Below, piece by piece: positions 1 through 64,000 of a stretch of 64,000 nt of DNA; the first letter of the stretch is position 1; every line of letters begins with the position of its first letter. The notes under the pieces are model-generated. The model ran no database searches and was not told the DNA's origin. It saw only the letters and a list, made by a program, of their open reading frames with translations. This stretch comes from an uncultured Nitrososphaerales archaeon (GTDB lineage: Archaea; Thermoproteota; Nitrososphaeria; Nitrososphaerales; Nitrososphaeraceae), in assembly GCA_963709405.1 (NCBI GenBank), contig CAVPXM010000055.1, forward strand, positions 160,001 to 224,000. The letters run 5' to 3'. Made by a program: the position numbers and the translations under genes.

Positions 1-1158
1 GTCGAACCAAATGAATTGGCATCAAAATATATTCGGCTCTATTTCGAGGATTTCCATGCATTAAATGTTGCGGATGCGAACATGCACCCACGTGCTACTA
101 ATCATATTAACGAGATCATACAAATTATTTCAGGGTTACTTGCCAAAGGCTACGCGTATTTGTCTACAAATGGCGTATACTTTAGGGTGAGATCGTTTGC
201 AAGATACGGTGAGTTGTCTAAAAAAAGTGTCAGCCAATTGGAAGCAGGTGCGCGAGTTGAAGTAGATAGGTCAAAGGAACATCCGCTTGACTTTGCACTC
301 TGGAAATTTTACTCTGATCAACCTAGTTACAGAAGCCCGTGGGGCGATGGTCGGCCAGGATGGCATATAGAATGCAGTGCTATGGCACTAAAATATCTGG
401 GCGAATCTATCGAAATTCATGGAGGGGGAAACGATCTTATTTTTCCCCATCATGAAAATGAAATTGCTCAGTCCGAGTCCTACACTGGCCGCAGGCTTGC
501 AAAAATTTGGATGCATGTTGGAATGGTCACTATAAACACCGAAAAGATGTCAAAATCTCTGGGTAACATAATTTCAATAAGAGACGCCTTGCAAAAGTGG
601 GGATCTAATACTATCAGATTGTTTTGTCTGTCAGTAAGATATACAAAACCATTAGATTATCAAGACTTGTTTCTGAAAGAAGCTGCTCAAAAATGGAAAC
701 AAATTGAGAGCTGTACCTGGGAATTAGAGAACTGGACAGAAGGTTCATCCAGCACTGCTGATATGATCGCGAATTTGTGCACTCAAACAAAACGGTCGTT
801 TGATCAAGCTATGGATAACAATCTAGATACCCCATCTGCGATTAGAGTATTTATGAAATTTGTGAATGAAATCAGTAGAATGGCGTCCGTGGATGCTATT
901 CATGAGGAGGTTGTGATAAGAGCAAAGCCAATAATTCATTACATGCTGAATATTCTAGGCTTGAGGATCGCCTCGATAACACCTGAAGAAAGGAAACAAA
1001 TTGACAGCATGATCGAAATGAGGGAAAAATTACGAAAAATGCAAAAATATAAGGAAGCTGATTCTGTGAGAATTGAACTAGCAAACAAATATTCTGTCGA
1101 ATTAACAGATCACAAGTACAAAACTACATGGCGAAAACGTGAGTTTAGCGATATTTAA
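1..1158 (+). CDS. cysS: Cysteine--tRNA ligase (5' end outside window)
   Basis: DFALWK, GRPGWHIECSAM, HGGGNDLIFPHHENEIAQS and KMSKS motifs; frame is open from base 1. Confidence 0.97.
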   Translation, partial: VEPNELASKYIRLYFEDFHALNVADANMHPRATNHINEIIQIISGLLAKGYAYLSTNGVYFRVRSFARYGELSKKSVSQLEAGARVEVDRSKEHPLDFALWKFYSDQPSYRSPWGDGRPGWHIECSAMALKYLGESIEIHGGGNDLIFPHHENEIAQSESYTGRRLAKIWMHVGMVTINTEKMSKSLGNIISIRDALQKWGSNTIRLFCLSVRYTKPLDYQDLFLKEAAQKWKQIESCTWELENWTEGSSSTADMIANLCTQTKRSFDQAMDNNLDTPSAIRVFMKFVNEISRMASVDAIHEEVVIRAKPIIHYMLNILGLRIASITPEERKQIDSMIEMREKLRKMQKYKEADSVRIELANKYSVELTDHKYKTTWRKREFSDI

Positions 1159-1560
1159 TAGAACCAGTACCGTGCACTGTATTGTGGTAAAGTCGATCAA
1201 AAAACCAACTAGGGAGCGATTATTTTTGATGAAAATGGAAGCCCATAAAACTATCGATGGACCTTGTATCATGTTTGCTGAACTCTTCGGAAAGCGACTT
1301 ACCATTTAAGATATCGGCGGTGATCAACAGACAGAATCCGTAGTCTTGTCTAGAAAACCGTAGTGATAAACATCCTATCTGACTAAATTGAATAACCTAT
1401 GATGCCAACAATTTCAGCTGTGAATTAATTTGATTATTTTACTACTTAGTCGCAGATCCAATTTTTTGACATTATCGACCGGATCTATTGTTCTGAAGTC
1501 TTGAGATACTTGATTTGATCTACATGTACGGTTAGTTAAAAATGAGTAAAGTTTGATCGT

Positions 1561-2586
1561 TCAATTTTCAGCCTTTTCGGGCCACATCATTTGTCTAATG
1601 TCTCGACCAACCCTTTCGACCTGATGATCTTCGATTTCATTCATATACTTGGAAAAAGATCTCTTGTTGTCTTTCTTATACGCGTCCTGCCACTCCTGTG
1701 CAAACATGCCAGACTTTATTTCTTCTAGTATTTTTTTCATCTTCACTTTCGAATCGGCGTCGATGATTTTTGAGCCACGAGTGAGTCCGCCGTACCGAGC
1801 AGTCTCACTAACCCGTTGATACATTCCAGTGATGCCGTATTTTTGGATAAGATCTACAATTAGCTTAAGCTCATGGAGGCATTCAAAATAAGCAACCTCA
1901 GGCTGATAGCCAGCCTCTACTAAAGTTTCGAAGGCACTTATAATTAATCTGGGACAGCCACCACATAGGTCAACCTGTTCTCCGAACCAATCAGTCTCAA
2001 CCTCTTCTTTGAACGTGGTTTGGAATACGCCTGGTCGAGTACTTCCTATTGCTTTGGCAATTGCCAATACCCTCTCCCAAGCCTTTTGAGTATAATCCTG
2101 ATAAACAGCTACTAAGGAAGGTGTGCCAAAGGATTGTTGGTAAAGCTCTCTGACCAGCTGACCTGGACCCTTTGGTGCGACCATGATGACATCCACGTCT
2201 TTAGGTGGGCTAATCCAGTTCCAATGTACCGCAGCACCGTGCGAGAAGCTTAACGCATTTCCTTTTTTCAAAAATGGGGCTATCTCCTTTCTGTATATTT
2301 CAGCCTGTTCCATATCAGGTATCAAAATATGAATTACATCTGATCTTTTGGTAGCTTCCGGTATGGTAACGACATTATGACCATCGTTTTCAGCAGATTT
2401 CCAGCTATTTCCATCCTTCCTAAGCCCAACCAATACGTTTAGCCCTGAATCTTTCATATTTTTTGCTTGGGCTGATCCTTGAATACCGTAACCGATTACG
2501 GAGAATGTCTGGCCCTTTACCCAATCCAAGTTAACGTCTTTATCTAACCATTTCTTCGCAGACAACAAAAGAACTTTGTACGCCAT
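1561..2586 (-). CDS. ilvC: Ketol-acid reductoisomerase
   Basis: IGYGIQG, MVAPKGPG, ETDWFGEQVDLCGG, AYFECLHELKLIVDLI. Confidence 0.97.
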   Translation of the reverse strand: MAYKVLLLSAKKWLDKDVNLDWVKGQTFSVIGYGIQGSAQAKNMKDSGLNVLVGLRKDGNSWKSAENDGHNVVTIPEATKRSDVIHILIPDMEQAEIYRKEIAPFLKKGNALSFSHGAAVHWNWISPPKDVDVIMVAPKGPGQLVRELYQQSFGTPSLVAVYQDYTQKAWERVLAIAKAIGSTRPGVFQTTFKEEVETDWFGEQVDLCGGCPRLIISAFETLVEAGYQPEVAYFECLHELKLIVDLIQKYGITGMYQRVSETARYGGLTRGSKIIDADSKVKMKKILEEIKSGMFAQEWQDAYKKDNKRSFSKYMNEIEDHQVERVGRDIRQMMWPEKAEN

Positions 2587-2731
2587 CTATATATGCTGTA
2601 TGAATTTTTCGATCAGCCGTTACTTGCACAGCCTTAGACAAGTGCAGATCTGTTAGGACGGAAAAGCGACAAAGGACATAAAGATTAATTTCAGTCAATT
2701 TCAGTACCAGTACCATGCTATACAAAGCGTC

Positions 2732-3706
2732 CTATCGATGTTTAGAAACTTTGTATGCTTTTACAAGGTCAACAAAATAAAAAAGGTATGCTCGATCGGC
2801 TATTTTCAATATCCACGGGATAAAAGTTTCTGTCTTTTTAGTCTTTTCAAAAATCTCAAAACCTGAATCACACAAAAGAGTCCTAAATGCGCTACCATCT
2901 AATTGGATCTTTGGTTTAGGTTCCCGTTTGTAATCATAAGGATCGGCAAAGATAACGTCAGCATGCGGTTTGAGAAGCCAGTGTATCGAAGATAGTAGTT
3001 TATTGGGCTCTACCAACTCTAACAAATTTAGGACTAGAATCAGATCAAATTTCATGGCTCCAAATGGAGGATCAATTGAATCAGCGACGCAAAATTCTGA
3101 GTTTTTGATATTTGATAGCGCCATTCTCCTCCTTGCCTCCTTGACAGAAGAGAATGATAAGTCTATGCCTATGACGAAAGAGTACTTTTGGGAGAGTTCA
3201 AGAGTAGTATACCCCATTGAGCATCCTAAATCAAGTGCTATTCCTTCCGTTCTGATTGGCAACGGCCCTATGATTTTATCATATAGATCGGTGGGTTTAA
3301 TATCTCGCTTCAGAAGTTTGAGAAAATAATCATCTGGAGTGTAATCGTATTGGGCCCATTTATACGGGGCAAACCAGTAACCATCTTCTTCGTAGCGATC
3401 ATTAGAAACTAGATCAGGAATCAGTCTAGGTGCTATATTTTTGAGAAAGTCCTTCATTTCTGAGGTCCTACTTTGCAACAACCACCTTCCGTATGCATTC
3501 CCCCTATTGCTAGCATACTTCACAAAATCCTTAACTAATATAGGAACCCCTTCAAGTATAGGATATTGTGTATTGCATAACTCACACCTTAATAATCCTT
3601 CGATGCACTCATTTTCGCCTTCTACGCTAAGCGAACTTAGGACTAGCTTAATCTGCTTATCACGATGGTGCAGGCATTTTAGATGATTAATGAACCTTAT
3701 ATTCAT
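2732..3706 (-). CDS. Class I SAM-dependent methyltransferase with N-terminal Trm112-like domain
   Basis: N-terminal LKC...LRCELCNTQYPILEGVPIL (Trm112-like); LDLGCSMG motif I, IGIDLS, FDLI. Confidence 0.8.
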   Translation of the reverse strand: MNIRFINHLKCLHHRDKQIKLVLSSLSVEGENECIEGLLRCELCNTQYPILEGVPILVKDFVKYASNRGNAYGRWLLQSRTSEMKDFLKNIAPRLIPDLVSNDRYEEDGYWFAPYKWAQYDYTPDDYFLKLLKRDIKPTDLYDKIIGPLPIRTEGIALDLGCSMGYTTLELSQKYSFVIGIDLSFSSVKEARRRMALSNIKNSEFCVADSIDPPFGAMKFDLILVLNLLELVEPNKLLSSIHWLLKPHADVIFADPYDYKREPKPKIQLDGSAFRTLLCDSGFEIFEKTKKTETFIPWILKIADRAYLFYFVDLVKAYKVSKHR

Positions 3707-4126
3707 AAGAATCTACTAGATTATATGATCGACAACGTTGGTACGTAAGAACGTTTGCAAATGTGTATGCGACAAAGATGAAAATGAGAAGTTCTACAAA
3801 GCAGGTAGAGATAATATTCTATCGTAGTACTGGAATTGGTCAAAAGAGATGCTGCCAGAAGCTTCGTTGGTTTTGAGATTAAGCTGCGATTTTGAGGAAT
3901 TGGTCAAAATAACGGCCAAATCGAAGGATTATATTCATCATTTCCGTAACGAAGGCTCTGACATTTCGATTGCAGAGGCAATGAAGGTACGACTTGTGTA
4001 AATCGTACCACACGCAGAACGACACACACGGAATTAGATCCTCGGAAACATTGTTGGAAAGATTTGGGAACGCAGCGATCATCGTAAAATCTGCTCCATT
4101 GGTTTCTGAATCGAAAGGACGTTGCA

Positions 4127-4327
4127 GTGACTATGTTAGAAGATTCCCTGTCAAAAATTGTACGAAAACACCTAACAGAAATCCTGAGCGAAATGCCAAG
4201 GTCTACTTTGGAAACTCATGTCAAGGACACCCAAGGCTCGTCCGATCATTATTTCATAGAAGGGATAATGGAAACTATTGATAGTATTGATAAGCACACA
4301 CAAATGGCTGAGTACCTGTTCAAGTAA
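4127..4327 (+). CDS. Small hypothetical protein
   Basis: 66-aa ORF with protein-like helical composition in an otherwise empty interval; no recognisable motif. Confidence 0.4.
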   Translation: MTMLEDSLSKIVRKHLTEILSEMPRSTLETHVKDTQGSSDHYFIEGIMETIDSIDKHTQMAEYLFK

Positions 4328-4596
4328 TTTCAAGATGAGATCACAACACATAGTTACATAGGCAGATTTTTTTATTACAGCAAGGGCATTTCTTACCAAA
4401 ATGAATAAATGTACATCTCTTCCCGTGCAGTTCACATAGTAAAATCTTATAATGATCTACGTCTGCATCTGTATATTTATGCATTCGAACCGTACTAGCG
4501 GTGAATATTCATTAAGATAGCATGCGAACTACTTTGGAGAATCCAGCTAAAAAAGATGTACTAACCTAATATGTATTTTAATACTTCCGTTAGTAA

Positions 4597-5484
4597 TTAC
4601 TTTCTATATCTCTCTCGGGGTAATGCCCCGAATACGTCGTAGATTTTTGAATAAGATAAATCAAGGTCTACATTTCTGGCTAACGCTGCCTTTGTATCCT
4701 CAATCAATGACTTGATTTTTGGCTTGTCGCGATTAAAGATGTACTCAGCAAGGATCGCGGATTGTGAATTGTATCTTTTAACGAGATCAAATGCGAGTGG
4801 GTTTTCTACTAGTAGTGAGGTGATCAAACTGGACTCGTCAGACAACATACTTTCACTCAGTAACGATTGTATTGCAAAACTGGTACCTGATAACGCCTTT
4901 AGAGTGGCTATATCCTGACCAGCTAAAATCCCTGCAAATAGAATATTTATGTAGTACACCAATGACAGTAAGACAGACATATATTCATCGTGAATTTTCC
5001 AATCTTTAATAATAATGATTTTAATATCTGGAAAAAGACCGTACAGAATGTGAAGTTCTATTTTTTTATTCTTGACTGGTATCATTAATATTTTTCGTGT
5101 ATTTCGCTTGACCGACCCTGGGCCAAACATCGGATGGATACAAAGCAAATTAATGCGTCGCTTTATTTGTTTGAGAGCTCTATATGTATTATATTTGACA
5201 GAAGAAATCTCTATCAAAGAAGCACCTATACGCATAATGGCGGCACACTTTCGTATCATGACAGAAGTCTCGTTAAGAGGAACGCAAATGATAACTACGT
5301 CTGCGTGCGCAACGCATTCGTTTAACGATTTACATACGATAACCCCAGAGTAACCATATGCACTGTTAGATCGTATGTCAAATACTAGTAGAGAATTTTG
5401 AGTCTTTGACAAATATCTAACAAACCAATGACCCATTTTCCCTAGGGCGCCGACGATTCCGATTGTTCTTGACGACGAAGCTAT
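4597..5484 (-). CDS. tyrA: Prephenate/arogenate dehydrogenase (probable ATA start at 5484)
   Basis: Rossmann motif IGIVGALGKMG begins upstream of the ORF-track ATG (5436); ISSVK and IHPMFGP motifs; last gene of the aro cluster. Confidence 0.88.
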   Translation of the reverse strand: MASSSRTIGIVGALGKMGHWFVRYLSKTQNSLLVFDIRSNSAYGYSGVIVCKSLNECVAHADVVIICVPLNETSVMIRKCAAIMRIGASLIEISSVKYNTYRALKQIKRRINLLCIHPMFGPGSVKRNTRKILMIPVKNKKIELHILYGLFPDIKIIIIKDWKIHDEYMSVLLSLVYYINILFAGILAGQDIATLKALSGTSFAIQSLLSESMLSDESSLITSLLVENPLAFDLVKRYNSQSAILAEYIFNRDKPKIKSLIEDTKAALARNVDLDLSYSKIYDVFGALPRERYRK

Positions 5485-6861
5485 CGTGAAGACCAGATCC
5501 TCTCAAATTTTTCCAGCCCTTCAGAAAGCAAAGTCTCCGGCTGACAGGCGGATAGTCTTATGAAATTGTGGTAAAGACTTCCAAAACCGCTTCCAGGCGC
5601 AACTGCCACTCCTGACTGCAAGAGCTTTTCTACAAGGGATAAATCCTGATTTTCTGACCTTGCTGCAATCTTCGGAAAAACATAAAAAGAACCATCGGGT
5701 TTCATGCACGGTATAGATAATCGGCGAAAGCTATCCATAATCAAATCAATCCTTCGATCAATAAGCTGAGTATTGTCTTCGACTTTGCTTTTAAGAGCAG
5801 CTAAGGCGCAATATTGAATGGGTTCCGACACACTTGTTAATGCTAATGCTTGGACATTTGCGATCTTTCGTATGATATCTTTTGAAGCAACAACGTACCC
5901 GATCCTGAACCCAGTCATAGCAAAGCGTTTTGAAAAGCTAGAAATCATGATGTTTTTCTCGTATTGGTACTCCAGAATGCTTCTGAATTTTGTAAATATA
6001 CAACCCGAGTAAACCTCATCACTAAGTAGATAGATACCATTCTCCTTTGCAATGCGATGTATCTTTTCGATTACTTTCTCTTCCAAAATTTTTCCAGTAG
6101 GGTTGTTAGGATAATTTATCACTATCATTCTTGTATTAACATTAATCATTGATTCAAGCTCATTAACACTTGGAGTCCACGCGTCTTCAAGAGTTGTTCT
6201 TAACGCTCTTAACCTTGCACCGATAAAATTTGTACAATCCCTGTAAGCAGGCCAGGCGGGTTCAACCGATATCACTTCCTCGTCAGGTCGTATTAATGCT
6301 ACTATGGCTGCAAAGACCCCAAATCTTGCACCAGGTGTGACAACGACATTCTCATCGCTTACGCCATACCCTACGTCTTTGGCTATATTTTGTCGTAATT
6401 TAGGTATTCCAGCAGTCTCGGTATAATGATAATGTCCAGAATCATAAGCATCAACCAATGCGTTGCGTGTAGCTGATTGGAGCTTGAAAATCTGGTTCCC
6501 CAACTTCCATATGTATGATGCGTTTACCAGTCGCTTCCATTTGCCTGGCTTTATTAAATATGCTCAAATGTGTTTGTTTTCCGTCATTCTGCTGCGTTTC
6601 TTGGATCCTAACAGATCCTGCAAGTAATATATTGAGTAGTCGGCTAGCAAAAGTTGAATCTAATCCAATTTCTTTGCATAACGACATCACCGATCTCCTA
6701 ATATCGTCTTCAGCATTCTGATCGATTATGTCTATAAAGAGATCTGACTTAATCGCACCTATCTCTTCGGAAATCTCCATCCTCTTTTGAACCTTGAGAA
6801 ATATATCATTTGTTATGTCTCGCATTTGATTCCTCAATTTCTCCAGCTCCGTGTTGGTCAA
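5481..6861 (-). CDS. Chorismate mutase / class I-II aminotransferase fusion (one extra base near 6475 splits the ORF)
   Basis: N-terminal AroQ-like domain, then IIHMEVGEPDF; removing one base joins it to YTETAGIPKLR, NYPNNPTG, SDEVY, SFSKRFAMTGFRIG. Confidence 0.88.
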
Positions 6862-6868
6862 TGTTATG

Positions 6869-7969
6869 TCACCTCTTTAACACTGGAGGAACCTGTCCGC
6901 ATCTAATTGCGTGATCCGCTAAGACCATGGAAACCATTGACTCAACTACTGGCGCTGCTCGAGGCACTACACAAGGGTCATGTCGTCCTGGAACGCTCAA
7001 TTCTACCTCTTCGCCGGTGGACAGGTTGAGCGTTCGTTGGGGCTTTAAAATCGAGGCTGCTGGTTTAAATCCTATTCTAATAATAAGAGGCATACCATTT
7101 GACAAACCACCTAAAATGCCTCCAGAATTATTGGTCTTTGTTACTATTCTATTTCCGACCTTATAAAACGAATCATTATTTTCTGAACCATGAAGAGAAC
7201 AACCTTTAAACCCTGAACCAAATTCAACTGCCTTTACAGCTGGTATGCTAAATAGAGCTCTACTAAGATCGGATTCTAAAGAGCCAAAGATTGGCTCTCC
7301 CAAACCAACTGGCAGTCCAATAGTCATGGATTCGACAATTCCTCCAAGAGAATCTCCTTCTCGTCTAGCTTTTAAAATTGCCTCCCTCATCTCTATCGCT
7401 ATTTTGATATCCGGGCATCTAATATCATTTGCATATCTATTCTTCCGTGCGTCGTCGAGCTGTACGTCTTCCAAGGAGATGTTCCCTATTTGTTTTGTGT
7501 ACGCTAAGGTCTCAACTCCAAGGGTATGATGCAATAGCTTCTGGGATACAGCACCTGCCATTACAAAGGTGGCCGTCAATCTACCAGAAAACCTTCCGCT
7601 TCCTCGATAGTCTGCGAATCCTCCATACTTGATGAGAGATGTATAGTCAGAATGTCCTGGTCTTGGGATCATTCTCATAGCATCATAAGTTCTAGAGTCA
7701 GAATCTTTGTTCCAAATTATCATGCATATCGGCGCTCCTGTCGTTATATTATTAAACAGACCTGAAAGGATCGTGACTTTATCTGCCTCCATCCTTTGGG
7801 TAGACACCACAGATTGTCCTGGCTTCCTCTTATCCAGTTCTTGCTGAATGTCAGATTCGGTCAGCGGTAAACCCGCAGGGCAGCCATCAATCACCGCACC
7901 TATGCAAATACCATGGCTTTCTCCAAAACTCATGGTTACAAATCGTTCACCAATCAAATTCCCCGGCAT
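6869..7969 (-). CDS. aroC: Chorismate synthase
   Basis: FGESHG, PRPGHSD, NNSGGILGG, GRHDPCV. Confidence 0.97.
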   Translation of the reverse strand: MPGNLIGERFVTMSFGESHGICIGAVIDGCPAGLPLTESDIQQELDKRKPGQSVVSTQRMEADKVTILSGLFNNITTGAPICMIIWNKDSDSRTYDAMRMIPRPGHSDYTSLIKYGGFADYRGSGRFSGRLTATFVMAGAVSQKLLHHTLGVETLAYTKQIGNISLEDVQLDDARKNRYANDIRCPDIKIAIEMREAILKARREGDSLGGIVESMTIGLPVGLGEPIFGSLESDLSRALFSIPAVKAVEFGSGFKGCSLHGSENNDSFYKVGNRIVTKTNNSGGILGGLSNGMPLIIRIGFKPAASILKPQRTLNLSTGEEVELSVPGRHDPCVVPRAAPVVESMVSMVLADHAIRCGQVPPVLKR

Positions 7970-8120
7970 ATTCCTATCCTCCTCAACCTTCTGTTATGTT
8001 ATAGGATCTCCTTTGACTCAGCTCTGATATATATAGTCAATCTCGTATCGTGAGGCAATTAAGGTGGCCTCGAAAATATCCTTCTATCGGGTGTCTTTAC
8101 GAGATAAAGGTGGTCCTATT

Positions 8121-9422
8121 CTATATCGGTATATCAGGCAAGGTTGTAATATCGGCTCCTAATCTTTTCGTTTCATTAATAAAGTGGGGATACGAAACGT
8201 CAACTGATTCGGCCCCACCTACTGTAGATTGGTTAGTAAGCATTGAAGCGATAGCAAAGGCCATAAATAATCGATGATCATTATGAGCGTCCAACGTCGC
8301 ACTTTTTAAATTCTTGGGCGCACTTATTGTAAGTCTATCAGATTCTTCTTTTACGGAAACCCTCATTTTTGCAAGCTCTTGTGATATTATTGCTAACCGG
8401 TCTGTCTCCTTTAATCTGGTGTGTTCAATACCCTCGATGCAAACTGGTGAAGATGCCTTTAAGGCCAATATAGAAACTACTGGTAATAGGTCAGGACTGT
8501 CAGTAAGGTTAAAATGCCCTCCATCCAGCGTTTCACAACCATAGATCGTGGCCTCTCCTTTGTTGGTATCAATCATAATCCTACCTCCCATTTGTTTAAT
8601 AATACTAATGATTTTTGAATCCCCTTGAGGTAATTGAAAATCCAGTCCTTCAATGGTGAGTTGGCTACCTACTAGAATACCGGCAGCCATTAGGAGAGCA
8701 GCAGATGAAAAATCAGACGGTACGTTGAACGTCGTTGCTTGATAAGTTCCAGGATTAGTGGTTATAGCAGTCTCCAAGCTTCCATTAACTTTGGCACCAA
8801 ACCTGTCCATCGTAGTGATCGTTGCATCTATATATGGCCTTGATACTTGTCGCCCGTAAATCTCAATCGTAGTTGGCGAATCGGCTCGCACACTAGTAAT
8901 GAGCAACGAAGATACAAACTGGCTTGAGATATTTCCTGGAACCTTTGCTGTTCCTCCTCTCATGCCTCCTCCCTTTGTAATCAGAGGGGGAGTACCATCC
9001 AGTTTTGACGAAAAACATTTAACTCCTAACTGCCGTAAGCCAAGAATAAGCGGATTCATAGGACGTCTTCTTAAACTGTCATCACCGGTCAATATTGTAA
9101 AACCTCCGCTTGTCAAAGATGATATCGCAGCGATTATTCTTATTGTCGTTCCCGAGTTCTCTGCGTCAATGACATTTTCCGGAACCTCTAAACGATCACG
9201 TCCTTTTATCGACAAGATATCATTTTCATAGTGAATCTCTACTCCCAAAGCCTTGCATGCATAGACAGTGGCCAAAGTATCCCGTGCTAATAATGGATTT
9301 CTGATTGTTGAGATGCCATCAGCAACTGAAGCTATAGCTATCGCTCTATGAGTATAACTCTTGCTTGCAGGACACCGAATCTTTCCACAAAGTTCTGATC
9401 TTTTAACAATAATACTAGTCAA
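8121..9422 (-). CDS. aroA: 3-phosphoshikimate 1-carboxyvinyltransferase (EPSP synthase)
   Basis: SKSYTHR, NSGTTIR, SSQFVS, RLKETDR, DHRLFMA; likely TTG start at 9422 overlapping the aroK 3' end. Confidence 0.96.
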   Translation of the reverse strand: MTSIIVKRSELCGKIRCPASKSYTHRAIAIASVADGISTIRNPLLARDTLATVYACKALGVEIHYENDILSIKGRDRLEVPENVIDAENSGTTIRIIAAISSLTSGGFTILTGDDSLRRRPMNPLILGLRQLGVKCFSSKLDGTPPLITKGGGMRGGTAKVPGNISSQFVSSLLITSVRADSPTTIEIYGRQVSRPYIDATITTMDRFGAKVNGSLETAITTNPGTYQATTFNVPSDFSSAALLMAAGILVGSQLTIEGLDFQLPQGDSKIISIIKQMGGRIMIDTNKGEATIYGCETLDGGHFNLTDSPDLLPVVSILALKASSPVCIEGIEHTRLKETDRLAIISQELAKMRVSVKEESDRLTISAPKNLKSATLDAHNDHRLFMAFAIASMLTNQSTVGGAESVDVSYPHFINETKRLGADITTLPDIPI

Positions 9423-10257
9423 GTACTTCCACGTTTGCTTTCTCATTGTTCAATTTGGAAGCAAGTACTCTCCCATCGTATCGCGCAAGCACATCCATTA
9501 TATTGTTCCTGTTCTCTTCTGAAGTTACAGCTGCTATGGATGGGCCATTACCAGAGATCGATGCTGACAGTGCACCGGCTCTGAGCGCGTCCATCATAGG
9601 CCGGGAATCAATTCCTGAGACGCTCGACATTATTACTCCATTTAAATTCATGGCCTTCCAATAGTTTCCAGCCATCGCTAAATTAAATGAATCGAAAAAG
9701 AGATCAGACATAATCGGGAGGCGATGCATGAAATTTCCTCTTTTTTGATGTGATGGCAAGAATATCAAGGCGTAAAGATCTTCAGGGGCTCTCTCCAATT
9801 TGATTATTTCACGTAAATAGTTGTTAGTAATAACAAAACCTCCGTAATAACATGCGGCTGAATCATCAAACGCACCCGTGATAGTGACACCAGCTTTGAC
9901 AGAAGCTGTTACTGCTGAATTCAATACAAATTTATCATCTATATTAGTCTGGACAAGTTTTAGACATGCCAGAGATAGTGCGCTGGTAACAGCACTTGAG
10001 CTTTTCAAACCATAGCCTGGAGGGATTTCAGATAATATACGAATTTCTACTTCATTCTGTGAAACGATATTTTCTGGCAGGATCGTTAAAGCCACATCTT
10101 CAAGTAACTCTTTACCTAATTCCGACTGAACTCTGATCCCGCTTCCGTTCGAGAGACCGACTTCTGCAACAACTCGTAGGGAAATTCCTACAGCAGAGCC
10201 AAATCCTGTAGCGATTGCGTTTACGATCGATATTGCTCCATGCACTGTCGCCCTCAC
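9415..10257 (-). CDS. aroK: Archaeal (GHMP-type) shikimate kinase
   Basis: GAISIVNAIATG, IPPGYGLKSSSA, TITGAFDD, SGNGPS. Confidence 0.95.
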   Translation of the reverse strand: MRATVHGAISIVNAIATGFGSAVGISLRVVAEVGLSNGSGIRVQSELGKELLEDVALTILPENIVSQNEVEIRILSEIPPGYGLKSSSAVTSALSLACLKLVQTNIDDKFVLNSAVTASVKAGVTITGAFDDSAACYYGGFVITNNYLREIIKLERAPEDLYALIFLPSHQKRGNFMHRLPIMSDLFFDSFNLAMAGNYWKAMNLNGVIMSSVSGIDSRPMMDALRAGALSASISGNGPSIAAVTSEENRNNIMDVLARYDGRVLASKLNNEKANVEVLD

Positions 10258-10271
10258 TAGCCTCTTCAGAT

Positions 10272-11117
10272 TTATTCACCGTAAGGGCCGAGCAAAGACT
10301 TCTTCATTATCTCCACAGGAGCTGGAATTCCGGTCCAAATTTCAAAAGATTTCGCACCTTGTTCCAGCAGCATCTCATATCCGTACACCGGGATTGCCCC
10401 GGCTTGTTTAGCATTCTTAAGAAGTTCAGTAACTACCGGCCGATAGACAACGTCATAGACTATACTACCTTTTGAGATATGTCGAAAATCGATGAGGGTC
10501 TTCTCGTTATGCATTCCCAATGGTAACGTATTGACTATCATATCAGCTCGACCCGAAAACAACTGCACATCACCCAGATTCAACGACTCGCAATTTGCTC
10601 CCATTGTATTTCCAATCCTTGCCAATTCTCTAGCTCTGTCTTCACTCCGATTCGCGATTGATATCTTCAGTTTCTCTGTTTTGCTTGACAGCGCAGTAAC
10701 CACTGCACGAGCTGCTCCACCAGCTCCTAATAGCAAGACATTCAATCCGTTCAATCTAATCCCTCTCTTCAATAAAGGCTGGAGGAATCCGTCTACATCC
10801 GTATTATAGCCGTAGAGTATGCCGTCATGATTCAGAACCGTGTTTACTGCACCTGCTTTTCTCGCAACCTGATCCAAGACATCAATATATTTCAAAATAT
10901 TTGTCTTGTGTGGAATAGTGACATTGAACCCAGCGACCTTTACCTCCTTCAACGAACCTATAGATGCTTTCAATTCCGAATACGCGACCTTGTAGGCAAT
11001 ATACGTGCATCTTAACTTCAGAAAATTGAAGGCAGCGTTCTGCATTACTGGGGATAAGGAATGCTCTATGGGATCACCAATTATGCAATACGTCTTAATG
11101 GATTTCTCCAATTCCAT
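10272..11117 (-). CDS. aroE: Shikimate dehydrogenase
   Basis: HSLSPVMQN, NVTIPHK, GAVNT, NTDVDG, GAGGAARA; second ATG chosen as start. Confidence 0.96.
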   Translation of the reverse strand: MELEKSIKTYCIIGDPIEHSLSPVMQNAAFNFLKLRCTYIAYKVAYSELKASIGSLKEVKVAGFNVTIPHKTNILKYIDVLDQVARKAGAVNTVLNHDGILYGYNTDVDGFLQPLLKRGIRLNGLNVLLLGAGGAARAVVTALSSKTEKLKISIANRSEDRARELARIGNTMGANCESLNLGDVQLFSGRADMIVNTLPLGMHNEKTLIDFRHISKGSIVYDVVYRPVVTELLKNAKQAGAIPVYGYEMLLEQGAKSFEIWTGIPAPVEIMKKSLLGPYGE

Positions 11118-11796
11118 TCTTCGTAAACATTCCACAATATAACTTTCTCATCTGATATACTGACAACTGTCCTGGTGCAATTTCGGTTCCTAGTGAAGCA
11201 TAGGTAAATGGCGTGGTCTTGTATAATCCGCACAATACTCTCGATAAAATTCCCTTTTCTCCCATTGCGAAGGCAATTAGTTTTGAATCATTTGCATCTT
11301 TATACAGATCCAATATGGAAATCGAGTCCTCGATACTTTTCGCCATCGTTACAATCTTGATAAATTTACTAAAATGCTTCATATTTGATAGAAGCCCCCT
11401 CAGCTCTTGCAGGTTGGGCGTGTATTCAGTGTTATGCCACGAGACAAGTAACGAAGAATTATTTTTCTCAAAATAGTGTAAAAGATTGTGATTAGTTTTT
11501 AAGGTATTGTATTCTATATCTAACAGCATAGGCCGCGCATCGGCAAGCCTACTTAACCAGAACACTCTTTCCTCAAAATCTCCGCGAAACTTTCCTGACT
11601 CCTTCTCATCTCGTAACGTGTATATAGATCTGCTCTTAACTGTGTTGGCTCGTCGAAGGGCTTGATCCAAGTCAGAGCTGCTCAAAAAGTCAAAGCGGAT
11701 TTCTAAAAATTCAGCACCAGAGTCTAGCGCTTCTGACAGGTTCTTTTCAAGTTGCTCCAAGTTCTCGGCTGCTATTGAGACACATATCTTAGGCAA
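11095..11796 (-). CDS. aroD: Type I 3-dehydroquinate dehydratase
   Basis: EIRFD, YTLR, LDIEY, SWH, KIV, AMGEKGILSR, APGQ. Confidence 0.93.
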   Translation of the reverse strand: MPKICVSIAAENLEQLEKNLSEALDSGAEFLEIRFDFLSSSDLDQALRRANTVKSRSIYTLRDEKESGKFRGDFEERVFWLSRLADARPMLLDIEYNTLKTNHNLLHYFEKNNSSLLVSWHNTEYTPNLQELRGLLSNMKHFSKFIKIVTMAKSIEDSISILDLYKDANDSKLIAFAMGEKGILSRVLCGLYKTTPFTYASLGTEIAPGQLSVYQMRKLYCGMFTKNGIGEIH

Positions 11797-12142
11797 CAGT
11801 ATCTATTAACATGAAATTAGACTAATTAATTTATTTGCAAACTAGCATTTGATATAGATCTGTCAATCAATCGAATCTTATCATGCAACATGAAAATCAT
11901 TGCGGTTTTCAAATTCGCGCCTACAGAACCAATATTATATACGGACTAATTAGTCCAACGAAAAGGCATTGCTTGAGCATATAAGAATTCGGCTCCTTAA
12001 AATAGACTGTGTGACTATTAATTGCAGATTTGCCCAAGCTAGTATGAGGAAATGTCTATCCAGTTCGTTCATATCTAAAACAATCAAGCCAGGATATAAT
12101 CTGCAAACAAGAGATTGGGTATCATGGATTCATGGGAATTTA

Positions 12143-13018
12143 TCACCGATGAATATAGTGAGAAGGAATCTTTCTCCAGTTTGCAATTAGAGCCTTTGGT
12201 CTAATATGAAGTTGTTCTTCCCTCAATCTTTCTCTAGCTAATTTGACATAATCCTCGACGATATCCATTCCAATGTACCTCCGTCGGAAATGTGAAGCAA
12301 CCTTTGTAGTTTGGCCGCTCCCATTAAAGGGATCTAGGATGGTATCTCCTTTGTACGAATATAGCTTCATTAATCGATATGGGATCTCCTCAGGAAATGG
12401 ACATGGATGATTAATGTAACCTGGTGGAACTGGGGCTATATGCCATACTGAATTTGCGATTTCTTTAGTCCATTCTTCGTGAGTGGCAGGCAGTGCATCC
12501 CTTCTTTGGTTTCGACCGGAGTTAACATTTCCTTTTCTGAGGACCAGAATGAATTCGTGCATTATATTGGCCCGATAGTACTTTGGATACGGGTTTATTA
12601 CAAACGAGCCATATCTGTTAGTTCCACCGGTAACTTTGTGCCAAATGATTTCCTCATGGAGGTTCCATGTTCCATATGGTTCGACCAATTTAGAAAGGAG
12701 CATGTGAGGTAGAGGTAACAGAGTCCCATTAACTAATTCGTTACCAATGACTATACAACAATATCCACCTTCTTTAGTTACACGAAATATGCTTTCGTTA
12801 AATATTCGTACCATCTCATCTAGATATTCACTAGTCTCTTGTCTCAATCTGCCACGATAGTACCCTCCACTCTTCGAAGCATGCATGTCGTAGTCAATTG
12901 CATTTCTATAAGGGGGGGACGTAATGGTTAGCTGGATTGATTCAGGGGCAATCCTCTCCAACGTTGATCTGCAATGGCCCACAGTAATAGTGTTGAGAAG
13001 GCTTTCTTGAAGTAACAT
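12143..13018 (-). CDS. Orphan beta-class amino-DNA methyltransferase (N4-cytosine type)
   Basis: Catalytic motif IV TSPPY near the N-terminus; HPCPFP and motif I ILDPFNGSG near the C-terminus (beta order); no adjacent endonuclease gene. Confidence 0.9.
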   Translation of the reverse strand: MLLQESLLNTITVGHCRSTLERIAPESIQLTITSPPYRNAIDYDMHASKSGGYYRGRLRQETSEYLDEMVRIFNESIFRVTKEGGYCCIVIGNELVNGTLLPLPHMLLSKLVEPYGTWNLHEEIIWHKVTGGTNRYGSFVINPYPKYYRANIMHEFILVLRKGNVNSGRNQRRDALPATHEEWTKEIANSVWHIAPVPPGYINHPCPFPEEIPYRLMKLYSYKGDTILDPFNGSGQTTKVASHFRRRYIGMDIVEDYVKLARERLREEQLHIRPKALIANWRKIPSHYIHR

Positions 13019-13112
13019 GAATATTAAGAAATGAGGGTATCAATATGAGGAATACTTTAAAATAATAAACATCCAGATAAAGAAATATTATTTCTGTATT
13101 TTGTCAAGTATC

Positions 13113-14178
13113 TCATTTCTCTATCAAATACTCATCGATTTCTATGCCAAAATGTCTGCCTGATCCTTGCCTTGCGGAGCCAAGGATCTTGTCACCGATT
13201 TTTAATTCTGTAACTGCTACCAGGGATCCATCTGGTTTTACAAGTCTTATTGTTTCAGCATTCTGTAAGATTATCGTGCCAACTTTACCGCCAGTCTCAC
13301 CTTTTATAAGTCTAAGAGGACGAGTTTCAATTTTTGATCTCCCCACTGTAACTCGTCTGGAGGCGCCCTTATTATTAACAGCCAAAATTTCTGTACCCGC
13401 TTCAAGCTCGGATAGATACTTCGTCTTACCGTCGGGAGTAAGAGTATAACAATGCACCGCTCCGGCATTTACTCTGAAAGGCCAGCGGCGAGGTAAACGA
13501 CGAACCGATCGATTCGTTGTGTATCAAGAACATGAAGTTCGACTTACTACCAATCAACATTCCTTCGCCTAAGGTGAGAATTGATGTTGTATCTACACAA
13601 ACCCGCTCGCCAATGCCGACATCAATAACGTCTGTAACACTAATTTCGTGAATAGGTAGAGTCAGACTCTCCATATAACTCTTGGAATCACTTATTTCCT
13701 GCAAGTCATTAGTATCAAGTATAACACCATCGACCCCTAGCTCGAGGACTCCGAACATTGTTCGCACTTCCTCGGAATCTTTGGCTGTTGTGTAGATCTT
13801 GGTCTTTGATCGGCGTACTTTTGCTATTATGTTTTCGAGTGGAATAATTTTCCAATCTACAGATTTAACGATAACAAAGTCTGCGCCCATCTCAGATGCT
13901 ACTAACAAATCATTAATATCGTCATCACTTTTTACCTCTTTAAATATTCCATGAGGTTTTCCAGATTGTGTCGATTTGCCTAACTCCGCAGACGATTTGC
14001 AAATGACCATATCTGCGTCCTCTGATTCGTACATACTCTTAAACTTAGTTCCACGTAATGTTTTGGGGTTAGCATAAAGCACGTCAATATCAACTAATTT
14101 CGTAATAAAGCTCGCAAGTTCAGATTCGGAGACCTTTGGATTGATAACCAGAGTTTTGTTATTAATGTTGCTTGTCAA
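13113..14178 (-). CDS. 3-dehydroquinate synthase II, AroB' (one extra base near 13483)
   Basis: WKIIPLEN, ERVCVDT; repair restores PFRVNAGAVHCY, then YLSEL, QNAETIRL, GRHFG. Confidence 0.93.
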
Positions 14179-14953
14179 ACTCCTTCATAGCCTCCTCCGG
14201 AGTTTTACCTCTCATTATTATTTCATATAGAGCTCGTACCATCGATGGTGGGCAAGAATGTTGAAATATATTTCTGCCAAATGTTACACCTTTAGCTCCT
14301 GCTTGCATTGCATCGTGACACATATCTAGAATTTCTCTGTCAGAATCAGCCTTGGGCCCTCCTGCAATAACAAGTGGTACCGGACAGCCTCTCACAACTT
14401 TCTTAAATGAGGAGATATCGCCTGTATAGACAACTTTGATCAAATCAGCGCCTGCCTCTGCTCCAATTCTCGCCGCGTGAGCCACCACATCGGGGTCATT
14501 TGGATCCTTCACATTTTCTCCTCTGGCGTACATCATAGCTACAAGTGGCATGCTCCATTCATCGCACTTGTCTGATATTGTCCCCAGTTTATGCAACATT
14601 TCCGGTTCCTCTTTAGCACCAACGTTTATGTGAACCGAAACAGCATCGGCACCAAGTCGTATAGCCTCTTCAACACTTCCCATGAGCATTTTTCGATTAG
14701 GTGCAAGCCCAAGAGTTGTACTCCCTGAAAGGTGAATTATTATGCCAATTGAAGTAGGTCTGGGCATTGACTTTACTATCCCTTTATTAACAAGTACGCA
14801 AGTAAGCCCAGCGTCTTCGCATGAATATATAAGATCATGTGCATTTTCTAACCCTTGAATTGGTCCCAAAGTGATGCCGTGGTCCATCGGTATGCAGAGC
14901 ATTTTCCCCTGATTTGTTATTCGGTGTAATCTTATATCTCTGCCAAATACCAT
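14162..14953 (-). CDS. 2-amino-3,7-dideoxy-D-threo-hept-6-ulosonate synthase (AroA', DhnA-type aldolase)
   Basis: PMDHG, ARIGAEAGADLIK, AGGPK, GRNIFQ; directly upstream of AroB'. Confidence 0.92.
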   Translation of the reverse strand: MVFGRDIRLHRITNQGKMLCIPMDHGITLGPIQGLENAHDLIYSCEDAGLTCVLVNKGIVKSMPRPTSIGIIIHLSGSTTLGLAPNRKMLMGSVEEAIRLGADAVSVHINVGAKEEPEMLHKLGTISDKCDEWSMPLVAMMYARGENVKDPNDPDVVAHAARIGAEAGADLIKVVYTGDISSFKKVVRGCPVPLVIAGGPKADSDREILDMCHDAMQAGAKGVTFGRNIFQHSCPPSMVRALYEIIMRGKTPEEAMKEFDKQH

Positions 14954-15092
14954 TCTAATTACATGACTTTCATTCCTCCATAAAAGTCATCTGGCATCAT
15001 GTCGCTCGAAGTCATACGCTATTAGCAGACGTTATTGCAGTTTCGTCGCATCATTACTTTAATATACAAATTTGTAGAGATAATACTTGTAG

Positions 15093-16302
15093 TTGATTGA
15101 TGCAAGAAATATAGGCCTTAGGAACATAGAGGTCGCTGATACTAAGATCTGTTCGATTGATGGTGATAATGGCAAGCTCATTTACCGAGGCTATGATATT
15201 CTGGATTTGGTTAATCATTCCACTTTTGAAGAAACTGCATATCTGTTGCTATTTGGTGATTTACCCAATTCTGAGGAGTTGGAAGACTTCAAACATCGTT
15301 TGACAGAAGCAAGATCCTTACCTGGTCCAGTGCTGAAAAATCTCTACAATCGACCAAAGCGTGCTGACCCTATGGACGTTATTCAATCCGCTATAACTGA
15401 GCTTCCAGATTACGATCTCAATATGGAGGAGGATTCAAAGACCGCAAATATAAGAAGGGCAATTATTCTGATAGGCAAGATTCCTACGATTATAGCCGCA
15501 TGGGATAGGATTAGACATTCGCAAGATGTGGTTGAGCCCTCAGAGGAAGGAAGTCATGCCGAAAATTTTCTCCGTTTACTTCGCGGGGACCAACCTACCA
15601 AAGAAGAAGCAAAGATGTTCGATATTTCGCTTATACTGCATGCTGAGCATAGCTTTTAATGCTTCGACATTTGCTGCAAGAGAAATTGCATCAACCAGAG
15701 CTCATATGTACGCCTCCATTGCCGGTGCGGTGGGTGCTCTGTCAGGAGAACTTCATGGAGGAGCCAATGTCCAGGTCATGAAAATGCTTCTGGAAATAGG
15801 AGAGGCCGGAAATGCAAGAAACTGGGTGCGAAAAAGATTGAATGAGGGCGGCAGGATTATGGGTATGGGTCATGCTGTGTATAGGACTACGGACCCAAGA
15901 GCCGAGATCCTCCGTACATTATCACGCATAATTTCTAAGGAACGAAATACGAAATGGTTTGAAATTACCGAAAATGTTGAAAAATCAACTCAAGACTTTA
16001 TGATTGAGAATAAAAGGCAAGCGATTTATGCAAACGTGGATCTTTATAGTGCATCACTTTATTACAGTTTGAACATTCCCTTAGATCTAAATACCCCAAT
16101 TTTTTCAATTGCTAGATCAGCAGGTTGGACAGCTCACGTTATAGAGGAAAAATTCGCCGAGGCAGCACCAAAACCAGCACTGTACAGGCCCAAAGCCTCC
16201 TATGTTGGCAAGTATTGCGGTCCAATGGGGTGCGAATATATACCGATAACTAACAGATTAAGTGAGCATCCTAATGAAAATGAGAATGATGGAAATGTGT
16301 AA
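15093..16302 (+). CDS. gltA: Citrate synthase (one extra T at 15654-15657)
   Basis: LIYRGY, LHAEHSF/NASTF, GELHGGAN, MGMGHAVY, NVDLYS. Confidence 0.95.
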
Positions 16303-16353
16303 TGTAGAAAACCATATGTATTCTGAAGAAAATAATATCGAGTTAGCACAAAC

Positions 16354-16831
16354 TTGAGGGTAAGCGTTCTTTCCAAGACAGATACTTCCAGGTTAATTGA
16401 GTTAATGCATATAAACTGGCCTTCTGATAGCATTCCAAAAATAAAGACCCTAAAGGTATATGAAGCTGATCAAAACAAGTTTTTATTAAAATCTGACGAT
16501 TTTGTTGCCAAGGGTTGGTGATGATATTGTTCCATTTCTGGGGAAGGAGGAGCTTCTTCGACACTTTCCATTTGTAACTGTTGACATGAGAGCAGTCAGG
16601 TTTGTGTGCAATGGAGCTAATATTATGAGACCAGGAATAACAGCCTTCCAATCCTTTAAAAAAGGATCCGTTGTAGTGGTTAAGGATGAGAGTCATCTCA
16701 AGTCATTGTCTGTTGGAATAGCAGTAGAGAATAGCGATGATGCAGCTTCTAAAGACAGAGGTTGCGTAATCAATAATATTCATTACGTGAGCGACAGGCT
16801 CTGGGAAGCATATAAGGAAATAAAAAACTAG
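16354..16831 (+). CDS. PUA-domain RNA-binding protein with pre-PUA N-terminus (one extra base near 16510)
   Basis: Upstream frame from TTG 16354 (MRVSVLSKTDTSRLIE...) joins VTVDMRAVRFVCNGANIMRPGI...IHYVSDRLW. Confidence 0.85.
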
Positions 16832-16907
16832 ATAAATAGATGTATGGAGATACTCCATTCTAATTAGTTAAACGCATATTCCTCTCGTATCGAGGGTGTA
16901 CACATAT

Positions 16908-19577
16908 CTACAAGTATTTTGAACTGTAAATTGGAGCTGACCTCATTTTGATGCTAGATTGGGCTGCCGCCAGGATAGCTATTGGGATCCTCCGCGGGGA
17001 TGTACTGATATAATCTAGCCCAATTTCGCTAAAAAAATTGATCGAGATCGGATCGCCTCCGTGTTCTCCGCAGATTCCTATCTTAACTTTCTTATTAGCC
17101 TGTCTAGTTTGGATCGTAGCAATTTTCATTAGCTTCCCAACTCCGTCTTCATCAAGTGTTTGGAATGGATTTATAGAAATTATTTTCTGATCAATATACG
17201 TTGCAAGAAACCTACTTTCTGCATCTTCCCTACTAAAGCTAAAGGTAGCTTGAGTTAGATCATTGGTACCAAAACTCATAAAGTCAACACAAGATGATAT
17301 CTTATCAGCTATAAGACAGGACCTTACGACTTCAATCATACATCCAAATTCGATATTTAAGGGGAATTTGTACTTCACTTCTACATTTGTTTTTACAGTT
17401 TCAAAAATCTTTCTAATGCTTTTTAATTCTTGTATCATACTTACTTGAGGTACCATGATCTGAGGTCGAACCGCAATACCATTCTGCTTCAATTCTGCGG
17501 TTGCTTCACAGATCGCATTTATCTGTGATTCATATATTTCTGGATAGGAAATCCCGATTCTAACACCACGATGTCCCAGCATCGGGTTAGACTCTTTAAG
17601 TTCGCGCACTCGTCTTAGAATTTGTTGCTTTTCTTGAGTCAAGCGAGTATCTTGATCGGATTTAGTCCTGGTCTCTTGCATTTCAAATATCAGATCCTCT
17701 TCCTTAGGAAGAAACTCATGAAGGGGGCCATCAAGTAATCTAAATGTTACTGGAAGACCTTGCATCTGTTTTAGAATACTTTGAAGTGCTGGCCTCTGGT
17801 GGAGATTTAACTCTAGTAACATGGCCTTTCTTTCGTTGATATCATCGGTCAGAATCATTCTTCTAAACGTGTTTGCAATTTCCTGTTCATTGAACATTGT
17901 TTCGGTTCTACACAGGCCGATGCCTTCTGCACCGTATCTTCTAGCAAGAGCCGCATCATCGGGAGTGTCTGCATTCCCTCGAATGGCAATATTTTTCTCA
18001 GCACCTGCCCATTCAAGCAATTCCTTTAACTCATTCGTTATATTACTTGAGGTACTCTTGATTTCTCCCAGGTACACTTTGCCTGTCGAACCATCAATCG
18101 TAATCTTTTGTCCCTCAATTAAGACAAATTGGCTTTTGAATGGCTGATATTGTCTTTCGATGCCCCTAATAATTTGCGAACAACCAACCACACATGGCTT
18201 TCCCATACCTCTTGCTACTACAATAGCATGAGATGTTTTACCACCCTTAAGAGTTAAGATGCCGGCGGAGTATGCAAATGCATGAACATCTTCAGGTCTT
18301 ACTTCCTCTCTTACTAGAATTATCTGGTCTCCATCCGAGCTCAGTTTTTGCGCCGTCACCAAATCAAATACCACAATTCCACATGTTGAGCCTGGTGATG
18401 CACCTATGCCTAAGGCTATGGGCTTTTCACGCGTTTCATTTTCGATACTAGGATACATCATCTGTTCTAAAGCGGCAGGATCGATTCTAGATAGGGCACA
18501 GGTCCTGTCTATTAAGCCTTCATGACATAAATCGACAGATACCTTTACATTTGCTACTGCACTCATCTCAGCAGCTCTAGTTTGCAATAAATACAAGTTG
18601 TTCTTTTCTACAGTAAACTCTATCTGTTGTGGCTCTTTAAATTCCGTTTCCAGAGCTCTGGAAACATCTCTTAGCTGTGTCTCTATCTCTGGAAATTGCC
18701 ATGTTAAACTTTCGACTTGATTTGGGATAGATCCCCCTGAAAACAATTCATCTCCTTGTGCGTTGATAAAATACTCGCCGTAAAGCTTTTTTTCTCCAGA
18801 TTCCGGATTTCTTGTGAAAGCGATACCAGTCATACTTGTTCCCCCCAAATTTCCGAACACCATTCTCATTATTATTATGGCAGTTCCGTTTGCCAACTCA
18901 GATGGAATACCCTTAAACTTTCTATACTCCGTAGCTCTTTTGCTTGACCATGATTTTAAGACTGAGATTATCGACAGCTCAAGTTGTTTATATGGATCTT
19001 CTGAAAAGCCCCTTCCTGTCTTTTCAATCCACAACTCGTTAAAGGATTGTACAATTTTTTGAAGGCTTTTTACATCTTGATCATTGTATTCAGCTAATAT
19101 CTTCAATAAGATTTTTTCATCAATATCTAAGACACTCTGGGTTAACATTTGAATGAACCTGCGATAACAATCCCAAGCAATTACTTCTGATTTCTTCTGG
19201 GATGCTAATCCCATTACAATCTTCTCGTTCAAACCTACATTGAGAATCGTAGCCATGGCTCCAGGCATTGATACTGAGGAGCCAGATCGGACTGAAACCA
19301 AAAGCGGATTATTGGGGTCGCCATACTTAAGGCCAACCTTCAGTTCAAGCTCCTTGATGGCCCCCCTAACCTCGTTCATAAGGCCGTCAGGCAATCGCAT
19401 GCCTGCCTCGAAGAATTTTTCACAGATCTCTGTAGTAATTATAAATCCTTGCGGAACTGGCAATTTCATTGCTGTCATGCGGGATAAACCAGTCCCCTTG
19501 AGCCCCAATAATTTTGAGCCTTCGTTGACGCCTTTCTCAAAAGAATATATTGGCATATGTGAACGTTGCTCATACAT
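16908..19577 (-). CDS. ppdK: Pyruvate, phosphate dikinase (divergent)
   Basis: PLLVSVRSG, GGKTSHA (phospho-His), GIGLCRTE, NPMLGHRGVR, SFGTNDLTQ, GICGEHGGDP; true start may be ATG 19556. Confidence 0.92.
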   Translation of the reverse strand: MYEQRSHMPIYSFEKGVNEGSKLLGLKGTGLSRMTAMKLPVPQGFIITTEICEKFFEAGMRLPDGLMNEVRGAIKELELKVGLKYGDPNNPLLVSVRSGSSVSMPGAMATILNVGLNEKIVMGLASQKKSEVIAWDCYRRFIQMLTQSVLDIDEKILLKILAEYNDQDVKSLQKIVQSFNELWIEKTGRGFSEDPYKQLELSIISVLKSWSSKRATEYRKFKGIPSELANGTAIIIMRMVFGNLGGTSMTGIAFTRNPESGEKKLYGEYFINAQGDELFSGGSIPNQVESLTWQFPEIETQLRDVSRALETEFKEPQQIEFTVEKNNLYLLQTRAAEMSAVANVKVSVDLCHEGLIDRTCALSRIDPAALEQMMYPSIENETREKPIALGIGASPGSTCGIVVFDLVTAQKLSSDGDQIILVREEVRPEDVHAFAYSAGILTLKGGKTSHAIVVARGMGKPCVVGCSQIIRGIERQYQPFKSQFVLIEGQKITIDGSTGKVYLGEIKSTSSNITNELKELLEWAGAEKNIAIRGNADTPDDAALARRYGAEGIGLCRTETMFNEQEIANTFRRMILTDDINERKAMLLELNLHQRPALQSILKQMQGLPVTFRLLDGPLHEFLPKEEDLIFEMQETRTKSDQDTRLTQEKQQILRRVRELKESNPMLGHRGVRIGISYPEIYESQINAICEATAELKQNGIAVRPQIMVPQVSMIQELKSIRKIFETVKTNVEVKYKFPLNIEFGCMIEVVRSCLIADKISSCVDFMSFGTNDLTQATFSFSREDAESRFLATYIDQKIISINPFQTLDEDGVGKLMKIATIQTRQANKKVKIGICGEHGGDPISINFFSEIGLDYISTSPRRIPIAILAAAQSSIKMRSAPIYSSKYL

Positions 19578-20060
19578 ATTTTATGATAACATCTGCCCCA
19601 ACTTAAGTCCTCTGAATGTTTCGACCTAGCCGGAATTCCACTCAGATGCGTAAAAGTTTGTTTTGACTGGTTCTATCTTAATGAATGAATAGCATTTAAT
19701 TTGACTCCCACTATTCATCCTACTCATCATAACAAATTATTTCGACTTGTTGATATCAATCTTCTGAAATAGTAAATTATTTTTATAAAAGGTCACCCAA
19801 TTGTCACTACTAAGCAGGTATGGAGCCATCTATTGAATCTAACATAACAATTAGGTCGAAATGGCACTTATAATAATTGGAAGTATTTCTATATTACCAC
19901 AACTAGTATGGGAGACCGACAAATCTGGATGAAATATAAAGGTAATTAGTACTAAGGATTGTAGAAAGTTGCATTCCTCACTTAAAATAACTGATAGACA
20001 TAAAGGGACTTTCCCAATCAGAGATAACATAGCGAATAAGAATTATTTTCCCAACTTAAA

Positions 20061-20744
20061 CTAGGCAATAGATGGGACATCGTTATTCACAACGTGACCT
20101 AGATTTTTTCTTACGAATTTTAAAGCGGCGCCATCGATAGATCCGTATCTAGCTAATAATAGTTCTACATCTCGTCTTGTGTCCATATCGATCGTTGTCC
20201 TATCAGACAATACAACAATGACCGTGGCCTTAACAGCCAATGCCTCTTCAATGTGTCTAGTATAACTATCATCATCATAATGAGTTCTTATCAGGTTGAT
20301 TGGCTTTCTGAGTAGAATGTTTGATCCATCGTGTCGAAGCGAGGGAGAGATTACCAGGCATTTCTCATAATTTTTAGTCGATCTGCATATCATATCAACT
20401 TGTGCTGGTAGAAGGAGAGGCAAATCATGTGGTATTACAATGGTAGCATCCGCACCATTTTTGTTACTGAAATCATCTCCTGCACTTACTGCCTGATCTA
20501 CTCCATTGTCGATATCCTGCCTTAGGAATGTTACACCCATCCGATCACTTACTGAACGTGCACGATCGTCCCCAGAAACGATAACTATAGTATCTAATGT
20601 GCTAGATTTCATAAGAATAGATATGGTATCAACAAGAAGCAATTCTGCAAGTCTAATTCTAACTTGTTTAGATAACAATAATCTTAATCTAGATTTGCTA
20701 TTCTCAAATCTCTTGACTGGGACCACAGCGAATATCTTATTCAA
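20061..20744 (-). CDS. cofC: 2-phospho-L-lactate/PEP guanylyltransferase (F420 biosynthesis)
   Basis: VPVKRFENSKSRL, DLPLL, DMDT; overlaps the cofD stop. Confidence 0.9.
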   Translation of the reverse strand: MNKIFAVVPVKRFENSKSRLRLLLSKQVRIRLAELLLVDTISILMKSSTLDTIVIVSGDDRARSVSDRMGVTFLRQDIDNGVDQAVSAGDDFSNKNGADATIVIPHDLPLLLPAQVDMICRSTKNYEKCLVISPSLRHDGSNILLRKPINLIRTHYDDDSYTRHIEEALAVKATVIVVLSDRTTIDMDTRRDVELLLARYGSIDGAALKFVRKNLGHVVNNDVPSIA

Positions 20745-21664
20745 TGCTTCGCACAGTGCTTTAGAATATAATTGGCCAGCATATTTTCTTGATATCTGTT
20801 TTTCATAATAATATTTGTCCGATAAACACTAAGATCTAAATTTGATATCTCGGGAGATATTGCACTGTCTAATTCAGAAATAACGAATTTACTCAAGAAT
20901 TTCCTATAATACTTTGCTACTCCTACCGGCGAGACATGCATACCAGCAGATTTCATATATTTAGCAGCTGGCCCAGAGATTACACTGTTACCAATTATGG
21001 GAGACACAGCAACAACTCTTTCCTTTAAGGATATAAGTTCGGCTCTAAATTCTTTTAATGACAGCATTGGCCCAATGCTTGTAATTGGATTCGCAGGAGC
21101 TATGATAATTGTTCTAGACCGCCTCACGGCTTCCACTGCTAGAGGATTTACTATAGCTGTAGTACTTCCTTTATAGTAAACGGATCGAATTTTGGGCTTT
21201 GCTTTTTCTCTGACCCAAAATTCTTGAATATGTAAGTCTCCTATATCAGTTCTAAATCTGGTTTCGATATGATCATTCGAAACAGGAAGAATTCTAGGCA
21301 ACACTTTAAGTTTTCGCCTCAAATAATCCGTGACTTGTGAAAGGTCCTTACCCTCCCCCAGCATTTTAGTTCTTAATGCATGAGTTGCTAAATCCTTATC
21401 ACCTAACTTGAACCAAGTATCTTCACCAAGCATTCTCATTTGATTAAGAAAGTAATATGAGTCGTGTTGTATTCCCCATCCATTACTTAGATCTAGAATA
21501 TTACTGAGGCCATAGAGTGTGGTGTCTATGTCTGGACAAACGTACATCCCATTCAGCCAGATATTGTCAGCCACGTTCGAGATTATGACGAGATCTTTAA
21601 CAGCTTTAGCCAAGCCACGAATCAGCTTTATGGAGCCTGTTCCCCCTCCTATGACAGCGATCAA
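20741..21664 (-). CDS. cofD: 2-phospho-L-lactate transferase (F420 biosynthesis)
   Basis: GGGTGSIKL, CPDIDT, WFKLGDKD, HIQEFWV, PANPITSIGP, SGPAAKYM. Confidence 0.94.
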   Translation of the reverse strand: MIAVIGGGTGSIKLIRGLAKAVKDLVIISNVADNIWLNGMYVCPDIDTTLYGLSNILDLSNGWGIQHDSYYFLNQMRMLGEDTWFKLGDKDLATHALRTKMLGEGKDLSQVTDYLRRKLKVLPRILPVSNDHIETRFRTDIGDLHIQEFWVREKAKPKIRSVYYKGSTTAIVNPLAVEAVRRSRTIIIAPANPITSIGPMLSLKEFRAELISLKERVVAVSPIIGNSVISGPAAKYMKSAGMHVSPVGVAKYYRKFLSKFVISELDSAISPEISNLDLSVYRTNIIMKNRYQENMLANYILKHCAKH

Positions 21665-21928
21665 ATTTAGATAGCTAAGGCGAATGTATAATGTATAACT
21701 TTCGAAGTGCTGTGGTAGGAATCTCAGAATAAAATAGGCAATTCCTATAAGATCTCTAGTGGATCATCACGCCCTCCTTTCATATACTCAAACGTAGTAA
21801 ACTTGCGGCGCAGATGAATTAAATTATGCAAATCTTTATTGGCGACCCAGACAATCGAAAGAATTATTAAGGCTAGATGAAATAAGGTCGCAACAAAGAT
21901 TATAAACAGGGCTCATGAGAGTTTTCAT

Positions 21929-22965
21929 GTGAAGGCTGCGACATTCTCTTTATATGCGTTTATCATAGCTATTTTGTTGGGGGGTGGTGTGTCCTGTGTG
22001 AATGGCGTCCAGATGACAACTTTATTGATCCCCTCTCAGAACTCGGCACAAGGAGATCTAGTTGGAGTCAGATTCATTGAACTTAAATATGATCCAAGTA
22101 GTACAATCAGCTAAACAACTCGCTGGTAAAACAGAAAACGTTAGGTTTACGCTTAATTCTTCCGATCCTGCTATGGCTAAAATTGTTTCTATTATCAACA
22201 GCGATATTGCTTCGCAGAAAAAAAGTCCTGTCAGGTTCACTAACGCAACTTTAGTGTACACAGGCCAGATAAGAGGAGATCCTAACAGCGCTACACTATC
22301 TTATAAAGTGGATATCAAACCCACCATCAGCAACTTTGTGCTTGACAAGAATAGTCAGGGAGCTGTTGTTGACCTAGACTGGCGAGGATTCGTTATTGAC
22401 GAACCCTTACTTGTTAATGTGCCAAAGTATGGAAATATGAGTATTAATTATCCAATAGGCCTTTTGCAAGCTACGCATTCGGATTTGGCAAAAAAATTCC
22501 TTGCATCAGCCTCCTCATCCGTCATGAAAGATCCATTGCTGGATTTTCATGATGTCGCAAAATCTATGGATACCTGGCATTTCTTGTTTGACCCGACAGG
22601 AAGTCAGGCAGGAGCTGCAGGATTTAAGGAAATCGGTGGTGCTCGTGCAATTTCTATTTATTCACTGGGTGAGAGGCAGCTTTAGAGAAGGCACTATGAC
22701 CGAAACAGTATCTGACAGCACAGCTAATATTGACGGTTCTCCAGTAGGAGTTCACTCCAGTACTCCTCCTCCAAGTGCCCAAATCCAGATTAGCGGATTT
22801 TCTAACATTCGAAAGTCAGGAAACAGCGAACTGGCCTTTGTTTCAGATAAGGCTCCTGAAGGAACAGTTACAGCTACCGGAGGATTTCCCATTCAGGTAC
22901 TTCTCGTCTTGGGAGGAATGATGGGGGCTGTAGCCGTGTTTGTTCTTCTCAAGGCAAGGAAATGA
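21929..22965 (+). CDS. Exported protein with C-terminal membrane anchor (extra bases near 22108 and 22675)
   Basis: Three consecutive overlapping ORFs join into signal peptide + beta-rich body + GGFPIQVLLVLGGMMGAVAVFVLL-KARK anchor. Confidence 0.75.
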
Positions 22966-23021
22966 ATGATGTAGGTATGATTAAAATTGAAGACTTCAAG
23001 TGTTAAAGGAGAGAGATTGCA

Positions 23022-23552
23022 TTATCCATCCCCTTGAAGCCTCAGATAATATCCAATATCTAGCAATGTGTAAACTGTGATTGACCCCTCGTTGAATATT
23101 TGTGCTGCAGGAACCCTAGCCCTGCCCACGGCGACAGTTTCCCTCTTATCGTTTAGGATCACTAGAAACTGACTTGCTAGAATGTCTGGGCTCGCATCGG
23201 TAATCGATTGTCCGAACAGATCTCTTCCGTATAGGACCAATCTCTCTCCGATCTCATTAACAACCACGAAAGGAAGCTTTCTACCGACTCTATAAAAGAT
23301 GTCTGCTCCTTGCAAGGATGGAATAAATTGCTTCCCTAGATGACCAATCATTAGACCTACATAAGTGGGAGAAACCGAAAGCGCTACTGCCCCAGCGCTG
23401 TCTGACGCTAAATAGACCTTCCTTTCTTTAGTCTTCAAGTGTTCCTTTATCAATATAGATTTGTCTTTGAAGAAGTCAAAGCATCCCAATTTATCATAGG
23501 TCCTCTTAAGAATTGTTAATTCTCTTCGAGTGGGCTTTCTGTACACATTCAT
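23022..23552 (-). CDS. NIP7-like PUA-domain ribosome biogenesis protein
   Basis: GERLVLYGRDL and LLDIGYYLR; coupled to the rRNA m5C methyltransferase gene. Confidence 0.75.
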   Translation of the reverse strand: MNVYRKPTRRELTILKRTYDKLGCFDFFKDKSILIKEHLKTKERKVYLASDSAGAVALSVSPTYVGLMIGHLGKQFIPSLQGADIFYRVGRKLPFVVVNEIGERLVLYGRDLFGQSITDASPDILASQFLVILNDKRETVAVGRARVPAAQIFNEGSITVYTLLDIGYYLRLQGDG

Positions 23553-24604
23553 TCACTTTTTTTGATACGAATCTTTGCTATGTAGAAGCCAGATGTATTA
23601 TGTAAATGAGGATAAAACCGACGCGTATTAACTAAACTTTCATCCATTGTTAAATCGCCGTACTTGACCAATCCAGGTTCGCCATATTTTTGTGGTTCAA
23701 GACTAATATTGCTCCGTAGGCTTAACAATTTGTTGATCACTAGTTCGTTTTCTTCCGGAGCAAAGGTACAAGTTGAATAAACTATGAGGCCTCCCCTCTT
23801 GACAAGCTCAACTGCGCGGAGTAGCAGTTCGATTTGTCTTTGCATGCACTCCTCTATCTTTTGAGGCTCCAAACTGGTCTTTATAGTAGGATCCTTTGCA
23901 ATTATACCTTCACAACTGCACGGCGCGTCGAGAAGAACCCTATCGAACTTAAGCCCCAGTCTTTGTGCATAATGAGCATCTAACCCGTAAATACATGCAT
24001 TTATTATTCCACATCGCGACAAATTGAATTTCAAAGATTTGATCCTTCTTGGATTTGGCTCCAAAGCTACAATACAACCAGAATTTTTCATTTTTTGTGA
24101 AATGTAGGTTGTTTTGCCTCCTGGTGCGGAGGCCATATCTAAATTTAATTGATAAGGCAGGACGTCCAATTCATCTACTGCAATACAAGAGGTCAAATCT
24201 TGAATATAATAATAGCCCAGAAGATATTCTGTCGTTGCCCCTATAGGATAACGAGATCTCTTCACAAGTAGGACTTCATTCAAAATTGTATCTTCGTACC
24301 CTACACCTTTATCTATTAGCCTCTGTATAAGATCATTTTTAGTTATTTTTAATGTATTGATCCTAATATACTTTGGTAAACCTCTCTCCATAGATATCAA
24401 ACAGGCCCTTAGATTTGGAATAAACTGCAAAAACCTGCATACCATCCATTCACTATAGCCAAATTCTTGTGAAAGCTCTTTTGAAACGGACGATTCAGGA
24501 AAAACTTTAACATCCAATTTATCGTCGAGTATATCAATCATTTGATATTTTATTGTATGTAAATCCCAATATTCTGAATCTATACAACACTTAAATTCGT
24601 ACAT
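23549..24604 (-). CDS. NOL1/NOP2/RsmB-family RNA m5C methyltransferase
   Basis: YYIQD, DMASAPGGKT, DRVLLDAPCS, YSTCT, ENE. Confidence 0.94.
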   Translation of the reverse strand: MYEFKCCIDSEYWDLHTIKYQMIDILDDKLDVKVFPESSVSKELSQEFGYSEWMVCRFLQFIPNLRACLISMERGLPKYIRINTLKITKNDLIQRLIDKGVGYEDTILNEVLLVKRSRYPIGATTEYLLGYYYIQDLTSCIAVDELDVLPYQLNLDMASAPGGKTTYISQKMKNSGCIVALEPNPRRIKSLKFNLSRCGIINACIYGLDAHYAQRLGLKFDRVLLDAPCSCEGIIAKDPTIKTSLEPQKIEECMQRQIELLLRAVELVKRGGLIVYSTCTFAPEENELVINKLLSLRSNISLEPQKYGEPGLVKYGDLTMDESLVNTRRFYPHLHNTSGFYIAKIRIKKSE

Positions 24605-24681
24605 TCATTCAAACTAATTAATAATTCTCTACAAATTATTCAGGTTGGATACTACTGCAAGGTTTAAACTTATGGGATAAG

Positions 24682-24967
24682 GGTGTGCTAGCAATAACCC
24701 TCCTTTTGTTTTAAGCGAGATTTCGCTGAGCGGCCAACCTGAGGTATTGCAGGAATAATCGCCCTCTATTTGGCCTTGCTCCACCCGGGTCGGCAGTTTC
24801 ATTCTAGCGCACACCCTTCAGATTACTCACCATCATTAGGATACAGGAGTGTCTAGATTTCTTTTCTATTCCGTAGCCAGCTGTCTCCAGCTAAATATCA
24901 CTATATCGAGTGCCTGCGATGAGGGAGGAGTTTCCTCTCTTTCGAGTAACTCGCCCACTAGCTCACC
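24682..24967 (-). ncRNA. rnpB: RNase P RNA (archaeal)
   Basis: Minus strand has GAGGAAACUCCUCC near the 5' end and AAAACAAAAGGAGGGUUAU near the 3' end (complementary P4), internal GAAAC and GGAGCAAGGCCAAAUAG, and a terminal P1 stem GGUG-A-GCUAGU/GCUAGC-A-CACC. Confidence 0.92.
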
Positions 24968-25005
24968 AAATCATCTGTTTTCATACAAAGGTAATTTTAA
25001 TATTC

Positions 25006-25503
25006 TTATTGGAAGTAGTCTCTTTCAATCTGCATAATTTTTTCTTGATCCATAGCACAAGAATATTCTTCTAATGGCTCGGCATTAAGTTCAAGGAACG
25101 TATGACCCCATTTGAACTTGTTCATGAGACTGATCGATAATCTTCTGTTTCCAAGTATATATACACATCCAGCCAGCGCCTCGGCTGTAGTTAATTTTCC
25201 TACTTTAGAATAATTCGTTGGATTACCAGCGAGCAGACATGGAAGTCGTCGATTATTCAAATATGTAAAAATGGTTTGACTTTCTATTATATTACGAATG
25301 TTTTCCCACGAGCAGTCCACAGCGCAAATGGATCTTGAGGAGAATCTATCACCTGCTGATAGTAATATCTTTGAAAAAGGGTTAAGGACAAGGCTTTGTT
25401 TACTGATTGTTCGGACTCTTTTCGCAAGCCCGAATTTCACTAATTTTAATGCAGTGCACTTTATTGGATCATCTTGTTTAAGCAGAACTACCTCTAGCTT
25501 CAC
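25006..25503 (-). CDS. tsr3: 16S rRNA aminocarboxypropyltransferase (DUF367)
   Basis: DDPIKCTALKL, VDCSW, RRLPCLLAGNPTNY, AEALA, FKWGHTFLELN. Confidence 0.92.
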   Translation of the reverse strand: MKLEVVLLKQDDPIKCTALKLVKFGLAKRVRTISKQSLVLNPFSKILLSAGDRFSSRSICAVDCSWENIRNIIESQTIFTYLNNRRLPCLLAGNPTNYSKVGKLTTAEALAGCVYILGNRRLSISLMNKFKWGHTFLELNAEPLEEYSCAMDQEKIMQIERDYFQ

Positions 25504-25658
25504 AATCTATTATCGTTACATCGAGTCTGATATAAGGTTAACAATATTGATGCCGTTCAGCTCCATGAATTTCCCAAAAAATAAGAGGGATGACAAAATC
25601 TACAGATCCTATTTAAGTTACATATCGTTAGCGTGGATATACCAAATTGGTGTATCGA

Positions 25659-26318
25659 TTATCCAAAACGATTCTTTATAATTTCCTGTATCGTTGCTTT
25701 ATCGATTGGAAGATCCTTACCGATTGACGAATTCATATCACCTATTTGATTGGGTTGTAATTCTGGAGTATTATTTGAGGTTGATTGTGGAGTAGTATTT
25801 GAGGTTGATTGTGGAGTAGTATTTGAGGTTGATTGTGGGGTAGTATTTGAGGTTGATTGAGAACCCGGCATATCACCTATTTGATTGGGTTGTGATTGTG
25901 GAGTAGTATTTGAGGTTGATTGTGGGGTAGTATTTGAGGTTGATTGTGGGGTAGTATTTGAGGTTGATTGTGGGGTAGTATTTGAGGTTGATTGTGGGGT
26001 AGTATTTGAGGTTGATTGTGGGGTAGTATTTGAGGTTGATTGTGGGGTAGTATTTGAGGTTGATTGAGAACCCGGAAATGAATCATTGTAACAACTGTCT
26101 AGCTCAGTCTGGGTAAGATCGCCATCCTTTGCCGCTTTAGATTGACAACTGGACAATTGCTTTAGGTCTTTCTTGGATACACCAGCGCCTGAATTGGAAT
26201 CACCTGTCTGCGTTTTATCCTGTGCAAATGCGTACCGACCTAATGCTGGGCTTGTTACCACCAATATTAAGAGGCCAATTCCTATTGAGAGGAGACTGGC
26301 CTTTCTAGCCGTATTCAT
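25659..26318 (-). CDS. Secreted Ser/Thr-rich tandem-repeat protein
   Basis: Signal peptide ending AFA-Q, two-Cys mini-domain, 11 copies of QSTSN(T/N)TP. Confidence 0.8.
   Translation of the reverse strand: MNTARKASLLSIGIGLLILVVTSPALGRYAFAQDKTQTGDSNSGAGVSKKDLKQLSSCQSKAAKDGDLTQTELDSCYNDSFPGSQSTSNTTPQSTSNTTPQSTSNTTPQSTSNTTPQSTSNTTPQSTSNTTPQSTSNTTPQSQPNQIGDMPGSQSTSNTTPQSTSNTTPQSTSNTTPQSTSNNTPELQPNQIGDMNSSIGKDLPIDKATIQEIIKNRFG
25764..26066 (-). repeat. 24-bp coding tandem repeat in two blocks (7 copies at 25899-26066; 4 copies at 25764-25859)
   Basis: Unit CAATCAACCTCAAATACTAC(C/T)CCA on the minus strand; each block is preceded by CCGGGTTCT and followed by CAACCCAATCAAATAGGTGATATG. Confidence 0.97.
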
Positions 26319-26544
26319 AACAGTGACTCGACCATATAGATAATATGGACTCTGTTAAACAATTTCATAAGTATGAACTTGCTGAATATAGGTCCAATTT
26401 CTTCTTGTGAATGTATTAGTAATATTCTCACCTGACTCAAACGAGAATGTGAGTGTATAAAAAGAAAAAAGACAACTAACTTGATCGAATATCAATCAAC
26501 CATCTTCTGGAATATGCGCTTATTTTGAAACGTTGAGATCTGTT

Positions 26545-27222
26545 CTAATCAGTTCCCACAATACCAGATCTAAAACTAGCAAGTGACATAAGAGGGGCTA
26601 TCATTCTAAAATATGAATCAATATCAGTCTCGATAACTTTCCCTTCGTCTATATTGATGACATAAATCATATGTAGCCTCGCGTTTAGAATTTCATCCAT
26701 GTCCAGTTGAGGGGATTTGTAATACTTGTCACATAATGCTTTGACCTGCTTTACATCCCCCACTCCTCTCACTCTTGGAGGCATGGAAAAGATAACCGGA
26801 ATCGGTAAAAGGTTTACCCCCGGAGTTGCCAAAATAAATTCGCTTGCATGTTTACTGTATCGAGAAATTTTGCTGGCAATTCTAGAGATATAGTAAGAAA
26901 CAGGATCTAACGCATGTTCGGGAGGCATGAATCCAGTTTCAATTTCTATTATGACCTGACCATCACCCTTGGTTGCGAAGACATCGCACACAAGCGAGTC
27001 AGTCAATTGCTTCTCAACATCGACAAAGTATCCATATTGAATAAGATGCTTTGCACAGATTAATTCCATAACAGAATGATTGATCTTTACAATATTTCTC
27101 TTATACAATCCAATTAATCTATCCTTAACGAAATTTAGTCTTTGGATATCATCCTCTTGACAACCGGACATTAATCGTTCCGATAGGTTCGTTACGTCTG
27201 CAGTAAACCGCTCAACATCCAA
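26545..27222 (-). CDS. Conserved hypothetical protein with restriction-endonuclease-like (PD-(D/E)XK) pattern
   Basis: 225-aa ORF; HSVME...VDVEKQL...CDVFATKGDGQVIIEIETG. Confidence 0.7.
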   Translation of the reverse strand: MDVERFTADVTNLSERLMSGCQEDDIQRLNFVKDRLIGLYKRNIVKINHSVMELICAKHLIQYGYFVDVEKQLTDSLVCDVFATKGDGQVIIEIETGFMPPEHALDPVSYYISRIASKISRYSKHASEFILATPGVNLLPIPVIFSMPPRVRGVGDVKQVKALCDKYYKSPQLDMDEILNARLHMIYVINIDEGKVIETDIDSYFRMIAPLMSLASFRSGIVGTD

Positions 27223-27309
27223 TATGTTTGTAATTACTCAGCGTGACTTTAAGTGTACCCCTTCAAAAAAAGAGTAAAATTAAGGTGTGGTCAAACAGTA
27301 TTTGATTAA

Positions 27310-28459
27310 ATGTCTAGCATTAAGAAAATAACAATCATTGGGTCTGGCACCATGGGTCACGGCATTGCTCAAGTCTCTGCCATGGCAGGCTACAATATAT
27401 CACTGCGAGACGTCGACCAAAAATTCTTGGATTCAGCTATCGGAAAAATAAGATGGTCTCTTGAAAAACTTATCGAGAAACAAAAAATAACCAGATTAGA
27501 CATGCAAAAGATACTCGATCGCGTTCAATTAACGACAGACCTAAAAGAAGCGCTACGAGATTCAGATCTCATAATAGAAGCTGTGCCTGAAGATTTGGTT
27601 GTAAAGAAAAAAGTGTACGATGAGATGGATCAACTTGTGGAAGACAAGACACTTTACGCATCAAACACAAGCACATTGCCGATTACAGAAATCGCATCAC
27701 TCACCACAAGACCTGAGAGATTCATAGGACTGCACTTCTTTAACCCCCCACAATTGATGAAATTAGTCGAGGTGATTCCTGGAAAGGAGACTAAAGCAGA
27801 CATTGTTGATAGAGCTATGAACTTCATAAACTCGTTGGGAAAGCGAGCCCATTCTATGCCGCAAGGACGTTCCGGGATTCATAGTAAATCGGATCTTTAT
27901 ACCGTTAGTTCATGAAGCGGCATACTGCTTGGAGAGAGACAAGACAGACATAGAAGCTATAGATTCAGCAGTCAAAAACAAGATGAAATTTCCCATGGGA
28001 ATTTTTGAGCTTGCAGACTATACGGGTCTAGATGTAATACATAAGGCAACTATGGAGATGTATTCCAGAGACAAGCTTGTTATAAACCCTCATCCAATGA
28101 TAAAGGAATTATTTGAGCAGGGAAAGTACGGTCAAAAGTCCGGACAAGGATTCTACGAATACAAAAATGAAAAATATGAGCGCGTTAATATTTCCCCTAA
28201 CGAGATTCGTCAATATGATCCTATAAGGTTAGTAGCCTTTGCGACCAATAATGCAAGTTGGTTGATTTCCAATGGAGCCTGTGACAGAATACATCTTGAG
28301 GAGGCATTAAAGCTTGGCATGGGGCTGAAAGCTGAACTATTCGAAACTGTCAAAAGCTATGGCGTTGAATCTATAGTCGATACCCTGAAACAGATGGCCC
28401 AAAATTATGGTCCTGTATATGAACCAAATAAGTATTTAATGGACAATCTCAAAGACTAA
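27310..28459 (+). CDS. hbd: 3-hydroxyacyl-CoA (3-hydroxybutyryl-CoA) dehydrogenase (one extra base near 27845)
   Basis: GSGTMGHGIA, IEAVPE, SNTS, GLHFFNP; repair gives KDVPGFIVNR, then PMGIFELADYTGLD. Confidence 0.93.
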
Positions 28460-28731
28460 AATACCGATCATAATAGGTTTATATTCTAGATTGGATGGGA
28501 GCAAAGGCCGTATCTTATGCCGATTGTTGTCTCAATCAAATGTATTCTCTGCAGTTAGTAGTGTTACTATGAGCCTAAATCTACAATTTGGGACATGATT
28601 GTTAAAATGTATTTTTAGTACTACTCATCTATTCGGTATCTGATATAAATAACAAACTATTTTTGAAATTAGTTCATTCATACAATGATTAAATAAAATA
28701 ATATATGGGTAGGTTAAGCCTCAATCACAGA

Positions 28732-29990
28732 ATGGCTCATTATCGAATTAAGAATCAATCTCTTGCCCAACTAGGAAAAAGGAAAATTGACTGGGCAGAA
28801 GAGCATATGCCTGTATTAGCTTCACTTGGCGATAAATACCGCCTGGAAAAACCCCTTGAAGGCATACGTATTTGTGGTTGTTTACACGTGACGAAAGAGA
28901 CTGGAGTATTGATAAGAACTTTGAGATCCTCCGGTGCAGAATTGTCATGGTGTGGCTGTAATCCGTTGAGGTACCTCAGGATGACGTTGCCGCCTCAATT
29001 GCAATTGACGAAGGAATTTCAATTTATGCTAGTAAAGGGGTCACCACAGATCAATACTATGAAGATATACACAGCACAATGGAAATTAAGCCTAATATCA
29101 CAATAGACGATGGAGCCGATTTGACGGTTGAGGTCCACAGATTTATTGACGATTTTAAGCCTGGATTGTATGGAGGGACGGAAGAGACAACTACCGGTGT
29201 TGTTAGATTGAGAGCTCTCCAAAAATTGGGCAAGCTAATGTATCCTATATTCGCAGTAAATGATGCAGAGACAAAACAAGACTTTGACAATTTTTATGGA
29301 ACAGGACAATCTGCTCTCGATGGCATTATCCGCGCTACAAATATACTATTGTCAGGAAAGAATGTTGTTGTTGCAGGTTATGGACACGTAGGGAAAGGTA
29401 TTGCGAAGAAGGCAGCAGGCCTCGGAGCAAATGTCACCATTACAGAAATCGATCCCATCTCTGCATTAAAAGCTAAGTTAGATGGATTTACTGTTTCGAC
29501 CATGAAGCGTGCATCCTTATTTGGAGATGTTTTTATTACAACTACCGGTTGCAAAGATGTTATTGGCAGTGAAGCTATTAAGGAACTAAAGGACGGAGCA
29601 ATCTTGGCAAATGCCGGCCATTTCAATGTTGAAATATCAGTTCCAGAATTAGAGCGACAATCGGTAAACAAAAGCCAGGTTAACGATAATATAGTACGGT
29701 ACAACTTGAATCATAAAAAGGTATATCTAATAGGAGAAGGCCGGTTGGTGAATTTAGTGGCAGCTGATGGTCATCCCTCCGAGGTTATGGACATGAGTTT
29801 TGCCAATCAATTCTTATCAGTGCTAAAGTTAGCGGAGTCCAAGGGTTCGCTTCAGCCTCTGGTTTACAGTATTTCCAGAGAGCAAGACCAAGAAATCGCT
29901 TTGGCCAAGCTAAAATCCATGAATGTAGAAATTGATACTCTGACTGCGGACCAAAAAACATACATTGGCGGATTTAGTCAAGGAACTTGA
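28732..29990 (+). CDS. ahcY: Adenosylhomocysteinase (two extra bases at 28970-28975)
   Basis: CLHVTKET; repair gives CNPLSTQDD; DDGADL, EETTTG, GYGHVGKG, NAGHF, GHPSEVMDMSF. Confidence 0.96.
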
Positions 29991-30129
29991 AACTTCGAAA
30001 GCATAAGTGGTTTCTCTGGAAAATTCAAAACCAGAAGTTAACAAACATCAATCTACATTAAATATGCATGGTTATAATGCTTAGATATTTATTTCGTATC
30101 GAGTTTGCATTATTTTCGGTCCTATTACC

Positions 30130-30204
30130 GGATGGGTGGTCCAGCTTGGTTAAGATACCTGTCTCACACACAGGTGATCGAGAGTTCAAATCTCTCCCCA
30201 TCCA
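30130..30204 (+). tRNA. tRNA-Val(CAC), intronless, CCA not encoded
   Basis: Acceptor GGATGGG/CCCATCC, anticodon arm CCTGT-CTCACAC-ACAGG, T arm GAGAG-TTCAAAT-CTCTC. Confidence 0.96.
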
Positions 30205-30223
30205 TCTCTTTTTTTCTATCAAA

Positions 30224-31984
30224 TCATGACAGGAGCAACATAACCACATATATAACGCCTGTTATTAATACAAAAAATTTGGTGAGTTGCATAGATTTAT
30301 TCAGTGCCGTCGCATACTCGTCAAATTGTCTTTTCCCCATCACTTTAACGCATGTTCTTGTCGATAACAACTCAAACGTGGAAGAGCTAACATTTTCAAT
30401 GGATTTTTTTGACAGAGAATAAAAGACTTCTGATACGACTTGGGCATCTGTAATACTGCCAAATGCAAAGTACCCCTGTCTAGTCCGCTTGCCTGAGGTA
30501 GAGTGGGTATCAGAGGTACAGATCTCTAGCATTTCAATCCCCTTCTTAGACATATAAGAAACTACGTGTCCTCTCAGGGCATTATCCATATTATTTGAAT
30601 CTGCCCAGCCGATCACATAATAGCGAGCATTAACATTAAGAACGACAGTCGCTAAGCCGGATCCTCCAAGATCATGCTTCAAGGAATCCTCTTTGTAGGA
30701 GATATCGCCGAGATTTGCAAAACCGATTCCAAAAGGATACTCTTGGGATTGATTTAGCTCTTTCAAACATTGTCTTCCTGCGATTAATAGGGATTCGCCA
30801 TTCGCTTTACTCAACGGTGGACCCATAGCGTTGTGGCAGTCTATAACAAGAGTATTCTTGAACCCAAGCGAACGTGAATACTCTTCCAATGATTTCAGCA
30901 TCTCTTCCGAGAGGTCATCCATCCCTTCTGGGGCGCTAGAAAGGAGTATTACTGCTGTATTTCCAAATTTGAGTCCGGTCGCAGTAAAGCCAAAAATACG
31001 TACTTGGCAGGGTAACGAACACATATTATGCTCGTAGCTGAGGTCATGTTTATCGAGTGACCTGACATACTTATCTAGCTCAGATTTGGAAGGAATATTC
31101 AGAGAGTGGTCGGATAGGCTATGGAGAACGATTGCCCTTCTTGAAAATGCTGTAAACAACACCTGAGGAAGGTTGCTTCCCCCGACAGGGTTAAACGGAC
31201 CAGGATGAATATCTGGAAGAATTACATTGACAGCACCACCTCTGTCATCCTTGAACCTTGCGATCAATGTCTTAACTGTTTTTGGTTCAGATCTCGATTC
31301 AGTAAACATTTCCATCCTCCCCGCATCATTATCAGTCCATGCGACTAGAAATGCTTGCAACAAATCAAAGGTGCTTGCAACACTCGGTCGTCCGGCCCTG
31401 TCTGCTAATAGCGTCCACAAGATGCTAATTCCGACAAACGTCATACCAAACAATGGAGAAAGATCTAATTGGTATTTGACAGTGTAACTGGAGAATGGAA
31501 CAATAATTACAACAGCAGCCAATATTATTGGCTGAATTATTCCGACAAAGATTGATCTGGGAAGTCGAGCCCCGAATACAGACCTAAATATCGCAACTCT
31601 CAAACCGATTGCAAGAAACATTCCTTCGATCACATACGAAAGTTGAGAGTCTGTTCTTGCTGACAAGATATGCAAAGCCAAACCCAACATTACTGTGCCG
31701 GACCAGAATAGACTTGAAAAAGCAGATACATGAAAAACTTTCGACAATTTATTAAGAGGAGTCTTGCGTAGAGCCCAAAAATCCAGAAGCGTTAACCCGC
31801 ACATAGCAGGCAGCCCAACCACAAGGGTAGGCAATAAATCGTCAGGTTGTTTGAAAATCCAAACTTTAACTGTGAATATTAAAACCGCGGTACTAATAAT
31901 TGAGATCAGTAATGATGTTCTAGTAGAAGATGGATTAAGACGCGTGAAAGACCATCGCTTATGTATACTAGAAACACTTTCCAT
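30224..31984 (-). CDS. DUF2070-family membrane protein
   Basis: Multi-TM N-terminus, IHPGPF..VGGSNLP, IDCHN, WADSNN, TSDTH, C-terminal TM; follows secG. Confidence 0.85.
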   Translation of the reverse strand: MESVSSIHKRWSFTRLNPSSTRTSLLISIISTAVLIFTVKVWIFKQPDDLLPTLVVGLPAMCGLTLLDFWALRKTPLNKLSKVFHVSAFSSLFWSGTVMLGLALHILSARTDSQLSYVIEGMFLAIGLRVAIFRSVFGARLPRSIFVGIIQPIILAAVVIIVPFSSYTVKYQLDLSPLFGMTFVGISILWTLLADRAGRPSVASTFDLLQAFLVAWTDNDAGRMEMFTESRSEPKTVKTLIARFKDDRGGAVNVILPDIHPGPFNPVGGSNLPQVLFTAFSRRAIVLHSLSDHSLNIPSKSELDKYVRSLDKHDLSYEHNMCSLPCQVRIFGFTATGLKFGNTAVILLSSAPEGMDDLSEEMLKSLEEYSRSLGFKNTLVIDCHNAMGPPLSKANGESLLIAGRQCLKELNQSQEYPFGIGFANLGDISYKEDSLKHDLGGSGLATVVLNVNARYYVIGWADSNNMDNALRGHVVSYMSKKGIEMLEICTSDTHSTSGKRTRQGYFAFGSITDAQVVSEVFYSLSKKSIENVSSSTFELLSTRTCVKVMGKRQFDEYATALNKSMQLTKFFVLITGVIYVVMLLLS

Positions 31985-32011
31985 GACCCGATAATGATAT
32001 TATAAGGCCGA

Positions 32012-32179
32012 TTAGACTGGGAAAAGAATTCTAATTAACAGAGATATCCCGATCAATCCTCCAGTAACCCCCAGAACGACTTCTGGCTTTATTTTGATAC
32101 CTTTAGTTTCGTCTTCGAAAAACCTCAACAATCCTGCACTAGATGCTGGGAGGGGTGCATTTTTCTTCTTACTGCTCAT
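32012..32179 (-). CDS. secG: Preprotein translocase subunit Sec61beta/SecG (absent from the ORF track)
   Basis: Manual translation: MSSKKKNAPLPASSAGLLRFFEDETKGIKIKPEVVLGVTGGLIGISLLIRILFPV. Confidence 0.93.
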   Translation of the reverse strand: MSSKKKNAPLPASSAGLLRFFEDETKGIKIKPEVVLGVTGGLIGISLLIRILFPV

Positions 32180-32334
32180 TAGCAATCAACTGAAAGGGTC
32201 GGAGCTTTAAATACATTGCGATTCTGCTAATCGACAAGCATGTAGCATACTCTGATACTTGAGTCTTATTGCGATGGCGGTAGTGGACAGGCAAGTTTTA
32301 ATAGTAAGAATATGGATGATTAAAATACCAAAAG

Positions 32335-32643
32335 ATGGTGGTTATATGCAAGAAATGTGGCCTGCCTGACGATCTTTGTGCATGTGGTGAACTGGATAAG
32401 GAAGATACGCGAATTATAGTTCGCCTCGAAACCAGACGCTTCAAGAAAACAACTACTATGATTGAAGGCATCGATCCTAAACTTGGCGATCTACAAAGGA
32501 TAGTAAAAGAACTGAAAAGCAAGTTCGCCTGCGGCGGAACGGCCAAAGATGGATACATTATGCTCCAAGGTGATCATAGAGAACATGTCAAAGGTTATCT
32601 TGTAAGTTTGGCCTTTAACGAGGCTGCCATCGAGGTTCAGTAA
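32335..32643 (+). CDS. Translation initiation factor aIF1 (SUI1)
   Basis: CKKCGLPDDLCAC, LKSKFACGGT, LQGDHR. Confidence 0.95.
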   Translation: MVVICKKCGLPDDLCACGELDKEDTRIIVRLETRRFKKTTTMIEGIDPKLGDLQRIVKELKSKFACGGTAKDGYIMLQGDHREHVKGYLVSLAFNEAAIEVQ

Positions 32644-32759
32644 GACCTTCTTTTCTAAAATTAAATCGATTGTTACAACGAAATTATCTTCTGATATTTT
32701 CGCGCCGTTTTTGTATGATCCTTCTGATTCCTCAGTAATCTAAACCTCTCTGAATAAGT

Positions 32760-33275
32760 ATGGTTCAATTACAAAGCTCAATCTTGAAACGAAAGCATTT
32801 ATGTCAGTATCTTAGAATCACATTATTGTTTAAGGAGAAGAAGCCGACCAAGAAAAGGGAACGTGTTTCGAGTTTAGATGACACATTCAGGATTGCTTCG
32901 ATTCTTCAGAAAAGTGTCAGTACTGGCCGTTCAAGCTATGTAGAAATGTCGAAGGTGAATCAAATAATTTCATTTAATATGAAGTCACACATAGATTCTA
33001 TCAAAAGAGAAATTATGCCTGATGCTTACAAAGAAGCGATCGACCTATTTAGCCAACTATCTTATTATTATGAGAGGACCATTACCCCAAACGGCTCAAT
33101 TAGAATAAAAGAATTAAACAAACTCCTGGCTTTTGATTCAGAAATTGCCCTTCAACTGCATAATCTCAAAAGTTCAAAACGTAGCTCAACTAACATTGAT
33201 GATTACGAATATATCGAAAATCTTAAAGGTTTGATCAAGGAAAGAAAAGATTTCATAGATTCTATTAAAGCTTAA
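32760..33275 (+). CDS. Hypothetical protein (helical; true start probably downstream)
   Basis: 171-aa ORF convergent with tfb; no recognisable motif. Confidence 0.6.
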   Translation: MVQLQSSILKRKHLCQYLRITLLFKEKKPTKKRERVSSLDDTFRIASILQKSVSTGRSSYVEMSKVNQIISFNMKSHIDSIKREIMPDAYKEAIDLFSQLSYYYERTITPNGSIRIKELNKLLAFDSEIALQLHNLKSSKRSSTNIDDYEYIENLKGLIKERKDFIDSIKA

Positions 33276-34180
33276 GATGCAGCTTTAGGCCCTTGTACCT
33301 ATTCCTAATGGTTACTTCCGTAACACCTGCTGCCTTCTGCAACATCCTTCTGCGTCTTGTTTTCACCGTTCATTACACAAGCCACATATAACGCAGCCGC
33401 AGCGAGTCCCATAGGATCCTTTCCGGCAGAGATCTTTCCTTCTTCCGCCTTTTTTAGAATTTCCAGAGCCTTTCTCTTGGTCTTTTCAGACAAACCAGCC
33501 TTGCTTGCGATTCTTGCTACACACTTTACGGGATCCACAACAGGCATCTTAAGATCTAGTTCTCGTATAAGTAGTCTATAGCACCTTGCGACATCCTTCT
33601 TTTTAATGTTGCTTGCGTTAGCGATATCTTTTAGGGTTCTTGGAGTCTCAGTGTCTCTACACGCTCCATATAGCGCAACCGCCACCAGTGCAGAAATTGA
33701 TCTCCCTCTCACAAGCCCTCTCTCCAGTGCTTTTCTATAGACATATGCTGCCTTCTCGATTACTGCATCTCCCACAGCTAATTTGTCCTTCAATCTATCC
33801 AATTCACTAAAAGCTTGTCTAAAATTCCTGTCAACAGGCTCATGAACCTGACTCCGGCTATCCCATGTTCTCAGTCTTTCAATGGTACTTTTCATTGATG
33901 CCGACAAAGGTTTTCCTGAGGCATCTTTATCTATAGGACCAATTATAGTAGCCAGGCCCATGTCATGCATAGCCAACGAGGTCGGTATTCCTGCTCTGCT
34001 CCTGTCTTCATGCTCTTCCTTGGAAAATGCCCTCCACTCAGGCCCTGTTTCCTCAATTCTTTCAGTAACCACGAAGCCACAGTTGCCACAAAACATTTCC
34101 CCACTTGAATTATCGGTGACCATGGGACCTTTTCCACAACGTGGACATCTATCACTAAATAACGAAATATCCTTTACCAG
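33265..34180 (-). CDS. tfb: Transcription initiation factor IIB (probable CTG start; one extra base near 33333)
   Basis: Zn ribbon CPRCG...CGNCG (first CxxC lies upstream of the ORF-track ATG), GPEWRAF, two cyclin folds; repair gives VAEAAGVTEVTIRNRYK. Confidence 0.95.
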
Positions 34181-34216
34181 GTCTTTTCACCATAAAAATG
34201 CCAAAATTTGCCATCT

Positions 34217-34236
34217 TATATAAATGTTTTATTCTT
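34217..34236 (-). promoter_or_regulatory. Putative BRE/TATA promoter of tfb
   Basis: Minus strand A-rich tract followed by TTTATATA (34224-34217), 37-44 nt upstream of the CTG. Confidence 0.6.
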
Positions 34237-34561
34237 TTATTTAAACTTTGTCCTTAGTCACCGATCACATGTCTAATATTTGTAGGTTTTTTCCATTGCC
34301 TTACATATTTACACGAAACAGCCGTACTTATTTGAATATATTTTAATTCGCTTGAATCTTCAGAATGCTAAACGTGTGCTATTTGATTAACCAAGATCCG
34401 CATAGATATGGCGTTAATTCACTTGGAACACAAATTGCAGTAGAATTAAAGGTAAGGAAAATGAATTAACGATTACTGCAAGGTATAAGCCTATTCAGTA
34501 AGTCACGTACCTAAAATATGCGTCCATAATCTTAATTAAAGGATAGACCATCCACTCATCT

Positions 34562-34924
34562 ATGAAAGAGATAAGGCAGATACCACGATGGGCTGTTGAG
34601 AATGACCCTTCATGGGAACAGCAATTTGATACAGTACAAAATCTGTTGAAATGGAGAAAGAGGGGAAGTAATATCTTTGCTATCGGTACTCCATCGAGTA
34701 TGACCTGCGATTTATTCGACAATCCTCCTGAAGGCTCTTTTTCGGATCTTCCCTACATTGGAACTCATTACGTTCTAAATGCTAAGGCCTGCCCAGACGA
34801 TCCGGCTAATATCACGAGATACCTTTCGAGTCGATACCTAAACCCAACCTACGACTCACACAATTTCCGAGGTAGGAAACTACGTATGCTTGGGCTTGAA
34901 ACCCCCGACCTAGATGTGCCGTAG
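34562..34924 (+). CDS. Hypothetical protein
   Basis: 120-aa ATG-started ORF with TTAATTAAA about 25-30 nt upstream; no family recognised. Confidence 0.6.
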   Translation: MKEIRQIPRWAVENDPSWEQQFDTVQNLLKWRKRGSNIFAIGTPSSMTCDLFDNPPEGSFSDLPYIGTHYVLNAKACPDDPANITRYLSSRYLNPTYDSHNFRGRKLRMLGLETPDLDVP

Positions 34925-34981
34925 AATCTCCAGAATTTAATGACTAAAAAGAAAAACAACACACATGAATAAACTTTACCA

Positions 34982-37438
34982 ATGCTTATTAAATTTCTGA
35001 GATCGGGATTACTAGTCTGCATAGTCCTAGTTTTTTCTTTAATTCTCAGTCATAGCTCAACGGGTTTATTCGTGGCATATGGCGTCGCATCTACTAAGAA
35101 AGGCGCCTTTATAGATAGTGCAAGGTTTATTCAATATCTTGATGAAAATACTGCACTGCAAGAAATGAAAAGTGGAAGACTAGATACTTACTACTTTCGA
35201 GTACCTCTTGAGGTTGTGTCTGACCTGAAGCGAGATCCGGCACTGATGGAGTACCGACAGAATGGCTGGATCGTTCGGACTTTTGTTAAATCCTGCTCCA
35301 CCAAAAAATAATGATACGTTAAATCCCTTCTATTTTAGACCGGTAAGATATGCAGTAAATTATCTTATTGATCGAGAATTTGTGGTCGATGAAATTCTAA
35401 AGGGCTACGGAACGCCCATGGTTGATCCCTTTGGAATTTATTCTCCGGAATATACGAATATAATCAGTACTGTAGAATCGCTAGGTCTCAAATATAATCC
35501 AGTGTTGGCTGATAAGATTATTACAAGTACACTTTCCTCTGCAGGAGCCTTCAAGCAGGCCGGAAAATGGATATACAAAGGTAATCCGATAGTCATAAAA
35601 GTCCTCATTAGAGGTGATGACGCTGAAAGAAGGTCGATGGGTGAACTCATCTCCTCTGAATTTCAAAAGATAGGGTTTACAGTTCTGAAGGATTACGGTG
35701 ACTTGAACAAGGCCAATAGCCTTGTCTATGGATCAGATCCCCAAGAATTTCAGTGGAATCTCTACACAGAGGCTTACGCCGGCACATCAGCCTTTGTTAA
35801 ATACAATCCGACCGTAACGTCTCAAATGTACGCATCTTACGCGGGGAACATGCCAGGTGGTCAGAATCCGACTTTTTGGCATTATCAAAATTCAACCATT
35901 GACAAGCTGGCTCAACATATCGCCTTCTTTAATTTTACGTCAGCCAACGAAAGGAACAACTTGGTCCGAAATGCAACGCTAGAAGGTATGAAAGAATCTG
36001 TTCGGATATTTGTTGCACAGCTAATCGAACCTTATGTTGCCAGGTCATCACTTTTAGGCCTAATAAATGATTTTGGTGCTGGAATAACTAGCAAGTATTC
36101 CTTAGTAAACGTTAGAACTCCAAAGGATACGAATTCACTTGATATTGGTGTTAAGCAAATTTACCAGGGAGCATGGAATAATATTGGAGGGTGCAAAGAT
36201 GCTTATTGCTCTGAAATTTTTACGCAACTTACAGATAGTGCGACCTTCAGAAACCCCTACACTGGTGACGTGATTCCAATGAGAGAGGTTTGGACAAACG
36301 TAACAACATTGGGACCCCACAATAGATTACATGTCCCAGCTGATGTTCGCATATGGAATCCGATCGCGCAAAAATGGACTGGCTTAGGTAAGAATGACTC
36401 GGCAATGAGCAAAGTCACATTTAGGATGTTACTCTCCAAATGGCACAATGGAATCATGATGGACAAAGCTGATATCTTGTACCCTCTCTACTTTACCTTC
36501 GAATGGGGAACCAATACTGGAAATGGTGACAGGACTTATGACCCTGAATACAGTACTGCTGCCCAGGTTGCAATTCCTCTTATAAAGGGCATAAAGTTTG
36601 ACAATAATAACACGTTCGAATCTTATATGGACCAGTGGCACTACGATAAAAAAGAGATAGCAGATTCAGGCAGCAATCTGGCCTTCTGAGCCATGGGAAA
36701 TCACTGCTGCTACGGAACGACTTGTCACGGCTGGAAAATTCGCATTTTCTAAAGGAGAATCGGCAGCTGAAGAACATTGATTGGCTGTCATTGATCATAT
36801 CTTCCCACGCAAATGCAATCAAGTCTGAGTTACAGAAGATGAAAACAGAGATGTACGTTCCAAGCCCTTTAAGGGGCATCGTAACTGTGGCTGAGGCTCA
36901 AAGAAGGTATGATGCGAGCATAAAATGGATTGAAACACATCGAAATGCCGTGATTGGCAATGGACCATTTTATCTTGACTCTTATAATCCCGAGGGTGGC
37001 ATTATAACGATTAAAGCTTTTAGAGATTCCTCCTACCCTTTTGAAGTAGGCCATTGGTCGATCTATGAACATCCAAAACTTGCTACTTTAGGAAAGATAT
37101 ATGTTCCCCAGTTCGCAGTGATAGGAAAGCCGTTGAAACTTTTATTTAATGTCTCTGAAGGAGGAAAGCCTACCAACGATGCGATAGTAAATTATTTCAT
37201 TTCAAATTGGGAGGGCAAAGTGATCCTAAGCGGAATAGCAGATGCGCAGTCATCAATTGGATCTCAAGATAAGAATATGAGTCATCTAGCAGGGTCTTAT
37301 GAGATAAATCTAGACAGAAATGCAACGGCTAAATTTCAATTTGGACCGAATATACTCAAAATATTCGCAACCGAAAAAGATGCGTTTAGGCCTGACATAT
37401 ACACTAAAACCATATTGGCAGTAAAAGATACAGCTTGA
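34982..37438 (+). CDS. Peptide/nickel ABC transporter substrate-binding protein, family 5 (extra bases near 35255 and 36670)
   Basis: Signal peptide, LLLNP...NPF..RPVRYAVNYLIDRE, KWHNG, IGNGPFYLDSY; three ORFs join after two one-base deletions. Confidence 0.88.
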
Positions 37439-37546
37439 TTAACCGTATTGCATTTAGCTTGGGATTCTTGATAGGTCAACCTTAATAGATAAGCAATATT
37501 AGAGTTATCTAGCAAATCTAAGGGGTACAGAGGGGGAAGTTGAATT

Positions 37547-38590
37547 ATGGGATTTCGACATTTTCTGATTAAAAGATCGATAAACATGATTCTTGTTGTA
37601 TTTTTTACACTCGTTATCACGATCGCAATCCTTGGCTCAACTATTGACAAGATTCTAATTGACTCTGTCAGATACGACGCAGTTAATGCAATAAGCCAAT
37701 CCAAATTTCATTTTCAATCTCTCAAAGAAAGACAATCGTATGTCACCACACAAATTGCATTAAATATAAAGTCTCTTGGGCTGGATGAACCCTGGTACTC
37801 ACCGAAGCGATTTTTTAACACATTATTAAGGATTGTCACCCTTGATTTGGGCAGATCCAATTTTTTTACTACTGACTCGGGTTCTTCTAGCGTGAGGGAC
37901 ATTATATTGGAAAGATTACCAAAAACAATTCTACTCTTTAGTACTTCAACCTTAATTGTTAGCGTTTTAGGAATTTATCTCGGTGCATTCATAGCAGATA
38001 GATCAGGATCGCTTATTGACAAGAGTAACTCATTATTGGCGATTCTTAGCAATAGCTTCCCTTCTTGGTGGATAGGAATGCTCATGATATTTATGTTCGC
38101 TTTTGTCTATCAAATATTTCCTGCTCGTTCTACTCCTATGAGTTCGCCATCTGATCCGTTTTACATCTTCGATCTGTTATATCACATGCTGCTGCCGCTG
38201 ATCACATTGGTGTTGGTGAGTTTTACTGCCTGGGCATATATTGTGCGCTACTACTTAATCAGAATTAGACATGAGGATTTCATCTTCTCCAAAAAAGCAA
38301 TAGGGATATCTAAAAGGCGGATTCTGTACTCTCATATGCTAAAAAATGCTGCGCCCCCCATAATAACGTCTGTGGCGCTAAGCTTGGCGGCTTCGTTTGG
38401 TGGAGCAATCATAATCGAGTCGGTCTTTGACTGGCCTGGTATGGGCAAGTTATACTATGATGCTATTGCCGTAAACGATGTGCCGATCATACTTGGTAAC
38501 ACATACATTTTTTCAATAATCTTTGTTGTAACAATTTTTATTACGGATATCGCATACGGATTCTTTGATCCAAGGGTGAAAGTCGGATAG
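37547..38590 (+). CDS. Peptide ABC transporter permease (OppB/DppB-like)
   Basis: LDLGRS, ERLPKT, PSWWIG, IESVFDWPGMG, DPRV. Confidence 0.93.
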   Translation: MGFRHFLIKRSINMILVVFFTLVITIAILGSTIDKILIDSVRYDAVNAISQSKFHFQSLKERQSYVTTQIALNIKSLGLDEPWYSPKRFFNTLLRIVTLDLGRSNFFTTDSGSSSVRDIILERLPKTILLFSTSTLIVSVLGIYLGAFIADRSGSLIDKSNSLLAILSNSFPSWWIGMLMIFMFAFVYQIFPARSTPMSSPSDPFYIFDLLYHMLLPLITLVLVSFTAWAYIVRYYLIRIRHEDFIFSKKAIGISKRRILYSHMLKNAAPPIITSVALSLAASFGGAIIIESVFDWPGMGKLYYDAIAVNDVPIILGNTYIFSIIFVVTIFITDIAYGFFDPRVKVG

Positions 38591-38639
38591 CATATCTCCC
38601 GGATGGACTTGCAGCATATTGACCATTCGATCAGACAGT

Positions 38640-40087
38640 ATGTCTTACCTTAAATCAAAACTAGCCAAAGCTTTGTTTTCCTCAAGACTTCACTTTCTAC
38701 GCGAAATGTTAAGTTCCAAGGCGAGCCATCCTAGGGATCTCTATATTATTGGTACTCCTCAGCTATGACCCTATATGCAGTTATCGCGATCCCACTAGAA
38801 TCATTTAGGCAATGGAATAACCCAAATTATTGGATCAACTATCCAAAGTCAGCTGCTCCAGCCTGGACTAACCTAGGACTCTTTGGTCCTAAAGAATCAG
38901 AGCAGATAATTCTAGGTACTGATGCAGCGGAAGTTACCTCTAGGTTTGAACACGGAATCCATATCGTTACACATTCTTTTGCGGTGAATTTCAAGTACGA
39001 TTCTTTTCCTACTGACTTCATGATACCTTACTCAGTCAAATACGGGTTAGTACCGCCAGCTATCGCGGTAAATGTGTTGCGCCCCGATGGCCAAACTTTT
39101 AGGATCTACGACACAGCGTTACCCCCAGGAGTAACGCAGGAATCTCCTGATACTAAATACCATACTGGTATGCAGACTGAATATTCTAACCGAATTTTTT
39201 CAACCGATCAGTCCATAAGTAAAAATATGCACAACTACCTTGATCTATTTAAATATCCGCAAGATGAATCGAATCCCCAAGTAATGATCTTTTCTGATCT
39301 CAACTCGAAACAAGTGCTTAAAGGTGTCTATAAATTTGAAGAGATTTTTTATTTTTTTAATAGTGCAGACAATGTAGCGGAATCCGGATTGGTTCTTGGA
39401 GGGAATGTTTACGGATTAATGGGTACAGATGAATTGAGAAGGGATCTCAGTATTGGAATATTTTGGGGGACACCTGTTGCGCTGTTTATTGGCCTTACTG
39501 TTTCCTTGTCATCGGTATTTATCGGACTTATATATGGAGTTATTGCTGGCTATAAAGGTAGGAGAACTGACGAAGCTCTTATGCGTGTTAATGATTTAAT
39601 TGTGTTTTTACCCGCCCTTCCGATTCTTATCCTTCTGACAGCGACGTTAGGGAGAAGCATATTCATAATTACTGTATTGTTAGTAATATTTGGTTGGGCT
39701 GGAGCCACCAGAGTTTCAAGAAGTTTGGCGCTTCAGATAAAAAATCTTCAATACGTAGAAGCAGCTAAATTAATGGGTGCATCTGATATGCGGATCATAT
39801 TCAAACACATCATACCTCAATTGCTGCCATTAACGTTTGCCAGCATTGCAATTGCTGTACCGGGTGCTATATTAGCCGAGGCTGCACTGAGCTTCTTGGG
39901 CTTGGGAGATCCAACCATTCCGACATGGGGTCAAATCTTGCACGAAGCCAACTCAGCTGATGCTGCGGCAAGAGGCCTTTGGTGGTGGATAATTCCACCT
40001 GGTTTAATGATTGCTTTAACGGGATTATCTTTTGCCCTGATTGGCAAAGCAATTGAGACTCTGACAGATCCTCTTCGCAAAGCATAG
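38640..40087 (+). CDS. Peptide ABC transporter permease (OppC/DppC-like; extra bases near 38723 and 38760)
   Basis: GTDELRRD, YVEAAKLMGA (EAA loop), EAALSFLGLG, TWGQIL; the repaired N-terminus SSKAAILGISILLVLLAMTLYAV supplies the first TM helix. Confidence 0.9.
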
Positions 40088-40575
40088 GATCTTTGATCTA
40101 GGATCTACTCAAAATCGAATTCACAAAACCTCTCTTTCCTCTCAACCAGGCTATTCTGATATCTTCTTGATGAAATTGATACCAAGATGAAGATTATTCT
40201 CATTATATCCATTTTTGTCGCCTCATTATCATACCTCTTTGGACTCAACTTTGAGAAATTATTATCTTTAGAAAGCAAGTATTTAGAATTTTTTATCAAT
40301 CAAGTTAATCAACCGGATCATCCGTCATGAACAAATACTGTGGCTGAGCATTATCTAGATTGCATATAGCAACATTAGAATTATTTGGTTCTAAATTGGA
40401 TGGGTTACTTAATTATCACACTAGCCTAGCCTTACACTTTCACTTATGGTTTCCAGGTCATCTGGAGACCAACAAAAGCAAACGTCGAGACGAGCAAGAA
40501 CACGCTACAGCTATGCCGATATCTGGAGGCTAGAGGTATTTCCTAGACATTATTTCTAATATTCATTAATAATCT

Positions 40576-41073
40576 TTATCGGTAGAATATTCTTAAGATG
40601 AAGCGTTCGCCGTTCCTATCAAAAGCAGCGATAGTACTATCATCATATGGATAGTTTATAATAATAGAAACGAGGCCGAAGTAATTATTAAGATCTTCGA
40701 GTGAAGGATGGTTCGAATTTCCAGGATGCGAGTGTGCAGTACCAATGTATGACAAATCAAAAGGAAGATCATATACTGGAAAACCGGAATAATATGGTCC
40801 ATGAGATGAAAAGGGCGGGACGACAAGCCCATCTATTATTATTTCTCTTTTCTTACTTTTACCTCTTAGAATCAGTATACCTTCGTAGGGATGCCATGTT
40901 TTTGCATAGGTTATAATTCCATCTGCGCTCTTCCTCATCAAAACTACTTCCTTTCGTGGCCTTTCACTGTTGACATCCCTCTTACGAAAAAAGACCAAAG
41001 TAAGTGATAAGATGCATCTTTCAATTATTTTAGTATTGCTGATATCGAAGTGTATTTTGATGGATTTCGACAT
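40576..41073 (-). CDS. JAMM/MPN+ (Mov34) metalloprotease
   Basis: YEGILILRG...GTAHSHP...PSLEDL (E, HxH, D motif); start uncertain. Confidence 0.88.
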   Translation of the reverse strand: MSKSIKIHFDISNTKIIERCILSLTLVFFRKRDVNSERPRKEVVLMRKSADGIITYAKTWHPYEGILILRGKSKKREIIIDGLVVPPFSSHGPYYSGFPVYDLPFDLSYIGTAHSHPGNSNHPSLEDLNNYFGLVSIIINYPYDDSTIAAFDRNGERFILRIFYR

Positions 41074-41152
41074 TTTTGTGATATTTCGACTGCACTTTAA
41101 TTAATCATAATGAATAATAACTAGTGGATATACGTATGTGTATAATAATTGA

Positions 41153-41467
41153 ATGTTAAATAAAAATAAGCTGCATTCGAGAGACGAGATACTTGTACGT
41201 CGGGGAATAGTATCAAATGATCTGGACGGTACTCCGTTGTTCATTAATGACAAGTGCGAGGGTTATAGAGTCAATGATACTGCAGTTTCATTGTGGAATA
41301 TGTGTAACGGCATAACCTTTGAAGAATTGAAAGAAGAGGTTCTTCGTATCTCGAATGACAATGAGGAGAATATCATATCGGCGCTAGGTGAGATGATCGA
41401 ACAGATGAGAAGTGTGTCAGTATTGGACACCAAAAGGGTCAAACGCGATCCCTTTATTATTCGTTAA
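41153..41467 (+). CDS. PqqD-family / RiPP recognition element-like protein
   Basis: Three short strands, then YRVNDTAVSLWNMCNG-ITFEEL and two helices, matching the PqqD LNxxAxxIWxxxDG pattern. Confidence 0.72.
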   Translation: MLNKNKLHSRDEILVRRGIVSNDLDGTPLFINDKCEGYRVNDTAVSLWNMCNGITFEELKEEVLRISNDNEENIISALGEMIEQMRSVSVLDTKRVKRDPFIIR

Positions 41468-41550
41468 TTAGATTAATAATGATCTGCTATCTGCTTTTGA
41501 AGTCCGTAACGGCTACCTTTTTTAGTATCTGCATAGCTGAAGTAGATTGA

Positions 41551-42849
41551 ATGGCAATCATTGGTTCTGCTTACTTACTCTTATCTGAACTGGGCCTTGC
41601 TGCATTTGGCGAAAATGAAGAGCCTATTTCATCTCTAAAGTTTAATGATCCCGTTAAATCTTACCAATTAATTAGAAGCCTCAAGCCGCCTGAAGAACTC
41701 TTAGAATTTATTAAAAGATTAGATGGATATCGTAATCTTCTAGTAAACGACTCGGCCATACAGTCAATTCTCGAGAGACTAGGGTTGCACAGCGACATGA
41801 TGACAAGCGATCAGATATTTAGATTTCAAGCCAACAGACCAGATCTGCTCGTAAAGGCTAAGTTAGCAACCAGTCAACATGATGCTCTCACAAAACTGAG
41901 GGAATTTGCTATCTTGCTCTCTTCAATAAGAGTCAAAGAGACGTCCCAACGCCTAGACCTACATGTAATTCAATCTATTAATGCACTCGACGAATTTGAC
42001 AAACTCATTAATGTAGTCGGATCAAGACTCCGCGAGTGGTACGGATTGCATTTTCCTGAATTGGACAACCTGGTCCAAAGTTTAGGCGCATACGCTCAAA
42101 TAGTACGTCTAGCCGGTCAGCGGGCAAATATATCTCGACAAATTTTGGAGGATGCTGGAATGCAAGAGAAGAAGATCGATATTATTCTAGATGCAAAGAA
42201 CCGGAGTAAAGGAGGGGATCTGGCTGAAAATAATCTTGATATCATAACGAGACTCGCCGATGAGGTGATCACTGAATCTAATTTGCGTAAGATGCTGGCT
42301 GATCATGTTGAAAGCGTGATGACAGATTTAGCTCCAAATACAAAGGAACTATTGACTGCGACAGTTGGCGCAAGAATGATAGCGAAAGCCGGAAGTTTCA
42401 CTAAGTTTGCACAATTTCCTTCAAGCACCATTCAGATCCTCGGAGCAGAGAAGGCATTGTTCAGATCTTTAAAAACCGGTGCTAGACCCCCTAAACACGG
42501 CCTTTTATTCCAACACCCATTAATTCATTCCGCGCCTCGATGGCAACGCGGAAAAATTGCCAGGACCATAGCCTCAAAGGCAGCTATACTAGCAAGAATA
42601 GACCTTTATCGTCCCGGTGAAAGAGACTATAAGATTCTTGAAAAAATGAATTTGAGGATAGCCGCGATTCAAGAAAAATATAAGAACCCTCCGTCAAATG
42701 AGAATGATTTTGAAAAGTATACCGAACGGGGAAAAAGGTGGTTTCGAGATCGCCGGCCAGGTATTCCTGTTGGCAGGATGAAAAGAAAGGATAACAAATC
42801 AAAAAGGAAAGACAGCCGACCGCATGGTAGAAAGAAGAAAAGGTTTTAG
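41551..42849 (+). CDS. nop5: Box C/D sRNP protein Nop5 (Nop56/58)
   Basis: REWYGLHFPEL, PSSTIQILGAEKALF, PPKHGLLFQHP, basic C-terminal tail. Confidence 0.96.
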   Translation: MAIIGSAYLLLSELGLAAFGENEEPISSLKFNDPVKSYQLIRSLKPPEELLEFIKRLDGYRNLLVNDSAIQSILERLGLHSDMMTSDQIFRFQANRPDLLVKAKLATSQHDALTKLREFAILLSSIRVKETSQRLDLHVIQSINALDEFDKLINVVGSRLREWYGLHFPELDNLVQSLGAYAQIVRLAGQRANISRQILEDAGMQEKKIDIILDAKNRSKGGDLAENNLDIITRLADEVITESNLRKMLADHVESVMTDLAPNTKELLTATVGARMIAKAGSFTKFAQFPSSTIQILGAEKALFRSLKTGARPPKHGLLFQHPLIHSAPRWQRGKIARTIASKAAILARIDLYRPGERDYKILEKMNLRIAAIQEKYKNPPSNENDFEKYTERGKRWFRDRRPGIPVGRMKRKDNKSKRKDSRPHGRKKKRF

Positions 42850-42932
42850 GAATGACACATCAATTTGCATAAAGTTATCAGCTACTCAGCTTTGACTATG
42901 AGCAAAACTCTTGATAACCTGGAGTTCCGGTA

Positions 42933-43595
42933 ATGAGTATTTGGATTAGAGTTGAAGGCAAGAAGCAACTTGCAACACCTAACCTCGTTGCAGGCGTCAG
43001 CACGTATGGTGAGAAAATAATAAAATACAACGGCGAAGAATATCGAGTGTGGGATCCATTTAGGAGTAAATTGGCAGCGGCTCTAAAGAATGGCTTGAAC
43101 GGAGATGCAATTTGTGCAGGAACTCGGATTCTCTATCTAGGAGCATCTACGGGAACAACTGTTAGTCATGTTTCTGATATTGTCGGATCGCAAGGTTTAG
43201 TTTTCGCAGTTGAATCAGCAAGCAGAGTGTGCAGAGAACTAATCGAAAATGTCGCAAAAAAAAGAACCAACGTAGTTCCGATTTTGGAAGATGCAAGGAG
43301 GCCACAATCATACTTCTCAATCTTTGGGAAAGTCGAAGTTCTGTACTGCGACATAGCCCAGCAGGATCAGACAGAGATAGCAATTCAAAACAGTCGCATT
43401 TTCCTTAAACCAGGAGGTTCTATATTCTTAATAGTGAAGACCCGAAGTATAGACGTTGTAGCAAATCCTAAGGTTGTAATACAGGATCAGGTGGAAAAAC
43501 TACAAAGAAACGAATTTTCTGTAAAACAAGTTATTAATTTGGAACCCTTTGACAAGGATCATGCGCTTATTAGGGCCATATACAATCCTAATTAA
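42933..43595 (+). CDS. flpA: Fibrillarin-like 2'-O-methyltransferase
   Basis: YRVWDPFRSKLAA, LYLGASTGTTVSHVSD, DIAQQDQ, LEPFDKDH. Confidence 0.96.
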   Translation: MSIWIRVEGKKQLATPNLVAGVSTYGEKIIKYNGEEYRVWDPFRSKLAAALKNGLNGDAICAGTRILYLGASTGTTVSHVSDIVGSQGLVFAVESASRVCRELIENVAKKRTNVVPILEDARRPQSYFSIFGKVEVLYCDIAQQDQTEIAIQNSRIFLKPGGSIFLIVKTRSIDVVANPKVVIQDQVEKLQRNEFSVKQVINLEPFDKDHALIRAIYNPN

Positions 43596-44278
43596 AACAT
43601 GTCTGATTGGCCCTTCGACCCTCGACTCATGTTCTTGAGGATCAGCCGGACCGGTCTCCAGGATTTTCTCACGAAATTGGGGGGCTCACCAAATCTCGAA
43701 ACCCAATCTTTGATAAATTTCATTGTTAACCTATCTGACGGGTAACCACTACCAATATCTTTATATGACTTGCGTATCTCATAAATTTCAGTATCTCTTA
43801 TAACCTTCGCAACGATTGATGCGGCAGAAACGACAACATTTATGCTATCTGCATGGTGAAGGGAGTATAATCTGTACTTCCTGCTGAAAGCGATATATGT
43901 TTCCAATAGCAACTTGTATCTTAGTGGGTTCACGTCGCAGCAGTCGACATAGACGTTGTCGGGTTGAATATCATTGATAACTGCAGCCATCGCCTCGGCC
44001 TCTAATTTATTCAGTCCCCTTAGCCCCACGCTTTCGTCAATTTCGTTTGTGGTTAGTATACATACGCAGACGTAATCCGCGATACCAATGATTCGAGTAA
44101 ACAAGCTACTGCGAGATTTTCTGGATAAAGTCTTAGAATCTCTCAAACACAATTTCCGGAATACCGACAGCTTGGATTCCTTTATACCAATACCTGCAAC
44201 AACTAGGGGGCCGATAACCGAGCCGCGGCCAGCCTCGTCAACTCCAGCAATCACCTTGCTTTGTCCAGATCTATTCAT
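43592..44278 (-). CDS. rnhB: Ribonuclease HII
   Basis: GVDEAGRG, RDSK, VSAASIVAKV, GSGYPSD. Confidence 0.96.
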   Translation of the reverse strand: MNRSGQSKVIAGVDEAGRGSVIGPLVVAGIGIKESKLSVFRKLCLRDSKTLSRKSRSSLFTRIIGIADYVCVCILTTNEIDESVGLRGLNKLEAEAMAAVINDIQPDNVYVDCCDVNPLRYKLLLETYIAFSRKYRLYSLHHADSINVVVSAASIVAKVIRDTEIYEIRKSYKDIGSGYPSDRLTMKFIKDWVSRFGEPPNFVRKSWRPVRLILKNMSRGSKGQSDMF

Positions 44279-44442
44279 ATGAACGAATGATTTTATGAGC
44301 TTACGGGTGAAACTTATATCTTTATGTAATCATATCAGACGCATGTGCCCTTTGGAACTGTATATAAGACCTTATTCTTACGAACCCATCCTAGAATGTC
44401 CCCATCTTGAGCATACTGAGTCATAATAATACATGAGATTGA

Positions 44443-45820
44443 ATGGTTACTCAAGAAAACGATCAAAGATTCATCCAGATATACGAAGGGAGAACGAAGA
44501 TATTAGTTCCTGCAAAATCTATCGTTAGTGTCGTTCCCTCAAAGACCCCCGCTTTTTTTAATAGATTGGCAAAGCTTAATCGCGACATTTCAATTCTAGC
44601 CTACAGAGTTTATGCTTTAGGACTTCAAGATTCCATGCGCCGTCGACATCGACAGGATAATTCTGTTTTCGGGACCGGTTGTGATACCGAAACGATAACG
44701 TTTGCTGATGCATTTAGTGGTACTGGTGCACGTGCACTACGAGTAGCAGTGGAAGCTCCGGAGATTCAAGAAATATATGGTAATGATATTAATGGGCTAG
44801 CAATAGAGAACGCGAGATTATCCGCAGAGCTTAATTCAGTCGGTTACAAATGCTTCTTCCGTTCTGATGATGTTCATAAATTTTTAACAGAACATAAAAC
44901 GAATGATGGTAAAAGGTTTGTAATTGCAGACCTAGATCCCTTTGGTAGCCCTTCTCCTTATATTGATTCGTTATTGCGATCGGTGAGAAATGGCGGCCTG
45001 ATCTCTGTAACGGCAACAGATACTGCTGTGCTCTGCGGAGTATATCCAAAGATATGCTTTCGAAAGTACTATGGAAGACCTATAAATAATAGCTTTTCAA
45101 ACGAAACTGCAATTCGCTTACTTTTATCACTTATTTCGTTAGTCGCTGCAAGATTTGAACTCATTATCGAGCCAGTTTTCGTTCATGCAAATTTTCACTA
45201 TCTTCGAGTCTACCTCACAATTAAAACGAGTAGTAGCAAGGCAAATATGATGCATGAGAAGCTTGGATTTATTCAATATTGTTTCAAGTGCGGCAATAGA
45301 AAATATTCACCCTTGAATCCATTGACTTCACAGTTCGGCGTATCACGTGAACTGTGTAATCAGTGCGGAGATAGCCTTTATACAGTAGGCGGACCGATGT
45401 GGTCAGGTCAGCTCTTCGATAAACAATTCGTGAGAAAAATGAATGATCTAAATTCATCCACTTCAAGAAATGATCGTTCTAATGTCGTTTCTTGTGACAG
45501 GCCTGATGTCCAACGAAAGGACGGCGAACCTCGATTACGAAAGCCAAATAATCTCGGGTTATTCAAGGGATCGCACAAGAAAGGCGGCGTCGATCCTATA
45601 AGCAAGATTTTAGAAGTCGCGATTACAGAGTTGGACTCTATCCCATATTATTTTCGATCCGATGAGATATCTTCGATGTTGAGAAAAAATCCGTTGCCAC
45701 TTGGCACGATAATAGAAAGACTTGTCTCAAATGGATTCAATGCATCTAGGACTAGCCTTAACCCAGGCAGCGTTCAAAACTGATGCTCGTTTGTCAGAAA
45801 TAATAGGAATACTGAAGTAG
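44443..45820 (+). CDS. trm1: tRNA (guanine26-N2)-dimethyltransferase (one extra base near 45766)
   Basis: FFN...NRD, SGTGARALR, DLDPFGSP, TATD, Zn finger, GPMWSG; repair gives FKTDA at the C-terminus. Confidence 0.93.
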
Positions 45821-45987
45821 ACAGGCAGACATGATCAAGAACCATACCGGCTTATACATTATACACGTCGTCATCTCTGCAAATTATGAGTAAATGGTCG
45901 GATACAGGAAAACTGGACAGGCAGCTTCGCTGCTAGACTCATATTCTTCATATTAACACTCTTTTGAGGCGGTTTTCAGAGATTTAG

Positions 45988-46230
45988 TTACGTAGTTGGA
46001 TTCAGATTTTCTTTTAAAAATATTAACACCGTTCGACCATTTGTTTCGCTGTAACCTCCTCTAAACCTGAATCCAGCATTACGAATCATATTGCCTGCAA
46101 GACTGGAGAGGATCTGCTGGGGCTTCACTATTAAAAGCGTTCCATATTGGGTGGTCTGAATGTCTGCGTGGTAACCTTCGATAAGAATTCTTCCTAGTAA
46201 GTCCATTGGTCTCATAGCATTTTGAATCAA
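45988..46230 (-). CDS. Small hypothetical protein
   Basis: 80-aa ORF with an alpha/beta pattern; TTTTTATAA upstream on the minus strand (about 46270-46262). Confidence 0.55.
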   Translation of the reverse strand: MIQNAMRPMDLLGRILIEGYHADIQTTQYGTLLIVKPQQILSSLAGNMIRNAGFRFRGGYSETNGRTVLIFLKENLNPTT

Positions 46231-46759
46231 AATGAATTTATCTCTGATTCATTACCCTTCGTTATAAAAAACCGTTTAGTTTATCTGGATTTGCTATTCA
46301 GTCTAAATAGCTTTTCTTACCATTAAATTAGTATCCCTCTTCGATAGAGGATGCCAACTCAAAACTGCTTCCCAGTCAATTATTTGTAGGGGTTGCCGAG
46401 AGACCAGGAATAATCGACTGGTGAATTAGCCCAGAGTTAAATGGAGCGTATCTAAGAATTGAAATCGTTCTTTCTTACTCTGCGTTTTTTGCATCTAAGC
46501 AATGGATTTACGTCTTAGTTGCTTAGAATTCACTTCTATTACTTTGATGTTATTCGATTTCTCCTATCGTACCAATAGCAATGTTGGTCTTCAGCGAAAC
46601 TAACAACATCACTGCTAATAGATCCTGGGGAAGTTATAATAGTATTTTTTCGTGTTTTTTCGTTTACTATCAAGTATCTCAATCATGCCATCACATTGTT
46701 ATCTACGGCATACGAATAAATTCTACCCGATAATACAAAACTCTTGAATCCAATAGGTC

Positions 46760-47548
46760 TTGTCAAAACTTCAAGTAATAAATGTAAGTAAACAATTTCT
46801 AGACGAGAAAAAAGGGGTTCAAATAAGAGCGATTGAAAATGTTAACCTTTCAATTGAGGAGGGACAATTCGTTTGTTTTGTTGGCCCGTCTGGCTGCGGA
46901 AAATCGACGCTCCTAAATATATTGGCCGGGTTGGACAGACCATCTGATGGAGAGGTCGTACTTAACGGACAAGTAGTAAAAGGAACTGGACCAGACAGAG
47001 TTATGGTCTTTCAAGAAAATGCACTATTTCCTTGGCTTAAGGTTCTTGACAACGTAGAATTTGGACTCAAGATGGCAGGAATTGAGAAGAAAAGAAGATT
47101 TGAGATATCAATGCGATATCTTGAACTGATGCAGCTAACACGATTTGCCGACTCATACACGTATCAATTATCTGGGGGCATGAAGCAGAGGGTAGCAATA
47201 GCTCGTGCGCTTGTGACAGACCCCGAAGTTTTGTTGATGGATGAACCATTCGCTGCGCTAGATTCTCAGACGAGAGACCTTTTGTTAGTAGAATTACAGC
47301 TACTATGGGCAAAGACTCGAAAAACTATCGTATTTGTAACTCACAATATTTTAGAATCTGTTTGCTTAGGTGATAAGGTAGTTGTCTTCACCAGTCGTCC
47401 CGGAAAAATTAAGGCCGAGATTGCAGTTGGCTACAGAAGACCAAGGCTATCTGAAGATAGCAACCTTCAGAAATATCAACAGAGAATCCTCGAAGAGCTG
47501 AAACAGGAAATAATCAGTGCAAGAAAGATGGATGACCCGTGGTTTTAG
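46760..47548 (+). CDS. ABC transporter ATP-binding protein (TauB/SsuB/NrtD family)
   Basis: GPSGCGKST, VFQENALFPW, LSGGMKQR, LLMDEPFAALD, VTH, SRPG. Confidence 0.93.
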   Translation: MSKLQVINVSKQFLDEKKGVQIRAIENVNLSIEEGQFVCFVGPSGCGKSTLLNILAGLDRPSDGEVVLNGQVVKGTGPDRVMVFQENALFPWLKVLDNVEFGLKMAGIEKKRRFEISMRYLELMQLTRFADSYTYQLSGGMKQRVAIARALVTDPEVLLMDEPFAALDSQTRDLLLVELQLLWAKTRKTIVFVTHNILESVCLGDKVVVFTSRPGKIKAEIAVGYRRPRLSEDSNLQKYQQRILEELKQEIISARKMDDPWF

Positions 47549-47666
47549 GACTGATTTTATGATTGTATGGATTTAGATTTGGATTAAAATCGTTAAATCC
47601 TACCACTTTTCTTGTTCTCTCGTAGGTTTGAATATTTGAAATGCGATAACAATAAATTTTAACTTT

Positions 47667-48434
47667 CTACTTTTTTAGCTGTTCAAGCAATTGTAGTCCG
47701 GCGTTAAAATTGTTAGGTGACGTCAATAGAACCTCATCCGCCAGCGTGCCAGCCTCCTTTACGAATTCAATTGGATTATCTTTATACTGTGTCCAGTTCA
47801 GACCTATTATTCTTGCGGATGGTTCATTTTTTTTGCACGGTATCATGACGCACGCTATAACTCTTATTTTATTTTCGTGCGCAATGTCAACAATCCCAGC
47901 CAAAGCCTCTAAGGATTCGATGGATTGAGTGACAAATGCATTTGGTCTTGCGTCAATTTTTCCTTGAATCGACGAAAGTTGCTTTATGTGGTTCGGAATT
48001 GCTAACTCTATTTCTATTTCCTCATCGTACTTCATGGTATGTAACATCTTCACTATTTTACTGGGCATAGTCACAGAGTACGTTGCTTTATGCTTGGGAT
48101 CATCCCCAGCAACGATCAAAACACCACGTATTCCTACTAGTATAGCATCGGCCACATATTGACATATCGACAAGAAGCTTCTATCCTGCGTCCTTAAGCT
48201 ACAACTAAGACCTGTCGAATCCAATTTTCCGTTACTTCTTAAATAACTTGCGGTTGCAATCCCAGAAATCCTCGGGACACCTAATACGGAGTCGGTAAGA
48301 TGTATGTTCTCTACCAATCCGTCCAAGAGCTCAGCCCGACTTCGGAACCTATACAGATCTTCCCTAAGTGATAGAAAGCTAAACGTACCATCTTTCGCTA
48401 TCTTAGGAGGATTTAATTCATAATTTAACTTCAT
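47667..48434 (-). CDS. Methylenetetrahydrofolate reductase-like (MetF-fold) protein
   Basis: YELNPPK, HLTDSVLG, SLRTQDR, LIVAGD, FVTQ. Confidence 0.7.
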   Translation of the reverse strand: MKLNYELNPPKIAKDGTFSFLSLREDLYRFRSRAELLDGLVENIHLTDSVLGVPRISGIATASYLRSNGKLDSTGLSCSLRTQDRSFLSICQYVADAILVGIRGVLIVAGDDPKHKATYSVTMPSKIVKMLHTMKYDEEIEIELAIPNHIKQLSSIQGKIDARPNAFVTQSIESLEALAGIVDIAHENKIRVIACVMIPCKKNEPSARIIGLNWTQYKDNPIEFVKEAGTLADEVLLTSPNNFNAGLQLLEQLKK

Positions 48435-48757
48435 ACCTTAGATGCTTGTGGGTTGATTATCTGTCAGCCGTACTATTAAATGCGACGCACAAGTTCTCTT
48501 CGATCACGTACCAAAAACCTCAGCTAAACTAGTGAGGCGGTACATCATCTTCCCTAAAGGAAATGAGGATCTTAATGTGTACATCAATTTATTATTCAGC
48601 AGGACGAAGGATTGCGTGCTAATGCTGAGTCAAAATAGTATTAATTCTTATGGATGAAAACAGTAATTGCTAACAACAGAATATCTAATGCAGTGTATTC
48701 ACTCAGTGTAGTCTGACAATATATTGATTATAAATAAGCGCTGTTGCATATCTGATA

Positions 48758-49357
48758 ATGTTGTCTACTAAGGACGAAATATTACAAAAGATTTGGCCTC
48801 TTCTAAATTTTGATGCTTACGGTGTCGCGGGACTCGAGACTCTTGGCTTGACACGTGCATCAGTTTTAATAATAATTCATTACCGCCATACCATACCTTA
48901 CATTATTCTTACCAAGCGAAGTGGCAGTATTCGATTGCATTCTAGTGAGATCTGTTTTCCAGGTGGTCGGTATGATCCTGTCGAAGATCGAAATTTGCTT
49001 GACACAGCAATTAGAGAGACGACTGAAGAATTGGGCCTTGCGCTGACTGAAAGAGACATCATTGGTAGTCTTAGGCCAGTCAGGACCCTGACCTCCAACT
49101 TTATAATACATCCTTTTGTCACAATCCAAGGAATGATCGCTCGGCCAAAATCCGTATCAAAAGAAGTAGAAAGAATAATAGATGCTCCACTCTACAAAGT
49201 ATTAAAAAGTATTGCTCCAGACCACCGTCATTCTGAAATTACACAGAATCGCGACCTATACAAATTTAAGTATAAAGATGATATAATCTGGGGTGCGACA
49301 TCTCAGATTTTAAAGCAGTTACATGATCATCTTTACGAAAAGGCTTATGATAATTGA
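48758..49357 (+). CDS. Nudix hydrolase (CoA pyrophosphatase family)
   Basis: LTKRS...HSSEICFPGG, Nudix box AIRETTEELG, IWGAT. Confidence 0.92.
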   Translation: MLSTKDEILQKIWPLLNFDAYGVAGLETLGLTRASVLIIIHYRHTIPYIILTKRSGSIRLHSSEICFPGGRYDPVEDRNLLDTAIRETTEELGLALTERDIIGSLRPVRTLTSNFIIHPFVTIQGMIARPKSVSKEVERIIDAPLYKVLKSIAPDHRHSEITQNRDLYKFKYKDDIIWGATSQILKQLHDHLYEKAYDN

Positions 49358-49526
49358 ATTTACGCAACAAAAATCTGATATTTTGGTAATTTATTGCCTT
49401 TCCGCCAATTTCTGGAATCAATTCCTTTTTGGAGCTAAGCAATGTATATCCTATAGACTAACAATCGATCTATGAATACAACTAATCTCTAAATACTTAA
49501 AGCAAAGGACATACTAAAGATAACAA

Positions 49527-49766
49527 ATGTTATGCAGATCGTGTGGAAATGAGATGAATCCATTCGAATTTTGTTCATCGTGTAATGAGGCGGTACAATG
49601 GAAATGCAGTAATTGTGACAGGGAAAACGACAAATCGATTCATACCCATTACGAGAATGTTACAACAGAGTCTTTTAGGCTATCTATTGTGATTCAGACC
49701 GCAGTTACAGCGAGCTTGCCTATCCGGACTAGCGTGGTTAGCAAATATCTGTTAATTCACTGTTAA
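49527..49766 (+). CDS. Small zinc-finger protein
   Basis: CRSC, CSSC, CSNC and HTH ligands; AT-rich box upstream. Confidence 0.75.
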   Translation: MLCRSCGNEMNPFEFCSSCNEAVQWKCSNCDRENDKSIHTHYENVTTESFRLSIVIQTAVTASLPIRTSVVSKYLLIHC

Positions 49767-49952
49767 TCTCACTATTTTCTATAAGATTCAGGATTCAGTA
49801 TTATTCCTTAATCGCCATCCATGATTAGCTCCGACTAATCAGTGTCGAATTCTATTATGACCTTGGATATTTGTGACTGACGATTAAAGATGGGTTCAGA
49901 TTTCGCCCCGATAACGGTACCCTTATGTAACGTAAATTGAGTGATAAACTTC

Positions 49953-51414
49953 ATGCTGCTTGAGAGTCTTGAAGAGTTTGTAGAAGCCCTTGAAAGAGCA
50001 GATGAGCTTAAGCGTATACGAACAAGGGTTAGTACTAATTTGGAGATAGACTGAGGTAATGCGCAGGTTGATGTACGATCGCGTCCATCATCAGCCGGCA
50101 GTGCTATTTGAGAATATTGAGGGACATTCCATTCCAATATTAGGAAATGCTTTCGGATCAATCAGAAGGCTTCAAATTGCATTAGATCTTAGCGATTTCA
50201 GTGAGATAGGCAATCGAATTGTAGATCTAACTAAGATGAAGATGCCGGCAGGAGTACTAAATAAAATTAAGATGTTGCCTAAGCTATCAGAATTGGCAGA
50301 TTACGGACCAAGAGTTGTAGAGACGGGTCCTGTTACTGAGGTCATAAAGGATGAAAATCGATCATCTCTAAACTCTTTGCCCATCCTAAAGTCATTTGCG
50401 GGAGACGCTGGGAAATTCATAACGTTTGGATTGACTGTATCTAAACATCCCGAGACTCAAGTTAGAAACATTGGAGTTTATAGGATTCAGATCCTAAACC
50501 ATAAAAAAGGTTTGATGCATTGGCAGATCCATAAGCGTGGTGCACAACACTTTGAGATATCCAAGGAACAGAAAAAGAAAATAGAAGTTGCAATTGTCAT
50601 CGGAGCGGATCCAGCCACAATTTTCTCTGCTATTGCACCAGTTCCAGAGGGGATGGACAAATTCCTTTTTGCAGGGATTACAAGAAAAAAGGGATTAAGA
50701 ATGGTGAAATGCAGAAGCGTTGACCTAGAAGTACCTGCCAATGCAGAGATCGTGCTTGAGGGTTATGTCAACCCCGATGAGACAGAAATGGAAGGTCCTT
50801 TTGCCGATCATACTGGTTATTATACGCCTCCTGAGCCATTTCCAGTTTTTACTCTTACGGGCATTATGCAAAAGAAAAACCCTATCTACTTGACTACAGT
50901 GGTTGGTAAGCCTATTTTAGAAGATGCATACATAGGAAAAGTAATTGAGCGTTCCTTTCTACCACTTATTAAAATGTTTCAGCCTGAGGTTATTGATTTT
51001 TCTATGCCGCCAGCGGGATGGTTCCAAGGACTTGCTATTATATCAATCAAGAAGCGTTATCCAGGCCAAGCAAAAAAAGTGATGATGGGTTTGTGGGGAC
51101 TGGGACAGCTCGCCCTCACGAAAGTATTTATCGTCGTCGACTATGATATAAATGTCCACAGTTTGGACGATGTTATATGGGCAGTTACCACTCGAGCAGA
51201 TCCACACCGGGATACTATGATAATTGACTTTACACCGACTGATACTCTGGACCCGGCGTCACCACTTGTAAATCTTGGGTCAAAAATGGGGATCGATGCA
51301 ACAACGAAATGGAAGGAGGAGGGATTTTCTAGAGATATCCAAGAATTGGCAATAGTCGACCAAAATACTAAGGAATATGTTGACCGCAGATGGACGGAAT
51401 ATGGATTAGACTAG
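49953..51414 (+). CDS. ubiD: UbiD-family decarboxylase, menaquinone-biosynthesis type (one extra base at 50050)
   Basis: Upstream frame MLLESLEEFVEALERADEL...LEI(A)EV joins PAVLFEN, RNIGVYR, EGPFADHTGYY, LDPAS, KMGIDAT. Confidence 0.93.
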
Positions 51415-51826
51415 AACATGAATTCTGCGGTATTTTTCGAGTTTCATATGAAGCATCATTAGCACATGAGTGTGCTAGCCGCCTACTTCGAAGACCTAAG
51501 AGTAATGGGTAGTATACCACTATCGCACATTCGTCATCCGCTCTTCATTAATGTGCTAGTGAGTTTCAGTACGACCGGAACCTTGAAGATCATGGCTAAT
51601 CAAAATTACATATTAGAAATAAGTAATTGCAAATCACAATATTTGTAGAGAACAAACGAGCCTCTGCCTCAGTGAGAAACGTAGTTGCATGGTAAACTAT
51701 ATGGTGCTTAACTAGTATTACTTCAAATTGCTACAGAATCCAAATAAAGGTCGAACACTGACTATGAGAATTTAGCTTGTAGTGATGATGCCTATCACCT
51801 AATTCTTAATTGGTCCTTTGTTCCTT

Positions 51827-51841
51827 GAAACCCTTTTATAT
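51827..51841 (+). promoter_or_regulatory. Putative BRE/TATA promoter of dps (probably leaderless)
   Basis: GAAACCC-TTTTATAT ending 22 nt upstream of ATG 51864. Confidence 0.6.
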
Positions 51842-51863
51842 CGTAAACGAAGTGATATTCGAT

Positions 51864-52457
51864 ATGGCAAGTGAGGTTAAGGGAAAAGTTCCAAAAATCG
51901 TAGCGTTAGAAGTTCTGGAAAAGAATGGCGTTAATGTGGAAAGATTAAAGGAGTTAATTACAAAGGGAGTTGGTGCCGAATTTACCACGTACTATTACTA
52001 CACAATCCTAAGGATGCACTGCACGGGTTTAGAAGGGGAAGGTATAAAGGAGATCGTGGAAGACGCACGCATTGAGGACCGGAACCACTTTGAGGCCATG
52101 GTGCCCAGACTTTATGAATTAGGAGGCGGCCTTCCGAGAGACATTAGAAAATTCGCTGATCAAGCCGGCTGTCCAGATGCGTATTTACCGGATAATTGGG
52201 AAGATATAAATTCGATATTGAAGGTGTTACTCGAAGCAGAGCAGTGTGCAATCAGGTCTTGGGGAGAGGTCTGCGATATGACTGCTGGGAAGGATCCGAG
52301 AACATATGACATTGCACAGAGGATTATGCAAGAGGAAGTTGAGCATGAAGCTTGGTTCATTGAGCTCTTGTCAAAGAGACCTTCGGGCCACTATAGAAGG
52401 AAATTTGTAGGCCAGTCTCCCCATACTGGCAGCCAAGGAAGCTTGATTCATCTATAA
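51864..52457 (+). CDS. dps: DNA protection during starvation protein (DpsL, ferritin-like)
   Basis: [41 protein letters not shown]; Cys pair typical of archaeal DpsL. Confidence 0.93.
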
Positions 52458-52782
52458 GGAGAGATCATCTGGATAAATTTTCCAAATACATTACGTAATT
52501 TGCCTCTTTATTTTCTTCGCTCTTTAAGTGGTGAACACCGAACGGCTCTTAAAGATATGCAAAATTTCTCCTCTCAAGAGAGCAAGAGAGCAAAAAGCCC
52601 GATGGCTCATAGAAGTCGTCACTTTATCCGTATTGGAAGCCAATGCCAAACAACGAGCCTCGGTCCATTGAGTACCTTTTATACTAGTTTTATACTGAGC
52701 AGTAATGGCTCGTGGGCTTAACAAGCTAGTGTCAGGAAATTCTTTATATGAGGATATTCGTAGGTACGGGTGAGCAATTAAA

Positions 52783-53961
52783 TTGACTAAATGTATTGCC
52801 TTTCATTCCTATAAAGGTGGTACTGGGAAGACAACAATCGGAGCTAATTTTCCGGCGTCCCTGACTAAGAAGGGTTATAAAGTTTCCTTAATTGATCTTG
52901 ATGTTTATGCTCCTAGCCTTCAATCATATTTTGATGTGGAGCCAAAAAAGTCTATTAATGATTATCTATATTCAAATGCCGAGGTAGAGGACGTTATGGT
53001 TGACATGACCGCTCTAATCAGCGGTTCGTTCACAAACCTCGGAGAGGCATCACATGAAGCCAGGTCCCAGACAAACGATCGTTCAAAAAATTCAAGAACT
53101 GGAACTGAAACTAACTCCCGCTCATCTGATTCCAGATCTAATTCCAGATCTACCGTTAAAGAAGATGCAAAGGATCTGTCAAACTCTCTGAAGGACGACA
53201 AATCTAAAAAATCTGGTAAGCTCTGGGTAGGATTTTGTAGTACACGAAAGGAAGACATATTCAAGTTAGAAGGGGGGGTAAACGAGAATATGAGACGGCA
53301 ATTCCTGAAAAGATTCATTCTACTGCGAGAGCAGTTGATTTCCAGCTACGACTCTGATTATATAGTTATTGATACAAGTCCAGGTATTCGGTATTGGTCT
53401 ATAAATGCATTGGCAGTAGCTGATATATTGTTTTTGACCCTGAAAATGGGCGATCTGGACATAGAAGGTACTAAAAAAATTGTAGATGAGATTTATACAT
53501 CATTTACTAAATTCGGGACAAGATCTTATCTATTGCTCAATAGAGTTTCTGGTTATTGTGTGCCACATAACCAATCACAAGACAGCGCTAGATCTCCTTC
53601 CGATATTGTTGATCCGTTTTCCGATAAGTCGACCCCTAACCTTTATTCGTCCTTTGAGACTTTGCCTTACGCCAATAACGCCAAAAGTGTTGGGCTAGAA
53701 AGTGGAGGAAATTATGCTGGGTCAATTAATCGTCCAGGTCCCATAGTGTCTATTCCAGAACGCATGCGAGGTATCCATTCTGATCTATCAAGAATGCTCT
53801 CTAGTGAATTGAGAATGAATGTAATTTCCTCTGTTCCTTGTTACTGCGACATCCAATTTGTAAGAAAGGAATTCTTGACAGCTTTACAATTTCCAGATCA
53901 CCCGTTTGCTCTCAAAATAGAAGAACTTATTAATAACATGGAGCATTTTTCCCAGAAATAA
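52783..53961 (+). CDS. MinD/ParA-family ATPase with two low-complexity insertions
   Basis: Deviant Walker A FHSYKGGTGKTT, LIDLD, IDTSPG, LLLNRV; GGTGAG SD upstream. Confidence 0.88.
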   Translation: MTKCIAFHSYKGGTGKTTIGANFPASLTKKGYKVSLIDLDVYAPSLQSYFDVEPKKSINDYLYSNAEVEDVMVDMTALISGSFTNLGEASHEARSQTNDRSKNSRTGTETNSRSSDSRSNSRSTVKEDAKDLSNSLKDDKSKKSGKLWVGFCSTRKEDIFKLEGGVNENMRRQFLKRFILLREQLISSYDSDYIVIDTSPGIRYWSINALAVADILFLTLKMGDLDIEGTKKIVDEIYTSFTKFGTRSYLLLNRVSGYCVPHNQSQDSARSPSDIVDPFSDKSTPNLYSSFETLPYANNAKSVGLESGGNYAGSINRPGPIVSIPERMRGIHSDLSRMLSSELRMNVISSVPCYCDIQFVRKEFLTALQFPDHPFALKIEELINNMEHFSQK

Positions 53962-54090
53962 GTCAAGAATATGGTCATATTTGAGCTTCGACAGTGATAT
54001 TATCTCTCTTGGCTTAGCCTATGGACTTTCCAATAACGCATCCTGCTTTACGATAATCGTTGACGATAATCATGTTAAAGAATATTATTA

Positions 54091-54471
54091 CTATTGATTC
54101 GCAAGTTCTAGGTTTATTCGTCTTACAAGATCACTCATCTCTATGGGCTTTTTTAAAAAACAGGCTTGATCTGATGATGTGAAGATTTCTCGCAGAGCAT
54201 GGTAGTTTATCTCGTAGGCTGTGATAAAACAAACCTTTGCATCAGGGTCTATCTTATGCAACTGTTCAAAGAGTTCAAAGCCATCAATCGAGGGCATCCT
54301 GACGTCTATGATCAAAAGGTCATATAGTTTTGGCTTGAAATTTAAGACGGCAGCATTAGGATCAGTATATGAATCTACATCGAAACCCGCATTCTCTAGA
54401 GAAACCTTGAATGATGCGACTACGTCAGGTTCATCATCAACAACTAAGATTCTTCTTTTGACTGTGGCTAT
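54091..54471 (-). CDS. Single-domain response regulator (REC); probable ATA start
   Basis: Frame extends upstream of the ORF-track start to RILVVDDEPD; YDLLIIDVRMP, ITA, KKP; GGGAGGT SD 8 nt before ATA. Confidence 0.9.
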   Translation of the reverse strand: MATVKRRILVVDDEPDVVASFKVSLENAGFDVDSYTDPNAAVLNFKPKLYDLLIIDVRMPSIDGFELFEQLHKIDPDAKVCFITAYEINYHALREIFTSSDQACFLKKPIEMSDLVRRINLELANQ

Positions 54472-54891
54472 AAGCGATTACCTCCCAATAATGAAATGTT
54501 CATTCTTGATTATTGACGCGAGTGAATGTATACAATAGTATAATTTAGGGAATATTAATCTTAATATACATAACTCACATTTCACTACAAGTTTGAATGA
54601 TCGGCTTTCAACGCAAATTTTGGACATTAGCCTTTGCTATCTCTACATCTGAATTCTCAGAACACATATATTTATGATTTATATTATACTAATAGTAGAA
54701 AATAAAAGGAATCCGACAAAACAGGGCAGTAATGCTGGTAATTGGTGAACTGCACGTCATAATACGGCCACATTTGGTTCGAATCGCAAAAATGAAGAAC
54801 GTTAGGATCTTGGAATTTATTAGTTGGAGCAAAAGACTAGATTTTTAGTGACAATGACAATGACCTATGGGGTAAAATTCGATTTATTAAT

Positions 54892-56232
54892 CTAAATATC
54901 TCGGACATTGGTTTGGCCATCTACTCGATCGTCGTTCAGTATCTCTTCTACTTTTCTACAAAAATATTCCCTCTCTACAGGCTTAGTCAAAATGTCCTCC
55001 TCTCTCAATTCTGGTAGCAAACTCGATAACTCAGTAATTACATCGAAAGATGTAAGCATCAAGACCTTAGTGTGAATATGAATTTGCTTAATTTTCACAT
55101 AGAGCTGAAGCCCATTAAGGCCAGGCATCTTTATGTCAAGTATTACTAATCTGTAGTACGACTCCTCTCCTTCAGAGAGATGTGCTAAAGCTTTATAGGG
55201 ATTCGAAAACGTGGTAACGTTGTACATTTTCGTATCCAAAAATGTCTTGTACGTAAAAGCAATATCTGGTTGATCGTCTATAATCATGACATTATATTTT
55301 TCAGTGACTGATACTCCATTATTTTTAGGTAAATGGTTAGAGTTCAAATGTAGCATCTCTTGAAGGCGACATTCTGGATCATCCTGCGGTAGTTCAAATG
55401 AGGATATACTTTGGGCTTTAATAGGTACTACGTCATAGACCAGAGGATACGCTAAGTATCTAGCTTCCCACAACTCTTTGCTACTTCCCATCTCAATATT
55501 TGATCGATTAGATGCATAGTCAGGCGCCATCTTAGACAATCTCACATGATGAACTCGATAATACTGATTCACATCACAGGAATAACCTCCGCATTGTTCG
55601 AATTGAATCAAATAATTTTCCCCTGAAATGGTTAACCGATGACAATTCATATCATCCTTAACAAGTCTATACAGATCATCTCCTATGACGAAAGAATTTG
55701 GTACAGATATCTTCTTCAGATTTGAACATCGCGTGATAAAGGGCCCAAATAATTCATCTATTGAGGACGAGGTCGATTTTGCCATTTCGACGGCCCCGTA
55801 ATCAGCAATAACTCTGTAGTTGATAGAAGGTAATTTTTCGTTTGTCATATGGCGTGATAATGTAGCTCTATATGAAATGATGTACAATCCAAATTCTATC
55901 ACGGCTTCATATGCTGATTTATTTCTGGTCAGATCATACAGACCAGGGAACAAACAGATGACGCTGTCACCCTCATTCCTGATGATTTTTGCGCCAAATT
56001 TCCTAGCTATCGTGGATATACTATTAATAAATATGGAATAGTATCTTCTAATTTTTTCAGAAGAGGAGATTGATGAAATAAGTTTTGTGGATTGCACTAT
56101 ATCTATGATACATGTACAAAAGTACCCTTGGGAAGTATCGGCAAAGAACGTTCCGTATCGATGATTTTTAGGATCCAAAAAATTCCCTCCTCGAAATGGT
56201 ACGAATGAATTAGAGTCGCCTTCCAATGACAT
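54892..56232 (-). CDS. Class III nucleotide-cyclase-like domain fused to a C-terminal REC domain
   Basis: IIDIVQST, NEGDSV, YRVIADYG, LFGP; REC motifs IIDDQPD, ILDIKMP, LTS, TKP. Confidence 0.85.
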   Translation of the reverse strand: MSLEGDSNSFVPFRGGNFLDPKNHRYGTFFADTSQGYFCTCIIDIVQSTKLISSISSSEKIRRYYSIFINSISTIARKFGAKIIRNEGDSVICLFPGLYDLTRNKSAYEAVIEFGLYIISYRATLSRHMTNEKLPSINYRVIADYGAVEMAKSTSSSIDELFGPFITRCSNLKKISVPNSFVIGDDLYRLVKDDMNCHRLTISGENYLIQFEQCGGYSCDVNQYYRVHHVRLSKMAPDYASNRSNIEMGSSKELWEARYLAYPLVYDVVPIKAQSISSFELPQDDPECRLQEMLHLNSNHLPKNNGVSVTEKYNVMIIDDQPDIAFTYKTFLDTKMYNVTTFSNPYKALAHLSEGEESYYRLVILDIKMPGLNGLQLYVKIKQIHIHTKVLMLTSFDVITELSSLLPELREEDILTKPVEREYFCRKVEEILNDDRVDGQTNVRDI

Positions 56233-56599
56233 ACTTAATGACCTACTTTTTCAATCCCATGGAATTTTCATTGTAAGGTAGACGTAAAATGCATAATAAC
56301 GTTCGTCATAACCTTCTATTAGTAATAATAACCGAATCATCGCCACGTATCAAGGATCAATTCGAATGTTTAATGATTCATTTGATCCAATTTGATTTGA
56401 TTCAGGCATCTGTCGTAATCTCGCCATATGACTTCTTAACTAAGCACCATTATTCTATCATGATAGGAATTGTAGCGTCATGGGATTTGGAACACTATTT
56501 GCTCAGATTCTAAGAAATCTCCCGATCCGGCCTTTCGACCGACGAGAAAAATAATTAAACATTTATACTCCAAATGTACGTAGATATTAATCTCATTCT

Positions 56600-56749
56600 A
56601 TGAAACATCAAAGACGCATAGGAGAAGCAATAATGATTCTATCAGGCATCGCGATATCTGTCGGCGCGAATGCAATTGGGGTTATACCTGTAGTATATGG
56701 TGGATTGGCGATAATGGGTCTCGGAGTGATTTCTGTGTTCTGGAGATAA
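56600..56749 (+). CDS. Small two-helix membrane protein (absent from the ORF track)
   Basis: Manual translation: MKHQRRIGEAIMILSGIAISVGANAIGVIPVVYGGLAIMGLGVISVFWR; TTTATA upstream. Confidence 0.65.
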   Translation: MKHQRRIGEAIMILSGIAISVGANAIGVIPVVYGGLAIMGLGVISVFWR

Positions 56750-56957
56750 TCGATACTACTATGTATCAAAGTAAGTGATTCCGTGGATTTTCCGTAGTAG
56801 CTGATTGACCGATCATACCTTAAGGATCCTAATGGAATCAGACATCGATGTTCGCGCCAGACTAGTAGCTGTGACATCTTCACCGATTCTATACCATTCA
56901 TCTTTTCCTAATCTCGAGAGTTTCTCTTGCGCTCAGGAGCTGCCCAAGTGAATCTAT

Positions 56958-58448
56958 TCAAAAAGTAATTTTGTACTGCTGTCCGGTAACACTTGATAGC
57001 TCTCTCTGAGATCTTGAGATAAGTGTCGTTAAATTACCTTGCATTTCTAGGAGTTCAGACTCTAGTAATTCGAGCCTTGCCCTTTGCTCACTAATACTCA
57101 TCTTGTTCAGTTTTATGTTGTCCCCTAACATAGTCATTTTTCGCAAGGAATGCAAACTATCCTTCCGTTCCTTCAGAAAAGTCAATCTACTCCGGATGCT
57201 GCTTAGCCTAGAATTAAAGTTAGGTAAAGATTCGATAATCTGATCTAGATAATACATTACCTTTTCAGAATCTTTCAGCTCTATAGTCCCCTTCCTAAGG
57301 GCGGATTGGATTTCACGAAGAATTGAAAGGTATTGGAGGATATCGGTGGGTTGCTCGCCCTTGTCTTGTTCAGTTAAAGTGGCGTAATCCGCAGATCCCA
57401 TTTGTCCTTGATTTGCATTCTTCTTTGACAGATCGGTGTGATAAAAAATCTGCCATGGCTCATTTGCCATGGTTTGAAGCTTCATGAAAAGATCCGTTTT
57501 AGTAGAAAGTCCGTAAGAGTACTTCGTAATAGCTCTGTTAACGTGCCCAAACAAATCTATCGTCTCTTGGCGAATTTCCTGCTCTTCCTTTTCTAACTGT
57601 TCTGATTCTTTGTCAATTAATGAGATTTCTAAATATTCCTGTGTTCCCTCGAAATCATGTAATTCGTTGTCCTGAGCCTCAAATTTCTCCTGCAAGCGCT
57701 TAATTTCTGATCTAATATTGTCGATGGTATCACGAGTATTCTTGACCGAATTGGATTGGTCCCATAAGGAATTTAATAATCTTTCAGTGCCCGTAACTGA
57801 TTCCCTAAATTTTTCGTGTTCAGTCATCTTCGATTTACATTTTCTGGACAACTCAGAAACCGTGTTCGATTCATTCTGTAGTTTTGAGGCGTATTTTCTT
57901 ACAAATGCGTTGAGGACTCTACTATGGGAGCCGCTCAAGGCGCTGAATCTGTTAACTATGGATTCCAGTCTGGCCTCAAACTTCATTGCATCCTCCAATG
58001 TTGCTATAGAGGTGATTTCAGTAGAAGCCTCTTTTCTTAATGACAAAACTATAGTTTTTCTTGAATTTTCGACTATAGACTCAAAACGCGGCTCCTCAAC
58101 CTTGATTTTTTCTTTTTCAAGATCATCCGCAACTTTTTCAGTACTCTTTAATAGTTTCTCAACAGACGATTTTATAGGTGACAAATCCCTTGCCAATTCT
58201 TTAACCTTGATCTCCTCATGTGAACGTAACAACAATAATGCATCCGCAATCGAAATTGGCTTGGGATCCGATTTTGAACTAGACCTTGCCGTGTCGGGCG
58301 TATCAGGATCTAGTGTAAAGCCAGGAATATTTGGTTCATTTGCTAGCTTCGAACTGCTACCTTTATCGTTTTTAACATAGGATGAAATATCAGGTTCAAC
58401 CTTACTTTTCTTCTTGAAAATGTCAAAAAATGGAACCAAGATCATCAA
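56958..58448 (-). CDS. Long coiled-coil hypothetical protein
   Basis: 496 aa, E/K/L heptad-rich, N-terminal FFDIFKKK, no ATPase motifs. Confidence 0.75.
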   Translation of the reverse strand: MMILVPFFDIFKKKSKVEPDISSYVKNDKGSSSKLANEPNIPGFTLDPDTPDTARSSSKSDPKPISIADALLLLRSHEEIKVKELARDLSPIKSSVEKLLKSTEKVADDLEKEKIKVEEPRFESIVENSRKTIVLSLRKEASTEITSIATLEDAMKFEARLESIVNRFSALSGSHSRVLNAFVRKYASKLQNESNTVSELSRKCKSKMTEHEKFRESVTGTERLLNSLWDQSNSVKNTRDTIDNIRSEIKRLQEKFEAQDNELHDFEGTQEYLEISLIDKESEQLEKEEQEIRQETIDLFGHVNRAITKYSYGLSTKTDLFMKLQTMANEPWQIFYHTDLSKKNANQGQMGSADYATLTEQDKGEQPTDILQYLSILREIQSALRKGTIELKDSEKVMYYLDQIIESLPNFNSRLSSIRSRLTFLKERKDSLHSLRKMTMLGDNIKLNKMSISEQRARLELLESELLEMQGNLTTLISRSQRELSSVTGQQYKITF

Positions 58449-58692
58449 ATCTTTATTAATACAGTAACAAAACTGTTTCTGAAAGGTTTTAAAAGTGAGG
58501 TATCTAAATAGGATGCAAAAATTACCATTACCATATTTCTTACGTATACAAATCTCGGGTTATGAATACAGTGGAAAATAAGTATTAATCCAAGTAAACT
58601 GGTCGGTGCATTCGAGTTCAAGAAAGGAATTCAACTAATAATAGTCATAATAAGTCGAATTTACAATTTTATTTTGTCAGATATATATATAT

Positions 58693-59655
58693 TTGGCTCC
58701 AGCGTGCCTACTTTCTAGGTTATTAGTTACGGCCCAGATATTGAAAGCAGAGCTTCACTGCCATAATATATATTCTAATTTTAGAAACAATTCGGATAGA
58801 ATCCCTTTCGATTGTGGCGTTAGTATTCAGGAACAATTCGAGACAGCTCTGGTCAGAGGAATAAATGTTCTATTTATTACAAATCATAACACTCTTGATG
58901 GATATAATCAAATGTTAGAATATCAAAGTGATCACCGGAAGTTTAGTGAAATTAAAGTCTATCCTGCACAAGAAATAACGATAAATAATCTGGGGCATAT
59001 TTTGGCGTATGGTATCAACATGGAAATAAAAAGCGGAATGTCTCTAGAAGAGACGCTGGATGAAATTAAAAAACAAGACGCAATTTCGTGTGCCGCTCAC
59101 CCTTTTGCAGTCTCAAACGGTATCCGTGACAGAGCGCTGATGTGCGATTTAATAGAGTCCTTTAACAGCAATAATATTGACATTTTCTCCAATCTAGTGG
59201 CGGAAAAATTCTCGCAGGATAACAATATGATATCAATATCAGGCAGTGATTCTCATGTTGCATCGACTATCGGCAGATGCATTAACATGCTCGAGTCAGA
59301 TAATAATATAGATTCCGTTTTAACCGGCATGCGTAAAGGACGTTTTAAGGTTGCTAATGCTAGATATGCAACTAAAGGCGAGCTGTACGAACACGCTCGA
59401 TATGTATTGGCTAGCTCCAAGGAATCTTTACTGAATTATTCCTTGACCCACTATCCGAGGGCTCACAAGGCAGTGAGCTGGGCACTTAACTCCTTTATTT
59501 CAGCTCGCCATGACAGATTTTGGCGCTCCATAGCTTCGTTTTCACTTTACTTAACAAAGCGGGCTTCCATGAAGGTGAACATGAAGGGACATGACCCAGA
59601 AGTCTTTGAAAATAGATCATGGAAAAGATTGATATCCATGAGCTTGGTCCCATGA
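58693..59655 (+). CDS. PHP-domain phosphoesterase
   Basis: ELHCH, ITNHN, GHIL, AHPF, GSDSH; start probably downstream. Confidence 0.88.
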   Translation: MAPACLLSRLLVTAQILKAELHCHNIYSNFRNNSDRIPFDCGVSIQEQFETALVRGINVLFITNHNTLDGYNQMLEYQSDHRKFSEIKVYPAQEITINNLGHILAYGINMEIKSGMSLEETLDEIKKQDAISCAAHPFAVSNGIRDRALMCDLIESFNSNNIDIFSNLVAEKFSQDNNMISISGSDSHVASTIGRCINMLESDNNIDSVLTGMRKGRFKVANARYATKGELYEHARYVLASSKESLLNYSLTHYPRAHKAVSWALNSFISARHDRFWRSIASFSLYLTKRASMKVNMKGHDPEVFENRSWKRLISMSLVP

Positions 59656-60028
59656 GAAGGAACAACTAGGCTTGGCTTTTTGTGCCTCAGACACACTGGA
59701 CACGAAGACAAAACATGTATTCTAGCTACCTGTATTTATCCGACTATCCTGGCTGAACTTGGTGATTCCTAAACGATCGCTTCCTGATTCGTATGTCCGT
59801 GATAAGCCATTTTGTAACTAGAAATAGTCCGAGAATAGGAAACACTCCTATGAATAGATATGGAAAAATTGCTAGAAGTATCGAAGGTTCAAATATTTCC
59901 AGATCTTAGTTCACTCCACCCGAGCCAGGTCCATTTCCCTTAACCCAAGAATAAAATAAAAATGTTATTGATTGTAAATCGACAAATGTCTAAAAATGCG
60001 TAAGGTCCAGCAAGCATTTCTGAAGTAT

Positions 60029-61783
60029 CTACCAATAGCTTACTTTTATCTTCTCTATTGCGCTTTCGTGTTCTGGGCCCAATTTTCTCGCAAACCTTTC
60101 CATAGCGGTCAGAGGAACGCCACCAAGGCTTCTGGCAAGACCCGCAAAGAACATGTTCTTGATAGGGTTCTCGCGTCCTATTTTACGCATAAATCTTTGA
60201 ATTCCATATTTGAAGTTGTGCTGCCAGGTTTTGTACATAACCCCAAGCTTTCCGGGATCCATTGTGTTCCCTATATCAAAGAATTCGGACTTTTCAAGTA
60301 GGCCTATGGGCACAAAAGTCAGTGGGGTGACTGTAAATTTTGAATCTGGCTGTTCAATTTCAAGATCGTGAATGAGGCGTATAGTCTCCCAACTGTCCTC
60401 TGAATTCTCGTCGTTATCGAGTCCCATAATAAGTGTAAACGCAGGCACCCAATAATTCTCATTAAACGTCTTGATTCCAGTCTTGACCACCCAGTGCCAC
60501 TCTTCCGGACGAAAAGGAGCGAGTTTTCTGTCTGCATATTTCCCAATTAATCTAATGCTTCCAGTCTCTAAACCACATTGAATTCCGATATGGTTTTCTG
60601 GTCCAGCTTTTATAATCTTAGAAATATTTGGAATCAACCTTTCGTCGGCAATGGCACCAGCCAATGTACCATGTGTTGGATTGGTGTGTTCTATACCAGT
60701 TTCCATAATACCTCTGAAGAGGTCCTCTATCGCCTCTCTATTAGGCTGCATATTCTTCGTCGTTCGGGGATTTAATCCGTAAACGAATATGTCGTCGCTT
60801 TGAATCCAAGCACTCTTAACGCCTCCATATTTCATATTTATTTCAATTTCCTTTTGAACCTTCTCGACTGGGTAATATCTTAATGGCCTCAGAGTTACAT
60901 CACAAAATTTGCATCCTCTCCCACAGCCTCTCATAACTTCAACCATTCCATGCATACTTGGATTTACAATAGTCGGTATTTCGTCCATCTTAGGTTCGTT
61001 ACTGTAGTGGATAAACCTGCCATAATGCTTGGTTTCGTCACTTTTTGAAAATTCTTTAATCTCTACCTTAAATTCTGATTTCTTAAACGGGTTGGAACTT
61101 TCTAGCTCACCGTTAATAACCGCATCGAAAAATCTAGCTCCAGCACCGTCGATTTCAGGTCCTATTCCACCCATGTCCCCTTCTACGATTCCGTATATAC
61201 CATATTCCTCTATTTTTGCCGGATCATAATTATACTGCCATGTCCCTGATGCACCCGCAATCACTTTCGCCTTGCTGCCAGTTTTCTCCTTGGCTGCCTT
61301 TATCCTCAGGTGTAATTCCCTACAGTAGAATTCATCATATGACATATGCTTTCTACCGTACGTAAACGTCATAGTAACTGGCCCCATGCCCAGTGGGTCC
61401 ATTTCATACGTTCCAACAACCTCTGTTCCTGGACCTATAAACTTCTCGATATGCTCAGGGTGCGCAACTACTACGTCTTCTGGCCTGTATCCATCCCTGA
61501 GGAGTGCGGACTCCACCTTCCTCAATCCATAGGGAGCGTAAGCAGCGATTCCATTATTGTGTTGAATAGGATTACAAATAAAATCGAAAAGCAATCTTGG
61601 GGTGACTTGCTGACCTAAGACTTTATACCAGAATGTTCCATGATCTCGGTTAATATCTATAGCAGGAGCACAACCGAAGAATGATGCTAATGATATTCCT
61701 CTGTAGGGGGACATTAACGTTCGGTCTGCTGTAAGAACTATTTTTGGGTACTTCATTATTAAAACTCTAGACGCTCTAACCAT
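60029..61783 (-). CDS. Radical SAM protein, B12-binding class; probable GDGT ring synthase (Grs) homologue
   Basis: CGRGCKFC (CxxxCxxC); N-terminal VLTADRTLMS, APYGLRKVE and DPLGMGP motifs recalled from GrsA/B-family proteins. Confidence 0.7.
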   Translation of the reverse strand: MVRASRVLIMKYPKIVLTADRTLMSPYRGISLASFFGCAPAIDINRDHGTFWYKVLGQQVTPRLLFDFICNPIQHNNGIAAYAPYGLRKVESALLRDGYRPEDVVVAHPEHIEKFIGPGTEVVGTYEMDPLGMGPVTMTFTYGRKHMSYDEFYCRELHLRIKAAKEKTGSKAKVIAGASGTWQYNYDPAKIEEYGIYGIVEGDMGGIGPEIDGAGARFFDAVINGELESSNPFKKSEFKVEIKEFSKSDETKHYGRFIHYSNEPKMDEIPTIVNPSMHGMVEVMRGCGRGCKFCDVTLRPLRYYPVEKVQKEIEINMKYGGVKSAWIQSDDIFVYGLNPRTTKNMQPNREAIEDLFRGIMETGIEHTNPTHGTLAGAIADERLIPNISKIIKAGPENHIGIQCGLETGSIRLIGKYADRKLAPFRPEEWHWVVKTGIKTFNENYWVPAFTLIMGLDNDENSEDSWETIRLIHDLEIEQPDSKFTVTPLTFVPIGLLEKSEFFDIGNTMDPGKLGVMYKTWQHNFKYGIQRFMRKIGRENPIKNMFFAGLARSLGGVPLTAMERFARKLGPEHESAIEKIKVSYW

Positions 61784-61985
61784 ATGCTTTCATAACGGAA
61801 GGATATTAAGTTTTTCAATTTGGCTGAGGTTTCAACGTTCAACACAGTTCCAGGTATATCTACCTCACTCGACTATGGATTAGTTGGTTTGAAAACTAAC
61901 GTTGCTCCATTACTTCAGACCTTTGTATTGAAGTTGAGCCCAATCGATGGGCGCCGGTCCAATAGATAGAGTTAAGACCCAAAAT

Positions 61986-62153
61986 TCACTTTTTAGCGCC
62001 CAATGATCTATTCTTCAACCTTAAATGTGTCCCGCGGCACTTTCTACATCTCGCTGCTGAAATTGGATTCCTTCCTCCGCATTTGAAGCATATCTTAAAG
62101 AACAGCCGACGTTGTTGCGCAATTTGTTTCTTTATAGGATCAGTGATTGGCAT
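61986..62153 (-). CDS. rpl40e: 50S ribosomal protein L40e (absent from the ORF track)
   Basis: Manual translation: MPITDPIKKQIAQQRRLFFKICFKCGGRNPISAARCRKCRGTHLRLKNRSLGAKK. Confidence 0.95.
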   Translation of the reverse strand: MPITDPIKKQIAQQRRLFFKICFKCGGRNPISAARCRKCRGTHLRLKNRSLGAKK

Positions 62154-62454
62154 GATCTCGCATAAGTTATCTTCGTGGCAAGATTTCTACCTTTCTATCC
62201 CTTTCCACAGCATTCACCAACTAACTGCGAAATATGAGGGCTAGAGAATTCTGGAAAGCCATGTCAGCTCACTTCAGTGTCTGGATAATGTGAATTTAAT
62301 CTATTTAATATGCACTCATTGGATAAGGGCTCGTTTAATCTGTAAAAGAATTTAAACCTGAGGACGGTCCTTTATCACAGGTAAATAGTAAAAAATTTTA
62401 ATAAAACCACCATTAGCTTTCCTGAATCATAAAATAATTCCTACTTAAGCTCGT

Positions 62455-62757
62455 TTACCGGACATTTTTTATAAGGTAGTTAATAAGAGGTCGAAGCTCA
62501 GGCTCCATATTTATATCTGAACGTTCAAGGTATTGTTTCCTATTACTGTCTTCTACTTCAATTTTGTAAGTAAAGTAGTCCGCAGCTCCTGTATTTTTAG
62601 AAAGCGGTGTTATCCTAGGCGGAAAATTGTCTAAATTTATCCTTCTAATCAATCCTTCCAGTTCAATGGCCTTTGTAGGATCCAGATCTTTCGTGTCAAT
62701 AGTCTTTGAAGTTACGAATCCTGCAAAGCCGCCGCTCTTCTTAAAATTAATTATCAT
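62455..62757 (-). CDS. Emfourin-like (protealysin inhibitor) protein
   Basis: N-terminal SGGFAG, AADYFTYKIEV, PELRPLI; directly downstream of an M4 protease. Confidence 0.85.
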   Translation of the reverse strand: MIINFKKSGGFAGFVTSKTIDTKDLDPTKAIELEGLIRRINLDNFPPRITPLSKNTGAADYFTYKIEVEDSNRKQYLERSDINMEPELRPLINYLIKNVR

Positions 62758-62937
62758 TGATCTTCATTGGTATCCTTCGACTTAACCAAGGGATAGAACA
62801 TAATTCTAAATTATATTCAGAATGAACCAAAAAAGAGATCAAAAGCGATAATCATCGTCCAACCTTGAAGCTCAAATCCTAATGCACGACGTTTCCAATG
62901 AGTTGATCGTTATGAGCCATGAGGTGATGTACATGGT

Positions 62938-64000
62938 TTATCCTTTTGATTTCGGTACTATTCCAGTGCCCTTCCATCCACTCGCAACAGCCTTCTGCTC
63001 CTTACTATCCTTTCCAAATAGCGTCCCTGCAACATCAAGTGTAAGGTTAGCAGTATCCTGAAAAGTTGCGTTTTCTGAAAGTCTATCTCTAAGTGTGATG
63101 TACCAAATCTTGCCTGCTTTTTCCCAGGCTTTGCCTCCGATTTCAATTGCAGTAAGATAAAAGGCGTGATTTGGAATACCTGAGTTTGTATGTACTCCCC
63201 CATTATCATTAGACGTATTAACGTAGTCTTTCATATGGCCGGGTTGTGGATCCTTGCCAATGGTAGGATCGTCGAAGGCTGTCCCTGGGGCCTTCATGGA
63301 ACGCAAAGCAACGCCTTTTATTTTACGCGTAAATAGGCCTGCTCCTATCAACCAATCCGCCTCATCGGCTGTTTGTTTTAACGTATATTGTTTTACTAAC
63401 GAGCCAAATATGTCAGAAAAGCTTTCATTAAGTGCACCGGATTGATCTTGATATTGCAGAGCGGCCTCGTACTGGGTAACTCCATGGGTCAGCTCGTGTC
63501 CAATCACATCAAGTGACGACGTGAAGCGGTTAAATATCTGACCGTCACCATCACCATAAACCATTTGTGTCCCGTTCCAAAACGCATTATTATACTCTTC
63601 GCCAAAGTGCACAGTTGAATCCAGTTTCATTCCATTACTGTCAACAGAGTTTCGGTCAAATACCACTTTGTAGAAATTATAGGTATCTCCTGAGTAATCA
63701 TATGCCTCAGTAACAGGGCGTCCCCCCGTAGGTCTCCCTCCTTCACCTCTGACAAGTTTTCCCGGAAGAGATTCGGAATTATGGGCATCAAAGATAGTTC
63801 TATGCAATCTATCTGACCTAACGAATAATGATGCCATGGAGCCAGCAATACTCCGGCGTCCCCTCAGTTGTTCTGTGATTATTAGATTTTGCCAGGCTTT
63901 ATGTTTCTGGTCTTCAGATCCTCGCTCTGAGATTCTTCTATTTATATATTCCGGAACTATAAAACATGCTTTGGTTGCTTGTACCTGCAGATTTTTTTTT
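62938..64000 (-). CDS. Protealysin-like M4 metalloprotease (5' end outside window)
   Basis: NNAFWNG, HELTH, GALNESFSD, DNGGVHTNSG; frame is open to the window edge with a short propeptide containing CFIVPEYI. Confidence 0.94.
   Translation of the reverse strand, partial: KKNLQVQATKACFIVPEYINRRISERGSEDQKHKAWQNLIITEQLRGRRSIAGSMASLFVRSDRLHRTIFDAHNSESLPGKLVRGEGGRPTGGRPVTEAYDYSGDTYNFYKVVFDRNSVDSNGMKLDSTVHFGEEYNNAFWNGTQMVYGDGDGQIFNRFTSSLDVIGHELTHGVTQYEAALQYQDQSGALNESFSDIFGSLVKQYTLKQTADEADWLIGAGLFTRKIKGVALRSMKAPGTAFDDPTIGKDPQPGHMKDYVNTSNDNGGVHTNSGIPNHAFYLTAIEIGGKAWEKAGKIWYITLRDRLSENATFQDTANLTLDVAGTLFGKDSKEQKAVASGWKGTGIVPKSKG

Follow-up and report, generated by a model that had tools for sequence, protein, structure and literature searches.

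The 64,000-nucleotide window analysed here, from the genome (G000) of an uncultured Nitrososphaeraceae archaeon, contains twelve conserved genes that appear split, and the breaks are sequencing errors rather than real damage. These errors fall at the palindromes GCWGC, AGCT and GTAC far above chance. We consider it probable that they are consensus errors of a long-read platform, most likely nanopore, in the genome of an archaeon that modifies all three motifs (as N4-methylcytosine, m4C) and, in addition, GATC (as N6-methyladenine). We infer the platform, modification as the cause, the m4C identity and the pairing of enzymes with motifs; the long-read origin in particular is judged only from contigs of up to 455 kb and from the error types.

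The first-pass annotation had listed 15 frame breaks, and all of them disrupt conserved genes when compared with intact orthologues in the same-genus genomes G001-G005, as seen in tblastn frame switches and, for 6475, 13481, 15655, 16512, 45766 and 50050, in nucleotide alignments. The twelve broken genes encode, by Pfam, chorismate mutase/aminotransferase, 3-dehydroquinate (DHQ) synthase II, citrate synthase, a PUA protein, an unnamed conserved ORF, 3-hydroxyacyl-CoA dehydrogenase, AdoHcy hydrolase, TFIIB, an ABC substrate-binding protein, an ABC permease, Trm1 and UbiD. A sixteenth site, beyond that list, lies at 36769. As independent data, we used Logan contigs from four public runs (X1, X2, X5 and X8, representing four studies) aligned to window positions 20001-40000. 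Among the matches listed, 11 of 11 extra bases in this interval are missing from all covering runs; agreement is 4/4 everywhere except at 35254 and 38723, where it is 3/3 and X8 has no cover. Because the extra bases are missing from the contigs of four runs, the fault lies in the assembly, and the genes themselves are intact. The earlier proposal of intact genes, for which comparison with independent reads had been suggested as a check, thus holds at the ten listed sites that the runs cover, where the extra bases are missing throughout, and very likely holds at the remaining listed sites, given the relatives' alignments.

Within the covered interval, the runs have one base fewer than the window at each of the following positions (extra base in brackets). 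The conserved ORF without a Pfam family is broken twice, by a C at 22108 (T[C]AGCT) and by a G at 22675 (A[G]GCAGCT). The 3-hydroxyacyl-CoA dehydrogenase gene is split by a G at 27845 (GC[G]AGC), and G004 carries an identical GCGAGC break at the orthologous place (L010 14140). In the AdoHcy hydrolase gene, a mirror-image double insertion, [G]GTAC[C], occupies 28971..28974, with one extra base at each end of this range. The minus-strand TFIIB gene has an extra C at 33333 (GCTGC[C]), whose absence from X2 is shown by 16.8/26.6 depth. Three sites fall in the gene for the ABC substrate-binding protein: an extra C at 35254 (GTAC[C]), an extra G at 36669 (A[G]GCAGC) and an extra G at 36769 (AGCT[G]), the last with a frame switch at 36746-36774. 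The ABC permease gene has an extra G at its start (38723, GC[G]AGC) and an extra C at 38760 (T[C]AGCT).

At the sites on either side of this interval, the evidence comes from relatives. The minus-strand chorismate mutase/aminotransferase gene has one extra base at AGCT(G) (6471..6476), with a frame switch relative to three relatives and a one-base gap beside AGCTG. UbiD has an extra A near its start (50048..50052, AG[A]CT), where the alignments to three relatives place a gap at the A. The exact repair is ambiguous at three sites, 13481, 15651 and 45766. At the first, one extra base inside GGCCAGCGG (13480..13486) splits the DHQ synthase II gene, and assignment to GCWGC is uncertain. At the second, citrate synthase has one extra base, C or T, in AGCTTTT (15651..15657), where relatives read ATAG-TTTT; the same AGCTTTT error form is found again at C55 56882 and 250326. 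At the third, near the end of Trm1, one extra base lies in AGGCAGC (45765..45768; a one-base gap relative to four relatives), and deleting the G gives the motif form while deleting the C gives the relatives' own protein and no motif. The first-pass annotation had further held that no site needs an added base and that only 16510 lies outside the motifs. In the PUA-domain gene at that place (16509..16514), the frame breaks at GC^CA where the G004 orthologue reads GCAGCA, and adding two unknown bases fits better than deleting one (summed alignment scores of 1839 and 1810, respectively). The site is probably a two-base loss at GCWGC, to judge by these alignments; the first claim probably fails here, and the second may give way as well.

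Among the matches listed for 20001-40000, motifs are also the place of substitutions on which three or all four runs agree; 3 more indels and 79 more substitutions lie beyond this list. Three runs read GCAGC where the window has GCGAC (28243..28244), GCTGC where it has GCTCC (33666) and GCAGC where it has GCAAC (33678); all four read GATC where it has AATC (30536).

The association with the motifs extends along the contig and across the genome, as a comparison with random positions, proposed in the first-pass annotation, makes plain. On C55:1-275000, 28 of 38 one-base events lie in or at GCWGC, AGCT or GTAC, against 2.7 expected (the mean of 2000 draws of random positions, with a maximum of 10), and a second contig count placed 25 of 34 events at a motif against 5.4 expected. 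On the 99 other contigs, which served as a hold-out, signature k-mers occur at 208 of 508 '+1' ORF junctions and at 65 of 378 '-1' junctions (p=1e-14). An unbiased k-mer ranking of junctions puts GCAGC at the top (101 vs 19), with GGCAGC at 71 vs 6; because genuine gene boundaries contribute heavily to this reference-free scan, it was used only as a '+1' vs '-1' contrast. The control palindromes GATC, CGCG, CATG, TCGA, GGCC, TTAA, CTAG and GCSGC are at random level in G000. Inside this genome GTAC has thin support, with two sites in the window and a contig count of 1/33, which is random level.

Among the matches listed between 20001 and 40000, the sites in error amount to about 8 of 34 for GCWGC, 3 of 73 for AGCT and 2 of 48 for GTAC, a minority of about 4-24%. 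With so few sites affected, the error forms do not stand out clearly when k-mer frequencies in G000 are set against those of its relatives. About 5-6 of the 38 contig events have no motif (for example C55 80253, 144914, 248874 and 260470). One frame break comes from a simple homopolymer error in a C6 run. Two-base (d=2) events number eight, C55 46497 among them. We rejected C55 86764 and 88888 (d=2) as assembly errors, since both agree with G002 and resemble natural variants, and C55 196696 as a two-base event, since it combines two one-base events.

We compared two further long-contig assemblies, G004, which belongs to the same genus, and G031, which was reached through a Nitrososphaerales record. 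In G004, 32 of 40 events are at the motifs against 7.4 expected, with GTAC at 10 of 40; in G031, the 44 events include 10 at GCWGC, 16 at AGCT and 8 at GTAC, and none of 400 random draws attained any of these counts. The motif signal was not seen in a third genome, G002, which gave only 8 events. A motif-specific artefact is confirmed along the contig, across the genome and in these two other assemblies; the first-pass annotation's "footprint of the methylome" is well supported, by indirect evidence.

The alternative that survives best, and that we regard as unlikely, is that the platform or base-caller errs systematically in these contexts regardless of modification, the palindromes being incidental. 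The same error forms recur in G004 and G031, which may share a platform with G000, in which case recurrence cannot separate the two causes; CTAG, however, is enriched in G031 alone (7 of 44 events; G000 has 0 of 33 and G004 1 of 38), and motif sets that differ between assemblies are more readily explained by methylomes particular to each organism than by a general fault of the base-caller. An incidental context would suit the small share of motif sites in error and the strong dependence of the error forms on flanking bases, such as AGCT followed by A, but it sits poorly with GCSGC and the seven other palindromes, none of which is enriched in G000. It would also leave to coincidence that AGCT and GTAC, two of the three, are the very m4C motifs catalogued for Nitrososphaerales (PMC10609329, in the available part of that survey) and that one shared G-to-A error, among the matches listed, falls in GATC and matches a Dam homologue.

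If modification is the cause, as we prefer, both strands of GCWGC, AGCT and GTAC would very probably carry N4-methylcytosine, and GATC would carry N6-methyladenine. The modified bases would distort the read signal reproducibly and in a context-dependent manner, and the base-caller would then add a G or C, either within the motif or next to it, or, at times, swap a base instead. Forms seen repeatedly are GCTGC to GCTGCC, GCAGC to GCGAGC, GCAGCT to GCAGACT, AGCTA to AGCTGA and GTAC to GTACC. Because the motifs are palindromic, both read directions would be affected, and at some of the sites the error would persist in the consensus after polishing.

Four PF01555 genes are present in G000, each with SPPY (TSPPY in four translated genes), a mark of N4-cytosine enzymes, together with one Dam-family gene. 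An intact beta-class DNA methyltransferase gene lies in the window itself (12143..13018, minus strand; PF01555, TSPPY) and has matches of 72-94% identity in 16 of 18 family genomes, the 17th match being only 35%; its product is one candidate writer for one of the motifs. Two of the other SPPY genes lie at C21:264172-265017 and C21:107735-108611, the latter with an assembly error in its sequence, and the C21 methyltransferase family is found in 16 of 18 family genomes. The C61 gene, which encodes a 359-aa SPPY methyltransferase (G000:C61:83603-84682), is less widespread (11 of 18); each of the three assemblies with GCWGC errors has it. As to specificity, NCBIfam returned only generic sub-threshold matches, and a PDB sequence search returned generic beta-class matches with no specificity clue. 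PF02384 is represented in G000 by a 27-residue fragment only, and this 91% complete genome yielded no match to PF00145, the C5 methyltransferase family, or to DndC.

These last two results bear on a second alternative, slightly less probable than the first, in which the motifs are modified otherwise than by N4-methylation, for instance by 5-methylcytosine (m5C) or phosphorothioate. Both the missing PF00145 and DndC matches and the four SPPY-type genes argue against it, and GCWGC m4C is known experimentally elsewhere, from M.AbaBS3I of Chloroflexi (PMC6329791). In its favor, M.ApeKI and other known archaeal GCWGC enzymes are listed as m5C enzymes (Table 1 of PMC11033074, and PMC8557920 as far as its available text goes), and the one link between GCWGC and this phylum returned by a literature search is an m5C enzyme predicted in Nitrosoarchaeum limnia (the same Table 1 of PMC11033074); the partial error rate would also suit partial modification. 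That the frameshifts are real, as pseudogenes, programmed frameshifts or strain variants, has next to no probability: the assembly itself, and nothing more, speaks for it, the independent runs refute it for the 11 covered bases, the orthologues are intact, and twelve housekeeping genes broken in 44 kb would be implausible.

Returning to modification by N4-methylation, we propose tentatively, as a possibility just short of an even one, that soil Nitrososphaeraceae widely share a third cytosine mark (probably m4C) at GCWGC, beside those at AGCT and GTAC. By elimination, the C61 enzyme would be its writer, leaving AGCT and GTAC to the two family-wide enzymes. We searched for an error-laden long-read relative without the C61 enzyme as a natural experiment. 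G017 lacks the enzyme, and its 400-kb contig gave 0 events, with each query set aligning over about 11,500-11,900 residues; it is either clean or offers too little for comparison. An orthologue of the C61 enzyme is present in all of G031-G034; none was found in G035, a genome of only 1.1 Mb. The first-pass annotation had suggested that both GTAC and GCWGC might be new for the lineage. GTAC is not, as m4C at this motif is catalogued for Nitrososphaerales in the available portion of PMC10609329; GCWGC may still be.

The errors have consequences for the use of such assemblies. The contig carries 41 one-base events in 275 kb, which puts a false frameshift at roughly every 6-7 kb, and the junction counts (574 '+1' vs 410 '-1') point to several hundred false frameshifts genome-wide, a coarse estimate given a recall of 24/44 on C55. 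Gene content, pseudogene counts and metabolic reconstructions of ammonia-oxidising archaea drawn from G000, G004 and G031 would accordingly suffer from false gene loss. The pattern lends indirect support to methylation of AGCT and GTAC among uncultured Nitrososphaeraceae of soil and makes GCWGC a candidate third mark. If the interpretation is true, consensus indels alone could reveal the methylomes of uncorrected long-read metagenome bins, CTAG in G031 being an example.

Modifications are known to give motif-linked nanopore errors (PMC11610603, Genome Res 2024), and, in the available part of that report, such errors, like those described here, gather at short methylation motifs, outlast polishing and allow the motifs to be recovered from errors alone. 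That part describes mostly substitutions at 6mA or 5mC motifs, with strand-specific mismatches mainly at 6mA motifs, whereas the errors here are mostly one-base G or C insertions at cytosine-type palindromes, seen in the finished consensus only. M.AbaBS3I and the M.ApeKI-type enzymes share their recognition sequence with the GCWGC sites here; they come from other lineages and are likened by motif alone, and the M.ApeKI type, by the tabulated entries, makes m5C, in contrast to this genome without a C5 enzyme. A further likeness is to the persistent orphan methyltransferases that a REBASE survey describes for Nitrososphaerales (PMC10609329, as far as its available text goes). GCWGC, the most error-prone motif here, does not appear in the survey's text or in one of its supplement files, in contrast to AGCT and GTAC. 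The survey's m4C enzymes for GTAC (HG10, 8/8) and AGCT (HG19, 8/8) agree with our data in taxon, in two of the three motifs and in conserved PF01555 genes with SPPY, and its persistent GATC N6-methyladenine enzyme (HG3) has a counterpart in the Dam homologue of this genome.

In the genome under study (4.83 Mb in 100 contigs, 91% complete), the window (160001-224000 of contig C55) holds archaeal housekeeping genes. When every translated ORF from the syntenic loci of five same-genus genomes (G001-G005) was searched against it, the reading frame switched inside single relative proteins at ~6472, 13450-93, 15607-56, 16509-11, 22110, 22673-78, 27845, 28968-77, 33334, 35254-60, 36670-74 and 50048-50; in nucleotide alignments, the window carries one base more than every relative at 6475, 13481, 15655, 45766 and 50050. 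These switches and one-base excesses establish that the frameshifts exist in the window. The sites that a first-pass annotation had listed, mostly at the palindromes GCWGC, AGCT and GTAC, are seen as breaks against relatives, but the list omitted a further switch at 36746-74. It had also placed 16510 outside the motifs, with one extra base. The break is present there; however, the window has two bases fewer than its relatives in nucleotide alignments, and repair as two missing bases scores better than repair as one extra base (1839 versus 1810). Because of this score, and because the congener G004 reads GCAGC at that position, 16510 may belong to the GCWGC sites after all, as one that has lost bases. 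Separately, an AGGTT-like context is common to three breaks, at C21:108367-108400, C55:144914 and window 16512 (TAGGTTA, AAGGTTA and AAGGGTT), and might either be coincidental or point to one more context that is prone to error.

Parts of the window occur in 20 public sequencing runs from 11 studies, and we aligned contigs from four runs of four studies (X1, X2, X5 and X8) over window 20001-40000. Among the indels listed, one base is absent from all covering runs at 22108, 22675, 27845, 28971, 28974, 33333, 35254, 36669, 36769, 38723 and 38760, with X8 lacking coverage at two of these 11 sites; each absent base is a G or C in or beside GCWGC, AGCT or GTAC. The run contigs are not copies of the assembly, because they depart from it at scattered SNPs and through indels of 5 and 63 bases. 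Substitutions on which three or four runs agree are likewise found within motifs, including at least three mis-written GCAGC or GCTGC sites and at least one GATC written AATC in the window. The window frameshifts are therefore not real: as had been proposed, the genes are intact (very likely so for those outside 20001-40000) and the extra bases spurious, being absent from the run contigs wherever 20001-40000 is covered.

The same alignments contain differences of another kind. The 63 bases at 37443-37505, between two ORFs, are skipped in X1 and X5 and present in X2, which looks like a strain-level indel polymorphism, and the five intergenic bases missing at 21747 in X1 and X5 only are strain variation, not assembly error. 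One X2 contig, whose depth is higher (16.3), has 14 substitutions densely clustered at 24785-24904, likely because it stems from a divergent strain or from paralogous sequence.

A census of C55:1-275000 against ORFs of G004 and G002, with events de-duplicated, gave 49 events, 41 needing one base removed and 8 of the other class. Under strict protein-guided placement, 28 of 38 one-base events lie in or at a motif, against a mean of 2.7 and a maximum of 10 in 2000 random draws; several of the apparent misses are motif sites placed 1-3 bases off (22108, for example, was put at 22111-2). A reference-free scan of same-strand ORF junctions, requiring coding potential on both sides and picking up, on C55, 24 of the 44 events known from homology, found 574 junctions genome-wide healed by a one-base deletion versus 410 of the opposite class. 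K-mers of the error forms, defined on C55 and tested on the 99 remaining contigs, occur at 208 of 508 junctions versus 65 of 378 controls, and an unbiased ranking on those contigs puts GCAGC at the top (101 versus 19), followed by GGCAGC (71 versus 6) and GCGAGC (40 versus 3). The link to GTAC is weak in this genome itself (two sites within the window; 42/508 versus 16/378 genome-wide, p=0.02). With that reservation, the contig census set against random positions and the hold-out contigs agree that the errors cluster at motifs beyond chance. Five contigs (C55, C63, C78, C80 and C15) have a G+C of 0.40-0.42, versus about 0.35-0.38 for most others in the bin, and motif-linked errors are present on contigs of either kind.

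The pattern recurs in other assemblies. On a 441-kb contig, G004 has about 55 breaks within 261 kb in the same error forms, among them an identical GCGAGC break at the orthologue of window 27845; 32 of 40 fall in motifs where 7.4 would be expected, with a clear enrichment of GTAC (10 of 40). The 1.16-Mb contig of G031 yields 59 events, and among 44 of these GCWGC (10), AGCT (16) and GTAC (8) each exceed all 400 random draws. CTAG is also enriched there (7/44, reached by 0/400 draws; G031:C1:760001-1160000, L156-L175), and GATTC/GAATC weakly so (5/44; 15/400 draws); neither enrichment is seen in events of the genome under study or G004. G002 has only 8 events, most of the other class, and G017 has none over the little of it that is comparable. 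A generic sequence-context fault could also be the cause, but it fits poorly with motif sets that differ between assemblies and with the control words GATC, CGCG, CATG, TCGA, GGCC, TTAA, CTAG and GCSGC, which stay at random level at events in the genome under study.

Modification of the motifs is the likely cause, because genes with the SPPY motif and a Dam-family gene are present, m4C and m6A motifs are catalogued, and modification-linked errors in nanopore data are established. Searches of the genome for a C5 methyltransferase and for DndC gave no match. PF01555 methyltransferases are encoded on C61, on C21 (two paralogues, one broken by assembly error) and in the window at 12143-13018, and four of the genome's PF01555 genes carry SPPY, a mark of N4-cytosine enzymes. 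The window enzyme is found at 72-94% identity in 16 of 18 family genomes (a 17th match reaches only 35%), the C21 family in 16 of 18, and the C61 enzyme in 11 of 18 as well as in G031-G034. By elimination, the C61 enzyme is a candidate writer of GCWGC. Its orthologue is split in two pieces at G033:C25:43226-44255 and G004:C43:16826-17840, probably by the same kind of assembly error.

The SPPY paralogue at C21:264172-265017 has no match above 66% identity among 30 relatives (61-62% within the genus) and may be a recently diverged enzyme of other specificity. A DPPF-type PF01555 gene at C21:164097-165171 is broken in a run of six C (split 164359-164462), an ordinary homopolymer error and not a motif error. 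The 465-aa protein at C29:30247-31644, in which a weak ParB-like N-terminus is fused to a PF01555 methyltransferase with DPHY replacing SPPY, may be the methylase of a mobile element, and C55:375936-376331 holds a shorter relative.

GCWGC and GTAC had both been suggested as new for the lineage. For GTAC this does not stand, since a REBASE survey reports GTAC and AGCT m4C orphans in 8/8 Nitrososphaerales, along with GATC m6A in 27/29 Nitrososphaerota (PMC10609329); AGCT m4C has been measured in marine and lake relatives (PMC6329791, PMC8919816). GCWGC is a candidate new mark, because it is missing from that survey's text and one supplement file (PMC10609329), and the literature searched connects it with the phylum solely through a predicted m5C enzyme (PMC11033074). 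The frameshifts are an artefact of the assembly, and their pattern is informative. Nanopore errors linked to modification are already established (PMC11610603); of the three motifs, two are already on record for the order and one is possibly new.
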